Below are positions 1-64,000 of a stretch of DNA of 64,000 nt, in pieces. The stretch is from a virus. A program made the position numbers and the translations under genes. The notes under the pieces were generated by a model. It had not been told where the DNA came from, searched no databases, and saw only the letters and a list, made by a program, of their open reading frames with translations. How positions within the stretch are numbered: the first letter of the stretch is position 1; each line of letters opens with the position of its first letter. Where the stretch lies: the IMG/VR virus record IMGVR_UViG_3300042894_005670; one strand, given 5' to 3'.

Positions 1-308
1 CTTAATGGATTAAATTGAAACGCTTTAAATCCACGATCATTAATACTAGTAAGTGGCACAGTTTCTAGGTCACCAAATTCAGGTTCGCCTATCAGTATTT
101 GCCAATCTAGAGGCATCTTGATAATTTCATCTTGGATACGTAATACTAGCGCAGGACTGTTAAATGATTCTAAAAATATAAGTGGTATAAAAAAGTAATC
201 AACTGCATTGGGATTACTATTATCTAATATAGCAAATCGTAAGTCATCAATTTCTTCAGGTAGATTCTCTAAATTAAATTTTGTATCATCCAATAATAAT
301 ATGTTCAT
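1..308 (-). CDS. Phage hypothetical protein, 3' end beyond window (MNILLLDDTKFNLENLPEEIDDLRFAILDNS...)
   Basis: Manual translation; ATG 308-306 overlaps the uvsW TGA (ATGA); frame open to the window edge. Confidence 0.75.
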   Translation of the reverse strand, partial: MNILLLDDTKFNLENLPEEIDDLRFAILDNSNPNAVDYFFIPLIFLESFNSPALVLRIQDEIIKMPLDWQILIGEPEFGDLETVPLTSINDRGFKAFQFNPL

Positions 309-1762
309 TTATAGTTCAACTTTTCCATTGTAAATGGATAATTCGCTTCTTTGTAAAATGACTTTCTCTGTGTCAAGTGACGTTTTGAAAATTTACAACT
401 TGAAGTAATATCCCAAATTTGCACAAAGTCCTTATCCTCAGCTTTACGCAAACCACGTCCTATACTCTGTATAACACGTACAAAACTCTTCCCAGGCTCA
501 ATAAACACCAAATTAAAAATCCTTGGTATATTAATACCCACTGCTGCTACACCATACGTTGCAATAATTATCTTTTCATCCTGTATAGCAACATCTTCAT
601 ATTCTTCTTTACGCTTTTTATTACTTGTATTACCACTGACAAATACTGCGTTAGATAATCGTTTGGCTAATTCTTTTCCTGCAGTAATACGATCAACCAA
701 GACTAGAGTATTACCACTTTCCACAATATTGTCAATAAGTTTAGCTATCATGTTTAAACGATCTTCTTGCTCTAGCAAATATTTTAATTCACTTTGGTAG
801 GTTTTAAATTCAGCAAAATCTTGTAACTGCACGACATTGACATGACATGTTGCAAGAACGCCACGATCTTGCAAATCTGTTGCTGCTAACCTATTGATGA
901 CAGGACCGATACACGTAAACAATGCCTCTGACGCAAACTTTTCTTTTGGTATCGTACCTGTTAAACCCCATCGTATACATATTTTTGATAACGACCCACT
1001 TAACATTGCCTTTAAAATATCTGCTTTAGCCATGTGGCATTCATCAATCACTAACGCCACAACATCTTGTATGAACTCTTCTATGGTGATATCACCAACA
1101 CCATCTTGAGTGTTTTTAATAATATTGTTCAAGCTTTGCCATGTAACAATAGTATGTTTATGTCCAAGCTCTTTTCTATCACCAAAGTATACACCAACAT
1201 CTAAACTTAAATTTTTATAATCGTCTTCTGTTTGTGTAACTAATGATTTATTAGGAACGATAACAATGGTTCTACCATATGGTTCGCAACGATTACTCAA
1301 TGTTGCTGTGATAAGTGTTTTACCTGCGCCTGTAGCAACTTCCTGTACACATTGTGGATTGGATAAAAACTGATTGGTAATGTCAATTTGATAATCACGT
1401 AAAATAACAGGCTCACCTGCCTTAGGATGACCTGTAGGCCATGTTGCACTTGAAAAAGTATGCTCATCAACCTTTTCAAAAGTAAACGATTGCCCATAAT
1501 CACGTATATCGTCTAATTCAATGTCATAACCATTTTGCTCAAGATAGGGAACAATTTGATCTAATAAATTGATGTAAGTAGCACCACCCAAAGTAAAGTA
1601 TGATGTTTTACCATTCCATCGACCAAGCTTAACCATAGGCATAAACCTAGCCCCAGGTATCTCATACTCAAATTGTTTCACTAGGTATTTTCGGTCATCA
1701 AGATGAAGTCCTTCTATTTTTGCATTGACTTCATCTTTTACAATAATTTTTGCAGTAGGCAT
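305..1762 (-). CDS. uvsW: UvsW-like SF2 DNA helicase
   Basis: Q motif LRDYQ, Walker A ATGAGKT, DECH box, GLTGT, QSIGRGLR motif VI. Confidence 0.92.
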   Translation of the reverse strand: MPTAKIIVKDEVNAKIEGLHLDDRKYLVKQFEYEIPGARFMPMVKLGRWNGKTSYFTLGGATYINLLDQIVPYLEQNGYDIELDDIRDYGQSFTFEKVDEHTFSSATWPTGHPKAGEPVILRDYQIDITNQFLSNPQCVQEVATGAGKTLITATLSNRCEPYGRTIVIVPNKSLVTQTEDDYKNLSLDVGVYFGDRKELGHKHTIVTWQSLNNIIKNTQDGVGDITIEEFIQDVVALVIDECHMAKADILKAMLSGSLSKICIRWGLTGTIPKEKFASEALFTCIGPVINRLAATDLQDRGVLATCHVNVVQLQDFAEFKTYQSELKYLLEQEDRLNMIAKLIDNIVESGNTLVLVDRITAGKELAKRLSNAVFVSGNTSNKKRKEEYEDVAIQDEKIIIATYGVAAVGINIPRIFNLVFIEPGKSFVRVIQSIGRGLRKAEDKDFVQIWDITSSCKFSKRHLTQRKSFYKEANYPFTMEKLNYK

Positions 1763-1782
1763 GGGTCTATATATTTATAAGT

Positions 1783-1810
1783 AGTATACCAATATTTTAA
1801 ATACTGTCAA
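1783..1810 (-). promoter_or_regulatory. Sigma70-like promoter for uvsW, followed by a TATAAATA late-type element at 1772-1779
   Basis: TTGACA-16 nt-TATACT on the minus strand. Confidence 0.55.
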
Positions 1811-1811
1811 T

Positions 1812-1843
1812 AAAAAAGGAGTAATTGGTTACCCAATTACCCC
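1812..1843 (-). terminator. Intrinsic terminator after the P-loop ATPase gene
   Basis: GTAATTGG/CCAATTAC stem followed by a T6 tract on the minus strand. Confidence 0.7.
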
Positions 1844-1863
1844 AAGTTACTACAGGAGATAAC

Positions 1864-2937
1864 TTAACGATCCTTGTACATTAGTGTACGTTCAACAACT
1901 TGCTTCCAACGATCACCCTTACGTACCATATAATCAGCTACATATACAAAGGTACGTAAACTAAAACTTTTAAATCTAGTAGCATTAGTTTCAACATAGT
2001 CAAACAATTGATTAACTTGTTCAGTGGTTAAGTCAAAGTTAGCAAAGAACCCACCATCATCTTGCAAATCTTCATGCAACTGCTTTGCACGTAGCACAAT
2101 GTGTCTAGCTGAGGAACACTGTACTTCAATGGATTTCCAACGTGTTTCCATAGCTTGTAAGTGGTTCTTTAAATTTGAGTCACGCATCTTATTTAAATCA
2201 AGGTTAGTGATAAAAATTAAACTACCCTTGAACACAAAACTCTCAGGAATATCTTCCCTACGTAATTGAGCACTGTTTGAACGAATGTTAATTCGACGTT
2301 CACCCGTAGTGGCTAGTGCTGCTTTCAACAAGTTTAGCATCTCAGGGTTAAAAAAGATTGCATCACAGTCATCAAACACCGTGATATAATTTGCATCACT
2401 ACCTTCGTACAAGATTTTATACAAATGCACAGGTGAATCACCTAATGAACCACGTATGATTTGAAACTTATCACGTGAACCACCGACATTAGTAAATGTT
2501 GCGTAACGGTCAAGCACTGATTCTACGATATATGTTTTACCGCTACCACCTCCACCACAAATAAACAATCCACCTTTTTCCTCACCACGTAGCATATCTT
2601 CAATATGCTCCTCAAGGTTTTCAAAATCTTCTCTAAACCACTGCTTGATTTGTTCATCAGTAGGTTCAGGCTTAGTTACAACAGGTTCGTCTGCTGTAAA
2701 TTTTACAGGTGCTTTTTTAGGCACTGTAACAGTATTATTATCAGTTATTTCACAATTAGTTACCACAATAGTAGGTTTCTCCGAAATTTTTCCGCTTGGT
2801 TTCACCAACAAGCGATCTTTGTTTAGTACAACATATTCGTTAGGACGGGTACCTGGTTGGTGAATTTGAAACTTAGTACCGCTAGGAATAGGCTTATCAA
2901 AATACTGACCTTCAAACACAGTAATAAACTTGGGCAT
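1864..2937 (-). CDS. P-loop (AAA+-like) ATPase, probable early gene
   Basis: Walker A GGGGSGKT, Walker B ITVFDDCD, sensor IFITN. Confidence 0.75.
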   Translation of the reverse strand: MPKFITVFEGQYFDKPIPSGTKFQIHQPGTRPNEYVVLNKDRLLVKPSGKISEKPTIVVTNCEITDNNTVTVPKKAPVKFTADEPVVTKPEPTDEQIKQWFREDFENLEEHIEDMLRGEEKGGLFICGGGGSGKTYIVESVLDRYATFTNVGGSRDKFQIIRGSLGDSPVHLYKILYEGSDANYITVFDDCDAIFFNPEMLNLLKAALATTGERRINIRSNSAQLRREDIPESFVFKGSLIFITNLDLNKMRDSNLKNHLQAMETRWKSIEVQCSSARHIVLRAKQLHEDLQDDGGFFANFDLTTEQVNQLFDYVETNATRFKSFSLRTFVYVADYMVRKGDRWKQVVERTLMYKDR

Positions 2938-2970
2938 CTTTAGCTCCGTTGTTTGTCAATCGATTTGAGT

Positions 2971-2999
2971 AGTATAGCAGGGTGTTGAAACTTTGTCAA
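2971..2999 (-). promoter_or_regulatory. Sigma70 early promoter
   Basis: TTGACA-17 nt-TATACT with TG extended -10, upstream of the ATPase (GGAG RBS). Confidence 0.75.
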
Positions 3000-3332
3000 C
3001 TAACGAATACTGTAAGGGTCAAGAAACACTCGTCCATCGTTAGTAACATACAAATACTCTACATTAGGAACATTACCTATAGGGCGATAATAAGCGATTT
3101 CACCATCATGTCCATCTTCATCATAAAGTACATCGTAGCAATCAACTTGCTTAAAACGTACTTCTTTACCTGTATGATGACTAGTTACAAAAAACTGTTG
3201 CGGGAATCTACCACCAAAATACGTATTAGATAAACTTAAAACTTTATTTGTTTTATCAAAGTCACAATATTGAAGGGGTATACGTTGAAGTTCCATACTT
3301 GCGTCCTTTGTTAAGATATAAGTATGATACAT
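3000..3332 (-). CDS. Hypothetical protein
   Basis: 110-aa ORF in a tight operon. Confidence 0.6.
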   Translation of the reverse strand: MYHTYILTKDASMELQRIPLQYCDFDKTNKVLSLSNTYFGGRFPQQFFVTSHHTGKEVRFKQVDCYDVLYDEDGHDGEIAYYRPIGNVPNVEYLYVTNDGRVFLDPYSIR

Positions 3333-3614
3333 CTAAATAAACACTTTTGTCAATACTTTCTTTTTCTGTGGTTTTAATGATACACTAAAATGTGTTGCTT
3401 GTTCTTTAGTCACAACTTTTTCGGCAAGATACTGATATTTTACTTTAACTTCAGCTTCTTTAAAAATCTGTCGCACCGTGTCTAATTTATCCACTGACAC
3501 ACGATAAAAACCATGTTGTAATAGATAATCAGCTAATTCTTTATCACCTGACAAACCAACTGCTTGCCATAACGTAAAATTGTTTTTAATAGTTGATGCC
3601 TCAATATGTGCCAT
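3333..3614 (-). CDS. Hypothetical protein
   Basis: 93-aa ORF abutting neighbours, GGAG RBS. Confidence 0.6.
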   Translation of the reverse strand: MAHIEASTIKNNFTLWQAVGLSGDKELADYLLQHGFYRVSVDKLDTVRQIFKEAEVKVKYQYLAEKVVTKEQATHFSVSLKPQKKKVLTKVFI

Positions 3615-3615
3615 T

Positions 3616-4272
3616 TTATGCTCCTGCCTTAGGTTTTAATAGTGAAAGTTCTTGATCCATGCTACGGTTGTGCTCGTTGCGTGGTCCTGTCCACACATTA
3701 GTCTTAGCTTCACCTGTTACACGATTAGCCCATAGTTCACAAAATGCGCTATGTGGGCTAGTATCGTACGTTTTACCGTTTTCATGACAGGTAAAAGTTC
3801 CATCTGCATTGACAGTAAAACTTACCCTAATAGGATTACAATTAGTATCATTTTTAGATTGGCTAAAGGTTTGTCCTGCTAATTCTGCCACACGATCACG
3901 TGATTTATTACTAGCAATAAATTTTACAGCAGCAGGTTCAAGCTCAGTTTGGTTAACATTTTGTTCACTTGCTCCGTATACTTCCATAAATTTTGATACA
4001 CGCTCAACTAACATACCATCAGTATCTTCAAACCATTCACCTTGCATTCGTTCAGGCAATATAGCATGTAACATTTTTTCAACTCTGCTCATACTATCCA
4101 CTTGCCAATACTTAATCATGGTATAACCAATGGTAAACTTAGTACTGTTTAGTGCATTTTCTCTGCTTGGTACGTTAATACTTTTGCCAACTTTTTTTTC
4201 AGTAAGTGAACTGATATCCTTACCGCTATAGTGATAATAGCCACCAACGTAAATATAACCTGAATCAGTCAT
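3616..4272 (-). CDS. T5orf172/MUG113-type GIY-YIG domain protein
   Basis: GYIYV...KVGKS...R...VEKMLH...GEWF pattern; start moved to MTDSGY (GGAG upstream). Confidence 0.7.
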   Translation of the reverse strand: MTDSGYIYVGGYYHYSGKDISSLTEKKVGKSINVPSRENALNSTKFTIGYTMIKYWQVDSMSRVEKMLHAILPERMQGEWFEDTDGMLVERVSKFMEVYGASEQNVNQTELEPAAVKFIASNKSRDRVAELAGQTFSQSKNDTNCNPIRVSFTVNADGTFTCHENGKTYDTSPHSAFCELWANRVTGEAKTNVWTGPRNEHNRSMDQELSLLKPKAGA

Positions 4273-4317
4273 ATGGGTAATCTCCATGTAAATTTTCGCT
4301 ATTGTAGCAAAAAGATA

Positions 4318-4345
4318 ATAAAAAAGCACAGACTAGCTGTGCTTT
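4318..4345 (-). terminator. Intrinsic terminator
   Basis: AAAGCACAG/CTGTGCTTT inverted repeat with T tract. Confidence 0.75.
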
Positions 4346-4367
4346 AATAGATTGAAATTATCCTAAA

Positions 4368-4646
4368 TTACTTTGTTTTGGTCATGCTTTGTGAAGCGTG
4401 GTTTACAAAGTTGTACATGGTTTCTGCAGTTTTAAGAACTTGCTCGATACCTGGAAACTGTGGCATACCAAGGGTTGTTGTAACAACACCTTTATCATCA
4501 CGTTGTACGCTCATTTCCCAACCGTGAAATTTACTATGGTATTCCTCGCTGATAAGGTCTTTAGCCATTTTGAGGATTTCTGTACGGATTTCATAACCGT
4601 TTTTGTTGAATTTAACTTCAGTTTTTGGTAAATCAAAATTTGACAT
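4368..4646 (-). CDS. Phage hypothetical protein (KNGYEIRTEILKMAKD type)
   Basis: 92-aa ORF, strong AAGGAG RBS. Confidence 0.7.
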   Translation of the reverse strand: MSNFDLPKTEVKFNKNGYEIRTEILKMAKDLISEEYHSKFHGWEMSVQRDDKGVVTTTLGMPQFPGIEQVLKTAETMYNFVNHASQSMTKTK

Positions 4647-4675
4647 AATTTTCTCCTTGTGTGTGTATGTCTATG

Positions 4676-4966
4676 TTAGGCTTTTTGTTCTGCACGATTT
4701 TGTGCAGTCCAGGCATCCCAACCTGCCTTATACCAATCAATACTAAACGGATTCATTATTTTTTCAATTTTTGTATGTAAAAACTCTCTATTACAAGTAG
4801 TGATAATATTTGTAGTAGTTTCTAGTGCAGTATTTAAAAATTTACTTTGAGCCTCAATGTAAATTAACATATTATTTTTGAGGTCAGTGTGCTTGACATA
4901 TTTTTCAACAAATTGCTTTTTAGCATTTTGTACACTGTCAATAAAAAGTGAAGGTTGATTAATCAT
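4676..4966 (-). CDS. Phasin-like amphipathic helical protein (tentative)
   Basis: 96 aa, helical amphipathic pattern FIDSVQNAKKQFV...YIEAQSKF; neighbouring DUF3563-like gene and TGC-rich operator. Confidence 0.4.
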   Translation of the reverse strand: MINQPSLFIDSVQNAKKQFVEKYVKHTDLKNNMLIYIEAQSKFLNTALETTTNIITTCNREFLHTKIEKIMNPFSIDWYKAGWDAWTAQNRAEQKA

Positions 4967-5049
4967 ATTGCATTCCTTTCTGTGTATGTGTCTAAATTGA
5001 ATACACCTAATGTGTACTCATATGTATTTATACAATAAAAGTTATTGTA

Positions 5050-5178
5050 TTACAATTTTTTAGGATGATGTGGGGTTAAGAAATCCCATTCTTCGCCAAG
5101 TACATATTGATGATTTAACTTTTCATCAATATAAGCAACAAGTGCTAACGAACCAAGTATAAAATAAGCTAACATCAT
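5050..5178 (-). CDS. Small membrane protein, 42 aa (MMLAYFILGSLALVAYIDEK...)
   Basis: Manual translation; N-terminal hydrophobic helix. Confidence 0.55.
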   Translation of the reverse strand: MMLAYFILGSLALVAYIDEKLNHQYVLGEEWDFLTPHHPKKL

Positions 5179-5179
5179 A

Positions 5180-5287
5180 TTACTTACCCATTAATTTTAC
5201 TGCACTTTGCCATTTACCCCTACGTGTTAAATGACTAGCCAATAACCCTTCACACCAAACTTGGTACATTATTCTTAAAAAAGTCAT
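5180..5287 (-). CDS. Small protein, 35 aa (MTFLRIMYQVWCEG...)
   Basis: Manual translation; GGAG RBS, ATGA coupling to upstream ORF. Confidence 0.55.
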   Translation of the reverse strand: MTFLRIMYQVWCEGLLASHLTRRGKWQSAVKLMGK

Positions 5288-5394
5288 TGCCATTCTCCAC
5301 GATGTAAATGAAAGTATCTGCGAGCACGTGCTTTTCCACTTGCTTCTAACGCTTTAAATATTTTATAACCTATACTTGTTAAAAAACTAAACAT
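5284..5394 (-). CDS. Small protein, 36 aa (MFSFLTSIGYKIFKALEASGKARARRY...)
   Basis: Manual translation; AAGGA RBS. Confidence 0.55.
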   Translation of the reverse strand: MFSFLTSIGYKIFKALEASGKARARRYFHLHRGEWQ

Positions 5395-5398
5395 TTTG

Positions 5399-5569
5399 TT
5401 ATTCCTTATGAGAACTATATTCAAACTCTTTGATGTAATTGTCAAGAGTAGCAGCATCTGTAATGCTTTTTGTGCTTAGGTAACGCTCCAAACGAGTTTG
5501 GTAACCATCTTTTGGAAACATTTCTGCTAAACGCTCAAGGATATTGAGCATAAACTGTGTAATAAACAT
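5399..5569 (-). CDS. DUF3563-like small protein, 56 aa
   Basis: Manual translation ...LERYLSTKSITDAATLDNYIKEFE resembles the DUF3563 ERYL..s.D...L motif; GGAG RBS. Confidence 0.55.
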   Translation of the reverse strand: MFITQFMLNILERLAEMFPKDGYQTRLERYLSTKSITDAATLDNYIKEFEYSSHKE

Positions 5570-5600
5570 TTTCAATCTCCATGTGTATGTGTATCTATTT

Positions 5601-5623
5601 TATTTATATGCTGCAGTGCGTCA
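5601..5623 (-). promoter_or_regulatory. TATAAATA late promoter abutting a TGC-rich imperfect palindrome (PhaR-like operator)
   Basis: Plus strand TATTTATA 5601-5608 then TGCTGCAGTGCGTCA 5609-5623. Confidence 0.5.
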
Positions 5624-5634
5624 AAGACTTGGGA

Positions 5635-5658
5635 TAAAAAAGGCACCGAAGTGCCTTT
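5635..5658 (-). terminator. Intrinsic terminator
   Basis: AAAGGCAC-CGAA-GTGCCTTT; TTCG loop on the minus strand followed by T tract. Confidence 0.85.
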
Positions 5659-5875
5659 ATACTGTTTGATATACTTCATCAAACTTATTCAACGCTAACT
5701 GTCTAGCTAACCATAACCTAAATTTAATTCTTGGTGATAATTCATTATTTTCTGTAACTATTTTAATTCTAGTAAGATTACGTCCTACACTATCATCAAA
5801 TACAAAAATTTCATAATCTTCATCAAAGTCACTTTTAGGCGTAAGCGGTACGTCTTTTCGACGTGCTAGAATTAT
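5657..5875 (-). CDS. Start-less 72-codon ORF in the -1 frame of the upstream gene (IILARRKDVP...RLWLARQLALNKFDEVYQTV)
   Basis: Open frame with no ATG/GTG start, beginning at an A-AAA-AAA heptamer and ending at the terminator. Confidence 0.55.
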   Translation of the reverse strand: MILARRKDVPLTPKSDFDEDYEIFVFDDSVGRNLTRIKIVTENNELSPRIKFRLWLARQLALNKFDEVYQTV

Positions 5876-6009
5876 TTTTTTGCGTCTTTTTTATCGTCTT
5901 TCTTAGCTTCTGCTTTAGGAGCGTCTTTCTTTTCTTCTTTCTTTGCATCTGCTGCAAATGCGCTTACTGCAAAAAGTGCAGCAAATAAGGTTGCGAATAA
6001 TTGTTTCAT
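5872..6009 (-). CDS. Small secreted Lys/Asp/Ala-rich protein, 45 aa
   Basis: MKQLFATLFAALFAVSAFA signal peptide (AFA site) plus ADAKKEEKKDAPKAEAKKDDKKDAKK. Confidence 0.75.
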   Translation of the reverse strand: MKQLFATLFAALFAVSAFAADAKKEEKKDAPKAEAKKDDKKDAKK

Positions 6010-6143
6010 GATATTTCTTTATAAAAAAATGCTCTCTAATCCTTACGGACTAAGTTAATATTTCGCAGAGCAACTTAATATTAACTATACTATTACTATT
6101 AACGCATGAGTAAACAAAAGGTTTACACAATAATTATTTATTT

Positions 6144-6308
6144 TTATCCACCACGACCACTTCTACGTACTACAGTGGCATTACCAAATCCTTTACTTGG
6201 TTTGGTTGATGGTGGTTTAAACCCACCTTTTTGTGGAAATGGTTGTTTAGCCTTAGCTTCGTTAGCCATATTAATAAATGGGTTTTTTGATTTTTTAGTC
6301 TCAGTCAT
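6144..6308 (-). CDS. Small basic protein, 54 aa (MTETKKSKNPFINMAN...RRSGRGG)
   Basis: Manual translation; GGAG RBS; overlaps upstream stop. Confidence 0.6.
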   Translation of the reverse strand: MTETKKSKNPFINMANEAKAKQPFPQKGGFKPPSTKPSKGFGNATVVRRSGRGG

Positions 6309-6720
6309 TGTTCTCTCCTTTAACAGATTTTAAGTATTCAGCAACACTACCATATAATAACATCATCGTACCAATACGCTCATCATAAAATTTCACTTGA
6401 ATATGGAATCTTTTAAGTAAAGTACCACTTAAAAATTCTATATAATATGGGCTTAAAATATACTTGTCTAAGTCAAGTAATGTTTTAGCATCTACCGCAG
6501 TGCGATAAGTTTTTATTCTATTATCTAAGTCCCACATTTTCACTGTAGTGCTGCTTATGTTAGCTTCGTTAAAGCACTTTTCACCATAATCAGACAGTCG
6601 CCACCCACCTTGAATACGTTGATCCATATACAATTTAATTGGGTGATATTGTTTTAAATTCGTGTCAATTAATTGCAGAATTTTTTCTGCTACAGCTTCT
6701 CTATCAGTAGCTAGTGTCAT
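6301..6720 (-). CDS. Hypothetical protein
   Basis: 139-aa ORF, coupled. Confidence 0.65.
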   Translation of the reverse strand: MTLATDREAVAEKILQLIDTNLKQYHPIKLYMDQRIQGGWRLSDYGEKCFNEANISSTTVKMWDLDNRIKTYRTAVDAKTLLDLDKYILSPYYIEFLSGTLLKRFHIQVKFYDERIGTMMLLYGSVAEYLKSVKGENND

Positions 6721-7010
6721 TCGTCAGGATAAACTTTAGTTCCCTGATTCATAAACACCACTGAAAATTTAGTAGTCATAAATTGTTTATTTAATTTTCT
6801 GCAAAGATTTCTTGCATGGCCTGGGTTACTAAAGCTTGTTTTTTTGTATTTTGGCACAGCATTACTATCGTAATGGTGGCTATTTTTTAAATTGATTGGT
6901 TGACCATCAAAGAAAATTGCCCAAATACCTGCTGCTTCTAATACTTGGTCAACTTTGTATGTTTTTTTGTCAACCATTTCAACAAGAACTTTTGGTTGAG
7001 ATCTAGACAT
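6717..7010 (-). CDS. Hypothetical protein (KYKKTSFSNPGHA motif)
   Basis: 97-aa ORF, coupled. Confidence 0.7.
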   Translation of the reverse strand: MSRSQPKVLVEMVDKKTYKVDQVLEAAGIWAIFFDGQPINLKNSHHYDSNAVPKYKKTSFSNPGHARNLCRKLNKQFMTTKFSVVFMNQGTKVYPDE

Positions 7011-7201
7011 TAAAATTTACCCCCTGAAACTTGAACTTCAATAATTTCAAGACTATTATTTTTTTGTTCAAGTTTGTCTACAAGGAGTTTTGCTATTTCA
7101 TCACGCAACAATTTTGCTTCACTTACAGGCATGATAAAATCACGTTTGCTAGTTGAATCAATAGAACTTACCTTGTCAATAAATCTTTTTATATTAACCA
7201 T
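7010..7201 (-). CDS. Hypothetical protein
   Basis: 63-aa ORF after a TAAATA element. Confidence 0.6.
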   Translation of the reverse strand: MVNIKRFIDKVSSIDSTSKRDFIMPVSEAKLLRDEIAKLLVDKLEQKNNSLEIIEVQVSGGKF

Positions 7202-7209
7202 ACTAGTAT

Positions 7210-7656
7210 TTATGCCTTTTTTGCCTCATCTTCAGTTAAAAAAGGTCCACTATACTCGTAGCGTTGTATAAAAATATACTTTGGACAAAAAACTGTTTGC
7301 CAAACATCGTTCATTTTAATTTTAAAATATCCCGCAGCATGGTAACATTTACTCTTTTTTGATGTTGTATAAACGTGTAACTTTCGTTTAACATCATACA
7401 TATCATTGTATGTTTTTCCCTCAGTAGGCCATTTCGCAAAAGAAATATTATTATGGTGTTGTTTACGCTGTGGACGTTCAAACTCAATTAATTTTGTTTT
7501 TTCAATAGATTTAAAATCATCAAAATGTGTGATTGAACCATCAATTTTTCTGAAATCAAAACCTGTACCACTTGCTTCTACATTACCGATTTTAGTAGTA
7601 CCGTCTGTAACAACCCAAAACTGATTTTTAATAATTGGTTTAGCTTTTAGTATCAT
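7210..7656 (-). CDS. Hypothetical protein
   Basis: 148-aa ORF. Confidence 0.65.
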   Translation of the reverse strand: MILKAKPIIKNQFWVVTDGTTKIGNVEASGTGFDFRKIDGSITHFDDFKSIEKTKLIEFERPQRKQHHNNISFAKWPTEGKTYNDMYDVKRKLHVYTTSKKSKCYHAAGYFKIKMNDVWQTVFCPKYIFIQRYEYSGPFLTEDEAKKA

Positions 7657-7719
7657 GAGTAGAATGTACCTTAACCTATATATTTGGTCAAGTTATTTAG
7701 ATAAAGTATAAATTATTCG

Positions 7720-7914
7720 TTAATTTTGTTCTAGATATTTACGTGCTTCTGCACTGATCTGTATCTTAACTGCAGGTTCAACAATAGGAACATGTACAGG
7801 ATTATTAACATCTCGGTAGCTTTTATTGAAACGAACTGCACCAATACTGTTAACCATAATATCTTGACTAATTGAATAATAAGGGTTGATTGATGTAATT
7901 GGATGTATTTTCAT
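7720..7914 (-). CDS. Hypothetical protein
   Basis: 64-aa ORF directly after TATAAATA. Confidence 0.5.
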   Translation of the reverse strand: MKIHPITSINPYYSISQDIMVNSIGAVRFNKSYRDVNNPVHVPIVEPAVKIQISAEARKYLEQN

Positions 7915-7922
7915 CCATCTAT

Positions 7923-8519
7923 TTATAACACTTTTATATTCAACTCATATAAACCAAAACCTATTTTGCCCTCTACAAAAGAATTAAATGATAAACTAAT
8001 TCGTTGCTTATCACCGTTTACAGGATCTACCCCATGCACAGTGCTTGATGGAAAAATATATAATGTCCCATTTTTTGCAGGTACAGGTGTAGCTAGCGAA
8101 TTATGTACATCATTGGTCTTTGAAGGTAAATTTAATGTTCTATAAGTTGAATCATAAAAAACAATTTTATCATCTTCATTGGTATCAAAATAAAATACTG
8201 CACTTAGATAGGAATTAGGATGAGCATGAACATGATGTGATTGCCCACGTTCAGTAAGATTCAACCACGATTGAGTAATTTTACATTTTAAATCGTTATA
8301 TGGTCTGATAACATTGTTAACATATTCATCTAAAGAATTCTGACAAAAACTTTTAATTCGTGATAAAGGTTTTTCAGATAATATATAAGTATTTTCTGAT
8401 TGTAAATTAGCTATATTTGGTAAGAATTTGCACTTTTTAATATATGCAATTTCTTTAGTCAATGATTCTGTATATTCAAAATGACCTACTACAACGGGAA
8501 ATAAATGTAGTACATTCAT
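7923..8519 (-). CDS. 2OG-Fe(II) oxygenase-like protein (TIGR02466-type)
   Basis: SWLN...HAHPNSYLSAVFY...IFPS..VHGV...RISLSFN. Confidence 0.8.
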   Translation of the reverse strand: MNVLHLFPVVVGHFEYTESLTKEIAYIKKCKFLPNIANLQSENTYILSEKPLSRIKSFCQNSLDEYVNNVIRPYNDLKCKITQSWLNLTERGQSHHVHAHPNSYLSAVFYFDTNEDDKIVFYDSTYRTLNLPSKTNDVHNSLATPVPAKNGTLYIFPSSTVHGVDPVNGDKQRISLSFNSFVEGKIGFGLYELNIKVL

Positions 8520-8758
8520 GCTAATTCACCAAAATTAGTTATATAGCGTTGTCGTAATTCATCAGTTACATTAGTACAATTTGTTTCTATTAACTTAAGA
8601 AAAACATCATTAATTGGCATACCTATAAAGTTTTTGTTAGCAATAACAGGTAAAATCTCATTATTTTCAAGTTTCATGTGTCCTATAACATAGGCTACAC
8701 CATAACAATCATCTACATCATATTTAACAAAATCACCAAGTTTAAACATTTTCTTCAT
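8516..8758 (-). CDS. Hypothetical protein
   Basis: 80-aa ORF, coupled. Confidence 0.55.
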   Translation of the reverse strand: MKKMFKLGDFVKYDVDDCYGVAYVIGHMKLENNEILPVIANKNFIGMPINDVFLKLIETNCTNVTDELRQRYITNFGELA

Positions 8759-9134
8759 CCTTTGCTATACGTGCGTTTTTTAAATCAAACCAAGCTAATA
8801 CTTCTTTTGATTCTAAATCTCTAACTAAATTTATAATATGTAAGGTTAATTTATGTTTTTGATAGTCATAAGCAGGTTGGTTGTTTATTGCTTCATCCCA
8901 ATCACGTGTATTAAATGCACCACAATAGTAAAGTTTTTCAAACATTTGCTGTAAACATGTTTTCATTTGTGGAGTGCAATATACACCTGATGATATTTCC
9001 ATAGCTAAACACAAAGCTTGTGCATGTGTCATCACTAAACCATTCCAATAAACAATATACTCATCATATTTTGGAAGATATACTAAAACAGGTTTAGCAT
9101 CAAGTATACTCCAACTATGTTCAGGTCTATTCAT
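8742..9134 (-). CDS. Hypothetical protein
   Basis: ORF; start shifted to MNRPEH overlapping the upstream stop. Confidence 0.55.
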   Translation of the reverse strand: MNRPEHSWSILDAKPVLVYLPKYDEYIVYWNGLVMTHAQALCLAMEISSGVYCTPQMKTCLQQMFEKLYYCGAFNTRDWDEAINNQPAYDYQKHKLTLHIINLVRDLESKEVLAWFDLKNARIAKDEENV

Positions 9135-9750
9135 ATTCTTCCATTGAAGTAAATTTCCAAGCACTGATATCATTCTGTACAATATTTTCAATCAACCCAT
9201 CAACAGGGCGATACCCATAGGTACAATATTTTACTAAACGTTTTGCAGCTTGTGGTTGTAGCGGATAATTCATACGTAAAACTTTATTACGAATATCGCT
9301 TGCTGTATGTTCACCGATAACCCAATTTGTGCCATCTGTGCCTATTTGACACACACTAATATCAAAACTATTAACTACATCCTGTAAACTATCATAAAAA
9401 CGTTTAGTGATAATTTGTACAGTCCAATACCGTCTAATCTTTGATTTGGAAACATAAGCGTAAGTTAAAGCATTTTCTGTATGATATTTTTCTTGTACAG
9501 TAGCCTGAGCATGTAATCTTTGTTTTAACTCTTTTACTTGATTACTATCAACACAAAAAATATCAATATCAGCTTGATCTATGGGTTTATGTTGATACCA
9601 TTGTAAACATGACCCACCCGCAATAAAAGGACCTTGTGGTGTGGGACATATTACCCTAACAGGTTCTTGATCATCTGCATGAACTAAAGGATAATCCTTC
9701 TTAGGTTCTTCAGGTTTACCAAATAAATCATCAAAAGAAAAGCGACTCAT
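9127..9750 (-). CDS. Pol-beta-superfamily nucleotidyltransferase (CCA/poly(A) polymerase head-like)
   Basis: FIAGGS, DIDIF, VQII, SFDISVCQ motifs. Confidence 0.7.
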   Translation of the reverse strand: MSRFSFDDLFGKPEEPKKDYPLVHADDQEPVRVICPTPQGPFIAGGSCLQWYQHKPIDQADIDIFCVDSNQVKELKQRLHAQATVQEKYHTENALTYAYVSKSKIRRYWTVQIITKRFYDSLQDVVNSFDISVCQIGTDGTNWVIGEHTASDIRNKVLRMNYPLQPQAAKRLVKYCTYGYRPVDGLIENIVQNDISAWKFTSMEEYE

Positions 9751-9965
9751 ACAATTTTTTTATCTTGGAGCAAAGTTTCAAAAGTGCCAAACAATTGTTC
9801 AAATTTTACAGCATAAATTGTTTCCAACCCTAGCAAATAGTTTGAAATTTGATCTTTAGTAAAGTTATCATTTTCAAGAACTTGCTCGTTTAACAATTTA
9901 ATTTCATCAGTAATACCCCAACAACCTAAAATTTGTTGCTCTAAGTCAAAACGATCTGCCATCAT
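9747..9965 (-). CDS. Hypothetical protein (DRFDLEQQI type)
   Basis: 72-aa ORF. Confidence 0.6.
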   Translation of the reverse strand: MMADRFDLEQQILGCWGITDEIKLLNEQVLENDNFTKDQISNYLLGLETIYAVKFEQLFGTFETLLQDKKIV

Positions 9966-10236
9966 ATTCTCCTATACCAAAACGTTGTTGTATAACTTGT
10001 TTTACTGCAATAAGTGCTGCGTTCCAACTTGGTGTATCGTAGGGGTCACCATCAGTGCCAACTCCACTATAACCACGCAAATCATCGCATACATTGAAAC
10101 ATTCTGCAAGCACTAATTCAGTTAAATTCATTAAATCTGCTAATGCAGGTTCACTATGTACACCATATTTTGGGCTAGCATATTCTGTACGCAAAACGTT
10201 AGCCTGTCTAGCAATTTCAATAATTTTACTGTTCAT
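9946..10236 (-). CDS. MNERIKEL-family small protein, divergent paralog 1
   Basis: MNSKIIEIARQA...LTELVLAEC...IQQRFGIGE. Confidence 0.65.
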   Translation of the reverse strand: MNSKIIEIARQANVLRTEYASPKYGVHSEPALADLMNLTELVLAECFNVCDDLRGYSGVGTDGDPYDTPSWNAALIAVKQVIQQRFGIGEYDGRSF

Positions 10237-10478
10237 TAATTTACGCTCATGTTCCTACTACAATTTTTACCACAATTTTCTGTCCAATTAGTTGATCCTT
10301 GGCAATTAGTAAAATAACGATAATTTCCACCATCAACAAATCTATATACAGTGCATCCATCATGAGTAAACAATTTGTCCACTTTAAAGTCTACACCTGC
10401 TGCAGTAGTTGACTCAGGTTGTTTTGCACTACAAGAAATTAAAGTAAGCATTGCCAAAAATATAAGAAGGTACCTCAT
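10236..10478 (-). CDS. Lipoprotein (DUF4884-like)
   Basis: Lipobox LISC; KLFTHDGCTVYRF.DGG..RYFTNC. Confidence 0.65.
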   Translation of the reverse strand: MRYLLIFLAMLTLISCSAKQPESTTAAGVDFKVDKLFTHDGCTVYRFVDGGNYRYFTNCQGSTNWTENCGKNCSRNMSVN

Positions 10479-10714
10479 TTTTCAATCCCAAAGTGTTTTA
10501 ATATAATACGTTCACATCTTTTATATAATGCTTGATCCACTTTATATTCAATATCGCTTTCATAAAGGTTGGGTTCTAATGATAGTAAGCATTCTTGTAT
10601 AATGAGATCAGCAAACTTTTCTATAGCCTTGTGATCATAGTCATCCATACTATCCCAACAACCTTGTGCTGTCAGTCCTGCACGATACATTAGATCCTCA
10701 AGGCGACTATTCAT
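10475..10714 (-). CDS. MNERIKEL-family small protein, paralog 2
   Basis: EKFADLIIQEC...LKHFGIEK. Confidence 0.65.
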   Translation of the reverse strand: MNSRLEDLMYRAGLTAQGCWDSMDDYDHKAIEKFADLIIQECLLSLEPNLYESDIEYKVDQALYKRCERIILKHFGIEK

Positions 10715-10935
10715 TCTTCAACTCCGAAATGTTCTCTAATTTCTTCGTAAATATCTAATGCCTCGTGATCGGCTGCAACATTGGCACATTCCTTCACAAT
10801 CAACTCGGCGAACTTTTCTGTCCATTCATGAAGGAAAGTAAAATCTACCTCTCCACCATCATCAACAAAACTACCAAATTTTTCTTTGGTGTCATCCCAA
10901 GCCTGTTCAGCAAGTTCTTTAATTCGTTCGTTCAT
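10711..10935 (-). CDS. MNERIKEL-family small protein, paralog 3
   Basis: MNERIKELAEQA...EKFAELIVKEC...EHFGVEE; start moved to 10935. Confidence 0.7.
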   Translation of the reverse strand: MNERIKELAEQAWDDTKEKFGSFVDDGGEVDFTFLHEWTEKFAELIVKECANVAADHEALDIYEEIREHFGVEE

Positions 10936-11025
10936 TCTTCTAATCCTAATTCTTTTGCCAGCCCCAAACAAAACCAGTGACAAAACCTATCACATAACAG
11001 GCCAGCAATGCCAAACCAATCTCGT

Positions 11026-11190
11026 TCATTCTTTAACTCCTTGAACCATTTCATCCAATTCTTTTGCCAAGTCATTCATACGATAGCGACCTTCTATCTT
11101 GGAACCGATGTAGCGATTATCATAGTAATCACCGTTTTGGCGTTCACGCTCGTCTAAATACTCTTCTAACACTTCAGTAAACTTTCTCAT
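11026..11190 (-). CDS. Hypothetical protein, 54 aa (MRKFTEVLEEYLDERERQ...)
   Basis: Manual translation; ATGA coupling on both sides. Confidence 0.6.
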   Translation of the reverse strand: MRKFTEVLEEYLDERERQNGDYYDNRYIGSKIEGRYRMNDLAKELDEMVQGVKE

Positions 11191-11435
11191 TCTTCAACTC
11201 CGAAATGTTCTTTTAGACCTTGAATATTATCATAACACTTTTCAGCACAAATTTCAAAATTTGATTGAAAAACAGGATCTTCTTCTGATTCAGAAAGACC
11301 AAACAATCTTTCTGCTTCATTGTCGAGATATTGGCAACATTCTCTGACAATCAACTCGGCGAACTTTTCCGGGATAATAAACCCATGCTCTGGATCATAA
11401 CATTGTTCAGCAAGTTCTTTAATTCTCTTGTTCAT
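11187..11435 (-). CDS. MNERIKEL-family small protein, paralog 4
   Basis: MNKRIKELAEQC...EKFAELIVREC...KEHFGVEE. Confidence 0.7.
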   Translation of the reverse strand: MNKRIKELAEQCYDPEHGFIIPEKFAELIVRECCQYLDNEAERLFGLSESEEDPVFQSNFEICAEKCYDNIQGLKEHFGVEE

Positions 11436-11529
11436 TATACTTTCCTATTAAGGACAAACCCTTTAAAGTAGATAAAAAAAGCTTTAGCTACATGCTTCAT
11501 TTGACGTAAATAATATTGACGGTATGACA

Positions 11530-11724
11530 TTATTCCATTCCAAAATGTTCTTTAATGGCTCGTGCAGTGGCACTATCACCATTAAACACTGCAAGTTTAA
11601 TACATTCAAAAAGAATTAAATTAGCAAATTGCTCTAGATCGGGTTGTGCAAATGGAATCTCAAAGCCTAACCTGTCATACTTTCTTGTCGCCTGTTCAGC
11701 TAATAACTTAATTTGTTCATTCAT
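11530..11724 (-). CDS. MNERIKEL-family small protein, paralog 5
   Basis: MNEQIKLLAEQA...EQFANLILFEC...IKEHFGME. Confidence 0.7.
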   Translation of the reverse strand: MNEQIKLLAEQATRKYDRLGFEIPFAQPDLEQFANLILFECIKLAVFNGDSATARAIKEHFGME

Positions 11725-11826
11725 TGAATTATTCCTGTCAAGAACATAATTACAGTAGCAACAAAAATTAAGATCATACCAATACCAACTATAACATCAG
11801 GCATAAGCGATTCATTCTTAAGAATA

Positions 11827-11997
11827 TTACTTAACATCTTTCGCAATTTGGGCAAGTTGTTTTAAATCATCATATGTAGTTTGACAATCATACAAAAACC
11901 ACAGGATATCTGTCAACGGTTTTTTTTGATCAATCATATCCTGTAGCATATCTACTGTTCGTACATGCTGTCCAAACATTGTTCCACCTGAGTACAT
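11827..11997 (-). CDS. Hypothetical protein
   Basis: ORF from MYSGG, following the upstream stop. Confidence 0.5.
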   Translation of the reverse strand: MYSGGTMFGQHVRTVDMLQDMIDQKKPLTDILWFLYDCQTTYDDLKQLAQIAKDVK

Positions 11998-11998
11998 T

Positions 11999-12319
11999 TT
12001 ACATGCTCCAATAAAGTTCACTTGAAGGATCACAACAACGTGGCGTATCTGCAGGAATCACAACTTTTTCACCTGTCATGTAGTTTTTAACAGTCTTCAT
12101 TTCTTCAGTGGGTATTTCAACTTTTTCTACCTTCATCATCTTAAGGTAAGAATCGGAAGCACACATCATAATAGTGTTGGACTTCCCCATAATTTCAATA
12201 ATTATCCAAGGGGTCATTGCACCATCACCTGCAGGGGCAAGGAAGATTTTTTTGATAGTACCGAGAAGGTTACCTGCTGCAGAAACCCAAGTAATTGTGT
12301 CAGCTACGTTCAAGTTCAT
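11999..12319 (-). CDS. Hypothetical early protein (C-terminal TPRCCDPSSELYWSM)
   Basis: Start moved to MNLNV (AGGAG 6 nt upstream), downstream of a sigma70 promoter. Confidence 0.65.
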   Translation of the reverse strand: MNLNVADTITWVSAAGNLLGTIKKIFLAPAGDGAMTPWIIIEIMGKSNTIMMCASDSYLKMMKVEKVEIPTEEMKTVKNYMTGEKVVIPADTPRCCDPSSELYWSM

Positions 12320-12349
12320 TTCCATCTCCTTGTTAATCACCATACATGT

Positions 12350-12378
12350 AGTATATGAAAAAACAGAATTAGTGTCAA
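12350..12378 (-). promoter_or_regulatory. Sigma70 early promoter driving the small-gene array
   Basis: TTGACA-17 nt-TATACT. Confidence 0.75.
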
Positions 12379-12578
12379 GCGTTTTTTGTACTGTTGGTTT
12401 TTTGCGAATTCTCAAAGCATGGAACACAGTATGCTCCATAGGCAGGACCACGATTTGCGCTTACTGCTGTCTTACATACACTACACATGATAAAAGCGTG
12501 TGTAACAATTTGTCCTTTTTCAGCGGGGTAAATAGGACTACCATCACTGTAATATCCTAATGGCTTTTTATTATTCAT
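12375..12578 (-). CDS. Small Cys-rich (CxxC...CxxC) protein
   Basis: CSVC...CVPC; ATGA coupling to rnh. Confidence 0.5.
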   Translation of the reverse strand: MNNKKPLGYYSDGSPIYPAEKGQIVTHAFIMCSVCKTAVSANRGPAYGAYCVPCFENSQKTNSTKNA

Positions 12579-13618
12579 GCTGCTTCCGTAACAAGTTTTA
12601 AATTTCCAACATATGCCCCACGCAACCATTCAACATAAAAATTAGCTGATTCAGAAATTTTAATTAACTGATACTTACCACAAAATCTCATAAACTCAGT
12701 GCCAACTTGTCCAACAGGTTGCTTATTTACAGCAGTTTTTATCACATTATCTAACTCATTAATAATTTCTTGTGGTTGCATCGTTAAATCGATAAGCACA
12801 CGGTTACGCTCATAATCATCTTTTACTTTATGTTCAACGCCGTTATGATCAACCCAACGTTGTTGCATGACATTGTTCCAATTAAATCCTTTTTTATCTC
12901 TATCAGCATATGCTTCAATTAAACCAATGGTTTTTTTAGTAGATTTTTTACGTACACCTGGGTATGCGCTAAAGATGTTATCAGTACTATCACCACGCAT
13001 ACATTTTTCAAACAATATAAATTGTGGGTCACCAACTTGCTTATGTTCTTTAGTTTTATTATCTACAACGGGTTTACCATGTTCATCATAATAGCCTTTT
13101 ATAGTGATTAATTGATTAGCAATGCTATTATAACGTTGTACATTATGTGCTAATAGTTGATCAAAATCGGTGTCACTGCTGATTATGATATGTTCATTAT
13201 TTGGATGTAATTGAATAAAACGTGCAATTACATCATCAGCTTCTGCTACATCACATCTAATAACAGATACATTAGTTTTTTCTCGTAAGTACTTTATAAA
13301 ATCGTTATAAGTTTGATTAAACAATTCATCAAGTTGTACTTCGCTAGTAGTTTTAGCAGCATCTTTGACTAAACGATTACGCTTGTATGGTTCATAAAAT
13401 TGTTTACGCCAACTACGACCTTCAAGGGCAAAGATAACATGCACAGGTATATTAGCACCAAACTTGCGAACCATAGTGTTAGCACTTTGTAATGTAAGAT
13501 GTAATGCCATACCAATACGTTCATCATCACTGTCACTACGACTAGCTATATATTTAGATTTGAAAAATAGATTAGCGGTATCAATAATGATGTACTTAAC
13601 TGACTTCAGATCTTCCAT
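12575..13618 (-). CDS. rnh: T4 RNase H-like 5'-3' exonuclease (FEN/PIN fold)
   Basis: IIDTAN, SWRK..Y..YKRNR, EADDVIA, SSDTDF.QL, RGDSTDNI, RN..LIDL. Confidence 0.88.
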   Translation of the reverse strand: MEDLKSVKYIIIDTANLFFKSKYIASRSDSDDERIGMALHLTLQSANTMVRKFGANIPVHVIFALEGRSWRKQFYEPYKRNRLVKDAAKTTSEVQLDELFNQTYNDFIKYLREKTNVSVIRCDVAEADDVIARFIQLHPNNEHIIISSDTDFDQLLAHNVQRYNSIANQLITIKGYYDEHGKPVVDNKTKEHKQVGDPQFILFEKCMRGDSTDNIFSAYPGVRKKSTKKTIGLIEAYADRDKKGFNWNNVMQQRWVDHNGVEHKVKDDYERNRVLIDLTMQPQEIINELDNVIKTAVNKQPVGQVGTEFMRFCGKYQLIKISESANFYVEWLRGAYVGNLKLVTEAA

Positions 13619-14021
13619 TTCCTATGTCCTTAGATTTAACGATACGTAAATCGTTTTCACGGTTGTAGGGATCAGCATTTTGTTGTTCATAAACTTCTAG
13701 TGCAATATTACGACAAACTGTTTGAAACCAACGATCTACAATATCTGCTTCAGAATCATCAGGTTTAATTTTATAACCTGCTTTGATTAAGTTTATCACA
13801 AATTTATCATTAAAGTCAAGCTCAAAACTACCTGCATTAATATTGCTAGGATCAAGGTCTACTCTTACAATAGCTACATAGGGTTCATTATTTTTGTTGG
13901 CTAACTCCTTAGGTGTTAGTTCAGGTTTTTTTGGTTCTTTAGCAACCTTTTTTGGAATCTCAGGTGGATCAGGTGGTAGTGGAATTGGTTTATTCCACAA
14001 TGCTTTTATTTTATCAAACAT
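13596..14021 (-). CDS. Hypothetical protein
   Basis: ORF from MFDKIK, coupled to both neighbours. Confidence 0.65.
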   Translation of the reverse strand: MFDKIKALWNKPIPLPPDPPEIPKKVAKEPKKPELTPKELANKNNEPYVAIVRVDLDPSNINAGSFELDFNDKFVINLIKAGYKIKPDDSEADIVDRWFQTVCRNIALEVYEQQNADPYNRENDLRIVKSKDIGNGRSEVS

Positions 14022-15060
14022 AACTATCCTCAACAATCAATGTATTACTTTTGTTGTATGCTTCAAATAAACGCATACTAGCAAGATTTTTTGCTTTACT
14101 TTCGCACATAATATCACCCCATACCCAATGTGACATTGCCCATTGGTTTACTGCATTATTCCAAAAGAAGTCACTATGTGCTCGTAATTCTTGTTTCTTA
14201 TGACCACTTTCATTGAGCATAGTATAGTTAGGTAAGGTGTTTGCATCGTGTTTTACAAGTACATCCTCACGACTGACAGAATAATGGATGACAGGGCGCA
14301 CACCCCTCCAACTATGAATAACCCTATCGATGCGTTCATCATCCAAGGCGATATACTCTCCTGTTTTACACCAATGGTGATGAATGTCGAGCACAATAGG
14401 AACAACATCACTAAGTTGAAGGCAATCATCGAGTCCATAAGTTATTTCTTCATTTTCAATGGTAATACAATTTCTTGCTTCTGTAGAGAGTCTTGCAAGT
14501 GCATGGCGAAAACCTGCGGCACCTTGTTTACCCGCAAGGTGGATGTTGATTTTAAAGTCTTGGAAGTGTTTGCCATACCCCATGTAACGTGCCATATCTG
14601 CATGATACTCAAACTCCTTTATTGAATTCTCAACAATGTTCTCGTTATCACTAGCAAGAACACAAAACTGACCAGGATGAAAAGACAAACGTACACCGTT
14701 TTCTCTAGCACTATCACCAATAGTTGCAAAATGCCTCTCAAGATATCGAACAACATCAGGTTGTTGATAAAAGTAGCTCCATGATGATTCTGTATATACA
14801 GGCAAGATATCACTACTAAGGCGAACCATCCTAAGTTCTTCACGTAACCCTCCAACACGTTTGACTAATAATCGTGTTGCTTCAAGATTACCTTTCATTA
14901 AATCCCAAAGTTTATCTTCGGCAACACTGCGTACTTGTTTATTTAACCAAGTTCGTGTGGTAGTACCTGTATTGTATTTCTTGCAATCGTCGGTGGGTTT
15001 AATACCATTAACCTGATCAGCATTGTCAATCCATTTACAGGCAAATCCTAGTTTACGCAT
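14014..15060 (-). CDS. uvsE: UV-damage endonuclease UvsE/UVDE
   Basis: LGFAC, RLSSD, RLSFHPGQF.VL, NIH, IENEE, LDIHHH, HYS, AHSD, MCESKAKNLA. Confidence 0.9.
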   Translation of the reverse strand: MRKLGFACKWIDNADQVNGIKPTDDCKKYNTGTTTRTWLNKQVRSVAEDKLWDLMKGNLEATRLLVKRVGGLREELRMVRLSSDILPVYTESSWSYFYQQPDVVRYLERHFATIGDSARENGVRLSFHPGQFCVLASDNENIVENSIKEFEYHADMARYMGYGKHFQDFKINIHLAGKQGAAGFRHALARLSTEARNCITIENEEITYGLDDCLQLSDVVPIVLDIHHHWCKTGEYIALDDERIDRVIHSWRGVRPVIHYSVSREDVLVKHDANTLPNYTMLNESGHKKQELRAHSDFFWNNAVNQWAMSHWVWGDIMCESKAKNLASMRLFEAYNKSNTLIVEDSYV

Positions 15061-15062
15061 GA

Positions 15063-15275
15063 TTAAGCACTTTCAATAAGTTGTGCGGCAAGTTCATTAA
15101 GTTGTTTACTTGGTATAAACAGTTCAAAAGTACTAGTCATTATACACACTTTTTTCTCTACATCATACATTTCACGGGTAAAAGTTACTGCTCGCATATC
15201 ATACGGTGATGTACAAGGTTCAACTTTCATATACAATTTAAAATCAGGGCGGTCAACAAGATATTTCATCATCAT
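15063..15275 (-). CDS. Hypothetical protein
   Basis: 70-aa ORF, GGAG RBS. Confidence 0.55.
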   Translation of the reverse strand: MMMKYLVDRPDFKLYMKVEPCTSPYDMRAVTFTREMYDVEKKVCIMTSTFELFIPSKQLNELAAQLIESA

Positions 15276-15331
15276 TCTCCAAAGAATTTAGATTATAACA
15301 AACAACTAAATTGAATACAAGTGTGGTAAAA

Positions 15332-15811
15332 TTACCACTTCTCACTTTTATTAACACGTTGCATTTCAGCTTCCATCACCCGCTTGCGTAATGAACTTGA
15401 ACTAAAACTGTGATCACGACCATTGTATATTAGTTCAATACCACGATCAACGCATATTTGTTTACCTGTAAAATCTTTATCTTTGTACTCTATACCAAGA
15501 ATACGCATATCAATAGGTAAGACAAGAAACAAATCTTCTAAATCTTTTTCAGTATTATAAATTACAATTTCATCAACAAAACGGGTTGCGCTTAATTGTA
15601 TTTGGCGTTCTACAATACTTTGAACAGGTTGGTTTTTAGTTGGTCTATCTAAACTTGCATCATTTTGTAATGCCGCTATTAAATAATCACAATGTTGTTT
15701 GGCTTCGCTTAACATTGCAATATGCCCTGCGTGTAGTAAATCAAATTGACTACAAGTGATTCCTATTTTTAAATCACTATTTTTTAATTCTTTAATACGA
15801 TTGAATATCAT
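15332..15811 (-). CDS. TagD-like cytidylyltransferase
   Basis: FDLLHAGH (HxGH), ER...VDEI, RDHSFSSSSLR. Confidence 0.85.
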   Translation of the reverse strand: MIFNRIKELKNSDLKIGITCSQFDLLHAGHIAMLSEAKQHCDYLIAALQNDASLDRPTKNQPVQSIVERQIQLSATRFVDEIVIYNTEKDLEDLFLVLPIDMRILGIEYKDKDFTGKQICVDRGIELIYNGRDHSFSSSSLRKRVMEAEMQRVNKSEKW

Positions 15812-15847
15812 AAAAAACCCCTATCTGTTATTTAGATAGGGGTTTTT
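15812..15847. terminator. Bidirectional intrinsic terminator
   Basis: AAAAACCCCTATCT/AGATAGGGGTTTTT inverted repeat. Confidence 0.85.
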
Positions 15848-15853
15848 GTGAAT

Positions 15854-16081
15854 TTAAAAATCTGACTCCATTTTTTTCAAATCTTCTTCCCACATGTTTT
15901 TGCAATTTTTGCCTTTTAAAAACTTTTGGTATTGTTGAAATGCATAACTACGCATATTAGTAAGGTCACGCTCGTCATAACGATACCCATAATCTTTACA
16001 AAATTCTAAATAATTCTCAAGTTGTTCAAAAATTGGTTCGTTAGTACCAAATACGCTACGACTTTTACTTACTTTACTCAT
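15854..16081 (-). CDS. Hypothetical protein (FCKDYGYRYDE motif)
   Basis: 75-aa ORF. Confidence 0.65.
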   Translation of the reverse strand: MSKVSKSRSVFGTNEPIFEQLENYLEFCKDYGYRYDERDLTNMRSYAFQQYQKFLKGKNCKNMWEEDLKKMESDF

Positions 16082-16094
16082 GCTTATAATTTCC

Positions 16095-16472
16095 TTAAAT
16101 TTTAACTACTAAGTTAGGTTTATGATTACGATAATGTGTGGTTATTGCTGAACCACTGCTTTCTGTTGTAGTAATTTTAATATCACTGTCAACAAAATAG
16201 GTTGCTAATCTGAGGAAAAGTTCATCTGAAATTTTTTGACAATACTCCAAATCATAATCAGATTTAGGTTTTCCTATGTCAGCTTCATCAACATCATTAA
16301 TTATTTTATTAATGAAGTCAATATTAAAACTATTATCTTTAACTTCTACGACAATGTTTGTTCTAAAAAAGTTTTTAATTCTAGACTTTTTTCTAATGTA
16401 TATCAAACGTTCCGACATAACACGTTCGTTACGTTCTTTTAAAGCAAAATTACGTTGTGCGGTATAATCCAT
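16095..16472 (-). CDS. Possibly degenerate QueD/PTPS-like T-fold protein
   Basis: C-terminal half resembles phage QueD-like proteins as I recall them (C..ISDELF...I...E..G...Y...KPN...KI); HxH metal motif absent. Confidence 0.35.
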   Translation of the reverse strand: MDYTAQRNFALKERNERVMSERLIYIRKKSRIKNFFRTNIVVEVKDNSFNIDFINKIINDVDEADIGKPKSDYDLEYCQKISDELFLRLATYFVDSDIKITTTESSGSAITTHYRNHKPNLVVKI

Positions 16473-16690
16473 TATCTATCATCGCCCCATAGTTCAGTTT
16501 CACGTCCACTAGTAGCTTCAAATTGAAGTTTGTTAAATCTTGCAATTTCATCTTTAATTTGTAGCTTGCGCTTTTTTAAGTTTGTTACTTGCTCAGGAAT
16601 ATAATGCTTTTGTTTTTCAATGTCAAGTATTTGATTATCTAAAGCTCGGTGCATTTCTTCTAAATGTTTGATACGCTCACGATATGGCAT
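16472..16690 (-). CDS. DUF465/YdcH-like coiled-coil protein
   Basis: L.E.H..LD.QI...LKKRKLQIKDEI. Confidence 0.75.
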   Translation of the reverse strand: MPYRERIKHLEEMHRALDNQILDIEKQKHYIPEQVTNLKKRKLQIKDEIARFNKLQFEATSGRETELWGDDR

Positions 16691-16692
16691 GA

Positions 16693-17034
16693 TTACCCTC
16701 CTTTATGATCCTTTACTAAGGTTAATATTAGTTCCATTTTTTCTTTAATTTCAGCAACAGCAGGATATTCTTGAGCTAATTTGTCAAGTTCATTTTCTTT
16801 TTTCATTTTTTCTATTGCCCAATTTAACACTGTTTGTGTTTGATTGTCAAATTCTATAGTTGGATTTTGCCAATTTAGTTGTCTCCAAGTCATACCATCA
16901 TTTATTTCTAAACAATTCATGTTTGGGTTCCAACGAACATGCCCTGCTCCTGACGCTCCAGGACTTATATACGGATCAGCATAATAGGTTTGGTTAATAG
17001 TTAAACCTTTTCCTACGTTAATATTTTTAATCAT
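16693..17034 (-). CDS. Hypothetical protein
   Basis: 113-aa ORF, coupled to the clamp gene. Confidence 0.65.
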   Translation of the reverse strand: MIKNINVGKGLTINQTYYADPYISPGASGAGHVRWNPNMNCLEINDGMTWRQLNWQNPTIEFDNQTQTVLNWAIEKMKKENELDKLAQEYPAVAEIKEKMELILTLVKDHKGG

Positions 17035-17750
17035 GATGTTTGTGCAGGTAACATATATTCATAATCTGCTAAACCACTATCCACCGTGATTTTCATAGCA
17101 GGGGAATCACTTATGTGTATGACTTTGTCGCCTGGGAGGTCCATGATGCTAATAAACTGCTTGACAGGCCATGCCCATGATTTAGTAATCTTACCGCTAA
17201 CCATTGGCTCAAATACAAAATTTCCACTATGGGTGGTTACATTGCCCATGTATACTTTTAAATCTTTACCATCTTGTTTTAATATAAAAGTTGATTCATC
17301 ATTGTTAGCTTGTAACTGTTTTTTAAGACGTTGTATACTAGTTACTTTAGGTTCGAATTGTATGTTCCATGTAGCACCTGCAAATTTGACAGGTTTAATT
17401 TTTTCTTCAACTAATACCTTTGACATTAAACGATAATCATTGACAAAATCGCCACTTGATGTTTCAAAGTGTATTGTAGTAGGTAAATCATTTGTTTTAA
17501 CCATATTAATTGAAGATGTTTCATCATATTCTTCAAACCTTAGAATGGTTCTTAACTTCATTAAGTTGGGCATACCAAATATACCCTCAAAATCAGGATG
17601 TGGTGTTTTAAACACACCCTTTAGTATGACAGTACGATCTTCTGCAATAGCATTGATCACTGTTTCATCATCCGTACCTGATACCTTGATAAGATCAATA
17701 AAACCAAGTGCACAGGTATGTTGAATTAAATCTAATAAGTTGTCACGCAT
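17031..17750 (-). CDS. Sliding clamp (gp45/PCNA-like)
   Basis: 239 aa, two-domain alpha/beta pattern, C-terminal YEYMLPA, adjacent to DNA polymerase. Confidence 0.65.
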   Translation of the reverse strand: MRDNLLDLIQHTCALGFIDLIKVSGTDDETVINAIAEDRTVILKGVFKTPHPDFEGIFGMPNLMKLRTILRFEEYDETSSINMVKTNDLPTTIHFETSSGDFVNDYRLMSKVLVEEKIKPVKFAGATWNIQFEPKVTSIQRLKKQLQANNDESTFILKQDGKDLKVYMGNVTTHSGNFVFEPMVSGKITKSWAWPVKQFISIMDLPGDKVIHISDSPAMKITVDSGLADYEYMLPAQTS

Positions 17751-17813
17751 TTAAAATCCTTTAAGTTTTGTAATTATAATCATTCACTTTTATTAATCAA
17801 TAATTTTAGACAA

Positions 17814-20534
17814 CTATTCAAAAGTAAATAGTGAGTCAAATTTATTGTTTATGTTTGTATTTTTTTCTAAATCCCATCCTAATACACCAAGTAGATTGTC
17901 AATCTTTTTATCTACTAATGTATATTCCATTTCACGATCATCAAATGGTAATTCAACAAACCATTGTGGTAATCGTAACTCATCAGTAGGGTACGCAATA
18001 CTTGTAAAATTTAACGGGTTGTTTTTTAACTTACAAACAATAATTTTAGAACCATTGGTAATCTTTGTACTGTAATTATCATGGTTTAGTTGTCGAAGAA
18101 AATTCCAATTAAGCGAGGCACGAACGTGGCCTGGCATGTTGACTTTACCATCTTTACTACGGTTTAATTTTTCTTCATACAACGCTAACTTATTAACTGC
18201 TTTAGGACTACCTTTATTCCAACTTGGCATTTCACGTAGTTTATGTTTGAAAGTTATAATCTTTTTAATAATGTCATCACGTGAAGATCCTCCTAGAACA
18301 TCTTCTAGTATACTGAATAAAAACTCTTGTACAAATTTTGGTGTGTCAGCACGTTTTAGATCAAGACCCATTGCCTTAATCTTACCTAACTTACCATCAT
18401 TGTCTAAACGTTTACCTTCTTTGTCATAAATGTTAACTGCATATCTTTTCTTAGTAATAAACAATCCACGATCAGCAACTAATTCACGTCCTGCTTTAAT
18501 AATAGAACCACTTGATTTAGGACAATGAAAGGTATCATACATAAATTGTGGAAAACTTTGATTGACTGTATTGCCTAACTCATCATATATAGCAATTGCA
18601 TTTTCTTTAGTCCACGTCTTTTTTAGTTCAGCATCTTGTGACCATATAGGCCATCCACTGAAATAACATGAGTCAGTGTCACCATAAACAATAGCATCAC
18701 CTGTATGATCATATTCGCCTGTAATTAATTCATTTAAATACGCACTCATATGTTTTACAATTTGTCTACCTGTTAATGTAGTACTTTGTCCAATACGTTT
18801 ATCGTAAAATCGACAATGTTGATTCAATAGCGCACCATAGGCAGAGTTAAGTAAAATCTTACGTACAAGTTGTCGTTTATCATAAAACTCAGCTTCTTCG
18901 GGGGTTTTTGCTTCTTTAAGTTGTTTTTGAATTTGTTTACGTTCGTTATACCACCTCGTCAACAACCCAGGTATCACCCCCTCTACTTCATTAGTAAAAA
19001 TAGTACCATTGGCACTAAGTATCCATGGTTTACCACTGTTAAAAATTAGTTCGTGTATTTCCGCAGCACTTGCTACATCACTGCCACCACTTTCCCAATC
19101 AATAGTAATCATAGTATGACGTTCTTTATTCATCACCGCCGTATATTCTAAACTACCAAACAATCCTTCCCATAGGATAGGACCATCCTCGCCTTCTACC
19201 TCAGTATCTTCAGATGCATTGCGATTTTTTTTCTTTTCTCGTGCTAGTTTTTGGCTTTTATCATATAAGTATTGATCAGTTAAAGTTTGTTTTAGTTGTC
19301 CAACTATTGTTTCAGGTGCCATGTTTAGTGCACGAATCGTCGATGGATATAGCGAGTTTAAATCAACTGCTGCTATCCATTCATGTATACCTTTTTTAGG
19401 ATAAGCAACATATGCACCCGCAGCTTTACTTTCATCATCAGTATCACGTGTAGGTTTGTCAGGTATGATTAACCCACGTGAATGTGCTTCGTTAATCACA
19501 GCTTGTTCAATCATAGCTACACTGCCCATCACGGTAGGTAATAATACGGTATTTTGATGTGCAATGCTATTGGCTAAGTCTAAAAATTTTAGTTTGTTAT
19601 GAATCTTAAAAAGAAGCATCGTATCTTGACGGTTATACTCTAAGAATGTTTTCCAATCATTATTGTATAGTTGATCAAGTGTACCTTCGTAAGGTGTTTT
19701 CTTTTCACCTACTTCCATTTCACCAATATAATCAAGTTTATAACTATGACGTTGTTCGTAATTATATTTTTTATATAACTCAAGGTAATCCATGTGTATA
19801 CGACCAACTAAATCATAAGTAACTTGTTTTTGATCAAATTGAACAAACTCACGTTGTTTTGGTGGTTGGTTGAGTAAACAAAAACGGTAAGTATCTTCTT
19901 TCGATAATACTCTTGTTACACGATTAACCATATATGGTATATCATAGCCACCACTATTCCATCCTGTTAACACATCAGCATCTTCAATCAGTGTAAAAAA
20001 TGTATCAAACATTTCTGCTTCATCTGCAAAAACAAAGGTATTTTCAAATGATGATGTAATTTCTATTATTTCATCTTGTGATAATCCTTTTGGTGGCACA
20101 CATAGTGTAATCAGTGTATTGCACCAATCAAGATACATTGAAATAGAATTGACTGCATTAAACGGATCACTTGGTGGTGCGAATCCATATTCAGGGTCAA
20201 AGTTTACCTCAATGTCAAAAAAACATGTATGTAATTTTGGTGGTGGAGCATCTAAATAATTATCTGCCAAACATCGAAAGACAGGATTGATATCACTTTC
20301 ATAAGTTTTTTTCTTAGATAATACACGCAATTCTTTTTGAAATTCAGAGCGTTTTGATGTGACGAATTTAGTAAGTGATTCACCATCTACACCACGATAT
20401 TTTCCTTTTGGGTCAGGATAATAAAAAATATATTTGGCTTTGTATTCTTGGTAAACACGCTTACCTTTATCATCACGTTCTACAATGTAAATGATATCTT
20501 TGTCACGATCTAACAACGCATCAACATAACTCAT
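17814..20534 (-). CDS. Family B DNA polymerase (T4 gp43-like)
   Basis: Exo I FFDIEV, Exo II GWNS..YDIPY, Exo III YNRQD; DLNSLYPS, KILLNSAYG, YGDTDS, KKRY; C-terminal clamp-binding-like DSLFTF. Confidence 0.96.
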   Translation of the reverse strand: MSYVDALLDRDKDIIYIVERDDKGKRVYQEYKAKYIFYYPDPKGKYRGVDGESLTKFVTSKRSEFQKELRVLSKKKTYESDINPVFRCLADNYLDAPPPKLHTCFFDIEVNFDPEYGFAPPSDPFNAVNSISMYLDWCNTLITLCVPPKGLSQDEIIEITSSFENTFVFADEAEMFDTFFTLIEDADVLTGWNSGGYDIPYMVNRVTRVLSKEDTYRFCLLNQPPKQREFVQFDQKQVTYDLVGRIHMDYLELYKKYNYEQRHSYKLDYIGEMEVGEKKTPYEGTLDQLYNNDWKTFLEYNRQDTMLLFKIHNKLKFLDLANSIAHQNTVLLPTVMGSVAMIEQAVINEAHSRGLIIPDKPTRDTDDESKAAGAYVAYPKKGIHEWIAAVDLNSLYPSTIRALNMAPETIVGQLKQTLTDQYLYDKSQKLAREKKKNRNASEDTEVEGEDGPILWEGLFGSLEYTAVMNKERHTMITIDWESGGSDVASAAEIHELIFNSGKPWILSANGTIFTNEVEGVIPGLLTRWYNERKQIQKQLKEAKTPEEAEFYDKRQLVRKILLNSAYGALLNQHCRFYDKRIGQSTTLTGRQIVKHMSAYLNELITGEYDHTGDAIVYGDTDSCYFSGWPIWSQDAELKKTWTKENAIAIYDELGNTVNQSFPQFMYDTFHCPKSSGSIIKAGRELVADRGLFITKKRYAVNIYDKEGKRLDNDGKLGKIKAMGLDLKRADTPKFVQEFLFSILEDVLGGSSRDDIIKKIITFKHKLREMPSWNKGSPKAVNKLALYEEKLNRSKDGKVNMPGHVRASLNWNFLRQLNHDNYSTKITNGSKIIVCKLKNNPLNFTSIAYPTDELRLPQWFVELPFDDREMEYTLVDKKIDNLLGVLGWDLEKNTNINNKFDSLFTFE

Positions 20535-20537
20535 AAA

Positions 20538-21170
20538 TTACGTATTATAAAAGAAATTGCCTGATATACTAATTCTTGATCCATTTGAGCTATAAAATGG
20601 ATGGACCGAGTGCCCTAGCACAGAGGGAAAGATTAAACATTTATATATCATAGTTTTGTCAATTTTAATAAAATAAGATCCTATACCGCCTATTGGGTCA
20701 GGATAAATGAAAGAAAAAGTGCCACCCAAATTATATCTAGAATCTTTGCCTGGGTTTAATTGCTGTTCTTTTTCATAATCATACGGTATTTCCAAGTATA
20801 AAACAAATGATACTAATCCTGAATGATTGTGAGGAGGATTTACTTCATATTTTTTTTGAAAATTAACCCAAGCATTATTTAAAGTTAAAGTATGATTATG
20901 CATGTTAACTGTATAATAATCATAAAGGTTAATATGTTCAATATAGCTTATTACGTATGGAGTTAACAATTGCTCCAAATATTTTAAGCTATTTTTGATT
21001 CTTAATTCAGATTTAATTTGTCCAATTAAAATACTATTTGCTTCTTGATATCGATTTGGATTTTTTTTCATGTCATTTACTTCTGCAATAATGGGAAGTA
21101 AATCATCTTTAGAAAATTCTACCTCATAAAAACCAAATGAATACAATGGTTGAAATTTGGTTGGGTTCAT
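20538..21170 (-). CDS. 2OG-Fe(II) oxygenase-like protein
   Basis: WVNFQKKYE.NPPHNHSG..SFV...IFPS.LGHSVHPF...RISISGN. Confidence 0.8.
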   Translation of the reverse strand: MNPTKFQPLYSFGFYEVEFSKDDLLPIIAEVNDMKKNPNRYQEANSILIGQIKSELRIKNSLKYLEQLLTPYVISYIEHINLYDYYTVNMHNHTLTLNNAWVNFQKKYEVNPPHNHSGLVSFVLYLEIPYDYEKEQQLNPGKDSRYNLGGTFSFIYPDPIGGIGSYFIKIDKTMIYKCLIFPSVLGHSVHPFYSSNGSRISISGNFFYNT

Positions 21171-21428
21171 TTACATTGTTTTTCCAACAGTTATTAAAAT
21201 GTTTTCAAGTAACTCATGATCTTGACGTGCTTTACCCAACTCTGCTTTATGGGCAATACGAATTGCTTTTTTTAACACTGCTGCTTTAATATTCATTTCC
21301 TCAGCAATTGCTTTAACAGTATCATTTAATCCACTTTGTAAGGTATCAACCTCATGTAATACTTGACAACCCTCCGTAATTAAATGCGTTAGTTTTGCTT
21401 TTTGCTCGGAAGAAAAGGTAACACTCAT
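21171..21428 (-). CDS. GapR/T4 DsbA-like small DNA-binding protein
   Basis: 85 aa helical; L.D.VK.IAEE..IK..VLKKAIRIAHK pattern. Confidence 0.55.
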   Translation of the reverse strand: MSVTFSSEQKAKLTHLITEGCQVLHEVDTLQSGLNDTVKAIAEEMNIKAAVLKKAIRIAHKAELGKARQDHELLENILITVGKTM

Positions 21429-21500
21429 ATCAAACTCCTATAAGAAAGTACTTAGTGTACACCTTACATGCAATAAAACAATGTTTTTTGGATAATGGGG

Positions 21501-22025
21501 TTAGAGGAAAATCTGTTTAAGTTTTGGCATGACTGAATTTAAATCAGTGTACAATAATCCTATGCCACCTGCTTGATTAAATGCATCAATTTTTTTAGGA
21601 GTATCGTCGATTAATATGGCAGGTTGGTGTCCATAATTAGCCCACTTCCATTTGTTAGGTTCAAATATAGCTTTTTGAGCAACTTCCCACCCTAAATTAG
21701 TGGCTAACCAATCTTTTTTACCAACTTCACTTGCTTTACGACTATCTTTGGGATCGACCCCACTACTACGTAATGGTGCACTAAGGATACGCCAATCAAT
21801 ATTGTGATCATCTAACCACTTAATTAATTGCATTCCATCAGCTAATGGTGGCATGTTAGCGAAAAAATCTTTTACCCCACGTGGTCCTAACCTACGCAGA
21901 CTATCTACCCTACTTTCTTTGTCAGTACCATCATATTTAAGGATAGCTTGGTCAAAATCAGCTAGGACACCATCCATATCAACAAAGACAAAAGGTTTTG
22001 GTTTACTTACTTCGAAGATTTTCAT
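21501..22025 (-). CDS. HAD 5'(3')-deoxyribonucleotidase (NT5C-like) with MKIFEV N-terminus
   Basis: FVDMDGVLADF, ILSAP, K..W, LIDD. Confidence 0.8.
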   Translation of the reverse strand: MKIFEVSKPKPFVFVDMDGVLADFDQAILKYDGTDKESRVDSLRRLGPRGVKDFFANMPPLADGMQLIKWLDDHNIDWRILSAPLRSSGVDPKDSRKASEVGKKDWLATNLGWEVAQKAIFEPNKWKWANYGHQPAILIDDTPKKIDAFNQAGGIGLLYTDLNSVMPKLKQIFL

Positions 22026-22438
22026 ACTCTGCAATTTCCTATAACTTTTGTTATTGTTGTAAATTCACGTGCTACACGATCATAAAACAATTCAGGAGGT
22101 CTTTCACTGTAAGTACGATAACCTAAAGCAAGTTGCCCCATGTCAACATAATAGGATAAACTAGGCCAACGTTTTCTGTTGAGCTTTAATCCATCAATAA
22201 GTATACATTCTTCTGCCAATCTTGTCAAATTAGTTTTTTTGGTTTCACCATCAGTGTTCATGGCTTCCATTAATTTTATGGCAATAGGTTCGTTATTAAT
22301 ATTTGGGTTTTCCATATGTCTTGCAAACATATGTACGGTAAACGCCTCTATATCAGGATCAAGATTAACACATGCAGCAGCTTCGGCGGCAAGAATTACC
22401 TCGTAGCTATGCTTGACATAGGTCATCCAATGTTGCAT
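22022..22438 (-). CDS. Hypothetical helical protein
   Basis: ORF coupled to both neighbours. Confidence 0.65.
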   Translation of the reverse strand: MQHWMTYVKHSYEVILAAEAAACVNLDPDIEAFTVHMFARHMENPNINNEPIAIKLMEAMNTDGETKKTNLTRLAEECILIDGLKLNRKRWPSLSYYVDMGQLALGYRTYSERPPELFYDRVAREFTTITKVIGNCRV

Positions 22439-22439
22439 A

Positions 22440-23684
22440 TTAATGTTCAAGCAATAAGGTTATAATAACGTCATTACGGTTAGCACTATCGTCCCCATCC
22501 CCAGGCGCCACCACCACATTCCAATATGGCTCACCATTAGACTTTGTACCATCCTTAAATCCCATCATTTGATCATAAGTAATAATCGTTTGTGGTTTTA
22601 TACCATATTTTTGTGCTGCACGTTGTTTGAATGTTTCCCAAGCCTCTGCATTTTTCCAACGTAATTTATTATTTGCATCACGCCCCATTAAATCAGTAAA
22701 CAATGCACGATCAACAATTTCACTACGCTTTACTTCTTGACCTGTCTGTTTTTTAAATAATTCTACTTTTTTGAATTCTCCTGATTTTGCTCCCATAGAA
22801 AAATTAATTCTAAAATTCTTTGGACGTTCGCTTGTTGCAACATCGCCTATTTTTGTATAGGCATAAAATTGCACGTCAGGAAACTTTCTTGCAACATCAT
22901 AGGCTAAGTTAAGATATTCAGGGCTAAAGAAATCACCCGCATCGTGCCAACGAATGATGACTTGTGTACCCTGTTTTTGAAACTTATTTCTTGCAGATTC
23001 AATCTCATTTTCTAGCATAGCTTTCCATCCATCGGGATCATTAAGTAAAAAATTTAATGATCTTGATCCTGCTTCAGATGGTGGAGCATATTGTACATAA
23101 CCACCTTTCATTGCATAACATACTTGTACGCATTTTCCTGCCCCAGGGCAAGTATTTACAACCACAAATTTCATCTTTTCTTCATCTACTGCTAAACCAA
23201 CTAAAGCAGGTAAACCAATATTAAAAAATATACTGCTACTTCCATCACTATGCTGCATTTTTTCGTTTTGTTTTAACAGCTTCTTAGGACGTTGCATCAC
23301 TGATGCCATCAATTTTGGCAAATCATACAATTGATTACTAGGATCTACAATAGGCACTGTGCCACTGTGAATATATGGACGTATTAGTTTATCTTGCTTA
23401 AATCGTTTGTAAACTTCGTATTCTTCACCTGACATTTTACCAAGTTGTTTTTTACTTGGTCTACGATATTTTTTCTGTAATTCAGGGCTAAGTTTTCTAC
23501 GTAAATAGTCAGTTAATTCGTCTTCAGGATAATCTCGACGTGGTGCCCCTAAGAATTTTTCAGCTTCATCTAATTCTTCTTGATCTTGTACAAATTGTTG
23601 TAGTGACATCACCTCAACTCCCTGAGCGGCGCCTGGAAAATCGGACTTTAATGTATCTTCAAGTAATAATTCATTAATTTTCAT
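22440..23684 (-). CDS. GP88-like Cys-cluster (radical-SAM-like) protein
   Basis: LPAL...TCPGAGKCVQVCYA, IRWHDAGDFFS, FYAYTK, INFS. Confidence 0.7.
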   Translation of the reverse strand: MKINELLLEDTLKSDFPGAAQGVEVMSLQQFVQDQEELDEAEKFLGAPRRDYPEDELTDYLRRKLSPELQKKYRRPSKKQLGKMSGEEYEVYKRFKQDKLIRPYIHSGTVPIVDPSNQLYDLPKLMASVMQRPKKLLKQNEKMQHSDGSSSIFFNIGLPALVGLAVDEEKMKFVVVNTCPGAGKCVQVCYAMKGGYVQYAPPSEAGSRSLNFLLNDPDGWKAMLENEIESARNKFQKQGTQVIIRWHDAGDFFSPEYLNLAYDVARKFPDVQFYAYTKIGDVATSERPKNFRINFSMGAKSGEFKKVELFKKQTGQEVKRSEIVDRALFTDLMGRDANNKLRWKNAEAWETFKQRAAQKYGIKPQTIITYDQMMGFKDGTKSNGEPYWNVVVAPGDGDDSANRNDVIITLLLEH

Positions 23685-23716
23685 AGTAACAATACCTTTA
23701 TAGTATTTATTTCATT

Positions 23717-24418
23717 TTATCCAAAACCAAACGTGCCATAGTGTTTAGAACGTGCATAGGCAGCTATTAAAACTTTACCGCCAATCTTACGCCATTCATT
23801 ACAAAAATGATAATCTTCAGATAGTAAATTATAATCAATACTTGTTTGAAAAAATCCGTATGTTAATCGACCTGTATATTCACCCCAATTACCTATATAA
23901 GTTGGAGTATGCGGTTTTAACTTTTCAAACACATTACGTTTGATAAGCATATATCCCGTACCTGCATGAATAGCTTCTTTCAAACGATCAGGTTCATTGT
24001 CTAATTGGGGATCCTCGCCAGGGGCTGCATTAAATATATACCAAGTACTATAAAATGGTAATTTTTCAGGTGGCTCCCCGTTTCGTACAGCATGATGTAC
24101 CCATTCCCAATTAATAATTTTTGATGGATAACATCCACAAATCAAATCTACATCCTCATTAATCATACGAATTACATCAGGTGGATTGATGATTACGTCA
24201 GCGTCTAAAAATAATAAATGAGTACAATCACTTAATAAAAAATCTGATACTAAATTATCTCTAGCACGTGTGATTAACGATTGATCATACGTAAAATGAT
24301 ATTCTAATTTCCACTTTTTCTTTCTAAATTCTTCAATTAATTTAATTAATGCATCAGCAAATAACCCATGACATTGTCCACCATACATGGGTGTTGCAAG
24401 AAAAACTTTTGGCTTCAT
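23717..24418 (-). CDS. GT-A-fold glycosyltransferase-like protein
   Basis: ATPMYGG, SLITRARD, FLDADV (DxD), GTGYMLIKR.VF, SEDY.FC. Confidence 0.75.
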   Translation of the reverse strand: MKPKVFLATPMYGGQCHGLFADALIKLIEEFRKKKWKLEYHFTYDQSLITRARDNLVSDFLLSDCTHLLFLDADVIINPPDVIRMINEDVDLICGCYPSKIINWEWVHHAVRNGEPPEKLPFYSTWYIFNAAPGEDPQLDNEPDRLKEAIHAGTGYMLIKRNVFEKLKPHTPTYIGNWGEYTGRLTYGFFQTSIDYNLLSEDYHFCNEWRKIGGKVLIAAYARSKHYGTFGFG

Positions 24419-24462
24419 CTTTACCTCATTAAAAGTAAAGATATTTAATGTGGTATTGCTGT

Positions 24463-24642
24463 TTAATTATTTTTAATTAAATCATCCAAATATGCTCTTG
24501 CCGCACGATAATGTTCAACTTCAAAATTAAATGTTTTCCATTCGCCACTAGCACATTGTGCAGTAAATGAATAACTTCTTAATGGTTGTGCCATAGGTGG
24601 TGGTGCCATAGGTGCTTCGTTTGATCCTCCAACTAAACTCAT
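24463..24642 (-). CDS. Hypothetical protein
   Basis: Start moved to MSLVGG (AAGGAG RBS). Confidence 0.55.
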   Translation of the reverse strand: MSLVGGSNEAPMAPPPMAQPLRSYSFTAQCASGEWKTFNFEVEHYRAARAYLDDLIKNN

Positions 24643-24655
24643 GTTATTATTCTCC

Positions 24656-26845
24656 TTATGATGAGCCAAAAAACTTATTCATCAAAGCTTTTTGTTTTTT
24701 AGGTTTTGCCCCAAGTACAGGACTAATATTAGCCACCTTATCAGTGCCACTTAAGTATTTTGGGTTACGCTTGTCCTCTTTAGTATAACGTGGGTCTTTA
24801 GGGTCATACTCAGTACCAAATGCACTCTTAACTTGTGACGAATTGAATATGATATAAGACATATCTATATAGTCAGCTTGTTTTTGCAAATACTGATGCG
24901 CTTCTTGTTCAGCTTCTTCAGGTGTATCGCCTTCACCAATAGGTAAAGTAGGCATAACATTATCAGGTAAATATGCTACGTATTTTGATCCTTCTTTTTT
25001 AATCGTAAAATTAATGCGCTCATCAGGTCGCAATGTTCGCTTACCTTCATTAGTATTACGATATTGTATACCATCATATCCCGCATCAAACAATGAACGT
25101 GCTAATTCAGCATAGATTGTTGCTTTACAGTCATCCCAATCCATATCACGATCCCTACGAATTGCTTCAAGTTCGTTATATTCTTTTTGGTTAATAATCT
25201 TTTTCTTAAATAAAAAATTCATAACTTGACGTAAATGCTCTTCATCAGGACCAAATATGTCAGGCATAGTAAAAGGGTTTGTAATCTTTAAAAATACAGG
25301 AATTACACGTGCTCCACTATATTTGGCAAACTCATTAGCTGCTTCACGATTGCCAAAATGTATACCAAAATCACGATATAAATTTTTAAACGTTGAAAAA
25401 TCATTAGATGTACCATGATAAACAATCATAGGAGCACCATTACTATCAACTACTTTACTATTGCCAAACCATGCTCTTAAATTTTCCTCACGACCTTCTA
25501 CTAATTCTTTTAAAAAACTCATGGACTCTTTGTTGATATTAGGATTAGTTGGGTCAAATGTACCATCATTGTAAACGGATTTGATTTGCTCAGGGCGTAA
25601 TGCTATGTACCACGTTTTGGTTCTGCCTTTTATAACGAAGCCATCATTACCGTTTTCTGTAGCCTTTTTAAGAAGATTACGCACTTGGACGTATCCCTTA
25701 CTAGAATTAGACATTGACACCCATTTGTCCACGGATATAGAAAGCGGATTTTTAATAGATAAGAAAACGGGGATGATGTTGGCACCTTCTTGTTGAGCAT
25801 ACCCGCCAGCATCCGAGGCTGACGTTGAGAAAAAGATGCCTAGATAATCAGTTGCATTTGGCACACTGCTGCCTTTTGGCGCAGACTTGTCAAACGCTGC
25901 AAAGTTTCTGAGCGTACCGTGATACACCACTAACGGATCGCCTCTTTCATCAACCACCTTACTATTACCAAACCACTTATTAAAATTATTTTTTCTATCA
26001 TTACTATCTTCTTTAGTAATGTCAGGTTCATATTTACCAAATGTACCTACATTATATATAGACTTGATTTGATACTGTTCAAATGGACGATAAGTTAAAA
26101 TAATCGGTGTGCCCTCAGCACCAAGTTCTAACTCTTTTCCATCACGTGGTTCATATTTTTGGGAACCTGCTTCAAAAACATCTTTTAAAATGACACCATC
26201 ATATCCCATACCTTGTAGGTAACTTACAATATCTTCACTATCTGCAATAGTATATGTATCTATAACCGTATTGTCTAGTGCATCCTCAATAGAACTAATA
26301 TCGTCTGCTTCACCCCATGTGTCAATTTGATCTGAAAGGTCACGAAATCCTTTTATTCTAAAACCATCATCGTCATAAGCATTGATTGAAAATCTTGCGC
26401 CTGTTTTGTATATAATTTCATCTAAATCATATATCATATAGGACACATCTCTCCAACCTAATTTTTTACGTCCACCATCAGGTACATTTAGATCACTAGG
26501 CACCGTATTAATAAAATCTATTAATGATATTGTTTCGTTATAACGGGTAAGATCTAATGGTTTAACAATTCGTAAATACGCTGCGATTACAGTAGAACCA
26601 CTACCATATTGTCTTGTGTCTAAATGTCTAGAGTATACACTAGCTGCTGCAGGGTCATTAGTAAAAGATGGTACTGCACGACCTTGAGTTAATTTAAATT
26701 CTGTGGCAGCAGGTCGCTTACGTGTACCACGATATACAACAAGTGGGTTGCCATTACTATCAACCACTTTACTATTACCAAACCAACTACGAAATGCTTT
26801 TGTCTCTCTAGCTTTTTGGTATTCTAATAATTGTCCAATTTTCAT
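24656..26845 (-). CDS. Three tandem ART-PolyVal-like ADP-ribosyltransferase domains
   Basis: WFGNSKVVD..G.P..VY(H/R)GT...L.I..P...G.DG...Q(I/V)KS repeated three times. Confidence 0.8.
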   Translation of the reverse strand: MKIGQLLEYQKARETKAFRSWFGNSKVVDSNGNPLVVYRGTRKRPAATEFKLTQGRAVPSFTNDPAAASVYSRHLDTRQYGSGSTVIAAYLRIVKPLDLTRYNETISLIDFINTVPSDLNVPDGGRKKLGWRDVSYMIYDLDEIIYKTGARFSINAYDDDGFRIKGFRDLSDQIDTWGEADDISSIEDALDNTVIDTYTIADSEDIVSYLQGMGYDGVILKDVFEAGSQKYEPRDGKELELGAEGTPIILTYRPFEQYQIKSIYNVGTFGKYEPDITKEDSNDRKNNFNKWFGNSKVVDERGDPLVVYHGTLRNFAAFDKSAPKGSSVPNATDYLGIFFSTSASDAGGYAQQEGANIIPVFLSIKNPLSISVDKWVSMSNSSKGYVQVRNLLKKATENGNDGFVIKGRTKTWYIALRPEQIKSVYNDGTFDPTNPNINKESMSFLKELVEGREENLRAWFGNSKVVDSNGAPMIVYHGTSNDFSTFKNLYRDFGIHFGNREAANEFAKYSGARVIPVFLKITNPFTMPDIFGPDEEHLRQVMNFLFKKKIINQKEYNELEAIRRDRDMDWDDCKATIYAELARSLFDAGYDGIQYRNTNEGKRTLRPDERINFTIKKEGSKYVAYLPDNVMPTLPIGEGDTPEEAEQEAHQYLQKQADYIDMSYIIFNSSQVKSAFGTEYDPKDPRYTKEDKRNPKYLSGTDKVANISPVLGAKPKKQKALMNKFFGSS

Positions 26846-27282
26846 CCACGGTCTTTTTTCAATATGCTACGAAGCATCCATGAATGTTTTGCGTGACTAT
26901 CAATACGTCCTGCTATAAAATCAGCAATACCTTGCTCATCTTCTGCTTCACATTGATGGAATGTTTCTTTTAATAATACAATAATCTTTTGATTATCTTC
27001 GTACAATTCTGCCATCATTAACTCAGCACGTGGTATTTGTTGTTGCTCATCAATAATACTTAACTCTTGATACCTCGTCATGGATCCTGGTGCATATGAG
27101 TCTAACTGTCGAATTATTTCAGCTAGTTGATCAATACTGCCATATACTTCATTATACAAATCACCTAAAAATGCATGATATTGTGGAAAGTTTGGGCCTT
27201 CAATGTTCCAATGAAACCCTGCTGCCTTTATATAAAAAGCAAATGATGTTCCTAACACTTGCTTTAACTTATCTTTTAACAT
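26842..27282 (-). CDS. dps: Dps ferritin-like protein
   Basis: FHWNIEGPNFPQYH, D.LAE.IR, H.KH.WMLRS. Confidence 0.9.
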   Translation of the reverse strand: MLKDKLKQVLGTSFAFYIKAAGFHWNIEGPNFPQYHAFLGDLYNEVYGSIDQLAEIIRQLDSYAPGSMTRYQELSIIDEQQQIPRAELMMAELYEDNQKIIVLLKETFHQCEAEDEQGIADFIAGRIDSHAKHSWMLRSILKKDRG

Positions 27283-29728
27283 TCTTTTTACCTTCTAGCA
27301 TATTCTTTTGTGCTTCGTGACCTTCCATATACTCTGCTACATCTTTTATTAGTTCATCAGCACGTGTAATGTGGTCGGAGACCCATCCTGGCAAGCCTTG
27401 TCCTTCACTTCTACCTTTAATTATCTTAGCAAGTGACATTGAACTTTTTACGGTAGATAATAAACTGTTTACTGCCATTGATACTTCATGGTCAGGTTCC
27501 ATATGCTTAGCTTTAACTACATCACCACGCATACGCATTTTACCAGGCATCACTATGAGGTCTTGTTCACTTAAATCAGCTTCCTTCAATGTGTTAGGTA
27601 TAGCACCCGTATTGTTTAAGAAAAACTGATCTGTTACACCTGCTTTAATTTTTAAATCTCGCACTTGCTCTCTATACTCGTTAATTTCTTCCGCAATAGC
27701 ACGACCTAATATTTGACCAATTTGTTCAGGTGTTGCAGGTACATCAGGTCCTGTACCACCAAATTTTGTATTTACTAACCTAGGGAAGTAATTTCTAACA
27801 ACACTAGCTAAACGATTAACTGTTTCACTCGTTAAAGCTTTGTATTGTTGTATATAATTATCATATGAAATATTGTTAGCTAATGCTTTACCACCTGCGG
27901 CTATCGCTGCACCTGCCGCTGCAGCTTTACCTAAACTTCCTAAAAATCCTCTACGTGCAGGATCAGCTTCATTGATACTTTCTTCATCAGAAAATTTTGC
28001 ATCACGTAATGCATCTTCAAAAATTTCATCTAATCCATAAATTGCACTTTCTAATTCATGCTTGGCTTCATAAACACGGCTATTATGATAATTAAAATCA
28101 TCCATGTCTAATGCATAAGCTTTTACTAAATTTTCAATTTCTACCATAATTTCATTTACGGTATTATCGTATGAAATTCCTTTAGTAATTTTTCTAGCTT
28201 GCATTAAGGCACGTTCCAAATCATCTGCACGACCTTCGTTAATGCTTTCGTTCTTAGATTTATTACCCCAATTCTTTGCACCTGCTTTACGACATTTAAC
28301 TAATGCACCACTAGCATATGCACTAGGCCAAATTTTGTAACGACTTTTTACCTTATGGTAGCATGCATCTTTTTTACCTTCAGTAAATAATGCTTCACTG
28401 ACCATTTCACCATTACATTGTGGGCAAATACCCTCTTTGACATAATACTCAAGACTTTCATTCTTAGTCTTGTTGCTTACCATATCAGCCGCACCTTGAC
28501 GTTGTGGGTTTGGATCTTCACGGCGTTTTTTACGTACTGCTGCTGCAATAGCTTTTTTACCACCACTAGCACGTAATGATGCTGCTTTTTCTTTACTTAG
28601 GCATTTTGGTTTACCTTCACCTGCTTTACGTTCTCCACACTTACCAATACGCTCACCTTTAGTATTGTAGCGATCCCATCCACCGCCACCTGCACCACCT
28701 TCACCGCCTTTACCAAACCATGCACGTAAATCTTCGCTTAATTGTTCAGCAATTTCACTTTCACTGAATTCTTTGCCAACTAGTTTATCACCTGTAACAC
28801 CTTGAATTAGTGCCCATGCACGTTGAAATTCTTTTTCTTTAATTAATTGATTTAGGATTTGTTTTTGACGTGGATCTGCCATTTTAAAGAATTTAACCAT
28901 TTCCATTGCACCGATATTACCTTCATAACCTAGTTCCATCAATGCTTCTTCATTAGTATGAGATTGGTATTCATCATAATCCATATACATATCGGTATCA
29001 CGATCATAATACTTACCTTCTTTAGGATCGTAATAAACAATCTTACCTGATTTTAAACGAAATGGTCCTTCTAACCCTTGGTCTGACATATCTGTATAAC
29101 GTTCTTTATCAATTGGAGTTGATATTTTCCAACCTTCCGCCACACCTTGCGTCTCTGGACCATCCATCCAACTCTGCGTTAGTTTAATCATATCTAACGG
29201 AATGCGTTTTTTATCGTGAATTTCCATTGCCTTCAATCTTGCGGATTCTTGTGATGGGAACGGAATGGCATCAAACTTCTTATCTCTAAGAACTTTACCT
29301 TTAACTCTTACATACCAGTTTTCAGAGCCTTCCGCCACACCTTCTTTCCTAATACCAAGTGTACTCGCAGGATTACCTCCACCAAACATACTAGCAAATG
29401 CATCACTTGCTTGTTGTTTAGTATCTGCTTTTTGTTGTTTTTTTACTGATTTTTTACTCGTAACCTTTTTAAGCATTGTTTTAAACTTATCACCATCCGT
29501 TGTTGGATTAGTAGCTTCTGCCACCGTCTTTTTCTTTTTGCTACCTGCCCAATTACCCCACTCTGAAGCACTGCGCTCTACACTATTCATGTATTTTTTA
29601 CCACTATCTGCAGTCTCATCCGTTTTTTCACGTTTTACTGTTTCTTTGAATAATGGTGTGGCAACAGTAGCAACTGAACCTGCTGTCATTTCATTAATTT
29701 TATCTAAGGTTTTACGAATATCTGACAT
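27269..29728 (-). CDS. Modular virion-internal polyprotein (about 10 modules joined by hydrophobic-x-E motifs)
   Basis: INE|M, VAE|A, GVAE|G twice, LME|L, LSE|D, FTE|G, INE|G, INE|A, LKE|A separating unrelated segments; TAAATA upstream. Confidence 0.65.
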   Translation of the reverse strand: MSDIRKTLDKINEMTAGSVATVATPLFKETVKREKTDETADSGKKYMNSVERSASEWGNWAGSKKKKTVAEATNPTTDGDKFKTMLKKVTSKKSVKKQQKADTKQQASDAFASMFGGGNPASTLGIRKEGVAEGSENWYVRVKGKVLRDKKFDAIPFPSQESARLKAMEIHDKKRIPLDMIKLTQSWMDGPETQGVAEGWKISTPIDKERYTDMSDQGLEGPFRLKSGKIVYYDPKEGKYYDRDTDMYMDYDEYQSHTNEEALMELGYEGNIGAMEMVKFFKMADPRQKQILNQLIKEKEFQRAWALIQGVTGDKLVGKEFSESEIAEQLSEDLRAWFGKGGEGGAGGGGWDRYNTKGERIGKCGERKAGEGKPKCLSKEKAASLRASGGKKAIAAAVRKKRREDPNPQRQGAADMVSNKTKNESLEYYVKEGICPQCNGEMVSEALFTEGKKDACYHKVKSRYKIWPSAYASGALVKCRKAGAKNWGNKSKNESINEGRADDLERALMQARKITKGISYDNTVNEIMVEIENLVKAYALDMDDFNYHNSRVYEAKHELESAIYGLDEIFEDALRDAKFSDEESINEADPARRGFLGSLGKAAAAGAAIAAGGKALANNISYDNYIQQYKALTSETVNRLASVVRNYFPRLVNTKFGGTGPDVPATPEQIGQILGRAIAEEINEYREQVRDLKIKAGVTDQFFLNNTGAIPNTLKEADLSEQDLIVMPGKMRMRGDVVKAKHMEPDHEVSMAVNSLLSTVKSSMSLAKIIKGRSEGQGLPGWVSDHITRADELIKDVAEYMEGHEAQKNMLEGKKNVKR
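29133..29343. repeat. Exact 16-bp direct repeat CCTTCCGCCACACCTT (encodes GVAEG on the minus strand) flanking a 65-codon module
   Basis: 29133-29148 and 29328-29343, 195 nt apart. Confidence 0.9.
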
Positions 29729-29772
29729 GATGGAATTCCATAATATCTAGTATTTATTCGCTATGAATTAAT

Positions 29773-31182
29773 TTAGAACTTACCTGATGGCTTTGCTATG
29801 GGTGGTATACCACTACGTTTAATCTTACCTAAACCTAATTTTATAGCATTTTGTCTAATACTATCAGGTTTAATATCAACCGTTAATGCTGTTTTAAATC
29901 TTGGATCGTTTTTTTCTGCTTCACTAGGGATATATCCTGAAGCCTCATTAACATTAAATGTAGGATCAACTTTCTGACGTTTCATTCCTTTGGGTTGGTT
30001 AGGGTCAAGAGGATCAATATCCGTAGTAGATAAACCTGTTGCTTCTAAATCATCAATATATTTGTGTTCAGTATCTTCATCACCAAATGTTAATATGGTG
30101 CTAGGTGGTCCTTTACCAAAATCATGCTTACCTAAACCCTTAAGATTACTAATATGTTGTCCTAACTTATACCAATCATACACATCACTTACATCTACTC
30201 TAACCGTACCTTTTGGCATAGTGGGTTTAAACTCAGGACCAGGTGGGTTTCCGTTAGGGTCATAATCATCACGTAATTTACTATAATGTTTTCTATTTTT
30301 AGCCAAGTTTTTGTATGCCATTTCAGTAGCTAAACTACGCACACTAGTATTTGCCATTTCAAACTTTATACCACGCTTTAATTCACTTATGATATCATTT
30401 CTACTACAACCATGCATCTTTGCTAATTCACTAATAGTATATACAGGTTGTTCAACATTTTTACCAACCTTTTGCTCCATACTCATCTTTTCACTATGTA
30501 TTTCATTATAAGTATCACGCAGACGATGCAATAAACCACTAGTACGGAACGCTTTAAATGCTATATTTTCAGGAGAAAATTCACCTTGTGCATCTAAACC
30601 TGCTTTTCGATATTTTCTAATTGTATCTAGTAAGTCTTCAATCTTGTCTATATCTCTAGCTTGTAGTGCTAATTCAGCTACTTGTGCTAATTTTTCAAAC
30701 TTTAATTGACTTGCTGGTTCGTTGATATCAGCAACACGTTTGGTAGGAAATTTTATCCAACGATCTTTTAGTACACTGTACTCACCACGACTAACAACAG
30801 GATCAGCCGTATCTTGTACGTATAATTCTACTTCATAACCGCCTATAGTAATATCATGTTGCAAATTCCATATGATTTTTTTACTATGAAATAACTCACT
30901 ATAAATTTCATCATTTTTTAATTTCTTAATATCAACTAAAATATGTAAGTCAATATCACTATGTGGCGTATAGGTATATGAAGCATTGCTACCACTTAGT
31001 GTAATATCTTTAACATCTATATTACTTACACCAAGATGCTCCATAAAATCATCTGCAATTTCTAATAACCGATCACGCACAGCAGGAATCATGTGTTCAT
31101 CCCTAAAAATAGCAGGGTTTAACTGATCATGAAACTGTATAGCGTTTGATAATTTAAATTGTTCTAATTCTTTTAAATTCAT
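29773..31182 (-). CDS. Pol-beta-type nucleotidyltransferase fused to further modules (incl. degenerate DUF5661-like)
   Basis: LSGSNASYTYT..SDIDLH, VELYVQ; start MNLKEL after TAAATA. Confidence 0.75.
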   Translation of the reverse strand: MNLKELEQFKLSNAIQFHDQLNPAIFRDEHMIPAVRDRLLEIADDFMEHLGVSNIDVKDITLSGSNASYTYTPHSDIDLHILVDIKKLKNDEIYSELFHSKKIIWNLQHDITIGGYEVELYVQDTADPVVSRGEYSVLKDRWIKFPTKRVADINEPASQLKFEKLAQVAELALQARDIDKIEDLLDTIRKYRKAGLDAQGEFSPENIAFKAFRTSGLLHRLRDTYNEIHSEKMSMEQKVGKNVEQPVYTISELAKMHGCSRNDIISELKRGIKFEMANTSVRSLATEMAYKNLAKNRKHYSKLRDDYDPNGNPPGPEFKPTMPKGTVRVDVSDVYDWYKLGQHISNLKGLGKHDFGKGPPSTILTFGDEDTEHKYIDDLEATGLSTTDIDPLDPNQPKGMKRQKVDPTFNVNEASGYIPSEAEKNDPRFKTALTVDIKPDSIRQNAIKLGLGKIKRSGIPPIAKPSGKF

Positions 31183-31195
31183 AGTTGTATTTAGC

Positions 31196-31229
31196 AAAAA
31201 AACCGTGATAGAATTTCTCCTATCACGGT
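31196..31229 (-). terminator. Intrinsic terminator
   Basis: ACCGTGATAG/CTATCACGGT stem with T7 on the minus strand. Confidence 0.85.
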
Positions 31230-31250
31230 AAGAAGCACAACAAACTAAAT

Positions 31251-32240
31251 TTACTTCTTCTCAGAAGTTTCTTCGGGTTTTTCTAACGCTGCGTGTGTAT
31301 CTAAAGCAGGGTTAACCGTAGTGGGTTTATAAGGAACAGTTTTAACTGTATCATCTATTACGGTAAGCTTACCATTTTGTTCCATGACATTGACAAAGGC
31401 AGGTCCGATATTATTGTACAAGTACTCTTGATTTTCCATACAGAATACATAACTTCCACTGTGACGTAATAATACACGTTTATCAACCCAAATACGTCCA
31501 CCTAAGTCACGCCAATTTTCACACATTGTCCAATCTTCACTATAGTAACGATTTTGACGCACTGCTGTATCAAAAAATGTCGCCAAGTGTTGATCATAAA
31601 TTGGGTCTAAACCAATGTCATTCTTATAAGGTTTAACGGCAGGATGTGATTTCATTTTTTCAAATACATGACGTTTTGTTAGTAAGAAACCTGTACCTGC
31701 TTTTGATACTTCTTGTAGTCCATCAGGACCTTCTTCCGCACCTTCAAATCCATTGACAACCCATTTGATAGGCATTGTTTTCATTGGGTACAACCCACCA
31801 ATAACGTCTTTATCACGATTAAGTAATACCAACAAATGCCATGGTTCCCAACCAATATCAGCATCTACAAAGAATAAATGTGTTGAATCTTTTTGATGAA
31901 GAAATTTTGCAGTTAATGTATTACGTGCACGACTAATCAATGATTCATTAACCATGGTTTCTAATGTCCAATCAATCCCTAACTGACGTGCAGTGTTAGC
32001 GAATTTGATAAAAGACATAAATGTTGATTCAGTTAACATGCCACCATAACATGGCATTGCAATATGTGCTTTTGTTGTTCTTAAATAATCAACATTTACT
32101 TGTACTTGCCCTTGTTGCGGGGCGGCAGCTTTTTTTGCTTCTTCTTCGGAAACAGTACCCCCAATGCTTGCTGATTGGCTTGCTTTATCAGCTAATTCTT
32201 GGACTGCATCTACGGGAATTTTGGCTTGTTCTGTTGTCAT
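31251..32240 (-). CDS. GT-A-fold glycosyltransferase-like protein (paralog of 23717-24418)
   Basis: AMPCYGG, ESLISRARN, FVDADI, GTGFLL.KR.VF, SEDW..C. Confidence 0.75.
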   Translation of the reverse strand: MTTEQAKIPVDAVQELADKASQSASIGGTVSEEEAKKAAAPQQGQVQVNVDYLRTTKAHIAMPCYGGMLTESTFMSFIKFANTARQLGIDWTLETMVNESLISRARNTLTAKFLHQKDSTHLFFVDADIGWEPWHLLVLLNRDKDVIGGLYPMKTMPIKWVVNGFEGAEEGPDGLQEVSKAGTGFLLTKRHVFEKMKSHPAVKPYKNDIGLDPIYDQHLATFFDTAVRQNRYYSEDWTMCENWRDLGGRIWVDKRVLLRHSGSYVFCMENQEYLYNNIGPAFVNVMEQNGKLTVIDDTVKTVPYKPTTVNPALDTHAALEKPEETSEKK

Positions 32241-32292
32241 ACGTATCCTCTAAAATAGATAACGATATTTACACAAAACAACAACGATGAAA

Positions 32293-32472
32293 TTATTTTT
32301 CTTCTAGATAGTCTGCGTTAATGTTTTTGACTGATTCAACTATTTTTTCTTTTTTGTATTGAATCAAACCTTCACGTACTAAACGCAAAAAACGTACTTT
32401 CTGCTCAGGTGTGGCAGTTTTTAAGTAAGGTTTTGTCTCAGCGATTAGTCTAAATAAAGCTTCTTTTTTCAT
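32293..32472 (-). CDS. Hypothetical protein, 59 aa (MKKEALFRLIAETKP...DYLEEK)
   Basis: Manual translation; abuts the upstream gene. Confidence 0.55.
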   Translation of the reverse strand: MKKEALFRLIAETKPYLKTATPEQKVRFLRLVREGLIQYKKEKIVESVKNINADYLEEK

Positions 32473-32473
32473 A

Positions 32474-32812
32474 TTAGTAAGTAATAGAAATATTTATGAT
32501 TCCACTTGTAAAACTAGTTGCTTTACCACGCATCCATATCCAATTACCTGTAATACTTTGTGGGGCAACATTTGAAAAATCAATAGTCAATAAATCTACC
32601 CAATCTTTTTCTGCGCTTGGAGCAGGTACTAGTGAGCCTTGAATATTAACGTTTCCCGTAACCGCCCCTGTATTACTATAGTTTACTGTGGTAACATGTG
32701 TAGGACGTATTAAATACGAAACACCTTGTACTTTATTGCCTGTCCAAGTTCCTGCAATATTAGCACCATTTACTGCATTGGCTAAAACTTCTGTAGTAGA
32801 AACCAATGCCAT
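32474..32812 (-). CDS. Probable small beta-rich virion protein
   Basis: 112 aa, IQGSL...WVDL...GNWIWMR pattern. Confidence 0.5.
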   Translation of the reverse strand: MALVSTTEVLANAVNGANIAGTWTGNKVQGVSYLIRPTHVTTVNYSNTGAVTGNVNIQGSLVPAPSAEKDWVDLLTIDFSNVAPQSITGNWIWMRGKATSFTSGIINISITY

Positions 32813-32979
32813 TATGCACGTTCCACTTCGACAATAACAGCATCGCCAACTAGTTCTTGAACTACTTGCTCTAAAGTTTGTTCAATTTCTACGTTAGCAA
32901 TGCTAGGATGATCTGATTCAGAATCTTTAGTTAACTTACTTAACTTTATAACAATGACTTCTTCGTAAACTTTTGCCAT
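32812..32979 (-). CDS. Hypothetical protein, 55 aa (MAKVYEEVIVIKVSKL...)
   Basis: Manual translation; GGAGG RBS; TAATG coupling. Confidence 0.65.
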   Translation of the reverse strand: MAKVYEEVIVIKLSKLTKDSESDHPSIANVEIEQTLEQVVQELVGDAVIVEVERA

Positions 32980-32999
32980 AAAAGCCTCCTGTTATATAT

Positions 33000-33683
33000 T
33001 TATGCTACTTCAGGAGGTTTTTGTATTGAGTATTCCTTTTTAATACATTCATGAAAAGTCATATAAAACAATGATTGCATATGCTCATCGTCATAATCAA
33101 AAAATAAATCTCCACCAATCCATCGACCATTTTTATTATTTGCATCCCAATGCATATAAAAATTAAAATTAGGAGATGGGAAAAAATGTTTTTTATACTT
33201 TGTAAAAAAATCACGTAATTCAATTAATTCGGTATGAGAATACACCCTTGACTTTAAATAGATACGAAAATTATGCTTTGGGTTTTTATGATATATAATT
33301 TCTTTAGGTCTTGAAAAATTTACAAGTACTTCTTCAACAGTGTTAGGTTGACCTAAAATTTTAGCTAAATCTTCTATAATATCATAGCGTGTTGAATATA
33401 CAGTAATACTATTAACATGTTTTAATGTTTTAATATAATCATCATTTGCTGATTTCCATATAAGAAATTTCTTAATTTCAATTAAGTTTTTAACATAAGC
33501 TTCACGAAGATTAGAACGAAGTAATTCGCTTTGTATTATTTCTAAATCATAATTTCTATGGATACCAATTTGCTTAAGGTCAAAACAAACTTTATATTTG
33601 TACTTGTCATACCATAACCAATGTTGATTTACATTAGGTTGCAGTGTTGTATAGCTAAATCCTGATAATACCATCTGTTCCAA
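33000..33683 (-). CDS. Hypothetical protein
   Basis: 227-aa ORF. Confidence 0.6.
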   Translation of the reverse strand: MEQMVLSGFSYTTLQPNVNQHWLWYDKYKYKVCFDLKQIGIHRNYDLEIIQSELLRSNLREAYVKNLIEIKKFLIWKSANDDYIKTLKHVNSITVYSTRYDIIEDLAKILGQPNTVEEVLVNFSRPKEIIYHKNPKHNFRIYLKSRVYSHTELIELRDFFTKYKKHFFPSPNFNFYMHWDANNKNGRWIGGDLFFDYDDEHMQSLFYMTFHECIKKEYSIQKPPEVA

Positions 33684-35931
33684 TTACCTCATCCTTATCA
33701 ATTGTTTTTTCTGCTGTAAAATTAATTTCATCTCCGTTTAGTATAACGTGAACATTAGAATCTTTTAATTTTTCAAATAAAATCTTTTTACTTAACGGTA
33801 CTCTGATAAGTTCATCAATCTTACGAGCAAGTGGACGTGCACCCATTTTATCGTCATAACCAACTTTAGCTAAGTGCTCAACTGCTTGCTCACTAATCGT
33901 TAAATTAATCTTGTGCTGTTTAAGTAATTGTGCTTTTAACTCATTAACAAATTTAATAACAATTTTCTTAATGGCTAACATGTCTAACTTACTAAACTTA
34001 CATACTAAATCAATACGATTACGCAGTTCAGGTTTGAAAAACTCTTTAAATGCTCGGTCATCTTCACCTACTTTTTGTGTTGACCCAAAACCAATGTTTG
34101 ATTTTTCACTATCTCTAGCACCTAAATTACTAGTCATAATAATGATTGTGTTTTTAGCATCTACCGTTTTACCATTAGTGCTAGATATTCTACCCTCATC
34201 CAATAATTGTAAGAATAAGTTATACACATCAGGGTGTGCTTTTTCAACCTCATCAAACAATAATATAGCGTATGGGTTTTTACTTAGATCATTGATAATT
34301 TTTCCACCACCAAGATTACCTTCACCATAGCCGACATAGCCTGGGGGCGCACCAATCAAAGCAGCTACGCTATGTTTTTCTTGATATTCACTCATATCAT
34401 AACGTAGCAATGGCATGCTTAAATGTTCGCTTAATAATCGAGCAGTTTCAGTCTTACCGCTGCCTGTTGGTCCTAAGAATAAGAAACTTGCCATAGGTTT
34501 CTTTTCATTAGAAATACCCGCAAAGCTAACATATATTCTATCTAAAATTTTCTCTAATGTAGCATCTTGCCCATAGAGTTTTTGTTTAATATTTTGATCT
34601 AAGTTAGTCATTTTTTCTGATGAATCATTAGTAAGTTTGTCCGCAGAAACGTTACACATTCTAGTGACTTGTTCTTTAATACTATTTTCATCAATAATTG
34701 CACCAACATTGTTTGCAGCACGTTGTTTAGCACATGCTGCATCGAGTAAATCAATGGACTTATCAGGATTTTTTCTATCATGAATATATCTTGCGCTCAT
34801 AGTGACTGCCTCAGTAATAGCATTAGGCATAATTTTTACACCATGAAATGACTCAAGACGTTCACTTAATCCTGTCAAAATGTCAATAGTAGTTGCATTT
34901 GTTGGCTCATCAATAGAAACACGGTAAAATCGACGCATTAAAGCACGATCTTTTTCAAATGATTCGTAGTATTCTTCCCACGTGGTACTAGCAATTACCT
35001 TCAAGTTACCTTTTGTAATTGCAGGTTTAATCATATTGGCAAAGTCTACACTGCCACCACTACCATTTCCACTACCACGCATAGTGTGTGCTTCATCTAT
35101 GAATAAGATAGCTTTAGGTTTGGTTGCTAATGCTTCTAAAACGTGTTTAACTTTTTCCTCAAAATCACCACGATACTTACTACCTGCAAGTAGTGATCCA
35201 ATTTCTAATGAATATACTTCATGGTCAAACAAAAATGGTGGTACATTTTTGTCAAGAATTTTTTGTGCTAAACCTTCAGCAAGGACGGTTTTTCCAACGC
35301 CTGGGTCGCCAACAAGTAATACATTAGATTTGAAACGTTTAGCTAATACATTGACAATATCATTAACTTCACTTTCACGCCCAATCAATGGCTCAATTTT
35401 ATTACGTTTGGCTAACTCAGTTAAACTAATCGTAAACTCATCTAATACTTCATTAGCTTGTTGCTCAGTCATTTTTCCACTCTTACTACTTTTGTGTGCT
35501 TTATTCCAATAAGCAATAAATTCATTCCGTGTTACGCCCCATTTCAATAAGAAATAATGTGCATGGCTGTTAGTTTCCTGTAAAATTGAAATATATATGT
35601 CTATTAGTTCAATTTGTCTGCGTCCTGTGAATAATACTTGTGTTACTGCACGATTAAAAACACGCTCAAGTGAATGAGTTTTCTTTGGTGCTACAGGAGT
35701 ACCATCTTCATTTGGAGACACTTTTAAATTATTGACTGAATCTAAATATTCATCAACTTCTTGAATAAGTTGTACTGTATCGACACCAAATTCATCTAGA
35801 TGTTCCCTAAATGATTCAAAGGTAATCAAACTTAACAAAGCATGTTCTAATGTTACATAACCATGATATCTGCTTTTTGCAATCTCAATGGCATGCTCAA
35901 TTAATTTTTCAATTTCAGGGTTGTTTATCAT
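33655..35931 (-). CDS. clpA: ClpA-type Hsp100 ATPase
   Basis: Clp N domain, GDPGVGKT, GSKYRGDFE, FIDEAH, GPTGSGKT, GAPPGYVGY, FDEVEKAH, IGF loop, GARPL. Confidence 0.93.
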   Translation of the reverse strand: MINNPEIEKLIEHAIEIAKSRYHGYVTLEHALLSLITFESFREHLDEFGVDTVQLIQEVDEYLDSVNNLKVSPNEDGTPVAPKKTHSLERVFNRAVTQVLFTGRRQIELIDIYISILQETNSHAHYFLLKWGVTRNEFIAYWNKAHKSSKSGKMTEQQANEVLDEFTISLTELAKRNKIEPLIGRESEVNDIVNVLAKRFKSNVLLVGDPGVGKTVLAEGLAQKILDKNVPPFLFDHEVYSLEIGSLLAGSKYRGDFEEKVKHVLEALATKPKAILFIDEAHTMRGSGNGSGGSVDFANMIKPAITKGNLKVIASTTWEEYYESFEKDRALMRRFYRVSIDEPTNATTIDILTGLSERLESFHGVKIMPNAITEAVTMSARYIHDRKNPDKSIDLLDAACAKQRAANNVGAIIDENSIKEQVTRMCNVSADKLTNDSSEKMTNLDQNIKQKLYGQDATLEKILDRIYVSFAGISNEKKPMASFLFLGPTGSGKTETARLLSEHLSMPLLRYDMSEYQEKHSVAALIGAPPGYVGYGEGNLGGGKIINDLSKNPYAILLFDEVEKAHPDVYNLFLQLLDEGRISSTNGKTVDAKNTIIIMTSNLGARDSEKSNIGFGSTQKVGEDDRAFKEFFKPELRNRIDLVCKFSKLDMLAIKKIVIKFVNELKAQLLKQHKINLTISEQAVEHLAKVGYDDKMGARPLARKIDELIRVPLSKKILFEKLKDSNVHVILNGDEINFTAEKTIDKDEVIGTDGIIRI

Positions 35932-36361
35932 ATTGTTTTTCCAATTTTCTATCCATCATAGTAATACCATCTAAATGATCCACTTCATGTTGTATAACAC
36001 GTGCTTCTAACCCACTAAATGTTTCAACAAACATGTTACCATTTGCGTCATTGTAAGATAGCACAATAGTTTCAGGTCTGTCAAGTTCCACTGATTCATT
36101 AGGATAGCTTAAACATCCTTCAAGATAAGGTGTACTACCTTGTGCATCTTGAATCATAGGATTAAAAAAAGCTTTTTCATTATTATCTACTGCCATAACA
36201 AAAACCCTACTGCGTAATCCAACTTGATTAGCAGCAAGTCCAATACCACCACTTTCATGCATAAATTTTAACAACTGCTTAGCTAATAATTCGTTTTGTA
36301 TGGGGTATTTGAAATCAACAGGTTTAGTTTTTTGATATAATGTTCTTTTAGTTAGCTTCAT
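35915..36361 (-). CDS. def: Peptide deformylase
   Basis: [24 protein letters not shown]. Confidence 0.95.
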
Positions 36362-37152
36362 TTCGTATTTAATACACGTTCTTGCTCTAAAACTCTGATT
36401 AAATTGTCACTTATTTCTTCAGGCATAATGGGTCTAAGTATAACATACTGATCACCCAATCCAAAATTATTGGATAAACCATGACCACCTAACCTTAATG
36501 TTGCATTAGGTTTAGCTCTTGGTTGTATGCTGATTTCTAGTTCTTTACCATATATCGTTGGTACGATAATTAACGAACCTATGACTAAGTCAAAAATACT
36601 TATATCATAATTAAAATATAAATCTAACCCACGCCTTTCAAACAAAGGATGCCTATGTTGTCTATAAGTAACTTGAAGTGGTCCATCAGGCATTAACCCT
36701 TCATACTTAACAACACCACCATCGTCAATACCTTTTGGTATTTTCACTTCAAATAATTTCATACCTTGTGGTGTATTAATTTGCAAATTATGTTTATCAC
36801 CTGTGGCTATTTGTTCTAAAGTGACAAATACTGTAGCGGTATATACTCGCTGCTGCGGTGGTGCATGTGGATGCCTAAAGAATTGCCCAAAAATATCATG
36901 GATATTTTGTCCGAAATGAAACTCAAAACCACCTTGTTGTGGATTAAACCCATTAAATTGTGGTTGAGGATTGTCATAAACAGCACGTTTTTGTGGGTCA
37001 CTTAACGTGTCGTATGCTGCTTGTATAGTTTGAAAACGTGCAGTATCACCACCTCTGTCAGGATGGTGTTGACTTGCTAACTTACGATATGCTTTTTTAA
37101 TTTCATCAGGAGTAGCATTTTTTGCTACTCCTAACGTCTGATAATGATTCAT
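36358..37152 (-). CDS. dnaJ: DnaJ-class co-chaperone (type II, no Zn finger)
   Basis: J domain with HPD, G/F-rich linker, DnaJ C-terminal domain. Confidence 0.9.
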
Positions 37153-37166
37153 CAGATTATTTAATT

Positions 37167-37667
37167 CTATGCTTTTCCTGCAATTTTTTCTTGGCTACGT
37201 CCATATGCAGTTAAACCTAATACAGCACCCATAGCAATATGGTATAAACCTGCACCTTGTAAGGTAATTGGCATCCATTGACTATTAACTTGTCCATGGC
37301 TTAATGCTTGTAATACACTCCATAACACAGGAAATGCTACAAAATCAGCAAAACATGTGAGCATGTAAATAACACTCATCATGGGTCGCCAACGTTTATT
37401 AATCCAATCACCAAACTTATCATCGGTTTTGATCAATACGTCAGCAGGTCCGCTTTGCATTGCGCCGCCTGGGTTTTTAAGGATTTCTGCTTGATTTGCC
37501 TGTGGTGGTGCGCCCCATTGCATTGCTGCTTTTAAATCATGTGGATCATGCCATCCATCTGTCTTTATTTTAGGATCTTTAACTAAACGTTCATGTGCTT
37601 CATCATTCAGTGCAAAACCTCGCTCATCATCTGATCGCTGTGCTAATGTTATTGTTGTTATAGCCAT
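37167..37667 (-). CDS. Holin-like membrane protein
   Basis: WRP motif followed by TM helices; [11 protein letters not shown]-terminus. Confidence 0.6.
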
Positions 37668-37676
37668 AAGCTTTCC

Positions 37677-38219
37677 TTAAATTATACCTGCTTGACGTTG
37701 CATTTGTACAATATCAGCATCTTGTGTTTTATTTGTATTAGTTTCTAATCCTGCAATTGATCGCCACTCATTTAATTCATCTTGATGCTCTTGTTTATAT
37801 TCATTTGGTTTTAGTGCTAAATTATTTTCTAAAAATTCTTTTGATGCATCACCTGATTCGCCATTTAGCTTAATTGTCCACTGATCTAAAGTTAAACCTG
37901 TTAAAGTTTGTAAATCACTTAACAATTCTATAATATGTTTTGGTGCAAGTTTATTTCGCTCTAATTCAACAAAAACAATGTACTTACCTTGAGATACTTC
38001 ACTTGGGCTACGATCAGCATCTAAAACCCAATTGTATCCACGTTCAAACCATTCAACCAAATCATCTCCTGCATACTCATCTTTTACCGTAAAGTTTAAA
38101 GTAATAACATCACTATCTTCGCCTACAGTGGACTTGTATTGATCCACCCCTAACAATGGCAACATTAAATGTTCCATATCAAGATAACTCAAACTTTCAT
38201 TGATTTTTTCTTTTGTCAT
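37677..38219 (-). CDS. Hypothetical protein
   Basis: 180-aa ORF. Confidence 0.65.
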   Translation of the reverse strand: MTKEKINESLSYLDMEHLMLPLLGVDQYKSTVGEDSDVITLNFTVKDEYAGDDLVEWFERGYNWVLDADRSPSEVSQGKYIVFVELERNKLAPKHIIELLSDLQTLTGLTLDQWTIKLNGESGDASKEFLENNLALKPNEYKQEHQDELNEWRSIAGLETNTNKTQDADIVQMQRQAGII

Positions 38220-38836
38220 AGTGCAGGTTGTCCACTAGGTGGAGGTGGAGGCGGTGGTGGGGCTAAGCCACCGCCCCCAAATGGTGTAGGTTCTGCCATA
38301 GCATTATCACCATTGGTTTTTAATTCTTTTTTATCATAATCTTTTTGATATGCATCTTCTAAATCTTCAAGGTCAATAGCTTGTTCAGCGATATCTACAC
38401 TACCTTCACGTATATCATTCATTAATGATTTTGGTATAGTAATATTCACTAACCATACTGATTTTTTAGTTTTCTTAGGGTAATGAGTGCCTGGTTTGTA
38501 GTCCATAGGCTCTTTAATTTCAACAGGTACTTCAACAGTTGTTTTTTTAAATTTAACCTTACATCCTAGGGTAATCAAACGTTTGCCACCACGTGGATCA
38601 GGCATTAACGAGTTAGGCCACATGAAGGTGCATGAAACAAGATATTTGCTTATAACAGGACCATCAACCAATTCACCCATTTTCCAATTCTTGTATGCAT
38701 ACACATCTGCTTCATCTACTACACGTTCAAAATCTAAAAGTGTAGCCATAGTACCATCACTTGTCATGATACCTTTTACGTTATTTACAATGTCAACCCA
38801 CTCTAGTGAATCTAAGAATGTATCTTTCTTAGGCAT
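38216..38836 (-). CDS. Hypothetical protein with poly-Pro C-terminus
   Basis: Start moved to MPKKDT (GGAAGAGG RBS, TAAATA upstream). Confidence 0.65.
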   Translation of the reverse strand: MPKKDTFLDSLEWVDIVNNVKGIMTSDGTMATLLDFERVVDEADVYAYKNWKMGELVDGPVISKYLVSCTFMWPNSLMPDPRGGKRLITLGCKVKFKKTTVEVPVEIKEPMDYKPGTHYPKKTKKSVWLVNITIPKSLMNDIREGSVDIAEQAIDLEDLEDAYQKDYDKKELKTNGDNAMAEPTPFGGGGLAPPPPPPPPSGQPAL

Positions 38837-39013
38837 AATCCTCTTCCATGTAATTATATTTATCTTTAATATCGTTAAGTGAGTTAAACAAAATTTACAA
38901 CACAGTTTATTATTTATATTATTCATGTGCAAAAAACACACCTAGTAATATAAATTATAATCTATTTAAATACAGTTGAGCGCAATGCTCGATACACATA
39001 AGGAGTGATAACT

Positions 39014-39790
39014 TTGAGTCGTAGAAAAAACTCGGCAATCCGAAAAGAGCAAGAAAAATATACTAAACAAATGACTAAAAACGATACACAGACACACTAC
39101 AGAAAACATGAAAATACGATAGAATTTAATCCACAACGACAAAGACGTGCAATAAATCTCATACCAAAGAGCATTAATCAAGAAAATTATATACTAGCAC
39201 TTTGTGATGATAGTATCAACGTTGTAGTTGGTGCAGGTCCTGCAGGTACAGGAAAAACTTATCTTGCCACACTTGCTGCTATACAAGCATTACGCAGTAA
39301 ACAATGTGAACGAATAATTTTAACACGCCCTGCGATTACAGTGGATGATGAAAAACACGGGTTTTTACCTGGCGATCTTAACCAAAAAATGGAACCTTGG
39401 ACAAGACCATTGCTAGATGTGTTTCGTGAATTCTATCATGTTAAAGAAATTGAACACATGTTAGCTGAACAAATCATAGAAATATCACCCTTAGCATTTA
39501 TGCGTGGTAGAACATTTAAAAATGCGTACGTGATATTAGATGAAGCACAAAATGCCACACCAAGTCAATTTAAAATGTTGTTAACACGTATTGGTGATAA
39601 TAGCAAAATAGTTTTGGTTGGGGATACTGATCAAGCAGATAGAAAACGTTCAGATAATGGGTTATTGGATTTACAACATAGATTAAGTATGTATCCAATT
39701 CCAAGCTTAATTGTATGTAAGTTTGACGAACGTGATATTCAAAGACACAGTATTATTGAACATGTATTGTTGGCATACAAGACATTATAA
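39014..39790 (+). CDS. phoH: PhoH-like ATPase
   Basis: GPAGTGKT, LTRP, GFLPGD, MRGRTF, LDEAQN, TRIG, GD..Q; TTG start 8 nt after AGGAG. Confidence 0.95.
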   Translation: MSRRKNSAIRKEQEKYTKQMTKNDTQTHYRKHENTIEFNPQRQRRAINLIPKSINQENYILALCDDSINVVVGAGPAGTGKTYLATLAAIQALRSKQCERIILTRPAITVDDEKHGFLPGDLNQKMEPWTRPLLDVFREFYHVKEIEHMLAEQIIEISPLAFMRGRTFKNAYVILDEAQNATPSQFKMLLTRIGDNSKIVLVGDTDQADRKRSDNGLLDLQHRLSMYPIPSLIVCKFDERDIQRHSIIEHVLLAYKTL

Positions 39791-39820
39791 CTTAAAACCC
39801 GCTTAGTCGGGTTTTAAGTT
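39789..39820. terminator. Terminator after phoH
   Basis: Perfect 13-bp inverted repeat AACTTAAAACCCG/CGGGTTTTAAGTT. Confidence 0.8.
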
Positions 39821-39904
39821 TGTACTTACTTAGTGATAAATAAAGATGTGGTTCACGAGCCTCGGAAACTCCAACCACTCTAACGCTATTAAGGAGCAAT
39901 CAGC

Positions 39905-40534
39905 ATGGGTATTTATACCATATACAGAGCACGAAATACAGTGACTAATTTATCCTATATAGGATTCACTTCTAATTCACTAAAACGTCGAAAAATAACT
40001 CATAAACACAAAGCATTAATAAAACAACAAAAATCTAAATTTTATAATGCTATTCGTGAATACGGATGGGATTCATTTGAATGGATTGAATTATATCAAG
40101 CTAAAGAAGATTGTCTCCCAAATAACTCACATACCTTATCCGTAATGGAAAATTATTTCATACAAGAACACGATTCAATTAATAATGGTTACAACTCAGT
40201 AAATGGAGGAGGTTTATATCCAATTTTGATTGGTGGTCAAAATCCAATGTTTGGAAAAAAGCACAACGAACAATCAAAAAAATTAATGAAAGAAAATCGT
40301 AAAAAAACTTTTGGAAAAAATCATCACATGTATGTAGTAAAACGAACAGAAGAATGGTTAAATAAAAACGCAAGGGGTAAAAATCACCCAATGTTTGGGA
40401 AACATCATACGAAAGAATCAATACTTGCTATAAAATCAGCAGTTACAAAATGTGAATATTGTGGTATAGAAACAATTAATGGGAATTACAAACGTTGGCA
40501 TGGTAATAATTGTAAGTTTAAACCCCAACAATGA
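39905..40534 (+). mobile_element. Free-standing GIY-YIG homing endonuclease with NUMOD3 repeats
   Basis: IYTIY...YIG.T..R...H...E...NGYN; NPMFGKKH-type repeats. Confidence 0.88.
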
Positions 40535-41108
40535 TCTCATAAATTTCTTTCCAATTCTTAACACGTGGCACAAGTGGGTTATCATATCCCATATTGTGTC
40601 CGTGTTCCATAAGAAGTGGTTTTAAACCAACCTTTAATCCTGCTTGGCAGTTGGCATACTTATCTTCTATCCAAAAATATCCACTGTCTTTATATTTGAC
40701 AAGTTCATCATCTTTATCTGCTCCTGTATCAAGGCAGATAATTTCCTCAAATACAGTGTTACCAAATAGCTTTTCAAGGTTCATTTTACGCAATTTTTGT
40801 GCGTTTTTATCTAAACTTAACGATGTGATAGCATGAAAAACAAATCCATGCTCCTCATGTAACTTTTTAACATAATGTATAGCATCACGTAGCGGAGGTA
40901 AAAAACCAATGGCTGCTGATTCATTAAAAATCTTAATTAATCGTTTTCCATCTTCTTTGTCAATACCGTAACGCTTACCAATGTTATATTCAAATTGAGA
41001 ACCCTCTAGTTTCTTATGTCCGTGTTCTTGCATCCAACAATCGAAAGCATATTCCCAATTACACAATACACCATCAACATCAACCAAGATCAAATTATTA
41101 TCTGTCAA
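40518..41108 (-). CDS. HAD-family phosphatase/nucleotidase
   Basis: LVDVDGVL, ITS, K, WIEDK. Confidence 0.8.
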   Translation of the reverse strand: MTDNNLILVDVDGVLCNWEYAFDCWMQEHGHKKLEGSQFEYNIGKRYGIDKEDGKRLIKIFNESAAIGFLPPLRDAIHYVKKLHEEHGFVFHAITSLSLDKNAQKLRKMNLEKLFGNTVFEEIICLDTGADKDDELVKYKDSGYFWIEDKYANCQAGLKVGLKPLLMEHGHNMGYDNPLVPRVKNWKEIYEIIVGV

Positions 41109-41131
41109 GATTATTCCCTCACTAAAAACTT

Positions 41132-41160
41132 ATTATACCACAAGTTAATCAGTTTGTCAA
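41132..41160 (-). promoter_or_regulatory. Consensus sigma70 promoter
   Basis: TTGACA-17 nt-TATAAT with TG extended -10. Confidence 0.85.
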
Positions 41161-41411
41161 TTCTTTACTGCTGCTGCCGATAACTGTGTGATAAGTTCAG
41201 GGTATATTTTTTTGTAGTAATCATTTAGTAAATCAAAAGTAGTTTCAACCCTTTTACCTTCAATAATACACTTTACCACTTTTTGGTCTTTATAATCAAC
41301 GATAACATTACAAGTTTCAAGGTCTTTATCACGTACCTTTTTAGAAAACCCAACTTGTTCGTCAATTTGACCACCTGATTTACGCATATAGGTAATCAAT
41401 AGGTATCTCAT
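41157..41411 (-). CDS. Hypothetical protein
   Basis: 84-aa ORF, coupled. Confidence 0.6.
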   Translation of the reverse strand: MRYLLITYMRKSGGQIDEQVGFSKKVRDKDLETCNVIVDYKDQKVVKCIIEGKRVETTFDLLNDYYKKIYPELITQLSAAAVKN

Positions 41412-41680
41412 ACTTTTTTCTTCTTTGTAGCTTTAGCTTTTTTAGTTGGTGCTTCAACCACAGCACCCTCGTACCCAGGATGATACGGAGCTTCTTCAAC
41501 AAGTTTGGTTCTATGGTGTTCAGCCATAGCATCATTTATGTGCGTACGTAATTGTTCCCAATCAATAATAAAATCTACACGACCATCACCATGTATAGTA
41601 CGGGTAGAATAATGCCCTACAGTAATACTTTCTAGGTCTTTTTGTGGTTCAGTTTTTTTAGTTTTAGCTTTAGTTGCCAT
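41408..41680 (-). CDS. Hypothetical protein
   Basis: 90-aa ORF, GGAG RBS. Confidence 0.6.
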   Translation of the reverse strand: MATKAKTKKTEPQKDLESITVGHYSTRTIHGDGRVDFIIDWEQLRTHINDAMAEHHRTKLVEEAPYHPGYEGAVVEAPTKKAKATKKKKV

Positions 41681-41693
41681 ATTAGTTCTCCAA

Positions 41694-42629
41694 TTATGAT
41701 GCTGTTAGTTCAATGAGTGTGGCTGATAAATTAATTTCAGGTATACCAACAAGCGATAGATTTGCTAAACCATTTCTAATAATAATGATTGCGGTATCTT
41801 TTTGACTTTGTGTTTTACCCCATAAATCAAGATGGTCATATAACCATTTGTAAATCGATTCAATCCTTGATGGGTTAAAGCTTAAGAATTGTAATAATAG
41901 TTTTCTACCTTCAAGTATATTACCACTCTTAAATGCTTGTGCTACTTCTAATAAAGCAGCGTCTTGATCACTTTCATCAAGTGTTGATTTTTGTAATTCA
42001 CCACTTGTGCTATTGGTTTGTAACTGATTTAAGCATTTACGTAAATCAGGATATGTTTGGTGAACATAATGTTCAAGAACATCAATAGAAAACTGTATAT
42101 TTTCAGCCATTAATACAGTAGCAGCACGTGCAGTAAACTCAGTATAATCAGGTTTTGATATGTGCATTTTTACGCAACGTGATTCACGTAGCGCAGGAAT
42201 TACACGGTATTCATAATTACAGGTTAAAATAAATCGTACAGTTGACGCATAAGTTTCCATATCATTGCGTAAACTTGCTTGTGCATCACGTGTTAGATAA
42301 TCTGCCTCATCAAGTAGTACAATTTTAAAAGTGCCAAATGGCATTGTTTCAACAAAACTATGAATTTTTGTACGTACGTTATCTACACTGTTTTCACGTG
42401 ATGCATTAATTTCAAGTACATCAAACTCATTAATGTTAAGTTCATGAATGAGGATTTTAGCAAGCGTTGTTTTACCTGTACCTGGCTCGCCACTGAACAA
42501 CAAATGTGGGATAATACCCTCAGCAATCCATCCTTCTATTTGTGATTGTTGATTAGTATTAACAAAAACATAGTCATTAATTGTTTTAGGACGGTATTTT
42601 TCTGTCCATAATTTATCTTGTAGTATCAT
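41694..42629 (-). CDS. Clamp loader ATPase subunit (T4 gp44/RFC-like)
   Basis: WTEKYRP, GEPGTGKT, INAS, LLDEAD, ILTCN, SRC, PDLRK. Confidence 0.92.
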   Translation of the reverse strand: MILQDKLWTEKYRPKTINDYVFVNTNQQSQIEGWIAEGIIPHLLFSGEPGTGKTTLAKILIHELNINEFDVLEINASRENSVDNVRTKIHSFVETMPFGTFKIVLLDEADYLTRDAQASLRNDMETYASTVRFILTCNYEYRVIPALRESRCVKMHISKPDYTEFTARAATVLMAENIQFSIDVLEHYVHQTYPDLRKCLNQLQTNSTSGELQKSTLDESDQDAALLEVAQAFKSGNILEGRKLLLQFLSFNPSRIESIYKWLYDHLDLWGKTQSQKDTAIIIIRNGLANLSLVGIPEINLSATLIELTAS

Positions 42630-42922
42630 CGTGTAAGCATATTAATTGTGATAATTCTTGCTAAAAAGTCAGATAAATCCTGATTTTCCGTTACAATATG
42701 TAATTCATTCATCCATTCGTCAGTTTTTTTATCGAAATGTCTAACCTCAATAATCATACCACCTGATGCGTAATAAACACAAAAATTTAGACTTTTTCGC
42801 CTATCTAAATCAACTTCAGATCTACCACTAGAGATTGGCTGTATCGATTCTTTTGATGCTCTAATTTCATGTTTAGTTTTTTCTAATCTTGTGTTAAACC
42901 ATTTAAAAAAGAAATTTAACAT
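42626..42922 (-). CDS. Hypothetical protein
   Basis: 98-aa ORF, coupled. Confidence 0.6.
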   Translation of the reverse strand: MLNFFFKWFNTRLEKTKHEIRASKESIQPISSGRSEVDLDRRKSLNFCVYYASGGMIIEVRHFDKKTDEWMNELHIVTENQDLSDFLARIITINMLTR

Positions 42923-42923
42923 A

Positions 42924-44078
42924 TTATACCTTTAAAAATTTATTAATATCAAATCCTAATCCATTGATATTTTGTTTCCATGAATAAGGTCCCCATGAAC
43001 CATAATCAGTAGATAAGTTACCACCTGTATCATCGATGTTGGCAATAACTTTTTCTTTGAAAAAATTATCTACAGATAAATTTTTTATTGCTTGTTTTCC
43101 TTTAAGTTTAGCCATTTTCCAAAACTCAGTCTTAAAAATTGACCCATGATAATAATGAAAACCTATCATATTTTCAATAGACTGAAGTTCTTTAGTATAG
43201 AAAAAATTAATATCAAAAATTCTTGCATCAAAAGCTAAGTGGTCAAAAGTTAAACGATTAATAACGTCCATCGTACTAATTGAGGTTGCTTCTAATGGTT
43301 CTAAAAAGAATGAAGCATTACCATTATAACATACTCTTTCTGTAAAATTTTCTTTACGATAATAATTATTAAAAGAAAAAGAATTAGTCATGTCACTTGG
43401 TGTTAGGTTGTAATCCTCAAAAACGCTTTCAACATCTTTTTTAATTTCATCTAATGAATTTAATTGATTATTATATAAGTATCCTACTGAACATCTATTT
43501 TGCAAAGGTATAACAAAAACCCAACCATATTTTCTTGCAACTGTTCCCGTATAAAAAAACTTTGGTCTATCCCACAAGCACTGCGTTACGTGTACTGAAT
43601 TTACAGGAATGCGATCAGACAATGTAAAATCTTCATAAGTTTGTGGTTTGCCTGTACAATCCATAATATAATCAGCATCAATATCATCATAAGAAATAAT
43701 ATTTGACTGATGTATAGTAAGTTTTTTATTTTTTTGTGCTTCCCGTAAAATAAATTCTTGTAACTTTAAAGCGTTGAAGTGAAATGAAATGTCAGGGGGT
43801 GGGAAAAAATGAGTATACTCTTTTCCTTTCGACCAATTTTGTTTTTTAATGCCATGCTTATAAGTACCATCGATTTCATTAGCTAGCATGTCGTAATTAA
43901 AACGACAAAATTTAAAAAGTAATCGAGGTAAATTTAAAGTACTACCTTCACCCACTGCTTGTGTTGGTATAGATTCATCAAAATACCAATCTATCTCATA
44001 ATCTGAATAACTTATAAAATGTGCTACTGCTAAAGCACCTGCCGTTCCACGACCAACTATAGCTAATTTTTTACTCAC
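42924..44078 (-). CDS. Tryptophan halogenase-like flavoprotein, copy 2
   Basis: VGRGTAG, VGEGST, YKHGI...NW, DCTG, GWVFVIP, FLEPLEAT. Confidence 0.8.
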   Translation of the reverse strand: MSKKLAIVGRGTAGALAVAHFISYSDYEIDWYFDESIPTQAVGEGSTLNLPRLLFKFCRFNYDMLANEIDGTYKHGIKKQNWSKGKEYTHFFPPPDISFHFNALKLQEFILREAQKNKKLTIHQSNIISYDDIDADYIMDCTGKPQTYEDFTLSDRIPVNSVHVTQCLWDRPKFFYTGTVARKYGWVFVIPLQNRCSVGYLYNNQLNSLDEIKKDVESVFEDYNLTPSDMTNSFSFNNYYRKENFTERVCYNGNASFFLEPLEATSISTMDVINRLTFDHLAFDARIFDINFFYTKELQSIENMIGFHYYHGSIFKTEFWKMAKLKGKQAIKNLSVDNFFKEKVIANIDDTGGNLSTDYGSWGPYSWKQNINGLGFDINKFLKV

Positions 44079-45246
44079 TTTGTAAATCCTTTGGATTAAT
44101 ACCCAAATTTATCAAATTTTGCCACCATGAATAGGCATCCCATGATCCAAAATTGTTTTTATTTAATGTAATATGTTTTGGTATTTTATTTTCTTCATAC
44201 TTTATAACATCTTTTAAACATGCTTGAAACTTAGGGTGATTTTTAAGCATGTTTAAAGATGATTGACCTTTTTCTTTTGCCATTTTCCAAAATTTAGTAT
44301 TAAACTTAGAACCTTGACTGTAATGCATTGAAATCATTAACTCAATTTGAGTAATATTATTAAAATAGTGAAAGTTACATTCATCTAAACTCATATTATC
44401 GTACAGATGATCGTAAACCAAACGTGAACATTGATTAACAAAAACAAAAGAAGTTGCCTCTAAAGGTTCTAAAAAGAATGATGCATTACCATTGTATGCA
44501 ACTCTTTTAGTAAAATTTTCTTTCTTAAAATAATTTTGAAATTGAAAAGCATTTGTTTTGTCACTTGGTGTTAATTTTAATTCTTTAAAAACATTGGTAA
44601 CATCTTTTTTAACTTCATCTAAAGAACTTGTTTGTGGGTTATACAAATAACCTACTGAACAACGTTTTTGTAATGGTATACCAAAAACCCATCCATGTTT
44701 TCTAGCCATTGTCACCGTATATTCAAATTCAGGTTTATCCCAATAACATTGAGTAACATATACTGCGTTTACAGGAATAAATTTACATATGTGAAAATCT
44801 TCATAATTTTCAGGTCTACCTGAGCAATCAATAATGTAATCAGCATCAATGTCATCATGCGAATTTACATGTTGATCATATATCTTTAATCTAGGATTAT
44901 CTTTAATTTTATCATGAATAAGTTTTTGCAAAGCTATTGCATCAAAATGCATTGCTATATGGGGTGGGTAAAACCAATGATTAAAATCATGATTGTGTTT
45001 ACCCCAATTGTACTTTCTAATAGCGTACTTATAATTTCCACCTATATTTTTAAGGTCATTGTAAGTAAAATCAATAGTTTGTCTTAAATTTCCAGGTAAT
45101 ACAAGCGTACTGCCTTCTCCTACAGCTTGTGTAGGTATATTGGGGTCAAAATACCAATCAATTTCATCATTTGTAAAATTTAAAAAGTGAGCAGCATTTA
45201 CAGCACCTGCAGTGCCACGCCCAACAATCGCAAGCTTTTTTTTCAT
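44071..45246 (-). CDS. Tryptophan halogenase-like flavoprotein, copy 1
   Basis: VGRGTAG, VGEGST, YKYAI...NW, DCSG, GWVFGIP, FLEPLEAT. Confidence 0.8.
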   Translation of the reverse strand: MKKKLAIVGRGTAGAVNAAHFLNFTNDEIDWYFDPNIPTQAVGEGSTLVLPGNLRQTIDFTYNDLKNIGGNYKYAIRKYNWGKHNHDFNHWFYPPHIAMHFDAIALQKLIHDKIKDNPRLKIYDQHVNSHDDIDADYIIDCSGRPENYEDFHICKFIPVNAVYVTQCYWDKPEFEYTVTMARKHGWVFGIPLQKRCSVGYLYNPQTSSLDEVKKDVTNVFKELKLTPSDKTNAFQFQNYFKKENFTKRVAYNGNASFFLEPLEATSFVFVNQCSRLVYDHLYDNMSLDECNFHYFNNITQIELMISMHYSQGSKFNTKFWKMAKEKGQSSLNMLKNHPKFQACLKDVIKYEENKIPKHITLNKNNFGSWDAYSWWQNLINLGINPKDLQSE

Positions 45247-45674
45247 TAATCTTCTAATTTTTCAATTTTTAATTCACTATCAGTCCAACATTCAGTTTCA
45301 GTTTGAACCCATCCTTCAGACTCCCACCCATCGTAAGAATCCTCATCCCATAATTCACTCATTCTTTCTTGCTCTTGTTCATCCATATCATCAGGATATT
45401 CAACATCAGCATACCATCCATCATCTAATGAATATAGTTCAGAATCTTCAATGTTGTTGTCATGACAATTATACATGTCAATACTATCTTCAACTTCATT
45501 ACCTAATGGGTTACGCACACGGATAAATTGTGGTTCTTCATCGTCGCTTGTAGTTACATCCCATGTACCCCAACGATAACCTGTTACACGAATAATAGTT
45601 TTTCCATCTTTTACCCAATATTCGTGTTCTTCTACAGATTTTTTACTTAAAGTAGATACTCGCCAAGTAGCCAT
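45246..45674 (-). CDS. Acidic hypothetical protein
   Basis: 142-aa ORF. Confidence 0.65.
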   Translation of the reverse strand: MATWRVSTLSKKSVEEHEYWVKDGKTIIRVTGYRWGTWDVTTSDDEEPQFIRVRNPLGNEVEDSIDMYNCHDNNIEDSELYSLDDGWYADVEYPDDMDEQEQERMSELWDEDSYDGWESEGWVQTETECWTDSELKIEKLED

Positions 45675-45676
45675 AG

Positions 45677-45889
45677 TTACTGACGCTCCAACTCAGTAGC
45701 TTCCTTAATTAATACGCATAACTCTTCAACCGTAGATACCATAATTTTAGCCTGTGTCCAAGTATCAGTAAAATCTTGTCCACCTATTTCTAACATAAAC
45801 CCGTTATCATACATGTTTATGGTAAAACTATCATTGACTGTTTTCATTTTATCTGCAATTTTCTTAACTGCAACTTTTGGCTTAGACAT
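45677..45889 (-). CDS. Hypothetical protein
   Basis: 70-aa ORF. Confidence 0.6.
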   Translation of the reverse strand: MSKPKVAVKKIADKMKTVNDSFTINMYDNGFMLEIGGQDFTDTWTQAKIMVSTVEELCVLIKEATELERQ

Positions 45890-45898
45890 ATAATATCC

Positions 45899-46264
45899 TT
45901 AAATTGTTTTATCGCCCATGGTTTCATCCATGACAGGTTCATCGCTTAATGCTAAAATGTCATTATTGTCAACACGACGAACAATGTGTTCACCATGTTC
46001 ATCTTCAATCCTAATACCACGTGTCCAACGACCATGTGCTACTAAGACATATTGACCTACTTTAATTTCTTTTTGCTCAGAACCAACCGCATATACTTTA
46101 CCCCAACGTGGTCTAATACCACTGTTTTTTCCATCATCACTTACAATGACCAAACCACTTGAGGTTTTTCTTTCTTCAAAATTCATATCTGAAACAATAA
46201 CTCCATCATGTAGCGGAGTTAGTTTTTTGATTTTATGTGCCTGAAATAAGTAACTTGATTCCAT
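45899..46264 (-). CDS. groES: GroES-like co-chaperonin
   Basis: PLHD.VIV, E.KTSSGLVI mobile loop, GKVYAVG, IKVGQ.V, DILA. Confidence 0.85.
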   Translation of the reverse strand: MESSYLFQAHKIKKLTPLHDGVIVSDMNFEERKTSSGLVIVSDDGKNSGIRPRWGKVYAVGSEQKEIKVGQYVLVAHGRWTRGIRIEDEHGEHIVRRVDNNDILALSDEPVMDETMGDKTI

Positions 46265-46272
46265 ATTTTCCT

Positions 46273-46596
46273 TTATTTTTTAAGTTTGGGATCCCAATCA
46301 TCATCATAACTTGTAAACTCTTTATCAAGTTCAGATTGTGCAACAACCTGATTAGGTGCTTGCTCAACTGTTGATGTTGGATGTGAAACCCTATTAATTT
46401 TCTTACCTGACTGCATAGTTTTATTATACATACTACTTACACGTCTAGTAGCATCATTAATAACACGATTATGTGAATCAATAATGTCACCACGTGCATT
46501 CACGTTCATATTACCAACTGCACGAGTACGCTCATTTTTAGCAATCAATGCATTCATATCTAACATTTTTCCTGCTGCTGTTTTACGTTGTACCAT
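46273..46596 (-). CDS. Hypothetical protein (AVGNMNVNARGD motif)
   Basis: 107-aa ORF. Confidence 0.65.
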   Translation of the reverse strand: MVQRKTAAGKMLDMNALIAKNERTRAVGNMNVNARGDIIDSHNRVINDATRRVSSMYNKTMQSGKKINRVSHPTSTVEQAPNQVVAQSELDKEFTSYDDDWDPKLKK

Positions 46597-46605
46597 TTTT
46601 TTCTC

Positions 46606-47112
46606 CTAGCGTAAAAATTCAGTATAATCTAGGTCATAATACATACTGTCTATTTTATGTACACCTATTTTGTAAAGTACATAACTACTTACACTACTAC
46701 CACGACCTACACCCCATACTATATTATTTAATCGCATAGTATCAACCAAATACTTTAAGTATTGCAACAATGTTAACATATCAAGTTCAGCATATCGTAA
46801 TAACTCTGCGCCACATCGTTGTAACTCAGCATCATTATTACACGCTAGTAAAACCCACTCAGCTATATCTAAATCATAATATGCTTGTGGCATATGCCAT
46901 ACTGCTTGTTGCTGCTTATCAAATATGGTTACAGTGCTGTTATTTACTGTGTATACTTTAATGCTAGGAATATTTTCTAACTCTAAATTACTATCAAAAG
47001 TAATAGGTTTGTCAACTAATACATCCTTTAATATAGCCTGAGTATTTTGTAAGTATAAGTTACAAATATCTTGCTCATTCAAAATAATTTGACCAAACGA
47101 ATCTACTTTCAT
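46606..47112 (-). CDS. Stand-alone DnaE (Pol III alpha)-like palm fragment
   Basis: R...EL..Y...LQYL.YLVD...IVWGVGRGSSVSSYVLY.IGVH.ID...DL...FL; ends before the PDID motif. Confidence 0.75.
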   Translation of the reverse strand: MKVDSFGQIILNEQDICNLYLQNTQAILKDVLVDKPITFDSNLELENIPSIKVYTVNNSTVTIFDKQQQAVWHMPQAYYDLDIAEWVLLACNNDAELQRCGAELLRYAELDMLTLLQYLKYLVDTMRLNNIVWGVGRGSSVSSYVLYKIGVHKIDSMYYDLDYTEFLR

Positions 47113-47150
47113 AGATACACTATACCATAGTCAATAATAAAAGATATTAA

Positions 47151-47381
47151 TTAGGATATGTCAATTTTTGGGGCAGTGTTGCCACGCTTTGCCCATAACT
47201 CATTTTGCTGTCGAGTATATTCTGCTCGATATGATTCTAAAACCATTTGCATTTGGCGAACCATGTCATGTTTACCCATTTTAAATGCCCATTGCATCCT
47301 ATTGTTTAAAGTGGATATTTTTTCACCTAGTTCTTCTAGGTTCGAGCCTGACAAATCTGAAATAAATGGATGATTAAACAT
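47151..47381 (-). CDS. Hypothetical protein
   Basis: Start moved to MFNHPF (TGATG coupling). Confidence 0.6.
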   Translation of the reverse strand: MFNHPFISDLSGSNLEELGEKISTLNNRMQWAFKMGKHDMVRQMQMVLESYRAEYTRQQNELWAKRGNTAPKIDIS

Positions 47382-48133
47382 CACCAAGCAGATAATGTAA
47401 CACGCTTCCAAATGGCTGTAGCACCATCATAGTTTGCAGTACATACATAAAAATAATTGGCATCTGACGCAACAGTACCTGCTTTATCACCTAATGCACC
47501 AACATTACTTGCAGGTACGGTAGTAATTAACTGTGTTGTTTTTCTTGGTCTATCAATTGGCATCACCGTAATATTAGTACCGCAATCAACCGTGGAAAAT
47601 TCATGATGCACTTTTGCAACATTTGCAGGCATGGTAAAGTTACCACCTGCTACACCATTACCCGCATAATTTTCAATGGTCAGCATACCATCAGTTACGT
47701 TTGATGGTATTGTTATTACCGCATTTGCATTAGCGACATTAAATATTGTTTGTACATTTTGCTGCGTACCTGCAGGTGCCCATGCAGCAAAAGCTAAAGT
47801 AACGTTGCCTGTAATTGTACCATATTGCACATCACCGTTAGTTACATTTACCGTTACAGTACCACTTAAATTATTACCTAAGTTGTAAGTAGTGGCACGA
47901 AATCCTTGAACTAAAGCATTACTGATTAAAGTATTTGCCATGTCATTGTTTAAAGTAGTGCCTGTCAATGCACTTTTTACAACAACCTTATTTTGCAAAT
48001 CTGTAATTTCAGTTGATGCAGTATCTAAACCACTTTTTATAGCGGTAAAGTTAGTACGAAATCCCTGTGAACTGTTGTTGATGCCTGGGATTGGGTAGGC
48101 TGTATCAATTTGTCCTGTGTCAATTGCGCTCAT
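47381..48133 (-). CDS. Virion structural protein (baseplate/tail region)
   Basis: YPIPGINNSSQGFRTNF N-terminus; YFYVC...WKR C-terminal fibre motif. Confidence 0.65.
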   Translation of the reverse strand: MSAIDTGQIDTAYPIPGINNSSQGFRTNFTAIKSGLDTASTEITDLQNKVVVKSALTGTTLNNDMANTLISNALVQGFRATTYNLGNNLSGTVTVNVTNGDVQYGTITGNVTLAFAAWAPAGTQQNVQTIFNVANANAVITIPSNVTDGMLTIENYAGNGVAGGNFTMPANVAKVHHEFSTVDCGTNITVMPIDRPRKTTQLITTVPASNVGALGDKAGTVASDANYFYVCTANYDGATAIWKRVTLSAW

Positions 48134-48141
48134 AGTAATAT

Positions 48142-51100
48142 TTATCCGCTCTGTAAAGTGGTTGGAAGAATTGTGCGTTGTACAAAATGTATGTATTTGT
48201 CTTTAGAATTATTCGTTACAGCAGGTTGCCCACTTGGTAACGTGCTTACCCATTCAGTACCATTCCAATCAAAGGTAAGTGACTTATCTACCTCAAAACG
48301 ATCCACTGTAAATTGTACTGCATTAAATTTAATACCTTCAGCAGTATTTTGCCAAGCAATAATATTGTTTTTAATCGCTGTACTATACCCAGGTTTTGTA
48401 TAACAAATTACCCAAGCAGGAGTAAATCCTAAGGTACTGCCATCAGGTTGTTGACTTGTCATCCACAATGGTAAAATACTATCGTTATTAACATATCCTA
48501 ACGCATCCTCCAATTGTTGACGCATATTAACTAAACTATTTGGGTATAATATCTGTGCATACCCAGGCGTTAGCGCAGTAAAATATGTTGGCGTATAAAA
48601 TGTCAACGTATCACCCGCATAATATGTTCCACTAGGTGCTTGGTTTAAGGTTATTGTATAAGTGTTTGGTGTAATAGAAGTAATGTATGGCACAGCTCCT
48701 GTATTGCCCAAAATCATATTCAATGACAGTCCTGTCAAAGAATTAACAACATAAGTTGTAGCATTTACTACACTACTAATTGTTACAGCAACAGGACTTA
48801 CTGAATAGACATAACTTGTTTGTATAGTGGCTGATGAGTCATACCATGGTCCTAAATTTAAATCAATTCTTCTAGGCCATCCTATTTCTTTTGGTATACT
48901 AACACCTTGATTATTGATTAAATTGTCTATAATTTCACTATAGACCACTTCATATATTATATTATTACTATTATCTCTTGCCACAGCGGTTTTTAATTCA
49001 CCCAAAGTAATATCACGCCAATAATGATTGATGTTTATTGCGTTAATATACTCTTGTACAGTGCTAGCAGGTATACCATAGGCATGATTGTAAATAATAT
49101 TCTTTGCTCTTCCAAAATATGGATCTTCTAAACGATATACTGCTGCATCAGGAATTATAAGGTTAGGGTTGCCAGGTGTACTATTTCTTATTAAATCATT
49201 TATTTTTGCACGTGCAGATAATGCAGGATAACATTGCATATAAACAGTTTCCCATGGTTCAGGAAATTCTTGTATTGCAGTAAAGTAAAATTGTTTTGTT
49301 TCATTTATTTCTTCTTGACCTACAATATATGCTTGCACAGTAAAGTAAAAAGCACGTGTGCTATTTGGATATACACCATCTTGATCATATGTTGCTTCAA
49401 ACGCTAATCTACCACTTATTTCACCTGATGGTAACATGGTTAAGTTAGGTGGCAATTCTCCTAATGTTGGACTAAACCATTCAATAACAAAATTTGCGTT
49501 TTGATCGTAATATGTTAAATCATAATTAAATTCATCATACTCATCCGTAATAGCTTCGGGATTATAAATTAATATATAACGACTATAAATTATCGTACCA
49601 TACTCACCCGCAGCAACAAAATTATACTCAACACGTTGTGCACTACCTCCACTTATGTACGCACTATAGGCTGAAGTATTAAATCCTGATGTTAATCCAC
49701 TGTCAGTATATAATTCAAAAGTATTAATAGAAATAACTTTAATGTAAAATTGTTGATCATTAATTGCTGTCATACCTAACACATCAACAATACAAATTCT
49801 ATCACCACTTGAATACTGATGTGCAGAATCAGTGGTTACTAAAGCAGTTGCAGCTTGTGTTATATTTGTAATTAATATACCTACATTAGGTCTAGTTAAA
49901 CCTCGTGTAATTGAGTATAAATTATTGCCTGTTTTACCTGACAAATAACTCCATGAATTGTTTTCACCATTTTCACTATATGCAGTAAATCCATCATCAC
50001 CAACAACAAAAAATTGTCCACTATCATAGACTACATCGTTCAAACGTTCATTCGTGAATGCTTTTTGTAAAGTCCAACTTGCGCCATTATCACTTTCAAG
50101 TACAAGCCCATTATCACCCACTGCAATCCACTTAGTACCATTTGTTGCAATAGATTTAAGTGTACCCAATCTTGGTGTAATAGTACCACCACTTGTATAA
50201 GCAGTATATGTTGTTGAATTTGTAGCTGTAGTTAATGTTACAGTATTATATAAAGCAAATTTGTTTACAGCATAACCTGTTGCCTTTACATAATACGTGT
50301 TACCATTTAATTCTGTCATACCACCTACACCTGTTATGACAATACGTTGTCCGTCACTCATATTATGTACACCACTAACAGTAACAACTGCTATTGCTGC
50401 TTGTGTAACATTAGTTATAGAAATGGTATTAATAGTTGCTGCTGTCCATGTTCCACCAATAGGAAAACCCACTGCATTAGAGTAATATATTGCAGCAGTT
50501 GAATCTGATTTGTTACCTACTACATGATATGTATATGGTGTAGTAGTACCTGTTCTAATAATCTTGTTAAACACATAATCAACATCCGTTGAGGTAGATC
50601 CTGTTACTGTAATAGTTCCTAAAGTCCAAACAAATCCTGATTGACTACCTGTAATAATGGTTGCATTGTCACCTACTGCTATAAATCTTTCACCACCTGT
50701 ACGATTATCAAACATCACACTGTATAAACTGCTATTACCCGCAACTGATGCAGGACTCCAATTAATGCCATTATTTGAACCATAAATTGTTGGTTGTAAT
50801 GATTGGGTATAACCTACTGTAACTAAAGTGCCTGTTGAAGTTGTTGGATAGTAACCTGATGCAATTGATGTTAAGTTATCAAAAGTAAACTGTGGCAAAT
50901 ATTGCCATGTACGTCCATAATTAGTGCTATATGCAATTTCACCTAAATCTCCAACGGCATAGTACGATGGTACTGATGTTGTCGTTACAGCACCTACAAC
51001 AGATGATGTTATTGAATTTAGATTTCTTCTATTTTCATTAACAATACGATAGTTTACAGTTTCACCTGTCAAATTAGTATTAGCTTTAATATTAAAGTTA

Positions 51101-52458
51101 CAGATTAATCCATTATACATATAACCTAAATTAGATGGCGTAACCCAAGTAAAGTCATTATCTAAGTTACCAACTAACGTCAATGTAAAACGATATATTT
51201 GACTTGTTTTTTCAAATTGATTTGACCATACTACCCCTAATGTAGTTACTGTGGTTGGTGGGAAAGGCCATGGTGCAGTTAATGATGGATTTTGATAGAT
51301 AATAAAAGTTTGTGCGCCTGTAACTTGTACATACAATGTTGTACTGTTTACAGCAGTAGGAATACATCCCGCTAAAGTAATTTGTTGTCCATCAAAAAAC
51401 CCATGTGGTGACACGGTAGTAATTGTTGTAAGCGTTCCATCATCTGTAATACTAGATATACCTAATATATTCCCTGTATCAAATCCTGAGGGCACCGTTT
51501 TTACAACGGTTGCACTAAGGAAAAATTCTAATACTCTATTACCAATATTAGGAAATCGCCCTGTAATCCATCCTGTGTCATGATCTACCTGTATCGTCCC
51601 AGGTGTCGTTGGATTAGCTTGATTGATAGCTGCAAGATTTGTTATATCATAAGATAATACACCTGAGTTTTCAAAATCATACCCTGCTAGTTTAAACACC
51701 CATTCGTTATCATGACGTACTCTACCAATATCACCATTGAAAGGAGTATAATATCCATAATATGGATTTGTGGGTGGTATGGTTGTACTAAGTGGTTGAC
51801 TGTTTAGTAATACAGGTGGTCTAGCATTTGCTGCAGGTTTTGGGGCTAGAACATAGTAATTAATAATGGTAATACTATAGTTCATTGTAGCTATACCACT
51901 AGGTGAGGTTAATTGGAGCGTAAATGGATATGCTATAGATGTTGGTTGATTATAGATATTAAGTGGTGGTGATGGATATCCCGTAATTAAACCTGTAGGG
52001 GACATTTCAAGACCAGGAGGCAGAACGCCCGAAATTATTTGTATAAGTGCTACACTATCAGGATCAGTATTTTCATATTGTACTTGAAAATGTATGTATG
52101 TGCTATCGACGCTTGTGAGGATGTTGCCTGGGTAGGTTAAAAAACGTGGAGGACTTGCTCCTGTTACTGTTAAGGTAAATGCTCTATCACGAATATTACC
52201 AAATGAATCTGTTGCACGTACGGTAAATCCATAGGTAGTATCTGTTGCAACTTCAGTAGGAATACCATATAATAAACCATCACCACGTAATGTTAATGGT
52301 GCTTCAGGTAAACCATTAGGCAATCTACCACTTTGTAGATTATAAGTAACATTACTTAAACCATCTGCGCTAATTGCGTTAAATTGAAAAGCAACGGGTC
52401 TAAGTTCTTGAAATTGCCCAATACTTCCCGCAGGAGTATTCCATATTGGTTGTGCCAT
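48142..52458 (-). CDS. Large baseplate-wedge-like protein with Ig-like, beta-propeller and three FCCH-like repeats
   Basis: G.LP.GL Ig-like repeats; AVGD.G...S..G..W blades; three T...H....G..I...G...N units. Confidence 0.65.
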   Translation of the reverse strand: MAQPIWNTPAGSIGQFQELRPVAFQFNAISADGLSNVTYNLQSGRLPNGLPEAPLTLRGDGLLYGIPTEVATDTTYGFTVRATDSFGNIRDRAFTLTVTGASPPRFLTYPGNILTSVDSTYIHFQVQYENTDPDSVALIQIISGVLPPGLEMSPTGLITGYPSPPLNIYNQPTSIAYPFTLQLTSPSGIATMNYSITIINYYVLAPKPAANARPPVLLNSQPLSTTIPPTNPYYGYYTPFNGDIGRVRHDNEWVFKLAGYDFENSGVLSYDITNLAAINQANPTTPGTIQVDHDTGWITGRFPNIGNRVLEFFLSATVVKTVPSGFDTGNILGISSITDDGTLTTITTVSPHGFFDGQQITLAGCIPTAVNSTTLYVQVTGAQTFIIYQNPSLTAPWPFPPTTVTTLGVVWSNQFEKTSQIYRFTLTLVGNLDNDFTWVTPSNLGYMYNGLICNFNIKANTNLTGETVNYRIVNENRRNLNSITSSVVGAVTTTSVPSYYAVGDLGEIAYSTNYGRTWQYLPQFTFDNLTSIASGYYPTTSTGTLVTVGYTQSLQPTIYGSNNGINWSPASVAGNSSLYSVMFDNRTGGERFIAVGDNATIITGSQSGFVWTLGTITVTGSTSTDVDYVFNKIIRTGTTTPYTYHVVGNKSDSTAAIYYSNAVGFPIGGTWTAATINTISITNVTQAAIAVVTVSGVHNMSDGQRIVITGVGGMTELNGNTYYVKATGYAVNKFALYNTVTLTTATNSTTYTAYTSGGTITPRLGTLKSIATNGTKWIAVGDNGLVLESDNGASWTLQKAFTNERLNDVVYDSGQFFVVGDDGFTAYSENGENNSWSYLSGKTGNNLYSITRGLTRPNVGILITNITQAATALVTTDSAHQYSSGDRICIVDVLGMTAINDQQFYIKVISINTFELYTDSGLTSGFNTSAYSAYISGGSAQRVEYNFVAAGEYGTIIYSRYILIYNPEAITDEYDEFNYDLTYYDQNANFVIEWFSPTLGELPPNLTMLPSGEISGRLAFEATYDQDGVYPNSTRAFYFTVQAYIVGQEEINETKQFYFTAIQEFPEPWETVYMQCYPALSARAKINDLIRNSTPGNPNLIIPDAAVYRLEDPYFGRAKNIIYNHAYGIPASTVQEYINAININHYWRDITLGELKTAVARDNSNNIIYEVVYSEIIDNLINNQGVSIPKEIGWPRRIDLNLGPWYDSSATIQTSYVYSVSPVAVTISSVVNATTYVVNSLTGLSLNMILGNTGAVPYITSITPNTYTITLNQAPSGTYYAGDTLTFYTPTYFTALTPGYAQILYPNSLVNMRQQLEDALGYVNNDSILPLWMTSQQPDGSTLGFTPAWVICYTKPGYSTAIKNNIIAWQNTAEGIKFNAVQFTVDRFEVDKSLTFDWNGTEWVSTLPSGQPAVTNNSKDKYIHFVQRTILPTTLQSG

Positions 52459-52459
52459 A

Positions 52460-53077
52460 TTATTTATTTACTTTACATTTATCACCATGCCATCTGCCAT
52501 AATTTCTAAAATCTATAAATTTAAAACAATTTTGACATTCAAGTTTTGGTTTTTTTAAAAACAATGTTTTATTAAGATGCTCTTGTGATTTCTTTCTTCC
52601 TTTAAGTTGTTCACTAATTTTTTGTCTAACTTCAATTCTTTTTGATGGGTTGTTATCTCCGTTCATCCATTGGCGTTGTCCAAGTTTTTTACCTTTATTT
52701 GGGGAAACTTTACCTTTATTTGGGCTTCCGTTTTTTCTTGTCCAATTATTATCTCCTAGCTGAGTCTCTATAAAAGCATTTTTAGCTAATTCAAAATATC
52801 TTGAATTTATTATTCTTTTTTGTATTGAATTATTACTTTTTGTCATTTTATGAAAAGCTAAAGCACTTGGCCTATCTCTATAATGTTTCCATAATAAAAA
52901 ATGTGCGAGATAATGTTCCCTCGCTGTAAGTAAAACTAAGTTATTTTTACTGTTATCACCACCTAGCCATTTTGGAATAATATGATGACTTTCATAGTAA
53001 ATTTCGCTTTTATTTTTTTTCCTTGCTAAAATTTTTCTAGATGCAATTAATAAGTTATAATGATTTAAATAATTCAT
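52460..53077 (-). mobile_element. Free-standing HNH homing endonuclease with NUMOD3-like region
   Basis: YESHHIIPKWLGG.N...NLVLLTAREHYLAH. Confidence 0.88.
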
Positions 53078-53694
53078 TTATTTTCCAAAAGTTTTAAAGC
53101 TTTTTTATAATGATCTTGGCGGTCAGATAATCCAATAGTGCCGCCATTAATTCTTTTTGTTAATGTAATAAAATCATCTTTATCACACCATTGATTTAAT
53201 TTATTACAATCCCAAAACCATCCTGCACTAGCAACTGCCCCTGCATGAGTTTCCATATAAGCTACCACTTCATCAACTTCTAAACCAAGTGATTTTGCAA
53301 ATTTTGTATAATTTACTTTGCCTGTTAATTGAATCAATCCACGTCCACAAAATTTCCACCCATCACCACTTGCTTCATCACCATTTCCCATACGACTTGC
53401 ATAAACACGATTGGCAATCTTTTCAGGTTTACGTTCATATTGTTTTGCTAATGATTCATTAGGAAAATATTTTTTAAAAATCTTTACTAAACCTTGTGCG
53501 CTATAGTTTAGGTTTTCTTTTAAAAATTGATAACCACCACTTTCATGACCTGTTTGAGCTAAAAACCCTGCGATACGCTTTGGTGTATTAATTTCATAAT
53601 GTTCGCATGTTTGATTTAATGGATCTAAAAAAGGTTCTAATTTTGCTGCAGGAGTTTTATCACATACTGCACGTAAAATCTCTAATGTTATCAT
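53074..53694 (-). CDS. GH19 chitinase-like endolysin
   Basis: FLAQTGHESGG, ENLNYS, GRGLIQLTGK.NY, SAGWFW, TKRINGG. Confidence 0.9.
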   Translation of the reverse strand: MITLEILRAVCDKTPAAKLEPFLDPLNQTCEHYEINTPKRIAGFLAQTGHESGGYQFLKENLNYSAQGLVKIFKKYFPNESLAKQYERKPEKIANRVYASRMGNGDEASGDGWKFCGRGLIQLTGKVNYTKFAKSLGLEVDEVVAYMETHAGAVASAGWFWDCNKLNQWCDKDDFITLTKRINGGTIGLSDRQDHYKKALKLLENK

Positions 53695-56600
53695 TATACT
53701 TTTCCTATAACTATTTCGATGACTCCTTTGTCACCTTTAAAATCTTGTAATGCTTTACCAATAATGGTACCTGCCCTTGCATTATTATTAGCTGCTGCAT
53801 ATCCGTTTGGTGCGCTTACCATTAAGTCACCTTTTTGAACAGGTCCAATCACTTTAGTTGGTACTCTACCTTGCAGTGCTAACATCACAGTGTGTTCAGC
53901 ATGTAATGTAGTATTCATAACATAAGCAGGATTCGTTGATACAACACCTGCTACTTTGTGTGAATCATATTGATATGATAATGTTACTTCTTTATCGCCA
54001 TCAAATAATAAAACAGTACCACTTGGATAATGATCATCAGCCTCGTAATATTCTGCCAAGTCAGCGTATGTTGCATTTAATCTAGAACCACTTGTCAATG
54101 ACCAATTACCTGTAATTTGACCTACATTACTATTGCTTCCTGTAGTCATTAGGTTCCCTTGCCATGTTGGAGCATATATAGTCGATGTATACATGTTTCC
54201 TGCATTAGCATTAGCAGTAACATTTAAATTACCTACTACATTAGCATTAGCAGAAAATGTTGCAAGTTGTGTAACGGTGAGGTTACCTGGGATTGCAACG
54301 TTGGCATTTCTAATATTTGCAGTGCCACTAGTATTGCCAATATTTACAGTAGTAGCATCACCCCCTATGTTTAATGTTGTTGCAACTGAATTAAATAGAT
54401 TTTGTGTTGGTTGAGTGCCAATAATCGATGGATTTTGTAACGTCATTGTTCCACTTGTTGCACCCATCGAAATTGCGGATGCTGAACGTGCAAAATACAT
54501 AGTAGTTGCAACGTTATCATACAATTGTTGTGTAGTATTAGCACCATACACAGCAGGACTTCTAACCAACATCTTAGATCCTGCACTATCTTGACCTACA
54601 TTAATTGTGGTCGCTTGTCCACCTAAGTTTAAAACTCCTGCAGTAGAATTTGCTATATTAAATGTGGCAGCAGTTGTTTCAATATTACTAGCTGTAGTAT
54701 TACCAAACAATGAAATTGTTTCTCCACTACCTACCCCACCTGCGTTACCACCTACACCTAAATAATTTCCTCTAATATTAGTTCCAACATTTAGTGCTTT
54801 AGCAACACTTACACCACCTGCTGTACTAAGACTTGCTGCTGCATCAGTTGAGTTTGCGGAATCAGCAGTATCATTAATTCTGATAAATGTATTACTTACT
54901 GTACCATTGCTAGAACTACCAACAAGATATAAATTACCGCCAATAAACACATCTTTAGCAAATCCTGCACCACCTGATACTTGTAGCGCACCACCCATAA
55001 AATTAGCACTGTTTGCGTTTTGTGTTCCTAAAATTCGTACTACACCTGTAGAACCACCATTACCAATTTGAACATTAGTATCGACTGATGTTCCAATATT
55101 AACGTTAGTAGCTGTACCTGCAAAATTCATCGTACTTACTATAGTATTAAACAAATCTTGTGATGTTTGGCTTGCTCCACCAACTATAACATTACTACGT
55201 ACTGTCATTGTGCTATTAGCAGCACCAAATCGAATAGTGTTTGCTTCACCAAATGCATTCACTGAGTTTGCAATAGTATTAAACAAACTTAATTGAGTTT
55301 GTCCTGTATCACCAACGATAGTATTGCTTCTAATACGGAAAGTACCGTTAGCATTACCCATGTTTATCGTACTTGCTGCACCAAAAGCATTTACTGTGGT
55401 AGCAACTGAATCAAACAAGAATTGTACAATTTGTCCTGAATTACCAACTACATTGCTAGCAGATAAAACTAACGTAGAATTAGCATTACCCATATTAAGA
55501 GTAGATGCTGCACCAAATGCATTAACCGTAGTCGCTACACTATTAAATACATTTTGAACAACTTGTGTACCAACTACTGTTGGATTTTGTACTGTAAAGG
55601 TACCCGAATTTGCACCAATACGTATGGTTGATGCACTTCCTGCAAAATTCATACCTGTTGTTATACCTGTATCATATAATGATACCGTACCTGCTGCACC
55701 TGCAACAACATTTGGATTACGTATGGTTAGATTACCTGATGATGCTCCAATTTGTAAGCTTGTTGATTGTCCACCAATTGCTAAAGATGTAGCATTTGAG
55801 CCAAAAAGTGACACTGCGGTGCTTGTTGTTGATATATTGCCATCTGCACCAATTGTCAATATTGCATTAGTGTATCCATTGCCACCTGCGTTATTTCCAA
55901 TATATAAACTATTACCTGCAATAAATGAATTTACGTGTAAACCTTGTCCTATACCTACACCGCCACCAACAGTTAATGCACCGTTTGCAGCATTAGCAGT
56001 TCCTTGTGTACTTGCAATTGAAACAGTGTTTGATGATGATGAAAAATTAACATTACCTGCAATATTTAAATCTCCACCAATACCCACACCACCTGATACA
56101 ATAAGAGCACCTGTTGTTGTTGATGTACTTACAGTACCACCTGCAATTCTTATATCTCCGTTTGCTAAAATACCACCACTTGTTCTTACACTATAGTTAC
56201 TATTAGTAAGATTGCCGCTATCTGCATTAGTTATAGTAATTACACCTGATGATGAAATTGCAACACATGGTGATCCACCATTTGGAGCATTTGTGCCAAT
56301 ATTTACTGCAGATACACCTAAGGTATTACCAACATTGAGATTATTTGATATACCAACACCACCTGCAATTCTTGCTGCGCCTGTGTTAATATTTGAACTA
56401 TTTGTTGTTGAACCAACATAAAGATTGTTTCCAACACTTGCACCACCTACTGTTCTAAATGATCCTGTAGATGATTCTGCTCCTGTTATAACTGCTGAAT
56501 TGCTAAAAATTGCAGTTTCGCCATTGGCAGAAACTCGCATAACACCAAGACCACCATTACCTGCTGAGTTACCTATTGACAGTGTGTTACCTAATATACC

Positions 56601-57686
56601 ACTATTGACATTTAATGATCCACCAACACCAACGCCACCTGCTGTTACAATAGCCCCTGTGGTAGAATCAAATGATGAGGTTGAATTGAGTACTTGAAAA
56701 TTATTAGATGTGCTTGATAAAATTAGTTGCGATCCATTGGCAATAGTTACTGCACAATTAGTAAAATCTGTTGGTGTGTTAAGTATTGAAAATAAACCAT
56801 TAGCGTAATAACTCAAACCACCTATATTAGATGTTGCAGTGGTTGCTCCTGCATTAGATTTAATAACGATACCACGATCAACACCACTTACCGTAACATT
56901 TCCTGTAATGTTTCCAACAAATGTACCACTAATATTTCCATTAGCAGTAATATTATTTGCAACTAAATTACTTGTTATCAAACTAAAATTTGATGCATCA
57001 TATCTAAAGAAATCAGGATCACTTGTCAATACTTGTATACCCTGTGATGCTAAAAATGGTACAGGACTCAATGCATTGTAAACTATACCACCTACGTTAC
57101 TATATGGTGTGTCACGTAATGATACATTACCAACAATACGTCCTGTAGGAGTTGCTTTAAAATGATCTGCGATAATATTACCTGAAGGAACACCTGTTAC
57201 GGTATTTGCGCCAAGCACAACTAATGGTGGGTTAAGATTTGAATATAGTGAACTACTATTACCAATGGTGGCTTTATTACTGACGTTAAGATTTGCAACA
57301 TTAAAGTTTGCCAAGAAATTTGGACTAATATCTAAAATAACATCAGGGATGACACCTGGGTTACTCGTTGTAATTGTGGCTGTGGTATTACCATTAAAGG
57401 TTAGTAGCTGTGCACCTAAACTAGCAGGGTTTGATGGATCACCTGCTTGAAAAGTTATTTTATATATATTAGCACTAACGTTAACATTACCTGCTAATGT
57501 TGTTTGGGTAACTCCACTTGGATTGGTAAGTGTAATACCCGCTCCACCAACAAGTTGCGAGACACCTGCTTGTGGTAAGTTAAATAATTCGGTAAAATTT
57601 TCTTGTGTAGAAATGAATGCATCACGAATACTATTCGCATTACCGTCATCAGGATAGGCACCGTAATCTATATTTCTTTGAGCCAT
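53694..57686 (-). CDS. Long tail fibre/spike with internal repeats and C-terminal chaperone-like domain
   Basis: STTTGA.V.GGVG(I/V)GG repeats, FN.VATTVNAFGAA repeats, C-terminal ADLAEYY...GVVSTNPAY...LQGRVP.KV. Confidence 0.75.
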   Translation of the reverse strand: MAQRNIDYGAYPDDGNANSIRDAFISTQENFTELFNLPQAGVSQLVGGAGITLTNPSGVTQTTLAGNVNVSANIYKITFQAGDPSNPASLGAQLLTFNGNTTATITTSNPGVIPDVILDISPNFLANFNVANLNVSNKATIGNSSSLYSNLNPPLVVLGANTVTGVPSGNIIADHFKATPTGRIVGNVSLRDTPYSNVGGIVYNALSPVPFLASQGIQVLTSDPDFFRYDASNFSLITSNLVANNITANGNISGTFVGNITGNVTVSGVDRGIVIKSNAGATTATSNIGGLSYYANGLFSILNTPTDFTNCAVTIANGSQLILSSTSNNFQVLNSTSSFDSTTGAIVTAGGVGVGGSLNVNSGILGNTLSIGNSAGNGGLGVMRVSANGETAIFSNSAVITGAESSTGSFRTVGGASVGNNLYVGSTTNSSNINTGAARIAGGVGISNNLNVGNTLGVSAVNIGTNAPNGGSPCVAISSSGVITITNADSGNLTNSNYSVRTSGGILANGDIRIAGGTVSTSTTTGALIVSGGVGIGGDLNIAGNVNFSSSSNTVSIASTQGTANAANGALTVGGGVGIGQGLHVNSFIAGNSLYIGNNAGGNGYTNAILTIGADGNISTTSTAVSLFGSNATSLAIGGQSTSLQIGASSGNLTIRNPNVVAGAAGTVSLYDTGITTGMNFAGSASTIRIGANSGTFTVQNPTVVGTQVVQNVFNSVATTVNAFGAASTLNMGNANSTLVLSASNVVGNSGQIVQFLFDSVATTVNAFGAASTINMGNANGTFRIRSNTIVGDTGQTQLSLFNTIANSVNAFGEANTIRFGAANSTMTVRSNVIVGGASQTSQDLFNTIVSTMNFAGTATNVNIGTSVDTNVQIGNGGSTGVVRILGTQNANSANFMGGALQVSGGAGFAKDVFIGGNLYLVGSSSNGTVSNTFIRINDTADSANSTDAAASLSTAGGVSVAKALNVGTNIRGNYLGVGGNAGGVGSGETISLFGNTTASNIETTAATFNIANSTAGVLNLGGQATTINVGQDSAGSKMLVRSPAVYGANTTQQLYDNVATTMYFARSASAISMGATSGTMTLQNPSIIGTQPTQNLFNSVATTLNIGGDATTVNIGNTSGTANIRNANVAIPGNLTVTQLATFSANANVVGNLNVTANANAGNMYTSTIYAPTWQGNLMTTGSNSNVGQITGNWSLTSGSRLNATYADLAEYYEADDHYPSGTVLLFDGDKEVTLSYQYDSHKVAGVVSTNPAYVMNTTLHAEHTVMLALQGRVPTKVIGPVQKGDLMVSAPNGYAAANNNARAGTIIGKALQDFKGDKGVIEIVIGKV

Positions 57687-57732
57687 TTGTATAGAATTCC
57701 ATTAATATTTGTATTTATCTGAATATAAGGAT

Positions 57733-57764
57733 AAAAAAATCCCAACAGGGTTAGTGTTGGGATT
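57733..57764 (-). terminator. Intrinsic terminator
   Basis: AATCCCAACA/TGTTGGGATT stem with T tract on the minus strand. Confidence 0.85.
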
Positions 57765-57788
57765 GTGAGAAGCAGTCTTATGAGCTGC

Positions 57789-60626
57789 CTACTTAATACC
57801 TGCTAATTTTAACCATCCATCTAAACTTTCACTTTCTGCTACAGGACGCACTTGTGTTTTAGGAAGTGTAGTGTTATCAACCTTAGGACCGTTTAATCCA
57901 CCACTAAGTGCTTGTAACATATAATTCATTTCTGTTTGGAATTCTTCATCACTTAATTTATTCTGTGGTGAATTTGCCCATTCATCAACTTTTTTCTTGT
58001 CTTTTTTATCATCATATTCGATATCTTTGGTAACTTTTTTACCTGCTTTTTCAGCTTTGGCATCATCTTTACCTTTATGACCTTCATCATACTCTATATC
58101 TTGAGTTACTTTTTTCCCTGCCTTTTCTGCATGTTCATCTTTTTCAGCAGTAGATTCTTCAGCAATCATTGCTAATTTCTTGAACAATCCTTCAAAAGTA
58201 TAACCTTCTTCATCTAGCTTATCGTGTTGAGCACGAATCTTTGCCATTTCTTCTTTTCCTGCTCCTTCACGTCCTGCCTGCTGAAGTGCTTTCATACCTT
58301 CTTCACCATACTTCTTTTTACCAAGATATGCTTGTAGCGCACTTTCTTCAACTTCATCTTCATGCATGGCTTCCATATAACCACATTCATTGCACTCATG
58401 TGCTGATTCTTCCATAGGTGAACCACACTCCATACAAGATTTTTCTTCAAATGTTGCAGGTTGATCTAATGCTTCTTCAGGTACATATGATGCTGCTAAA
58501 CCTGCATCACGCATCGCTTCAGATCTTTCATCTTTTTCACCTGCTACATCTGTAGGATCGTCTGCATCATATGAATCTTCTTTAATATCTTCTTCATCGT
58601 CATCAGATTCTGATCCACCATAATGCTTACCTGCATGATGTTTTGTTACACCATCTTTACGCTCGATACGGCCACCTGTTGATGACTTTTCTGTATGATC
58701 TTTATGATCCTCATCATCAGCTTCTTCAACTTGTTTTTTATAACCCATTGCTTCATATTTTTTAATCACATCAGGTTCATCTCGTACTACAATTTCTTTA
58801 CCTGATGTTTTATGAACCATGTTGCACTTACCACCTGTATCTTTTACAGGACCTAAATCGTCTGATTCATCAATATCTTTAGTCTTAATCGCATTAGTGC
58901 CAGGAATCTTTTCACCAATCTTTACGTCATCGTCTTCTAACCCTTTTGTGAAAAGATTACCTTCTTCTACTTCAGCTTCATCCATCTTATTAGCCATTGG
59001 ACTCATCTCTGCATTTCCAGGACTTGCTGTCTGTGTTTGACCTTCATCACATCCACAATCAGCCTCAACAGGTATACCAATCATTTTCTTTAAGAATGAT
59101 AAATCAGTATCGCCATTATCATCATGTTCTTGTCCACCTAATTGACCTAATACTTCATCTTGATCAGTTACCTCAGGTCCCATATCATGTGCAGCATCTG
59201 CACCACCATGACCAATACCTGCGTTACGTAATAGTTCCATCATTGATTTAGCATCTTCGCCTGATGCACTAACGCTAACGCTATCTTCTTGTCCCATCGG
59301 ACCACCTGTAGAAGTTGTAACAGTTAAACCTTCTTGTAATAAAGATTGTAATTGTGAATCCCAACTTTCTTCTACTTTACCAAATTTTTTACCTTTATGC
59401 TTTGAACGTATTGCAAATTCAATTTGATTTTGTTTTTTATACTGAGGTGAACCTTCTTTATGTGGTCCTGACTTTTTGAGTTTTGATAACATTGACTGTA
59501 ACTCGTCAATTGATTTATCAGCATATTCACCTGTTTTTTCAATTTTAGCGTCACCTGCCCATTTTTCATCTAACTTTTTTGCTTCAAAGGCAAATTCACG
59601 TTGACTTGTTTCAAATGCTGATTTTTTCATACTTGGTTCCATATCTAATTGTTTATTTAATTGACGGTTGGCTTGCTGTTGTGGCACCAAATCTACCGTA
59701 GATTTTACACCAACTGTGTCTAATGTTGCGGGTTTACGCATTGATGGTGGGAAATCATATTCTTTCTTTGCCTCATGCATAACACCTGTATCTTCCATAT
59801 AACAACTTTCAACATGTCTGCGAAGTTCTTCTAGTGGACCATGCCAAATTTTACGTGGGATACGACCTTCTTTATAATAATGATCGCACAATGCCTCATA
59901 TAATCCTTCATCCATTGACCAACCTTCTTGACACATTTTGTGTTCATGTGGATAGGCTTCTAAAATTTCTTCAAGCATACTTTCCATAATAGGTTGTTTA
60001 TTAGCATCAGCACTTTCATACATACTTTCATCTTTCTTATGCTTTTTATTATATTCATCCCATGCAGTAGCATAAAGAACACCTTCCCAACGATCACCGT
60101 ATTGTTTCTTAAATGCTTCTTTACGACCTTTAATCCAATCTTCCATGCCTGGAGGGGCGACTTCTTCTAAATTTTCCTCGCCTAATGCAGTAACTTCTTT
60201 ATTTTTTACTGCTTTATCTAATGCAGCTTTTAATGGATCGTTAGGATCTTTAAAATCTATAACTTTCATGCCAACTGCAGCATTACCCGCAGGACGTGAT
60301 GTTGCTGATGGCTGTGTAGTTGCACCAATTGAGGGTACTGCTACTTGGCTTTGATCAAGTGCGACTTCATCTAATTGCTGCTTTTCTGTTTCAATTTGTT
60401 CCATATACTCTTTAAGCTTATGGGTTACACTTGTTTTACCAACAGCTTTAGCAGGTTTTTTACCAATAATATCTTGAATATCTGCACCACCACTAGTATC
60501 TAATTCTTTAGATGGTTTATCATCTTTATCATCTTTTTGTGAAGAACCACCATAGGCAGTACCACTAACTTTACGTGTGCCTTCCTCAAGTTGAGAAATT
60601 TGTGCAATAATTGATCTTAAATCCAT
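57789..60626 (-). CDS. Acidic head/internal polyprotein or scaffold-like protein
   Basis: 945 aa, Glu-rich, more than 20 hydrophobic-x-E motifs, LKLAGIK end, TAAATA upstream. Confidence 0.6.
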   Translation of the reverse strand: MDLRSIIAQISQLEEGTRKVSGTAYGGSSQKDDKDDKPSKELDTSGGADIQDIIGKKPAKAVGKTSVTHKLKEYMEQIETEKQQLDEVALDQSQVAVPSIGATTQPSATSRPAGNAAVGMKVIDFKDPNDPLKAALDKAVKNKEVTALGEENLEEVAPPGMEDWIKGRKEAFKKQYGDRWEGVLYATAWDEYNKKHKKDESMYESADANKQPIMESMLEEILEAYPHEHKMCQEGWSMDEGLYEALCDHYYKEGRIPRKIWHGPLEELRRHVESCYMEDTGVMHEAKKEYDFPPSMRKPATLDTVGVKSTVDLVPQQQANRQLNKQLDMEPSMKKSAFETSQREFAFEAKKLDEKWAGDAKIEKTGEYADKSIDELQSMLSKLKKSGPHKEGSPQYKKQNQIEFAIRSKHKGKKFGKVEESWDSQLQSLLQEGLTVTTSTGGPMGQEDSVSVSASGEDAKSMMELLRNAGIGHGGADAAHDMGPEVTDQDEVLGQLGGQEHDDNGDTDLSFLKKMIGIPVEADCGCDEGQTQTASPGNAEMSPMANKMDEAEVEEGNLFTKGLEDDDVKIGEKIPGTNAIKTKDIDESDDLGPVKDTGGKCNMVHKTSGKEIVVRDEPDVIKKYEAMGYKKQVEEADDEDHKDHTEKSSTGGRIERKDGVTKHHAGKHYGGSESDDDEEDIKEDSYDADDPTDVAGEKDERSEAMRDAGLAASYVPEEALDQPATFEEKSCMECGSPMEESAHECNECGYMEAMHEDEVEESALQAYLGKKKYGEEGMKALQQAGREGAGKEEMAKIRAQHDKLDEEGYTFEGLFKKLAMIAEESTAEKDEHAEKAGKKVTQDIEYDEGHKGKDDAKAEKAGKKVTKDIEYDDKKDKKKVDEWANSPQNKLSDEEFQTEMNYMLQALSGGLNGPKVDNTTLPKTQVRPVAESESLDGWLKLAGIK

Positions 60627-60682
60627 ATTTGTTTCCTTAATTCTTCACAATGGTATATAGTATTTAACATTTTTATCTAAAT

Positions 60683-60856
60683 TTAGGTTAATTTTGTAAA
60701 TCGCCATTATTGGATGATGCTGTAGTGGACATTTTCAATTTGTGTGACACTTGTACTTACAACTGTTGGTGTACCAATAGTTGGAGCGTTAAAAACAAAA
60801 GCACTTGTTAGTGTTATTAACCCATAAATTGTTATACCTGATAGCGTAAATTTCAT
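60683..60856 (-). pseudogene. Truncated, frameshifted remnant of an FN3-fibre paralog
   Basis: MKFTLSGITIYGLITL...NAPTIGT...TQI, then TASSNNG in another frame; matches APTIGT...TQIDVPYTASSSNGG of the upstream gene. Confidence 0.65.
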
Positions 60857-60868
60857 TTTTAAATATTC

Positions 60869-63800
60869 TTATCTAGTTGTATTAGCAGTATTTGTAGATG
60901 GGAATGATCTACCTGTTCCCCATATAATACGTACAGCACCGTTGCCACCCCTACCTCCATGATTTGGGCAATTTACAACGAAACCACCTCCACCACCTCC
61001 ATATAGCCCACCTGCACCTCCACCATTTGCACCATTTGTACCGCTAGATCCGCCACCGCCACCTGTATTAGGAGATGATGCACCTACTCCATTTGCACCT
61101 TGTCCATATATTCCAACTCCACCACCTGCACCCGCACCTGCACCCCAAGGATTACCTGTAGTGCTGATCATACCTCCACCTGCTCCTCCACCTGATCCAT
61201 TTCCTGCACTTACACTTGCATTGTTAGAACCGTCACCACCTGCTCCCGAATAACCTCCTGCGCCACCTCCGCCACTTGCAAACCAACCAGGCGCACATCG
61301 AGCACCATTTCCTCCATTACCACCACCACCACCAATAAATGTTCCACCACGAACATTAGTGGGTGAAGCATTTTCACCACCATTGCCTCCACCCCCTGAA
61401 ACAGTTGTAGAACTTATAAAATAACTAGGGGAACCGTTAAGCCCTGGGGCACGATTAGTTGCAGGGTTTCCTCCCGCTCCTACAACTAATGTATAAGAAT
61501 TTTGAGGTACAATAGGGATATTATTTTTATATCCTAAACCGCCACCACCGCCTCCTGAAGAACCCGCACAACCACCTGCTCCTCCACCGCCACCACCACC
61601 AACTGCAACTACATTGACATTAGATACTCCCACAGGCGCAATCCAAGTATAAGTCCCAGGTGTTGTGTACTCTGCTTGAGCGTTAGCACCACCATATGTT
61701 ATTGAATTACTTGCAGGACTTTGTGGTCCTGCGCCAAATTCATTCACTGCATATACTTTAAACGTGTAAGCAGTACCTGAAGTAAGTGAAAAATTATTGC
61801 TATAAACAATACTACCACTACTTGCTTGACTTAAAGTTGCTACTACGTTTCCTGGCGTTGATATCGCTCTATGACTTGTAATAGTTCCACCGTTAGCACT
61901 TGCAGCAGTAAATGGTACCGTTACTGTGCCTGTCGAAGTTGTTACTGTCCCTATGGAAGGTGTTGTCGGTAAATTTATACCTACGTTTGTTGACGGAAAT
62001 GAACGTCCTGTGCCCCAAACAATACGTACTGCTCCATTACCTCCTCTACCACCAAATTGAGCGGGGTTATTTCTACTCCAACCTCCACCTCCTCCACCAT
62101 ACAAACCACCACCTAAAACCCCACCTGCGTTGTTACCACCGTTTGTACCATTGCTACCACTAGATCCACCACCACCACCAACTCCTTCACCACTACCACC
62201 TGCACCACTTGGTCCCTCACCATATACACCTGTGCCGCCGCCACCGCCACCACCTGAGGAAAATGGGTAAGAGCCTACGCCCCCACCACCACCGCCACCT
62301 GATCCACTTAAAGCAGAAACAGTATTTGCGCTGCCATTAGCACCATTGCCACTGTAACCACCTGCCCCACCTCCACCTCCTGTAGACTGCCATCCTCCTG
62401 AGCCAAATAGACCGTGACCTCCTGTTCCTCCACCATTTCCAACATGCCCCCCTCCAGCCGCATTCGCTTGAGAGTGTCTACCTGTTCCTCCCGTTCCACC
62501 ATTACCTGCTACAGTAGAGGTATTAATAAAATAACTTTGACCACCACTAGAACCCCCGCTATTATTACCGCCTGCACCGCCTGATCCTGCAACAACAGTA
62601 TAAGATGACCCCCCAGTAACAGATATTGCATTTCTATAACCTAAACCACCACCACCCCCAGCTCCAACAGCCTGCCCAGGTGTTGCTCCACATGGACTAC
62701 ATGCGCCTGATCCCCCACCGCCTCCACCACCAATTGCAACTACGCTAACACTAGTAACACCCGCAGGTGCTACCCATGTGTAAGTTCCCGCTATATATAT
62801 TGAAGCATCAGAACCTGCGCCACTAGGTGCTGTAACTAAACTGCTTGGGTTTGAAAGTGCTCCTATACCCACAGAATTAGTTGCATATACCCTAAAAGTA
62901 TAACTTTGTCCTGCAATAAATGCATTGCTCATGGTAATTGTACCGCTACTTGCTTGACTAGCAGATACAGTAAAATTATCAGGGTCACTTATAGCAGTAT
63001 GAGTTGTTATAGGACTACCACCATTTGCAGGTGCAGTAAATGGCACAGATGCGGTACTACCTGAAAAAGACACGGTACCAACTGTTGCTTGGCTAGGTGC
63101 ATTAGCAGGTACTACTGCATTACTTGCTGCACTATTAGGTGAATTACCAACGCTATTTGTTGCATATACAACAAACGTATAACTAGTTCCTTGTGTTAAA
63201 CCTGTTACAGTAATAGATCCACTACTTGCTTGAGATATTGTTCCTGTAATCGAACCAGGTGTACTTACCGCTGTATAACTTGTTATAGCGCTACCACCAT
63301 TACTTGATGATGCTGTATATCCCACGCTTACAGACGTATTACTCAAAACAGAAGCTGTACCAATTGTTGGAGCAGTTGGGACACTTACAGGAGTTATAGC
63401 ATTACTTGCTGCACTATTAGGTGAATTACCTACACTATTTGTTGCGTATACTACAAACGTATAAGATGTCCCTGCTGTTAATCCGCTAACACGTATTGTT
63501 CCGCTACTTGCTTGTGACAATGTCCCCGTAATTGACCCAGGTGTACTTACCGCTGTATAACTTGTGATTGCGTTACCACCATCACTTGATGATGCTGTAT
63601 AGGGCACATCAATTTGGGTGGAACTTCCACCTACAAGTGCTGCTGTACCAATCGTTGGAGCAGTTGGTACTACTGCAGGAGCGATAGAATTACTTGCTGC
63701 ACTATTGGGTGAATTACCAATACTATTTGTTGCATATACAACAAAAGTATAACTTGTTCCTTGTGTTAATCCACTTACACGTATAGTACCGCTACTTGCT

Positions 63801-64000
63801 TGTGATAATGTACCCGTAATTGACCCAGGTGTACTTACCGCTGTATAGCTTGTTATAGGTGAACCACCATTGCTTGATGATGCTGTATATGGAACATCTA
63901 TTTGTGTACCACTTCCACTAACACGTATTGCTGTACCAATTGTTGGCGCACTTGCTACAAGACCCGCATATATTGAGTTACTTGCTGCACTATTTGGTGA
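60869..64000 (-). CDS. FN3-repeat, glycine-rich fibre protein (5' end beyond window)
   Basis: Frame open to 64000 (the 63607 start is internal); APTIGT...YTF.VYA.N..G FN3 units; two Gly-rich modules ending GAVRI.WG.GRSFPSTN. Confidence 0.8.
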   Translation of the reverse strand, partial: SPNSAASNSIYAGLVASAPTIGTAIRVSGSGTQIDVPYTASSSNGGSPITSYTAVSTPGSITGTLSQASSGTIRVSGLTQGTSYTFVVYATNSIGNSPNSAASNSIAPAVVPTAPTIGTAALVGGSSTQIDVPYTASSSDGGNAITSYTAVSTPGSITGTLSQASSGTIRVSGLTAGTSYTFVVYATNSVGNSPNSAASNAITPVSVPTAPTIGTASVLSNTSVSVGYTASSSNGGSAITSYTAVSTPGSITGTISQASSGSITVTGLTQGTSYTFVVYATNSVGNSPNSAASNAVVPANAPSQATVGTVSFSGSTASVPFTAPANGGSPITTHTAISDPDNFTVSASQASSGTITMSNAFIAGQSYTFRVYATNSVGIGALSNPSSLVTAPSGAGSDASIYIAGTYTWVAPAGVTSVSVVAIGGGGGGGSGACSPCGATPGQAVGAGGGGGLGYRNAISVTGGSSYTVVAGSGGAGGNNSGGSSGGQSYFINTSTVAGNGGTGGTGRHSQANAAGGGHVGNGGGTGGHGLFGSGGWQSTGGGGGAGGYSGNGANGSANTVSALSGSGGGGGGGVGSYPFSSGGGGGGGTGVYGEGPSGAGGSGEGVGGGGGSSGSNGTNGGNNAGGVLGGGLYGGGGGGWSRNNPAQFGGRGGNGAVRIVWGTGRSFPSTNVGINLPTTPSIGTVTTSTGTVTVPFTAASANGGTITSHRAISTPGNVVATLSQASSGSIVYSNNFSLTSGTAYTFKVYAVNEFGAGPQSPASNSITYGGANAQAEYTTPGTYTWIAPVGVSNVNVVAVGGGGGGGAGGCAGSSGGGGGGLGYKNNIPIVPQNSYTLVVGAGGNPATNRAPGLNGSPSYFISSTTVSGGGGNGGENASPTNVRGGTFIGGGGGNGGNGARCAPGWFASGGGGAGGYSGAGGDGSNNASVSAGNGSGGGAGGGMISTTGNPWGAGAGAGGGVGIYGQGANGVGASSPNTGGGGGSSGTNGANGGGAGGLYGGGGGGFVVNCPNHGGRGGNGAVRIIWGTGRSFPSTNTANTTR
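63121..64000. repeat. Highly similar tandem 282-288 bp FN3-coding repeats
   Basis: TACTTGCTGCACTATT at 63121, 63403, 63691 and 63979. Confidence 0.9.

Follow-up and report, generated by a model that had tools for sequence, protein, structure and literature searches.

The stretch of DNA analysed here (the window, 64,000 nt) derives from an uncultured freshwater jumbo phage and forms part of a 73.7-kb record with a CheckV completeness of 21%, about one-fifth of a genome that CheckV puts at about 350 kb. Features on its minus strand include a family-B DNA polymerase gene (17814..20534), an array of small paralogous genes in tandem (10475..11724), which forms a variable slot and whose products of 54-90 aa have N-terminal, central and C-terminal motifs in common, an ART-PolyVal gene, an 819-aa gene containing a repeat-bounded module (29133..29343), and a tail-fibre-like gene whose first glycine-rich domain lies at 62052..62843. 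A megablast comparison of 10 kb with GenBank phages returned no match, so a cultured close relative is absent. Common to the whole window (1..64000, without assignment to a strand), and extending over the entire 73.7-kb record, is a purge of the short words CCAG/CTGG, CCGG, CGCG and GGCC, as measured by codon-aware observed/expected (O/E) ratios.

Extent of the purge

Exact counting identified 49 CCWGG sites in the window (26 CCAGG and 23 CCTGG), 11 further copies of CCAG/CTGG (CCAG at 10958, 10974, 11002, 25806, 29315, 62454, 62613 and 62658; CTGG at 11390, 29155 and 30714) and a single CCGG, at 11369. These counts bear out a sequence-only reading of the same DNA, which had proposed avoidance of CCAG/CTGG and CCGG except within CCWGG, and which had located the exceptions correctly to within one base, overlooking 62658 alone. 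Across the 73.7-kb record all CCAG/CTGG sites together number 64, compared with 242 expected under a zero-order and 314 under a maximal-order Markov model. Codon-aware expectations were derived by shuffling synonymous codons inside each gene of a greedy, uncurated set of open reading frames; against this null, CCAG/CTGG beyond CCWGG occurs 11 times versus 231 +/- 11 expected (O/E 0.05) and CCGG once versus 33 (O/E 0.03), ratios that are nowhere near 1. Depletion of CCAG/CTGG outside CCWGG is thus far beyond chance. CGCG is missing altogether (29 expected) and GGCC occurs 16 times versus 48 expected, two features that had escaped the earlier reading. A scan of programmatically generated palindromes showed that longer words, for example CAGCTG and TTCGAA, are depleted as well.

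The depletion is present in all three reading frames and on both strands, holds for every 5' and 3' neighbouring base of the words, and extends to non-genic DNA. It does not follow a regional pattern of the T5 type, in which one early-entering region is purged: the 74-kb record is depleted throughout, bar short clusters, and so is the whole of a second record of the same type (G003, 138 kb).

Synonymous codon choice and protein-forced sites

The words are avoided through the choice of codons at their boundaries. Before GGN, the codons GCT, ACT and TCT make up 3%, 1% and 0% of choices, compared with 35%, 40% and 30% elsewhere, and CCA falls to 2% before G[ACT]N versus 56%. CAG follows an NNC codon in 0 of 61 cases, and only 2 of 288 tryptophan codons are preceded by a codon ending in C. 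Orthologs of the polymerase gene offer a direct comparison: unpurged versions carry 13-25 such words each, whereas the window's copy keeps two Pro-Gly sites, one Trp-Pro site and one avoidable GGCC, and at positions with conserved amino acids it uses a synonymous spelling that lacks the words (e.g. ACT-GGT becomes ACA-GGA, and CCA-GAA becomes CCT-GAA). Most of the substitutions exchange A and T by transversion at the third position of the codon and leave the protein intact (NCT to NCA, CCA to CCT), which indicates selection among synonyms. The genes have therefore been silently rewritten to drop these words.

Such rewriting meets a limit in the protein sequence. Pro-Gly can be spelled only as CCA-GG, CCT-GG, CCC-GG or CCG-GG, so that CCAG, CTGG or CCGG is always present, and since CCGG is purged too, Pro-Gly is always written CCW-GGN, leaving about 50 CCWGG sites. 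In keeping with this, CCWGG is an in-frame Pro-Gly codon pair in 50 of 52 cases in the 74-kb record. Within the window, 48 of the 49 sites (492..63829; nearly all on the minus strand, with one in a plus-strand gene) are in-frame CCA-GGN or CCT-GGN, including the site at 63825, and the sole site not forced in this way is a GCC-TGG (Ala-Trp) at 4709..4713 on the minus strand. The two remaining frames are depleted of CCWGG (1 versus 10.4 expected), while total CCWGG is close to the codon-shuffle expectation (51 versus 56), and the Pro-Gly positions are mostly common to unpurged relatives. The remaining CCWGG sites are a coding residue of Pro-Gly and do not owe their survival to shielding. GGCC behaves similarly: 9 of the 15 copies in the window (1437..51269, minus strand) are protein-forced Trp-Pro pairs (TGG-CCN), as are 10 of the 17 in the record, and avoidable GGCC occurs 6 times versus 37.6 expected (codon-aware O/E 0.16).

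Two further patterns were considered for the forced sites and set aside. The proline codon before glycine is CCT in 25 cases, CCA in 25 and CCC or CCG in none; with CCA-GGN and CCT-GGN at 25:25, the strand bias of a Type III-like orientation effect is absent. Loss of Pro-Gly from the proteins themselves through the purge was also dropped. Overall, Pro-Gly has an O/E of 0.82, compared with about 1.4 as the median for relatives that are not purged; within aligned orthologous regions, however, the counts do not differ and most positions are common with those of the relatives, so we do not claim that Pro-Gly was removed.

Residual sites and imported segments

The residual sites are not distributed uniformly. 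Under an opportunity-weighted null, 2.3 sites would be expected to lie within 500 bp of another, whereas 10 of 13 do so (P ~3e-4). The main cluster lies inside the tandem array, in a cassette at 10820..11402 (minus strand) that holds three CCAG, one CTGG, the sole CCGG and one GGCC, its five sites comparing with 3.7 expected if it were unpurged. Within it, 10900-11369 is 94.7% identical to the unpurged phages L083 and L094, with flanks no more than 74% alike, and the corresponding slot in the close relatives L004 and L006 holds a different cassette between flanks that are 95-97% identical. These alignments mark the cassette as imported. It also contains a 33-nt block (10974..11006, minus strand) with two CTGG in coding-strand sense and a GGCC, found exactly in 13 IMG/VR contigs ranging from 34 to 44% GC; an Rfam scan of the whole window returned no RNA family, so this conserved block is not a known RNA.

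Two further clusters are similar in density to unpurged DNA. The module at 29133..29343 (minus strand) carries the sites at 29155 and 29315 (two versus 1.2 expected if unpurged), and this region is 92-93% identical to the relative L002, compared with 77-84% for neighbouring regions; L002 retains the site at 29155 but not that at 29315. The glycine-rich domain at 62052..62843 (minus strand) carries CCAG at 62454, 62613 and 62658 (three versus 3.8 expected across 62400-62700 if unpurged); the tail-fibre relatives L096-L101 align with the sequence to either side of this domain but not, at the nucleotide level, with the domain itself. Single sites occur at 25806..25809 (GCT-GGC, Ala-Gly, in the minus-strand ART-PolyVal gene), which is conserved in L002 and L006, and at 30714..30717 (CCA-GCA, Pro-Ala, minus strand), which is absent in L002. 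The earlier proposal that the exceptions mark recently acquired DNA consequently stands for the main cluster; for 29133-29343 and 62052-62843 acquisition is plausible rather than established.

Distribution among relatives

The purge is lineage-specific. It is common to the window and records L001-L006 (83% polymerase identity), and G003 displays the same purge with the same clustering of exceptions; relatives at 60-69% polymerase identity and equal GC are without it (L017: 168 versus 62 expected). Other lineages show other combinations. CCGG is purged and CCAG is not in L065 and L120, and the reverse holds in L119, where all six Pro-Gly pairs are spelled CCC-GGN and CCWGG is zero. L072, L074 and L080 have purged other words, CGCG together with GCGC, and several distant relatives (L107, L114, L127-L129 and L131-L135) have zero CCWGG with normal CCAG. 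As relatives have lost CCGG and CCAG independently of each other, we reject as unlikely the single CCRG-recognising enzyme that the sequence-only reading had envisaged; CCAG and CCGG would instead be separate targets.

A Crocinitomicaceae metagenome-assembled genome, the sole match in the genome collection, was considered as a pointer to the host and rejected. It holds many contigs of an unpurged relative at 57-70% and is thus uninformative on the host of the purged clade.

Discussion

In this work we describe the near-complete removal of several short words from the DNA of one phage lineage. CGCG, CCGG and GGCC are classic targets of Type II restriction enzymes. The purged words match known restriction-modification specificities, these three those of Type II systems and CCAG a methyltransferase motif, and avoidance of the sites of multiple restriction enzymes is probably the best reading of the purge, with host restriction enzymes as the likely selecting agents. 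Under such a scenario, selection on synonymous codons and non-coding bases would strip restriction-modification-type words from the phage DNA, each lost site making it likelier for an incoming genome that lacks modification to remain uncut. It halts where the protein leaves no alternative, Pro-Gly leaving CCWGG and Trp-Pro leaving GGCC, and the other residual sites would be short segments recently imported from phages without the pressure. Given that about 50 forced CCWGG sites persist, the purge can be useful only if the gain per lost site is incremental. Host-defence selection, one of the two explanations first put forward for this DNA, is sustained in the form of selection on short words that works through synonymous codons, includes non-coding DNA and is confined to one phage lineage.

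A related explanation holds that the phage sheds words targeted by the methyltransferases of some hosts, so that its progeny DNA stays unmarked and, on entering another host, is spared by modification-dependent (Type IV) nucleases. It would leave the same purge in the sequence, and the CCAG activities known from the literature are methyltransferases and not nucleases. However, it requires two kinds of host in alternation, and with nothing to favour it over ordinary restriction we consider it unlikely. Self-avoidance, in which the phage encodes nucleases that degrade host DNA at the words concerned and has cleared these words from its own genome, would also yield a lineage-specific, genome-wide purge. 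This appears quite improbable: no such nuclease was identified, at least four separate specificities would be needed, and with some 50 CCWGG and 10 GGCC sites forced by its proteins the phage would be exposed to its own nucleases.

The sequence-only reading had offered, as one of two alternatives, a defence recognising CCRG, with CCWGG surviving through Dcm-type methylation by host or phage. CCAG/CTGG is indeed common in no context other than CCWGG, and G003 encodes a borderline candidate for an amino-methyltransferase, a 340-aa protein containing an SPPY motif. Nevertheless, forced Pro-Gly codons account for nearly all CCWGG sites, the off-frame depletion reveals that tolerance of the pentamer does not extend to all frames, its total lies at the codon-shuffle level, and the CCGG and CCAG purges are independent in relatives. 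Together with a search of the 74-kb record (about 21% of the genome) and five related records that gave no match to PF00145 (C5-methylase), these observations render a methylation shield very improbable. Scarcely credible is the other original suggestion, mutational erosion by deamination of methylated cytosines with Vsr-type repair rescuing CCWGG only: the window has CTAG at two sites where relatives have CCAG, but CTAG, which had been described as common, is at expectation (148 versus 142), as is TTGG (405 versus 403), leaving no excess of deamination products, the replacements are mostly protein-preserving transversions, Vsr repair would account for neither CGCG nor GGCC, and the 74-kb record, again about 21% of the genome, yielded no Vsr gene.

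Multi-enzyme site avoidance, if correct, has several implications. The lineage illustrates clearly the lengths to which restriction pressure can take the rewriting of a phage genome, and residual sites can serve in practice to flag cassettes that a phage genome has recently imported. The CCWGG sites carry a caution, since a seemingly protected context can be purely an artefact of coding. CGCG, CCGG, GGCC and CCAG, along with words of the CAGCTG and TTCGAA type, may represent a negative print of host defences that could aid host assignment in lake metagenomes. It is also conceivable, if somewhat doubtful, that freshwater bacteria commonly carry an as yet uncharacterised DNA-targeting defence directed at the bare, asymmetric tetramer CCAG, which would have been strong enough for independent, near-complete purges in several large-phage lineages unrelated to each other (the clade of the window, L096-L101 and L119); phage genomes could then be used as negative prints for its discovery. 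To our knowledge, no characterised restriction endonuclease cuts at bare CCAG, and the recurrent loss of CCAG suggests a restriction specificity for which there are precedents among methyltransferases and no characterised nuclease. Within the literature collection searched, no paper on under-representation of CCAG/CTGG in phages was found.

Comparison with known systems

The same words figure in Vsr repair of E. coli, which, according to work cited in PMC4687349, shapes oligonucleotide abundance such that CTAG is rare and CCAG common. The phage differs in that CCAG is rare, CTAG is at expectation, no Vsr gene was found in the record and the changes reflect selection for synonymous spellings as opposed to products of repair. 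EcoRII- or Dcm-type avoidance or protection concerns the same CCWGG pentamer, but in the phage this is neither specifically avoided nor protected, and is the unavoidable Pro-Gly residue of the CCAG and CCGG purges. A precedent for the CCAG component is provided by bacterial modification enzymes, which do recognise CCAG on its own: a CCAG-specific methyltransferase is reported from H. pylori A45 (hp0944) and the CCAG motif from T. phaeum (PMC10689673), and CCAG also occurs as a methylation motif in Sporosarcina P32a (PMC5930826). What is described there, unlike the phage purge, is DNA methylation, in unrelated bacteria and without a partner nuclease.

A known counterpart of the purge as a whole is the restriction-site avoidance that Rusinov et al. 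2018 (PMC6286503) surveyed, a trait characteristic of dsDNA phages that are not temperate. In that survey avoidance mostly involved palindromic sites of orthodox Type II systems and very rarely asymmetric ones, whereas CCAG/CTGG is a non-palindromic tetramer. The phage described here resembles those genomes as a lytic-type dsDNA phage with near-complete loss of restriction-modification-type words in which several words are lost together, the proteins are unchanged and the loss is specific to a lineage.

Results

The DNA (34.8% G+C, with nearly all genes on the minus strand) is part of a 73,680-base IMG/VR virus record with a CheckV completeness of 21%, window 1-63906 corresponding to record 9775-73680. 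Its family-B DNA polymerase shares 42-50% identity with polymerases of cultured jumbo phages, and identical or near-identical DNA was found in lake and other freshwater metagenomes (14 studies), which together identify the source as an uncultured freshwater jumbo phage.

Exact counting of the window gave 49 CCWGG (CCAGG or CCTGG), 11 CCAG/CTGG outside this context (CCAG at 10958, 10974, 11002, 25806, 29315, 62454, 62613 and 62658; CTGG at 11390, 29155 and 30714) and a single CCGG at 11369, in agreement with the sequence-only reading. Across the record CCAG/CTGG occur 64 times, where zero-order and Markov models predict 242 and 314, and their component words are abundant (568 CAGG/CCTG; CCAC, CCAA and GCAG each frequent). 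Genes were called by a greedy ORF rule, and synonymous codons were shuffled inside each gene, a null that preserves all proteins and per-gene codon usage. Under this null, CCAG/CTGG outside CCWGG were observed 11 times against 231 +/- 11 expected, CCGG 1 against 33 and CCWGG 51 against 56, upholding the claimed depletion of the first two; CGCG (0 against 29) and GGCC (16 against 48), which that reading overlooked, are respectively absent and depleted. The depletion is present in every reading frame, on both strands and for all 5' and 3' neighbouring bases, and extends to the 6 kb outside called genes (CCAG plus CTGG, 2 against 15.6); it exceeds chance. Longer words are depleted too (CAGCTG, 0 against 15; TTCGAA, 2 against 13; SAGCTS, 2 against 31), including the degenerate YTCGAR (3 against 24) and GWCGWC (0 against 11). 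CGRYCG (0/8.8) and RGCGCY (3/13) complete the set counted over the whole record, and none of these seven longer words is accounted for by the four purged tetramers.

The genetic code accounts for the persistence of CCWGG: every Pro-Gly pair is written CCN-GGN, where CCA-GG holds CCAG, CCT-GG holds CTGG, and CCC-GG and CCG-GG hold CCGG, so that no clean spelling exists once CCAG/CTGG and CCGG are both purged. The record has 52 CCWGG, 50 of them in-frame Pro-Gly codon pairs, and a further copy at 63825, in a gene extending past the record end, is also Pro-Gly. Pro codons before Gly are CCT (25) or CCA (25) and never CCC or CCG, which constitute 10% of the phage's other Pro codons. The decisive test comes from the two remaining frames: no protein constraint forces CCWGG there, and it occurs once against 10.4 expected. 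The phage thus shuns the pentamer wherever the protein permits, the opposite of a protected context, and the proposal that Dcm-type methylation shields it fails. Trp-Pro (TGG-CCN), which allows no other spelling, explains leftover GGCC in the same way (10 of 17 copies; avoidable GGCC, 6 against 37.6), and CGCG, without any forced context, is absent. Most Pro-Gly positions of the window also occur in unpurged relatives, with no drop in number across orthologous regions; they are conserved protein features.

Codon choice in the phage genes varies with the following codon. Before GGN, GCT accounts for 3% (35% elsewhere), ACT for 1% (40%) and TCT for 0% (30%), and CCA before G[ACT]N for 2% (56%); none of 61 CAG codons follows a C-ending codon, and such a codon comes before Trp in just 2 of 288 cases. 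The replacements are third-position A/T swaps, which explains the excess of CAGG/CCTG. Deamination products occur at expectation (CTAG, 148 against 142; TTGG, 405 against 403). A search for the methylase and Vsr genes that the sequence-only reading had suggested looking for gave no match to Vsr or to cytosine-5, N4/N6 or Dam-type methylases in the 74-kb record, nor to cytosine-5 methylases in five related records. Erosion by methylation and deamination with Vsr rescue thus fails, and the purge reflects selection rather than mutation.

The 13 avoidable sites left in the record (294 expected) are clustered when weighted by site opportunity (P about 3e-4), with unpurged densities at 10820-11402 (5 sites against 3.7 expected without purge), 29133-29343 (2 against 1.2) and 62400-62700 (3 against 3.8). 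The first segment belongs to an array of small tandem paralogues (54-112 aa; window 10475-11724, minus strand; 17359-18609 in the close relative L006) that looks like a fast-turnover cassette slot. In the closest relative the slot, between flanks 95-97% identical, holds a different cassette, in which 7 of the 11 sites at that locus are found. The unpurged phages L083 and L094 (39-41% GC) match window 10900-11369 at 94.7% identity, with no more than 74% in the adjoining sequence, and a 33-nt block (10974-11006) recurs exactly in 13 IMG/VR contigs (L083-L095) of 34 to 44% GC. The segment is a cassette gained by recent horizontal transfer and still unpurged, in keeping with the earlier claim that exceptions mark recently acquired DNA; the claim does not extend to the site at 25806, which is conserved in relatives and hence not recent. 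Evidence for an acquired origin is weaker for 29133-29343, within a 24.6-29.9 kb region 92-93% identical to the close relative L002 (77-84% for adjoining regions), and for tail-fibre segment 62052-62843, where relatives that align to both of its flanks show no nucleotide match.

The array paralogues share N-terminal 'MNxRIKELAEQ', central 'KFAELIVxEC' and C-terminal 'EHFGVEE' motifs, and gene middles and membership vary between phages with 95-97% identical flanks. The 33-nt block lies inside a 47-aa hydrophobic mini-ORF, and matches no Rfam family; one of the 13 contigs that carry it is a complete 400-kb phage record. More broadly, window 9190-31191 is an identity mosaic relative to L002 and L006, reaching 92-97% in 9.2-11.8 kb and 24.6-29.9 kb; these modules, which include the ART-PolyVal, ferritin-like and 819-aa genes, stand against polymerase surroundings at 77-84%, suggesting recent exchange. 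The tail-fibre-like protein gene (60869-64000, extending beyond the window end) encodes three near-identical FN3-like repeats ('SPITSYTAVSTPGSITGT...'), two more FN3-like units and two long domains rich in glycine.

Eighty IMG/VR loci around polymerase homologues were fetched as natural controls. The closest six, L001-L006 (83% polymerase identity, 34.5% GC), carry the same purge, with no CGCG or CCGG and CCAG/CTGG outside CCWGG between 1/25 and 11/56. The purge is missing from relatives at 60-69% identity, some of them with the same GC (L017, 168 against 62 expected). Unpurged polymerase orthologues hold 13-25 such words each; in the window's gene only a pair of Pro-Gly sites, a single Trp-Pro site and a single avoidable GGCC are left, its conserved amino acids being spelled synonymously and word-free. 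Other clades of the group display different negative prints: CGCG and GCGC both near zero (L072, L074, L080), a purge of CCGG only (L065), or a complete lack of CCWGG only, with CCAG at its normal level (L107, L114 and L127-L135). In L119 (IMGVR_UViG_3300020044_005819, 47% GC) CCAG/CTGG are purged (2/48) and CCGG is normal (36/28). This indicates that CCAG and CCGG are separate targets, contrary to the single CCRG target first proposed. L119 also presents the forced choice from the opposite side, with all six Pro-Gly pairs spelled CCC-GGN and CCWGG absent. Separately, L096-L101 (38% GC), whose tail-fibre N-terminus is 73-80% identical to the window's, bear the same purge with GGCC still scarcer (0-2 per 11-14 kb) and Trp-Pro absent from the fetched ORFs.

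A second record of the same type, G003 (138 kb, 34.7% GC, 19 tRNA genes), which does not overlap the window, repeats the pattern: CGCG is absent and 29 avoidable sites remain. Of these, ten occupy a G+C-richer 1.8-kb stretch of a 1023-aa ORF without a Pfam match (G003:C1:42653-45724; L152 2653-5724); this middle, at up to 47% GC, is on that account probably an imported module. Six more fall inside 400 bp, and a few within tRNA genes. The 19-gene tRNA array also contains the gene for a predicted 340-aa SPPY amino-methyltransferase (G003:C1:9420-10442; L149 841-1863; motif order 'LDPCAGWGG ... TSPPY'), borderline for N6_N4_Mtase (26.6 against 26.7 bits) with PHROG DNA-methyltransferase matches. 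With off-frame CCWGG depleted, its presence does not revive the shield model.

Discussion

Of the explanations considered, classical avoidance of restriction sites, directed against several host enzymes, has the best support; these would select against the words and leave as the only residue forced Pro-Gly and Trp-Pro sites plus freshly imported cassettes. CGCG, CCGG and GGCC belong to the classic Type II targets, and we know of no characterised CCAG nuclease. Bare CCAG has been reported as a methyltransferase motif in H. pylori A45 and T. phaeum (PMC10689673) and in Sporosarcina (PMC5930826), and a survey of avoidance found mainly palindromic sites affected (PMC6286503). It is unlikely that the phage is instead avoiding methylation that would lead to Type IV restriction, and evasion of its own nucleases is harder still to credit.

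A genome-collection search for the host returned one match, a Crocinitomicaceae MAG (JBDNIA01) in which a dozen or more contigs come from a related, unpurged jumbo phage at 57-73% nucleotide identity; these either contaminate the bin or hint at a host association of that relative. Within the library searched, no paper on CCAG avoidance in phages was found. Restriction-site avoidance itself is well known; the present case is unusually clean and strong, and has an asymmetric tetramer among its targets.

Follow-up and report, generated by a model that had tools for sequence, protein, structure and literature searches.

Several unrelated proteins encoded in one stretch of phage DNA begin with similar short leaders ending in Glu, which raises the question of whether such a leader addresses its protein to the phage head. 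The window analysed here, the whole stretch of 64,000 nt, lies within a 73.7-kb fragment (CheckV 21% complete) of an uncultured ~350-kb T4-related jumbo phage, and its positions 21501-31182 form a late-gene block in which several proteins are headed by a short conserved Glu-ended tag. This tag would most likely be a "load into head and cut" signal resembling that of phage T4. On balance, we favour T4-style head cargo, capsid-targeted and processed by a protease, for three to four proteins and without a general tag. The sequence-only reading of this DNA had proposed a general loading tag; the portable, Glu-ended leader on unrelated cargo stands, whereas its generality does not, as the leader is restricted to about 3-4 proteins and heads only a handful in a 75%-complete relative. 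Of the enzyme set, the putative cargo in the window amounts to about 3-4 proteins: the 819-aa protein, the GP88-like protein, p945 and probably the ART protein. In contrast, HAD, orf138, Dps and both glycosyltransferases (GT1 and GT2) give no sign of cargo status in their sequences, and the NTase, with its weak leader, is a doubtful candidate. Nothing in the results points to the suggested action against nucleotide-signalling or NAD-based immunity.

Two forms of the leader are distinguished. Class 1, M-D-I-R-K-I-L-D-x-I-x-E, stands at the start of most metagenomic GP88-like homologues listed from other phages, and class 2 is a shorter form, M-K-I-x-[DE]-L-L-x-E. The features concerned are as follows.

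21501..22025, minus strand: HAD-type 5'(3')-deoxyribonucleotidase-like protein, 174 aa (phrog_2643, E = 1e-20)
22022..22438, minus strand: orf138, no leader, coupled between the GP88 and HAD genes
22440..23684, minus strand: GP88-like enzyme, 414 aa; class-2 leader at residues 1-9 (nt 23658-23684), then a variable propeptide region and a conserved core
23704-23709: TAAATAC box upstream of the GP88 gene
23717..24418, minus strand: GT1, glycosyltransferase-like, 233 aa, no leader (phrog_1574, weak Anp1 match)
24442-24447: TAAATA box of its own upstream of GT1
24656..26845, minus strand: triple ART-PolyVal protein, 729 aa; leader MKIGQLLE|Y at nt 26822-26845
26842..27282, minus strand: Dps/ferritin-like protein, 146 aa, no leader (Pfam Ferritin, E = 4e-23, domain from residue 4)
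27269..29728, minus strand: putative 819-aa modular cargo protein; class-1 leader at residues 1-13 (nt 29690-29728)
29751-29756: TAAATAC box upstream of the 819-aa gene
29773..31182, minus strand: NTase, 469 aa; Pol-beta-type nucleotidyltransferase domain at about residues 1-236 plus a C-terminal extension (Pfam NTP_transf_2, phrog_36119)
31188-31193: TAAATA box, 5 nt before the NTase ATG
57789..60626, minus strand: p945, acidic low-complexity protein, 945 aa; class-1-like leader MDLRSIIAQISQLEE|G (nt 60582-60626)
60661-60666: TAAATAC box upstream of the p945 gene

All six N-termini quoted in the earlier reading are present in the sequence where it placed them, and for the ART and HAD genes the start is supported by an ATGA in which it overlaps the stop of the gene upstream. 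The Dps gene overlaps the 819-aa gene at its end and lies between it and the ART gene, translationally coupled to both. The p945 gene stands outside the block, among tail-fibre-like genes. Directly upstream of the block lie a ClpA-like ATPase gene (33655-35931) and a DnaJ-like gene (36358-37152).

A hydrophobic-x-Glu near the N-terminus, by which leaders had originally been recognized, proved to be unspecific. An [LI]-x-E ends within the first 17 residues in 22 of the 93 contig genes, among them that of the ClpA-like ATPase and members of an early-type family of small acidic genes; the motif occurs at the N-termini of 24% of all genes versus 16.5% of random internal 17-mers. Such N-termini are found in 5/8 block genes and 17/85 elsewhere (Fisher p = 0.017, a comparison chosen post hoc). 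The proteome is Glu-rich and AT-rich, and hydrophobic-x-Glu is common in it. Small acidic genes starting M-N-x-R-I-K-E-L-A-E-Q (9946-11724) were considered as analogues of the T4 internal proteins and rejected; they are acidic, have no TAAATA box and share a coupled stop/RBS/start joint.

A matrix of the class-1 leader, ungapped and trained only on GP88 homologues of other phages, gave the 819-aa N-terminus 25.1 bits, against 8.1 bits for the top of 55,749 internal positions. The next-best distinct N-terminus was that of p945, with 3.9 bits (7.0 bits with a gapped HMM). With the class-2 matrix, ART and HAD scored 1.7 and 1.6, at ranks 15-17 of 629 N-termini. A gapped 13-state HMM gave 10.8 bits for the 819-aa protein versus 7.6 for the best internal match; it separates leaders poorly, and the ungapped matrix was preferred. 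The Glu ending the leader lies at position 13 in the 819-aa protein (K-I-N-E), 9 in GP88 (L-L-E), 8 in ART (L-L-E) and 15 in p945 (L-E-E). One leader is found on four kinds of protein, namely GP88-type enzymes with or without inserted modules, an 802-aa PG_binding_1 protein, the 819-aa protein and p945-like proteins, and the cargo parts behind it have no significant mutual similarity. We conclude from these sequence comparisons that a specific, portable leader exists. The class-2 form heads the GP88-like protein of the window and, less surely, the ART protein, and the HAD and NTase N-termini are indistinguishable from background. The sharing of the leader could partly reflect common descent of modular GP88 genes and not an independent tag. 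The likeness to the T4 capsid targeting sequence (CTS) that had been suggested did not rise above background by ungapped BLOSUM62 comparison: no block protein was among the top 15 of 629 N-termini, and the best window gene, an unrelated small gene, scored 18 against 21 for the best internal control.

The GP88-like enzyme matches PF17338 at residues 139-316 (E = 1e-35, 123.8 bits against a cut-off of 24.4). It has 2103 homologues, whose genomic contexts were taken from DNA-pattern scans, and the class-1 leader is present in 74 of the 120 listed. In the family alignment, the N-terminus of the window protein lines up with this leader column for column. In an alignment of 33 sequences, E40 (nt 23565-23567) in [LIVM]-x-E|A, where the variable N-terminal region gives way to the conserved core, is invariant, as are a three-Cys cluster and an RWHDAGDFF motif. 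The AF2 model has pLDDT < 50 at residues 1-23 and 34-40, and the leader is predicted, with low confidence, to form a short helix. Spacing of the invariant cysteines is C-x5-C-x3-C, whereas the radical SAM motif is CxxxCxxC. The best Foldseek match of the fold was NifB (E = 0.004), and VIA-align gave Z = 5-6.2 for SPL, MiaB, QueE, Cfr and PFL-AE, mixed with unrelated folds and with all Z ≤ 6.3. Radical-SAM enzymes recur among these matches but are not decisive. One GP88 homologue starts MKIFEITKPK, like the MKIFEV of HAD, which may be a coincidence. Among 50,697 phage records, tblastn of the ART protein, the GP88-like protein and one GP88 homologue gave only partial domain matches and no homologue that was both full-length and leader-bearing. 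No cultured phage matched the block by megablast, and the metagenome scan returned no longer copy of the phage itself.

Besides the leader, the 819-aa protein and p945 bear out the internal hydrophobic-x-Glu boundaries noted earlier. The 819-aa protein consists of at least six modules, none matching a Pfam family, with joints of the form GVAE|G at E133 and E198, INE|G at E498 and INE|A at E587. The density of [ILV]-x-E-[GAS] per 1000 residues is 11.0 in the 819-aa protein (Poisson p = 0.001) and 11.6 in p945 (Poisson p = 0.0002), versus 3.1 in the rest of the contig; GVAE|G-type module joints are enriched 3.5-fold, and VAEG occurs twice in the 819-aa protein and 0 times in the other 19.7k residues. 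In the relatives L003 and L005, otherwise ~90% identical, whole modules are replaced, inserted or deleted exactly at the E|G joints. Its middle modules are common to genes between gp16 and gp17 of T4-like cyanophages, some of which are annotated "structural protein".

The ART protein matches PF18760 in three stretches (E = 1e-58, 198 bits against a cut-off of 31.2) and repeats a single domain, with a 13-residue extension ahead of the first copy; in its homologues the domain begins at F-x-x-W-F-G. An orthologue 58% identical to it retains M-R-I-N-D-L-T-E-Y. The ART leader is statistically weak, with a class-2 score of 1.7. The active-site pattern of ART-PolyVal domains is H (in strand 1) ... 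Y ... D (PMC5512222). Repeats 2 and 3 keep V-Y-H-G-T and G-[YN]-D-G, and in repeat 1, as in a separate homologue subfamily, R replaces H, with a Tyr position that the alignment does not fix. The linkers between repeats, I-T-K-E and I-N-K-E, have their hydrophobic residue at P4, not P3.

The NTase N-terminus reads as part of the family N-terminus, because some cyanophage homologues share it (MNLKE / MNLQE in DSL-LC02 and MNLK in Molly_1; S-CRM01 and S-H34 begin otherwise) and tblastn matches begin at query residues 1-6; the C-terminal part differs in L003. In HAD, residues 8-163 match profile positions 5-161, and therefore there is no real N-terminal extension; the motif D-M-D-G-V at residues 17-21 (expected D-x-D-G-V) marks the start of the fold. 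As the profile covers the N-terminus and the class-2 score is 1.6, MKIFEV is unsupported as a leader. No match to orf138 was found in Pfam or PHROG.

Late-type TAAATA boxes had been noticed ahead of several of these genes, and they were indeed found 5-34 nt upstream of the NTase, 819-aa, GT1, GP88, GT2 and p945 genes and a 1330-aa fibre-like gene; the ART, Dps and HAD genes sit within operons and have none. Within the 60 nt that precede genes, TAAATA occurred 27 times in sense and 4 times in antisense orientation on one of three contigs, 47 and 14 times on another and 64 and 16 times on the remaining one. The TAAATA(C) boxes are strand-specific and stand ahead of operon heads and fibre-like genes. 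In IMG/VR, such a box precedes almost every GP88-type gene found to bear the leader. By sequence, operon heads appear to carry TATAAATA-type late promoters, and a gp55-type late sigma factor (E = 5e-79) turned up in one relative only, G003.

G003 is a 278-kb relative whose DNA polymerase is 58% identical, and T4-type head machinery is known only from it. It encodes an S77 (gp21-type) prohead protease (E = 6e-27, phrog_207) and a gp23-family capsid protein whose N-terminus is extended by 52 residues, in which LLE|S, LLE|G and LSE|S occur. S77 protease, capsid and portal genes were not found in the 73.7-kb fragment or a 137-kb relative, nor an S77 protease in G001 or G002, all of which are fragments and hence uninformative. 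At the equivalent locus of G003, upstream of the DNA polymerase gene, a 393-aa gene (MDMKRIL) and two small genes are followed by Dps, which the window has there too, and then by a 50-aa ORF, a 306-aa gene (MKIRDLLIQE|YQ) and an 802-aa gene starting MDIRAILNKLDE. The 306-aa protein is the next leader-bearing one downstream of Dps, with a cargo otherwise unrelated to ART. In G003, proteins with peptidoglycan-binding and GDSL-esterase domains also begin with leader-like sequences. No signal peptide was noted on them by eye, and the peptidoglycan-binding domains argue for delivery from outside. The counterpart of p945 in G001 and G003 follows a ~200-aa protein whose N-terminus does resemble the T4 CTS (MKTFRQYLAE / MKSFTEYLTE, BLOSUM62 scores 35 and 28), assigned in PHROG to "virion structural protein" and weakly to "internal head protein". 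No homologue of this 205-aa protein of G001 was found in the contig itself.

We propose that in this T4-related jumbo phage the block serves as a hot spot where late-transcribed genes for head cargo collect. At least the 819-aa and GP88-like proteins, and probably also the triple ART protein and p945, would start with a propeptide of 9-13 residues that has hydrophobic-x-Glu at its end. This propeptide would steer them into the assembling prohead core, and a gp21-type (S77) prohead protease would remove it. The same protease would cut the modular proteins at the GVAE|G and INE|G joints into small proteins and enzymes, and the products would stay inside the head and accompany the DNA into the cell. 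More tentatively, this uncultured ~350-kb aquatic jumbo-phage family may possess a dedicated 12-residue capsid address and a standard GVAE|G joint as a plug-and-play system with cassettes swapped at the joints, so that any enzyme or module placed behind the address or between joints would be loaded, freed and injected. Examples would be ARTs, the GP88-type three-Cys enzyme, peptidoglycan binders and a module with a Tat-like signal exposed after cutting.

Alternatively, the leader could be real and conserved but serve recognition by a ClpA/ClpB-like unfoldase or DnaJ-like protein, membrane or pole association, partner assembly or stability, the Glu-ended joints then being flexible linkers or recombination joints instead of protease sites. 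The ClpA-like and DnaJ-like genes adjoin the block, a short helix, predicted with low confidence, could dock on many things, and recombination alone could produce module-exchange points. However, S77 proteases follow a rule of P1 Glu with an aliphatic P3 residue, which the leaders and joints fit, and G003 has both this protease and gp23-type propeptide motifs; with the peptidoglycan-binding cargo and the late-type boxes ahead of leader genes also against it, we regard this explanation as unlikely. It is distinctly improbable that the leaders are nothing but ordinary amphipathic starts of AT-rich late genes encoding unpackaged auxiliary metabolic or modification enzymes. The high background of [LI]-x-E, the leaderless HAD, Dps, glycosyltransferase and orf138 proteins and the poor separation by the gapped HMM would suit this explanation, as would the NTase homologue of cyanophage DSL-LC02, whose gene stands among replication genes, three away from that of DNA polymerase. 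Yet it can hardly account for the 25 bits scored by the 819-aa leader against those of a different protein family, and the invariant Glu joint of GP88, the joint enrichment with exact module swaps and the retention of the leader on unrelated cargo at the same G003 locus also oppose it. Delivery of polyvalent-type effectors by another route (portal/MuF-type or tail-associated), with the leader not being the address, is very unlikely: in other proteins, predicted to be packaged, ART-PolyVal domains occur as fusions with MuF, lysozyme, NUDIX and GNAT domains (PMC5512222), and p945 has tail-fibre-like neighbours, but these proteins contain no MuF, portal or metallopeptidase domain, and what different cargos have in common is the leader itself.

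If leader and joints work as proposed, they would provide a sequence rule for reading the injected proteins of giant T4-related phages from metagenomes, explain how the first-minute toolkit of these phages is shuffled, and possibly supply another capsid address, unrelated to the first, with which foreign proteins could be loaded into phage heads. ART-PolyVal and GP88, families of unknown role, would be placed among the injected proteins. No publication on the leader/joint pattern was found in the library that was searched.

[quoted passage not shown] Common to both are late genes, a short propeptide at the N-terminus with aliphatic-x-Glu at its end, an ART among the candidates, cargo that varies between related phages and a gp21/gp23/gp55-type set, here in G003. 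However, the leader here is M-D-I-R-K-I-L-D-x-I-x-E or the short M-K-I form and not significantly CTS-like, the cargo includes multi-module chains with internal joints that the T4 internal proteins lack, and the ART appears to belong to the H-Y-D PolyVal clade, whereas Alt belongs to the R-S-E clade. Moreover, packaging is established in T4 and predicted here. S77 proteases are also in use in jumbo-phage groups 1 and 2 (PMC7824862). Polyvalent proteins (Iyer et al. 2017, PMC5512222), whose ART-PolyVal domains are predicted to be packaged in virions, share multi-copy ART-PolyVal domains, a late context, predicted delivery with DNA and mosaic, fast-changing architectures. By definition such a protein combines at least two disparate enzymatic or binding domains; here the ART protein repeats one domain, and the modules of the 819-aa protein have no Pfam match. 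Their processing is ascribed mostly to internal zincin-like metallopeptidase domains, whereas no peptidase domain is present here and the joints fit a separate S77 protease, and unlike the leader here, the concept involves no dedicated N-terminal address. The ejection and inner-body proteins of phiKZ-like phages (gp175 / gp245-cut; PMC5694885, PMC7411985, PMC10052503) belong to another phage lineage with the motif S/A/G-x-E or A-x-E, and neither a shared portable 12-residue leader nor cassette exchange at joints has been described for them. As proposed for the cargo here, however, a protease related to gp21 cleaves after Glu in many of these head proteins, their propeptides contain several redundant sites, and the proteins are delivered into the host.

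The window belongs to a 73.7-kb IMG/VR virus record rated 21% complete by CheckV, which puts the full genome at about 350 kb. The minus strand carries almost all genes, the GC content is ~34%, and the family-B DNA polymerase (17814-20534) shares 42-50% identity with its counterparts in the jumbo phages Phosso, Atu_ph07, fHe-Yen9-04, and CBB. Tail-fibre-like, FN3/Gly-rich, and endolysin genes occupy 47-64 kb, with an HNH homing-endonuclease gene (52460-53077) between a chitinase-like endolysin and a 1438-aa structural gene. Two neighboring genes at 42924-45246 each hit a PHROG that bears the annotation tryptophan halogenase (E ~1e-70). Just upstream of the block at 21501-31182, positions 33655-37152 encode a 758-aa ClpA/ClpB-like AAA+ protein and a DnaJ-like one; a TAAATA box stands 5 nt ahead of the ATG of the DnaJ-like gene.

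Genes of the block in order from 31182 to 21501 (minus strand), and one candidate outside it
Gene 1: NTase
Gene 2: 27269..29728 (-), 819-aa protein, matches no Pfam family
Gene 3: 26842-27282 (-), Dps
Gene 4: 24656..26845 (-), protein with three ART-PolyVal domains (ART)
Gene 5: 68-codon ORF
Gene 6: glycosyltransferase-like protein
Gene 7: GP88-family protein, 414 aa
Gene 8: orf138
Gene 9: HAD 5'(3')-deoxyribonucleotidase-like protein
Outside: 57789..60626 (-), 945-aa acidic protein (p945)

Stop/start overlaps join the 819-aa, Dps, and ART genes into one operon and GP88, orf138, and HAD into another. The sequence-only reading had proposed that enzymes of this block carry capsid-targeting-like leaders containing Glu. 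The N-termini and gene starts that it quoted were correct when checked against the sequence. The pattern itself proved too loose: [LI]-x-E ends within residues 1-17 in 22 of 93 genes, among them the ClpA-like ATPase and a group of small acidic genes arranged in tandem, and the background in random internal 17-mers is 16.5%. The pattern occurs in 5/8 block genes and 17/85 elsewhere (p = 0.017, for a comparison chosen post hoc). The small acidic genes (9946-11724; 54-96 aa) begin M-N-x-R-I-K-E-L-A-E-Q, lack a TAAATA box, and mostly end in H-F-G-[VI]-E-[EK], the DNA for which supplies GGAG to the ribosome site of the gene that follows.

Beyond this loose pattern, sequence comparison reveals a specific leader. 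Metagenomic homologues of the GP88-like protein number 2103 (E <= 1e-5). Among the 120 listed (two close relatives, the others at roughly 45-58% identity), a class-1 leader, M-D-I-R-K-I-L-D-x-[IV]-[TN]-E or a near variant, heads 74, and about 20 start with the shorter class-2 form, M-K-I-x-[DE]-L-L-x-E, which aligns with the final nine positions of class 1. A class-1 position matrix built from foreign GP88-homologue leaders only gave 25.1 bits for the N-terminus of the 819-aa protein, against 8.1 for the best of 55,749 internal positions. Apart from the 819-aa protein, every N-terminus in two contigs scored <= 4; the next-best distinct one was that of p945, whose leader is kept in the orthologue on the related contig G001. 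The class-2 matrix gave 14.2 for GP88, 1.7 for ART, and 1.6 for HAD.

A 13-residue extension ahead of the domain start F-x-x-W-F-G persists in close ART orthologues with identities as low as 58%; in ART repeat 1, Arg replaces the catalytic His of repeats 2 and 3. The leader ascribed to the NTase appears instead to be part of its family, since some cyanophage homologues share MNLKE, MNLQE, or MNLK and tblastn matches start at residues 1-6. HAD has no N-terminal extension, as its profile match begins at residue 8 (profile position 5). The NTase carries a 230-residue C-terminal extension (29773-30470) with a weak IF2_N-like helix-turn-helix and a VNE/A site (slashes mark proposed cuts after Glu); the related locus L003 has a different extension, and on the 278-kb contig G003 a 241-aa NTase precedes a distinct gene of 90 aa that bears a class-2 leader.

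The suggestion that module boundaries repeat hydrophobic-x-E was borne out. Per 1000 residues, [ILV]-x-E-[GAS] occurs 11.0 times in the 819-aa protein and 11.6 times in p945, compared with 3.1 in the rest of the contig and 2.8 in G003. VAEG occurs twice in the 819-aa protein and never in the contig's other 19.7k residues; leader-bearing proteins >450 aa (mostly GP88 homologues) have eight copies across the 5.7k residues of their modular parts. Among relatives ~90% identical overall, one module after GVAE/G is replaced, another is inserted between two GVAE/G joints, and the module after INE/A is deleted; different phages place the same modules behind different joints. Directly behind the INE/A joint of the 819-aa protein lie a Tat-like R-R-x-F-L, a Gly/Ala-rich stretch, and A-L-A (27878-27967); L003 retains the entire module in diverged form, and in L005 it is deleted. 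An alignment of 33 GP88 sequences shows an invariant Glu in [LIVM]-x-E/A between a variable, often acidic N-terminal region and the conserved core, which has an invariant C-x5-C-x3-C cluster; the predicted fold matches radical-SAM enzymes weakly.

The leader is also portable. Scanning IMG/VR with degenerate class-1 DNA patterns returned 51 loci, about 40 with GP88-type genes, several of which have extra modules inserted between leader and core. One locus, on G003 (rated 75% complete; DNA polymerase 58% identical to that of the window), encodes a protein of 802 aa that is unrelated to GP88 and contains a PG_binding_1 domain. Upstream of its DNA polymerase gene, G003 mirrors the window:

393-aa gene starting M-D-M-K-R-I-L
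two small genes
Dps (275036-275470), leaderless as in the window
50-aa ORF
306-aa gene starting MKIRDLLIQE/YQ (compare ART, MKIGQLLE/YQ)
802-aa gene

The cargo parts behind the leaders showed no significant similarity to one another. Leader-like N-termini on G003 also head a GDSL-esterase that carries PG_binding_1, as well as two other proteins that are candidates for peptidoglycan binding.

TAAATA(C) boxes, with a strong strand bias in gene-upstream regions, precede the NTase, 819-aa, GP88, p945, and fibre-like genes and two glycosyltransferase-like genes (GT1, GT2), as well as nearly all GP88-type leader-bearing genes that the scan found in other phages. The distance from box end to ATG peaks sharply at exactly 5 nt (26 cases in the window contig, G001, and G003, including the NTase gene with its box at 31188-31193); a second, broad group spans 17-26 nt. 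If the geometry is that of T4 late promoters, transcription from a box at 5 nt would begin on the A of the start codon, and leaderless late mRNAs may thus be common in this clade.

On balance, we favor T4-style capsid-targeted, protease-processed cargo, a reading limited to the 819-aa protein, p945, and the GP88-like enzyme, with ART as a probable fourth member. No address was seen on the co-transcribed Dps, glycosyltransferases, orf138, and HAD, and the NTase falls in neither group. The candidate cargo would be targeted, cleaved, packaged, and injected, and might act against host immunity. G003 encodes a gp55-type late sigma factor and an S77 head-maturation protease, the latter known from this relative while the window's own phage is represented by a fragment. 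In its Gp23-family capsid protein, the 52 N-terminal residues before the Pfam domain contain LLE/S, LLE/G, and LSE/S.

Our literature search found no paper on modular cargo tagged with a capsid targeting sequence (CTS) in uncultured jumbo phages. Published work describes the T4 CTS, how gp21 removes it, and Alt processing (PMC9026906, PMC8442874); packaging and injection have been predicted for ART-PolyVal domains (PMC5512222). S77 proteases of T4, phiKZ, and SPN3US all cleave after Glu (PMC9026906), and jumbo-phage groups 1 and 2 carry such a protease (PMC7824862). Directly upstream of their p945-type genes, G001 (L011:10901-11518) and G003 (L075:15673-16275) encode a ~200-aa protein, absent from the window, with a match to phrog_14802 ("virion structural protein") and a weak one to "internal head protein"; its first ten residues, MKTFRQYLAE and MKSFTEYLTE, respectively, are close to the T4 CTS.

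Follow-up and report, generated by a model that had tools for sequence, protein, structure and literature searches.

A phage protein built as a string of small modules bounded by aliphatic-x-Glu linkers: a candidate head-packaged polyprotein with an intragenic cassette joint

Introduction

Phage T4 makes each of its internal proteins IPI–III and Alt from one gene with one processing site; a short N-terminal leader ending in aliphatic-x-Glu precedes small, basic products. Processing of the 10-residue capsid targeting sequence of T4 depends on residues 8 and 10, and 7 residues are removed from Alt (PMC9026906). Several prohead-protease sites per polypeptide, each following Glu, occur in T4 gp22, gp67 and gp68 and in the inner-body and ejection proteins of phiKZ, 201phi2-1 and SPN3US, and these proteins are cut into several fragments (PMC9026906; PMC10052503). 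Their extra sites lie in discarded propeptides, with one mature part each. Polyvalent proteins (Iyer et al. 2017, PMC5512222) join many unrelated domains in one polypeptide, show extensive mosaicism and are predicted to be embedded in the virion and injected. In cyanomyoviruses, T4-GC119 (DUF6321/DUF5872-type, encoded between g16 and g17) is a string of basic Cys-containing mini-modules behind hydrophobic-x-Glu; such proteins have so far been described only as hypothetical or structural. At the DNA level, in integron cassettes and in the PeSL shuffling of T4-type phages, a short word flanks exchangeable cassettes, with alternative cassettes per slot.

Here we analyze an 819-aa protein of a giant freshwater phage, encoded in a 64,000-nt stretch (the window) of IMG/VR record IMGVR_UViG_3300042894_005670. 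It shares with IPI–III and Alt a short leader, small basic segments, a short-leader ADP-ribosyltransferase close by and, in related genomes, a T4-type head module. Unlike them, it holds about ten modules in one ORF, none similar in sequence to IPI–III, and its cleavage is something we infer. The core and phiKZ-type proteins likewise have several post-Glu sites, whereas here each segment between sites is an independently conserved, mobile module, and P3 resembles that of T4 in being aliphatic, unlike the Ala/Ser of the (S/A)-x-E sites of phiKZ, 201phi2-1 and SPN3US. The many unrelated domains and the mosaicism recall polyvalent proteins, and an ART-PolyVal protein is encoded by the next-but-one gene; however, neither their hallmark domains (MPTase, ART, ParB-like, ArdC-N and others) nor a peptidase of its own was detected in the protein, its modules are much smaller, and the separate prohead protease proposed here would release them by cutting at a uniform linker. 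Modules E and F are 35–49% identical to T4-GC119, but the cyanophage proteins (170–460 aa) lack both the GVAEG linker and modules A–D and G–I. Finally, the exchange joint differs from those of integrons and PeSL in lying inside the ORF, in frame, as a protein-coding word of ~16–20 nt, with no recombinase implicated. No description of such a cassette architecture was found in the literature searched.

Results

An intact ORF encoding mutually unrelated modules

The ORF is intact and stop-free, and its modules have no significant similarity to one another (Table 1). This agrees with an earlier note, made from the sequence alone, which described an 819-aa string of about ten unrelated mini-modules. 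The ten junctions that it named are real, each coordinate lying at most 1 nt from the last base of the Glu codon in an [LIVMF]-x-E motif, and the peptides that it singled out (DLRAWF..GKC..KPKC, KKDACYHKVK..PSAYASGALVKCRK, YYDPKEGKYYD and DHEVSMA..LPGWV) are all present. One junction needs adjustment: the deletion in homologs P0007–P0015 places the C-terminal edge of module H at LSE721/Q (27566), with LKE716/A as a tandem second site five residues before it.

Table 1. Features of the gene and its surroundings (a slash marks the position after the Glu of a linker or after a signal)
Feature	Residues	Coordinates	Strand	Remarks
ORF	1-819	27269-29728	-	
Late-promoter-like word AATAAATAC		29750..29758	-	T4-type; 29 nt upstream of ATG
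Leader	1-13	29690..29728	-	MSDIRKTLDKINE/; capsid-targeting-sequence-like
Module A1	14-71	29516..29689	-	ends VAE/A
Module A2	72-133	29330..29515	-	..GGGNPA..LGIRKEGVAE/
Module B	134-198	29135..29329	-	swappable cassette between two identical linkers
Module C	199-265	28934..29134	-	WKISTPIDKERY..YYDPKEGKYYD.., ends LME/
Module D	266-332	28733..28933	-	helical, ends LSE/
Module E	333-432	28433..28732	-	basic, DLRAWFGKG..GKC..KPKC.., net charge +11
CPxC knuckle and basic module F	433-498	28235..28432	-	knuckle 433-450, ends FTE/; F is KKDACYHKVK..PSAYASGALVKCRK..WGNKSK, ends INE/
Module G	499-587	27968..28234	-	acidic, helical, ends INE/A
Module H	588-721	27566..27967	-	Tat-like start; tandem ends LKE716/ and LSE721/
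Module I	722-819	27272..27565	-	C-terminal, QDLIVMPG..DHEVSMA..LPGWV..
Junction 1	INE13	29690	-	
Junction 2	VAE71	29516	-	
Junction 3	VAE133	29330	-	
Junction 4	VAE198	29135	-	
Junction 5	LME265	28934	-	
Junction 6	LSE332	28733	-	
Junction 7	FTE450	28379	-	
Junction 8	INE498	28235	-	
Junction 9	INE587	27968	-	
Junction 10	LKE716	27581	-	
Linker word AAGGTGTGGCGGAAGG, copy 1		29328..29343	-	16 nt, codes (E)GVAEG
Linker word AAGGTGTGGCGGAAGG, copy 2		29133..29148	-	16 nt, codes (Q)GVAEG
Dps/ferritin-like gene		26842-27282	-	start overlapping; Pfam PF00210, 82 bits
Triple ART-PolyVal ADP-ribosyltransferase gene		24656-26845	-	leader MKIGQLLE/; PF18760, 198 bits
Two Trp_halogenase (tryptophan-halogenase-like) genes		42924-45246		

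None of the modules could be given a functional name from searches of Pfam, NCBIfam and PHROGs. The whole protein matched no Pfam family at E ≤ 0.01, and single modules gave only sub-threshold matches. Thus, residues 458–490 reached 18.4 bits against DUF5872 (PF19197), under the gathering threshold of 27.5, and do not qualify as a family member. The region of residues 433–498 also matches PHROGs 727, 38880 and 3477, and residues 206–250 of module C match phrog_13298. The ESM Atlas returned only viral hypothetical clusters, and a megablast search with 20 kb of the window found nothing among cultured phages. In one metatranscriptome run only short pieces were found, including one 183-nt contig on module B.

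For the whole protein, AlphaFold2 with 11 close homologs gave a model too poor for domain definition (mean pLDDT 37.6, pTM 0.22); in this low-confidence model the modules are not packed against each other. Modules E and F, whose net charges are +11 and +9, were modeled better with 40 sequences (pLDDT 66). A Foldseek search of this model against PDB found no match, and a BFVD search returned only sequence relatives without known function. A profile of E and F matched 3,944 representatives of clusters at 50% identity, which come from lake and ocean viromes as well as from cultured cyanophages.

Module boundaries coincide with an aliphatic-x-Glu motif

The protein contains 26 [LIVMF]-x-E tripeptides, or 3.2 per 100 aa, and a ClpB-like neighbor contains 3.7 per 100 aa. 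We therefore dropped motif counting as evidence: the density is no higher than in unrelated neighbors, and the earlier note had chosen 10 of the 26 sites. The motif is meaningful not because of its count but because the sites coincide with breakpoints defined by homology. Each of the six breakpoints set independently in this way (residues 71, 133, 198, 332, 587 and 721) falls exactly after a site; by our own arithmetic, a random position follows the motif with a chance of ~0.03, and six exact coincidences have a chance of ~1e-9.

Close homologs differ from each other by whole cassettes exactly at GVAE/G, V[DE]E/S and [IL]NE/. In distant proteins the same modules appear in other orders and with the same Glu-motif boundaries, as the earlier note had anticipated, and homologs colinear throughout with boundaries away from these motifs were not found. 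Module A2, for example, has GVAE at both edges in P0103 and is also present in P0082, P0108, P0111 and P0118, whereas module I, C-terminal here, lies near the N-terminus in at least 14 other proteins.

The sequence upstream of modules in distant proteins is unconserved except for L/V/I at P3 and Glu at P1 (80–100% versus ~1.5% expected). For distinct contexts, Glu at P1 and [LIVMF] at P3 were found, respectively, in 94% and 85% of module E starts (n=65), 97% and 94% of module C starts (n=34) and 88% and 88% of module H starts (n=8), against backgrounds of 8.5% for P1 and 20.5% for P3. All 15 contexts of module I have both, with Leu or Ile at P3. An independent replication for module E, using 136 representatives clustered at ≤50% identity, gave 83% for P1 and 81% for P3 (n=122 contexts). 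An all-against-all BLAST comparison, in which segment ends were only 2–3 fold enriched near sites, was set aside in favor of these anchor-based counts; the enrichment is weak because alignments run on through similar linkers.

Positions P2 and P4–P9 are variable and the rule is kept across linkers of different DNA; therefore, the constraint acts at the protein level. In principle, each domain might simply begin with the residues read here as P3 and P1. Moreover, half of the 26 sites are inside predicted helices and would need protection, which counts against cleavage.

The GVAEG linker is conserved as DNA and marks sites of cassette exchange

Two further features, absent from the earlier note, concern the GVAEG linker: its conservation at the DNA level and its role in cassette exchange. 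The two 16-mers encoding it are an exact repeat and use rare codons, since window-wide GTG supplies 12% of the codons for Val and GCG 7% of those for Ala. The same word is present in at least 120 viral contigs, often in 2–4 in-frame copies. GTG and GCG account for 89% and 90% of the respective linker codons, compared with 20% and 7% in the rest of these ORFs, figures that rest partly on loci picked by the DNA word itself. Across 238 distinct linker contexts there is no conservation past ~20 nt. A protease site does not need conserved rare codons, which points to a role of the linker at the DNA level.

What the word delimits is exchanged as a unit. The slot of module B holds unrelated cassettes in P0003, P0006, P0002 and P0013, and the module is missing in P0009 and P0010. 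Population variants break at both linkers: contigs of two lake metagenomes diverge at copy 1 (29321 and 29327), one contig joins 29137 to 29334 and omits module B (run X18), and loose contig ends lie by copy 2 (29131 and 29151; runs X8 and X10). An identical word thus bounds unrelated in-frame cassettes, with exchange at the word.

A Tat-like signal at an internal module start

Module H begins with ADPARRGFLG, followed by an Ala/Gly-rich stretch and ALA/N, so that an RR-x-F-L motif, an Ala/Gly-rich core and an A-x-A site of the Tat type are visible. Residues 587–618 matched the TIGR02811 'TAT target' profile with E=1.6e-5 and 25.1 bits, under its cut-off of 48.45, and the PF10518 and TIGR01409 profiles did not report module H. 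The signal starts at residue 588 of 819 rather than at the chain N-terminus, and would become N-terminal only after cleavage at INE587/A. In homologs, module H always directly follows [VI]-[DE]-E/A; the block is missing in P0007–P0015. Moreover, P0080 has an internal Tat signal belonging to a different module, which scores over the Pfam and NCBIfam cut-offs and comes directly after LEE/.

Leader, gene neighborhood and head genes

The protein starts with MSDIRKTLDKINE/, in line with a leader of ~7–13 residues ending in L/I/V-x-E, and by its sequence this leader appears to resemble a T4-type capsid targeting sequence. Among 134 distinct N-termini of related proteins, 108 have [LIVMF]xE ending at residues 6–16, versus 24% of random internal windows. 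Stand-alone modules also retain short leaders, e.g. MKFKISE/NLRAWF.

The NATAAATA word of the T4-late-promoter-like sequence is found directly upstream of tail-fibre-like ORFs as well (53694-57686, 48142-52458 and 47381-48133); its position ahead of the gene fits late expression, and its lack of enrichment in the window overall counts against it. The downstream genes on the same strand (24656..27282) have overlapping starts and are likely co-transcribed. The gene sits among replication and host-takeover genes and not in a head module, which counts against packaging.

GVAE-linked proteins are also encoded by two related genomes whose PolB is 59–60% identical, G005 (300 kb) and G007 (338.5 kb). 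Both have head genes as well: a portal, a gp23 capsid protein, a gp22-like scaffold and an S77 protease (92.8 bits). Their gp22-like scaffold has 25 such Glu sites and adjoins the protease together with an acidic core protein, and the gp23 N-terminus carries ALLE/G twice and HLAE/N. Peptidase_S77 and Gp23 searches found no match in the 73.7-kb record containing the window (estimated 21% complete), nor in G001, G006, G008 and G009, which are mostly fragments, so that absence is not implied; the portal was likewise not found in the 73.7-kb record or its closest relative, G001. G006, estimated to be 99% complete, had neither a protease nor a capsid match, and this counts against processing and packaging in the head.

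A cyanophage homolog, T4-GC119, was detected in S-SM1 virions by mass spectrometry (PMC3037559 Table S8). The S-SCSM1 homolog bears the name 'Virion protein', and the virion names of this phage derive from mass spectrometry (PMC9602691). These detections lend packaging indirect support.

Discussion

The modular anatomy, the boundary motif, the cassette exchange at linkers and the conservation of one linker as DNA are direct observations. The earlier note had gone further, proposing a polyprotein strategy for packaging many peptides. Its structural part (modularity, Glu-motif boundaries, shuffling) stands, while proteolytic release and packaging of the peptides are suggested by analogy and context. 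On balance, we think the protein is probably a polyprotein that is packaged in the head and cut by the prohead protease, with linkers that double as recombination joints.

What we infer (late expression, targeting, cleavage, packaging, ejection and module functions) would proceed as follows. The precursor would resemble beads on a string, a 13-residue capsid-targeting-like leader followed by ~10 unrelated modules of 50–130 aa, bounded by aliphatic-x-Glu linkers (GVAE/G twice, INE/ three times, LSE/ and VAE/). After late transcription, the leader would carry the precursor into the prohead core, where a T4-type (S77, gp21-like) prohead protease would cut after the Glu of exposed linkers and yield small peptides in a fixed ratio, several being strongly basic. 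The peptides would remain with the DNA and, along with the neighboring Alt-like ADP-ribosyltransferase, be ejected into the next host. The cut at INE587/A would leave the Tat-like signal exposed at the start of a new chain. In addition, the linker is an in-frame recombination joint, fixed as DNA in its GVAEG version, at which whole cassettes are gained, lost and exchanged.

The main alternative is an uncleaved, multidomain, polyvalent-like protein, in the virion or not, that acts as one chain and in which the linkers are only flexible joints and recombination points. The rare codons and DNA conservation of the GVAEG linker, the cassette swaps and population variants there, and the protease not found in the 73.7-kb record all fit it, and some polyvalent proteins are delivered unprocessed (PMC5512222). 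Nevertheless, we regard it as unlikely. The P3/P1 rule is kept, with a variable P2, at linkers of unrelated DNA, and also at leader ends, where recombination is irrelevant. Tat-like signals right after sites make little sense in an uncut chain, and the AlphaFold model, though of low confidence, shows no packing between modules.

Alternatively, a Glu-specific protease could cut the chain in the cytoplasm of the producing cell, where the modules would act, one of them being exported by Tat. The linker motif and the start of module H fit this reading, as does the location of the gene outside head clusters, beside enzymes and chaperones. However, the lineage yielded no Glu-specific protease other than the prohead protease, whose T4 counterpart works inside proheads (PMC9026906); cyanophage virions contain homologous module proteins; and the leaders resemble capsid-targeting sequences. 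Cleavage without packaging therefore seems to us quite improbable.

We give still less credence to a sacrificial core or scaffold filler, cut like T4 gp22, gp67 and gp68, with most fragments leaving the prohead and the modules serving assembly or providing space or charge. T4 core proteins are indeed cut at many L/I-x-E sites and their fragments expelled (PMC9026906), and the many sites of the related gp22-like scaffold agree with this. But the related genomes already own such a scaffold and an acidic core protein beside the protease, the two basic modules should stay with DNA, and diverse modules that are shuffled freely, each of them conserved across thousands of proteins, fit effectors better. 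A RiPP-like multi-core precursor, with sites flanking peptides that are modified (e.g. by the two halogenases of the window) and then released, could account for the conserved Trp residues in several modules, yet is very improbable given that the modules are 50–130 aa long, mutually unrelated and predicted to have secondary structure, that the halogenase genes are 13 kb off and that the window's protein matched no RiPP family.

A bolder extension of the head-packaged polyprotein, which we offer tentatively and consider possible rather than probable, is that the ~16–20-nt GVAEG word is a true site for the in-frame exchange of cassettes within a gene, much like an integron attachment site but protein-coding. 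With it, aquatic T4-type giant phages would shuffle a shared pool of thousands of injected mini-effectors. Translated, the word would be the prohead-protease site at which the effectors are later separated and, in the next host only, cryptic N-terminal signals (e.g. Tat) are unmasked.

Existing cyanophage virion proteomes could be re-read with a directly testable rule, a module preceded by aliphatic-x-Glu. Engineered protein packaging, for which the T4 capsid targeting sequence is already in use, could also draw on the uniform linker and leader. If the linkers are cut, one gene delivers a fixed-ratio cocktail of many small proteins, and cassette swaps re-assort that cocktail while leaving the reading frame and the processing sites intact. 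On that reading the E+F proteins would be internal head proteins that are ejected, and a very large body of viral dark matter, with 3,944 clusters at 50% identity for these two modules alone, would gain its first functional context.

Genomic setting of the polyprotein ORF

The window belongs to a viral record of 73.7 kb; with completeness put at 21%, the full genome would be about 350 kb. The window has a G+C content of about 34%, the minus strand carries nearly all of its genes, and the sequence is present in lake-water metagenomes of many studies. The family-B DNA polymerase (PolB) is closest to those of Sinorhizobium phage Phosso (50%) and Agrobacterium phage Atu_ph07 (46%), followed by those of Rak2-like giant myoviruses (about 42%). 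The virus is a T4-supergroup jumbo phage.

The polyprotein ORF runs through 819 uninterrupted codons, as the earlier note had it. A Dps/ferritin-like gene begins within the 3′ end of this ORF and itself overlaps the gene for a 729-aa ADP-ribosyltransferase protein. In the nucleotidyltransferase-fold protein encoded upstream, some 235 C-terminal residues beyond the domain are without a family match. A T4-late-promoter-like word, AATAAATAC, lies 29 nt upstream of the polyprotein ATG, and the same word (NATAAATA) directly precedes three tail-fibre-like ORFs; counted over the window, it shows no overall enrichment. One of these three encodes the 1438-aa protein, whose E1 FCCH matches are unusual in a phage structural-looking protein. 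Tryptophan-halogenase-like genes, of which the window has an adjoining pair, are a frequent annotation in cyanophages.

Coordinates of the polyprotein ORF and of other features discussed in the text
Feature	Position	Strand	Remarks
ART-PolyVal protein	24656-26845	-	three ADP-ribosyltransferase domains
Polyprotein ORF	27269-29728	-	819 aa
Nucleotidyltransferase-fold protein	29773-31197	-	NTP_transf_2 at residues 62-101
Chaperone/protein-maturation cluster	33655-37152	-	ClpB-like double AAA+ ATPase (758 aa), peptide-deformylase-like ORF (GIGLAAN motif), J-domain protein
Tryptophan-halogenase-like gene pair	42924-45246	-	PF04820
1438-aa protein	48142-52458	-	two ubiquitin-activating-enzyme E1 FCCH matches (PF16190, 68 bits)
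Acidic 945-aa protein	57789-60626	-	34 [LIVMF]xE sites
Acidic core-like protein of related 338.5-kb genome G007	L129 8927-9853	-	308 aa, beside S77 protease

Mobile modules bounded by glutamate sites

The ten junctions proposed earlier each lie within one base of the final base of a Glu codon in an [LIVMF]-x-E tripeptide, and the peptides quoted with them are found in the protein. Cuts at these sites (marked below by slashes after Glu, P1; only the slash in ALA/N marks an A-x-A site) would divide the protein into a leader of 13 residues and ten segments, 58-134 residues long, with net charges from -12 to +11. These modules had been called unrelated, and a comparison of all of them revealed no significant similarity between modules. 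The protein has 26 [LIVMF]-x-E tripeptides in all, about as many per residue as its unrelated neighbours have, the ClpB-like protein among them; their count is thus uninformative, and their positions need to be judged against independent evidence.

Searches of Pfam, NCBIfam and PHROGs gave a functional name to no module, and a PDB fold search with modules E and F returned no match; all relatives are viral hypothetical proteins. A profile of modules E and F retrieved 3,944 cluster representatives, in which proteins of 102-1852 residues carry the modules at any position in the chain, and words in common with the query occur in over 4,899 proteins that are longer and 6,432 that are shorter.

Eleven close homologs, 80-97% identical over aligned parts, differ by whole blocks. 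A single 65-residue cassette follows ..GIRKEGVAE/ in the window; in the homologs this slot may be empty, be filled by unrelated cassettes or contain two or three, and all converge again at ..V[ADEN]E/[GS]WKISTP. Residues 588-721 are missing as one block in 6 of the 11, leaving the junction ..LNE/QDLIVMPG. In more distant proteins the match covers only 6-20% of the query, with an identity of 55-80%, and the modules stand in a different order: one has query residues 492-583, then 410-501, then 289-434, and a second has 582-709, then 417-499, then 320-420.

With conserved intra-module residues as anchors, we counted the distinct contexts upstream of module starts. Glu at P1 and an aliphatic residue at P3 far exceeded background, while P2 and P4-P9 were variable. 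An independent sample of 136 representatives from 50%-identity clustering, retrieved by the E+F profile, gave 83% and 81%, respectively (n = 122 contexts); there, module F starts two residues past an [LIVMF]-x-E site in 67 of 77 contexts. The homologous protein P0103 (1081 aa) consists of twelve segments of 53-160 residues, every one with a QGVAE end. Taken together, the block differences, reordered modules, residue counts and P0103 show modules recurring in other orders with the same boundaries, as the earlier note had proposed to look for, rather than colinear homologs with boundaries off the Glu motifs. Modular architecture and cassette exchange are established.

Residues upstream of anchored module starts
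Module start	Distinct contexts	P1 = E	P3 = LIVMF
E	65	94%	85%
C	34	97%	94%
H	8	88%	88%
I	15	100%	100%
Background		8.5%	20.5%

Related features occur in two other proteins of the window. The 945-aa protein has a leader-like N-terminus, MDLRSIIAQISQLEE, and a 48-residue module (758-806), after VEE/S, common to P0018 and P0093, members of the polyprotein network; it is probably a second cassette polyprotein. Each domain of the ART-PolyVal protein starts with x-[FL]-[RN]-x-WFGNSKVVD, resembling the module E start [DN]LRxWFGKG, and the third is preceded by the internal-leader-like MSFLKELVE/G.

A linker fixed at the DNA level

The same 16-mer, AAGGTGTGGCGGAAGG, codes for both GVAEG junctions in the window, although GTG accounts for 12% of Val and GCG for 7% of Ala codons in the window. 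A scan of IMG/VR with CARGGTGTGGCGGAAGG found at least 120 stretches, many with 2-4 copies spaced in multiples of three. Among the matches listed, GGT GTG GCG GAA encodes 257 of 323 GVAE motifs, and linkers use GTG for 89% of Val and GCG for 90% of Ala, versus 20% and 7% in the rest of the ORFs concerned, figures inflated by selection of the loci with the DNA word itself. When one seed copy per locus is set aside, about two thirds of these linkers still match, and across 238 distinct linker contexts among the same matches conservation ends at about 20 nt. Contigs of two other lake studies lose the match at 29131/29151 and 29321/29327, and in one contig 29137 runs straight on into 29334, without the inter-repeat cassette. 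The 16-mer identity, rare-codon use, short conservation and contig breaks thus identify the GVAEG linker as a DNA-level joint for cassette exchange. Such conservation is more than a protease site alone needs.

The case for a protease site

For the protein motif itself, a protease site is the best reading of the sequences, because the P3/P1 rule spans both dissimilar linkers and N-terminal leaders. It holds at linkers unlike in residues and DNA (LSE/D, INE/A, VDE/A, LDE/N), and an [LIVMF]xE tripeptide ends at residues 6-16 in 108 of 134 distinct N-termini, compared with 24% of random windows. Stand-alone modules retain mini-leaders, such as MKFKISE/NLRAWF, and the adjacent ADP-ribosyltransferase begins MKIGQLLE. 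The leaders of related proteins are laid out like the capsid targeting sequence of T4, which has 10 residues and is processed via residues 8 and 10; from T4 Alt, 7 residues are removed (PMC9026906). Against this reading, about half of the 26 tripeptides fall inside predicted helices and would need protection from cleavage.

Further support comes from a pair of related genomes whose PolB is 59-60% identical, one of 300 kb and 81% complete, the other of 338.5 kb and 97% complete. In both, as in the window, GVAE-linked proteins lie within a few kb of PolB. Both also have a T4-type head module with portal, acidic core protein, S77 protease (the gp21-like prohead protease family; 92.8 bits), a gp22-like scaffold that contains 25 [LIVMF]-x-E sites, and a gp23 capsid protein with ALLE/G twice and HLAE/N in its N-terminal extension. 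No protease was found in the 73.7-kb fragment or in its closest relative, and one nearly complete related record has no protease or capsid matches. The core-like protein of G007 begins MNKYEQLIE/FIINE/, a format that we take to be close to the T4 internal-protein targeting sequence.

Module H starts with ADPARRGFLG, an Ala/Gly-rich stretch and ALA/N, and in homologs the module always comes straight after [VI]-[DE]-E/A; residues 587-618 match a Tat-target model below its cut-off. Another relative, P0080, has an internal Tat signal that passes both curated cut-offs immediately after LEE/. Tat signals act at N-termini, so their position directly past the sites argues for cleavage.

Homologs of modules E and F in cyanophage virions lend the protease reading further support. 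Both modules occur in cyanomyovirus cluster T4-GC119, between g16 and g17, a cluster with 13 peptide counts from S-SM1 virions (PMC3037559 Table S8). The S-SCSM1 homolog is named 'Virion protein', and the virion names of that phage derive from mass spectrometry (PMC9602691). Processing and packaging of the polyprotein is the most likely mechanism, and one that we favor with some reserve.

Comparison with known systems

No published description of a cassette-polyprotein architecture was found in the literature searched. The polyprotein most resembles the T4 internal proteins and Alt, which combine a leader with a gp21 site (PMC9026906), and is a candidate member of that substrate class. It also resembles the core and ejection proteins of T4, phiKZ and SPN3US, which are cut at several sites (PMC9026906; PMC10052503), and it shares the mosaic logic of polyvalent proteins (PMC5512222), although its domain content places it outside that set. 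Unlike all three systems, it concatenates about ten independently mobile mini-modules in a single ORF, separates them by a uniform linker, and has its commonest linker fixed at the DNA level.

Follow-up and report, generated by a model that had tools for sequence, protein, structure and literature searches.

The window (the whole stretch of DNA analysed here, 64,000 nucleotides) is part of an IMG/VR virus contig of 73.7 kb, with 34.6% G+C and an estimated completeness of 21%. The family-B DNA polymerase (PolB) of the window has its closest counterparts in jumbo phages (Sinorhizobium phage Phosso, 50%; Agrobacterium phage Atu_ph07, 46%), and an uncultured, T4-related jumbo phage is the best explanation for its origin. 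Neither a prohead protease nor capsid genes were found on the 73.7-kb contig (21% complete), and the same search was negative on a close relative, G001 (39% complete, PolB 88% identical).

The gene studied here, P0001, encodes a modular protein of 819 residues and lies near genes for a ClpB-like ATPase, a nucleotidyltransferase, a ferritin/Dps-like protein, a GP88-family protein and a 2OG-Fe oxygenase. The gene adjoining it (24656-26845) encodes an ART-PolyVal ADP-ribosyltransferase; this protein is among the neighbouring products that begin with the leaders MKINELLLE and MKIGQLLE (pattern MKIxxLLE). The parts of P0001 are listed below; here and in the text, a slash within a motif marks a predicted cut or a junction.

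29751..29758, minus strand: AATAAATA box, T4 late-promoter-like, 22 nt upstream of the ATG (direct reading; putative promoter)
27269..29728, minus strand: P0001 modular polyprotein gene, 819 residues, stop codon included (open reading frame list; orthologs aligned)
29690..29728, minus strand: N-terminal leader MSDIRKTLDKINE, resembling a T4 capsid-targeting sequence, last residues I-x-E (sequence pattern)
27968..27976, minus strand: INE site of prohead-protease type, residues 585-587, immediately before the signal (sequence pattern)
27878..27967, minus strand: Tat-like signal ADPARRGFLGSLGKAAAAGAAIAAGGKALA, residues 588-617 (translation, profiles, alignment)
27941-27955, minus strand: RRGFL core of the signal, residues 592-596
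27878-27886, minus strand: ALA of the signal, residues 615-617
27566..27877, minus strand: cargo domain and C-terminal linker ending in LSE, residues 618-721 (modelled as a two-helix hairpin)
27566..27967, minus strand: whole cassette, residues 588-721 (present, absent or allelic among near-identical orthologs)
27272..27565, minus strand: C-terminal conserved module, residues 722-819, QDLIVMPG...DHEVSMA...LPGWV (family hallmark)

The last of these, 98 residues long, is the part that alone is matched by most of the 150 proteins listed among 585 representatives (E ≤ 0.001), while PHROG matches on P0001 are confined to its central modules and no Pfam domain of the polyvalent-protein kind was found in it. 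Family members open with MKIxxIxE/..TAGSIATV, and the window leader would likewise be cut after its final residue; at about 10 residues ending in (L/I)xE, it resembles a T4-type leader by pattern, not by homology. Motifs of the form [ILV]xE occur 21 times in P0001, against 11.4 ± 3.0 in shuffled sequences (P = 0.0025), and the boundaries of insertions and deletions among orthologs coincide with such sites. P0001 does not appear in a list of uncharged runs of at least 16 residues and therefore has no predicted transmembrane helix anywhere, including the approximately 590 hydrophilic residues that precede the signal. From these patterns, P0001 is probably a late-expressed, head-packaged string of about ten modules.

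A Tat-like signal inside the polyprotein

Twin-arginine translocation (Tat) signals have an (S/T)RRxFLK core, an h-region and an AxA site, and act at the N-terminus of their substrates. The reverse strand of 27878-27976 translates as INEADPARRGFLGSLGKAAAAGAAIAAGGKALA, residues 585-617 of P0001, with RR at 592-593, a Lys at 614 and ALA at 615-617, so that the end of the signal reads KALA/NN. Retranslation thus bears out the sequence-only reading, which had placed here, nearly 590 residues into the protein, an RRxFL motif, an Ala/Gly h-region, a basic residue and an AxA site, followed by a domain of about 100 residues; that domain corresponds to residues 618-721, after which comes the last, 98-residue module. 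When all six frames of the 73.7-kb contig were scanned, this was the sole RRxFL-type signal motif in a real coding frame.

The window copy has the RRxFL core, departing from the consensus at position +5, where Lys is replaced by Gly and a Lys stands at +8 instead. It also has a weakly hydrophobic h-region with AxA behind it, and the uncharged run of that region is borderline, at only 12 residues between two Lys residues. The usual threshold for a membrane helix is a mean Kyte–Doolittle hydrophobicity of 1.6 over 19 residues; the best such mean is 1.19 in the window signal, and the maxima for the signals of the family range from 0.87 to 1.32. By these measures, the window h-region is too weakly hydrophobic and too short for a membrane anchor and is borderline for a Tat h-region. 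An AlphaFold2 model of the cassette, built from an input of 13 sequences, renders the signal as disordered or weakly helical, with pLDDT below 50.

Profile searches gave graded results. The Tat-target family TIGR02811 matches residues 587-618 of P0001 (E = 1.6e-5), TIGR01409 reaches 8.9-9.7 bits on the window copy, below its cut-off of 16.7, and Pfam TAT_signal (PF10518) has no match on that copy. The signal is also not N-terminal in the protein as translated, starting at residue 588 of 819. The window copy is the least canonical signal of its family and, because it falls below threshold on generic Tat models and its h-region is borderline, the case for a Tat signal rests on its relatives.

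These relatives are more conventional. TIGR01409 and TIGR02811 match all of 15 family proteins that we aligned (best E values 3.2e-6 and 7.7e-10, respectively), PF10518 matches nine of the 15, with relatives reaching E = 1.2e-4, and the textbook form RRGFLKGLGAAA...AQA is present in many of them. Mean column identity across this 15-protein alignment is 19%, and eight columns are invariant: the start Met, D589, R592, R593, G594, F595, L596 and G600. All but the start Met, that is seven of the eight, fall in the signal, whose conservation, as judged from this alignment, exceeds chance.

We gathered 25 distinct signals from protein searches, from one syntenic locus and from an IUPAC scan of IMG/VR for EADxxRRGFLxG, which returned 12 loci (10 real and 2 chance matches in short open reading frames). 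Every one of the 25 is internal to its protein, starting 39-790 residues in. The sequence-only reading had held that a poorly conserved RR would speak against a Tat signal and had asked whether RRxFL follows Glu sites in related polyproteins. RRGFL is invariant in all 25 copies, so non-conservation is refuted, and (V/I)xE precedes it in 25 of 25, with 3-4 residues between that site and the RR in each case. Behind the h-region, an AxA-type site (small residues at -3 and -1) is seen by eye in most of the listed copies.

The same signal stands before at least eight unrelated cargo domains, one of them Gly/His-rich, and occurs twice in a single protein. Some of the polyproteins that carry other cargos after it lie in similar neighbourhoods, with ClpB, DnaJ, ferritin or GP88 nearby, and a more distant syntenic ortholog, L008, in which the order from ClpB to polyprotein and ferritin is kept, retains VDE/ADMSRRGFLG. 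A buried Tat signal is also carried by a 345-kb relative, G004 (99% complete), whose PolB is 61% identical to that of the window; a six-frame scan of G004 found this to be its sole credible Tat signal. Judged from these comparisons, the signal is retained under purifying selection across phages whose PolB is 61% identical.

A polymorphic cassette and its cargo

Orthologs of P0001 whose backbones are 94-96% identical in nucleotide sequence differ at residues 588-721, where the cassette is absent or is present as one of two alleles. It is absent from the L003 open reading frame and from P0007, which read ...EEGLNE/QDLIVMPG... across the junction. Allele A is carried by the window, P0157 and P0158, and allele B by L001, L002, P0160 and P0161. 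As these orthologs indicate, close relatives can do without the cassette.

When alleles A and B are compared, the signal is 93% identical in nucleotide and 96% in amino acid sequence, with 6 synonymous against 1-2 replacement changes, whereas the cargo is 56% and 36% identical, respectively. Because the signal is thus near the identity of the backbone and the cargo has diverged, the breakpoint lies directly after the signal, and therefore a constant address carries a swappable domain. The polymorphism of absence, allele A and allele B marks the cargo as a fast-evolving host-interaction module. Orthologs of P0001 have a second hotspot of insertion and deletion at residues 134-198, bounded by GVAE/G. 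A 9-nt repeat, GAAGCTGAT, is found at both cassette ends; the window has four copies of it, which makes it weak support for a junction at the DNA level.

In the same AlphaFold2 model, the cargo is predicted with confidence to be a two-helix hairpin (pLDDT 82-93) with helices at residues 35-66 and 80-108 of the cassette. Motifs of the [ILV]xE type also lie within a cargo helix, at residues 680 and 684. When the cassette model was compared with the PDB by Foldseek, no match reached E ≤ 0.001 and the structures retrieved were generic helical hairpins; generic hairpins were likewise returned by a structure search of the ESM Atlas, in which an LTXXQ/CpxP-like row at TM 0.59 was too unspecific to be of use. 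DUF7117 was considered for the cargo and rejected, at 14-16.7 bits, below its cut-off, and no function could be assigned to the cargo from Pfam and PHROG. Protein searches found no bacterial homolog of it. The cargo domain is present without a Tat signal in two further proteins, P0062 and P0117. Queried by tblastn with the cassette and with P0010, a set of 50,697 phage records yielded no cultured carrier of the cassette.

Where the signal would act

We infer a sequence of packaging, cleavage, delivery and export for the cassette fragment, as follows. The leader, resembling a capsid-targeting sequence, would take P0001 into the prohead, where cleavage behind (I/V/L)xE linkers by an S77 (gp21-type) prohead protease would free the modules. 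Such a protease is present in G004, in phage Phosso and in a T4-like cyanophage. A cut at INE/A would leave ADPARRGFLG... as a new N-terminus of Tat type, comprising an n-region of four residues, the RRGFL core, an Ala/Gly h-region of weak hydrophobicity, the c-region Lys and AxA. Signal and helical hairpin together would make up a free fragment of about 14 kDa, which would enter the next host along with the ejected DNA; that head cargo is delivered to the cytoplasm is assumed here by analogy with T4. Host TatBC would then recognize the fragment, which would be exported to the periplasm and trimmed by signal peptidase, making the cargo behind the constant signal a swappable effector cassette. 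No TatA or TatC genes were found in the phage records examined, G004 included, so any Tat step would need the translocase of the host.

We consider that this reading, a head-packaged polyprotein with a protease-unmasked Tat signal whose injected fragment is exported to the periplasm of the next host, has about an even chance of being correct, given the sequence patterns described above. The interpretation in the sequence-only reading is likewise supported in part, by the Tat-like anatomy, the conserved RR, the Glu site before it, the leader, the late-type box, the excess of [ILV]xE and the protease of the clade. Points that count against the proposal are the sub-threshold scores and short h-region of the window copy, the negative search for protease and capsid genes on the contig and on G001, the occurrence of the cargo domain without a Tat signal in P0062 and P0117, the dispensability of the cassette, and the [ILV]xE motifs within a cargo helix. 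Its broader form is a two-step address code, in which a capsid-targeting leader is followed by a protease-unmasked Tat signal exporting a swappable effector, so that proteins of the virion would pass through the cytoplasm to the periplasm; this we advance tentatively, as somewhat short of an even chance.

The signal could instead act in the producing cell, within the same infection: recognized through its internal signal, the uncleaved polyprotein, or a fragment released by some other protease, would have its C-terminal part exported or tethered to the membrane, for example to control lysis or exclude superinfecting phages. In dual Sec–Tat membrane proteins, internal Tat signals are functional (PMC3471235, PMC5449189), the packaging of P0001 is something that we infer, and the cassette is dispensable, each of which favours action before release. 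We nevertheless regard such a role as unlikely: upstream of the signal there are about 590 hydrophilic residues and no transmembrane helices, and neither the invariant (V/I)xE ahead of the signal nor a leader like a capsid-targeting sequence would be needed for it.

It is also improbable that the stretch is a Tat-independent element for membrane association or oligomerization, a Gly/Ala 'zipper' with a basic cap, through which the ejected protein would sit in, or perturb, the inner membrane. The Ala/Gly-rich stretch does show small-xxx-small spacing, and other family members that lack RR carry GVAE/GWK(D/E)K with similar Ala/Gly stretches, as would be expected of such an element. However, a membrane anchor would require neither an invariant RRGFL nor a retained AxA, and relatives are recognized by curated Tat models; the hydrophobicity of the signals (0.87-1.32) and a 12-residue uncharged run are, moreover, insufficient for a stable span.

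The signal might have no function and be left over from a bacterial Tat substrate that was once captured, or it might belong to a nested gene translated from an internal start, given that many relatives read ADM(N/S)RR, with Met at -3, where a native Tat precursor would begin. We think this very unlikely. In the window and the relatives closest to it, the sequence is ADPARR or ADLARR instead, and the E-A-D ahead of the Met is conserved at the protein level. In the window, the first in-frame Met upstream of the signal is about 50 codons away, and an internal translation start was ruled out, with no ATG, GTG or TTG in frame within about 50 codons upstream; a nested gene is thus excluded for the window. 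A relic is also at odds with purifying selection, with retention of the signal across 61% PolB identity and before many cargos, and with the lack of any bacterial homolog of the cargo in our searches.

Least probable of all is the alternative raised by the sequence-only reading, that the fragment serves as a decoy, jamming the host Tat translocase by binding to it: it would have the same anatomy as an export signal, such that our data do not separate the two, but a decoy needs neither an AxA processing site nor a diversifying, swappable cargo, and a small helical hairpin is an unlikely plug.

Comparison with known systems

Among known systems, the proposed head-packaged precursor is most readily set beside the internal proteins of T4, which bear a 10-residue capsid-targeting sequence and are cut by gp21 after L/I-X-E (PMC9026906, PMC3012670). 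Like IPI, IPII, IPIII and Alt, P0001 has a short leader ending in (I/L)xE, probable late-type expression and cleavage motifs after Glu, and its cargo varies in the arms-race manner of T4 internal proteins (PMC9026906, PMC3012670). The ART-PolyVal ADP-ribosyltransferase encoded beside P0001 parallels Alt. There is no sequence homology between P0001 and the T4 internal proteins, and T4 cargo acts in the cytoplasm, whereas P0001 would comprise about ten modules in a row and a Tat-type signal that only an internal cut exposes. We know of no T4 internal protein with a secondary export signal.

With bacterial Tat signals (TIGR01409 and PF10518, and TIGR02811 for the Tat target of the formate-dehydrogenase region), the P0001 signal has the core, the h-region, the basic c-region and AxA in common. 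Bacterial signals stand at the translated N-terminus, whereas that of P0001 lies 590 residues inside a phage protein and scores below curated cut-offs.

Polyvalent proteins (Iyer et al. 2017, PMC5512222) are similarly multi-modular, are thought to be delivered together with DNA and processed, and have a counterpart in the ART-PolyVal domain encoded by the gene adjoining P0001; P0001 differs in having no polyvalent-protein Pfam domain. The terms 'signal peptide', 'periplasm' and 'transmembrane' do not occur in that paper (PMC5512222).

The sequence-only reading had stated that no such case was described, and none was found in the literature that we searched, which held no link between twin-arginine signals and capsid-targeting sequences, prohead proteases, internal or ejected phage proteins, or polyvalent proteins. 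The internal Tat signals in that literature are those of dual Sec–Tat membrane proteins only, such as the actinobacterial Rieske protein Sco2149 (PMC3471235, PMC5449189). As in P0001, their twin-arginine signal is placed away from the translated N-terminus, but it follows Sec-inserted helices and stays as an anchor; in P0001 the signal comes after hydrophilic sequence, with a protease-type site ahead of it and AxA behind.

If the proposal holds, injected phage proteins would not be limited to the cytoplasm, and effectors could reach the periplasm almost as soon as the DNA has entered a new host cell, by way of the host Tat system alone. From there, they could target superinfection, envelope defences or the cell wall. 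The signal itself would be a natural signal peptide that is silent inside its precursor and activated by proteolysis. Set against the systems above, injected head cargo is itself known; the new element of the proposal is the addition to it of a protease-unmasked export address.

Modular composition of the polyprotein

The C-terminal module of the polyprotein P0001, a putative head-packaged cargo, follows directly on an MKIxxIxE↓TAGSIATV leader in most relatives (↓, putative cut) and matched no Pfam family. Ortholog alignment revealed that other or extra modules occupy a second module-swap hotspot, bordered by GVAE↓G linkers.

27272-27565 (-), C-terminal module DHEVSMA...LPGWV, with 585 representative relatives
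29135-29330 region, second module-swap hotspot, P0001 residues ~134-198

The central Cys-rich modules, with motifs WFGKGG...KCL and SAYASGALVKCRK, have homologs in T4-like cyanophages, some of which are annotated as ‘structural proteins’. The homologs lie within the structural cluster, close to the gene for the small terminase subunit, which they precede in P-SSM2 and follow in S-SCSM2R.

L005 1636-3810, T4-like cyanophage locus, homolog of the central Cys-rich modules
L011 2411-3226, T4-like cyanophage locus, homolog of the central Cys-rich modules

Lys-type segments and Gly/His-rich cargo

In three family members, GVAE↓GWK(D/E)K segments precede a 17–19-aa Ala/Gly-rich hydrophobic stretch and, like the RR-type signal, sit behind a VxE site.

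P0020 residue 187
P0030 residues 329 and 523
P0137 residue 238

We interpret these as Lys-type equivalents to the RR-type signal, putatively Sec-like or a glycine-zipper. Behind the buried Tat signal, two IMG/VR contigs (L015 and L023) carry a Gly/His-rich low-complexity cargo (GGGGGGGHGGGGGH...), which may bind metal.

Genes around the putative cargo island

The polyprotein gene and the ferritin/Dps-like gene share 14 nt at the polyprotein stop; the pair is kept in L008, a more distant syntenic ortholog locus, and the two genes are likewise near each other in L009. ClpB and DnaJ synteny, adjoining the putative cargo island in the window, was found again in L008 and L010; a jumbo phage keeps a disaggregase gene (ClpB-like) alongside putative cargo genes.

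26842-27282 (-), ferritin/Dps-like gene
33655-35931 (-), ClpB-like double-AAA+ protein
36358-37152 (-), gene with a J-domain-looking N-terminus
24656-26845 (-), 729-aa protein, ADP-ribosyltransferase domain ART-PolyVal (E=1.4e-58)

The ART-PolyVal protein bears an MKIGQLLE leader, is encoded close to the polyprotein gene, two genes away, and is likely an analogue of T4 Alt.
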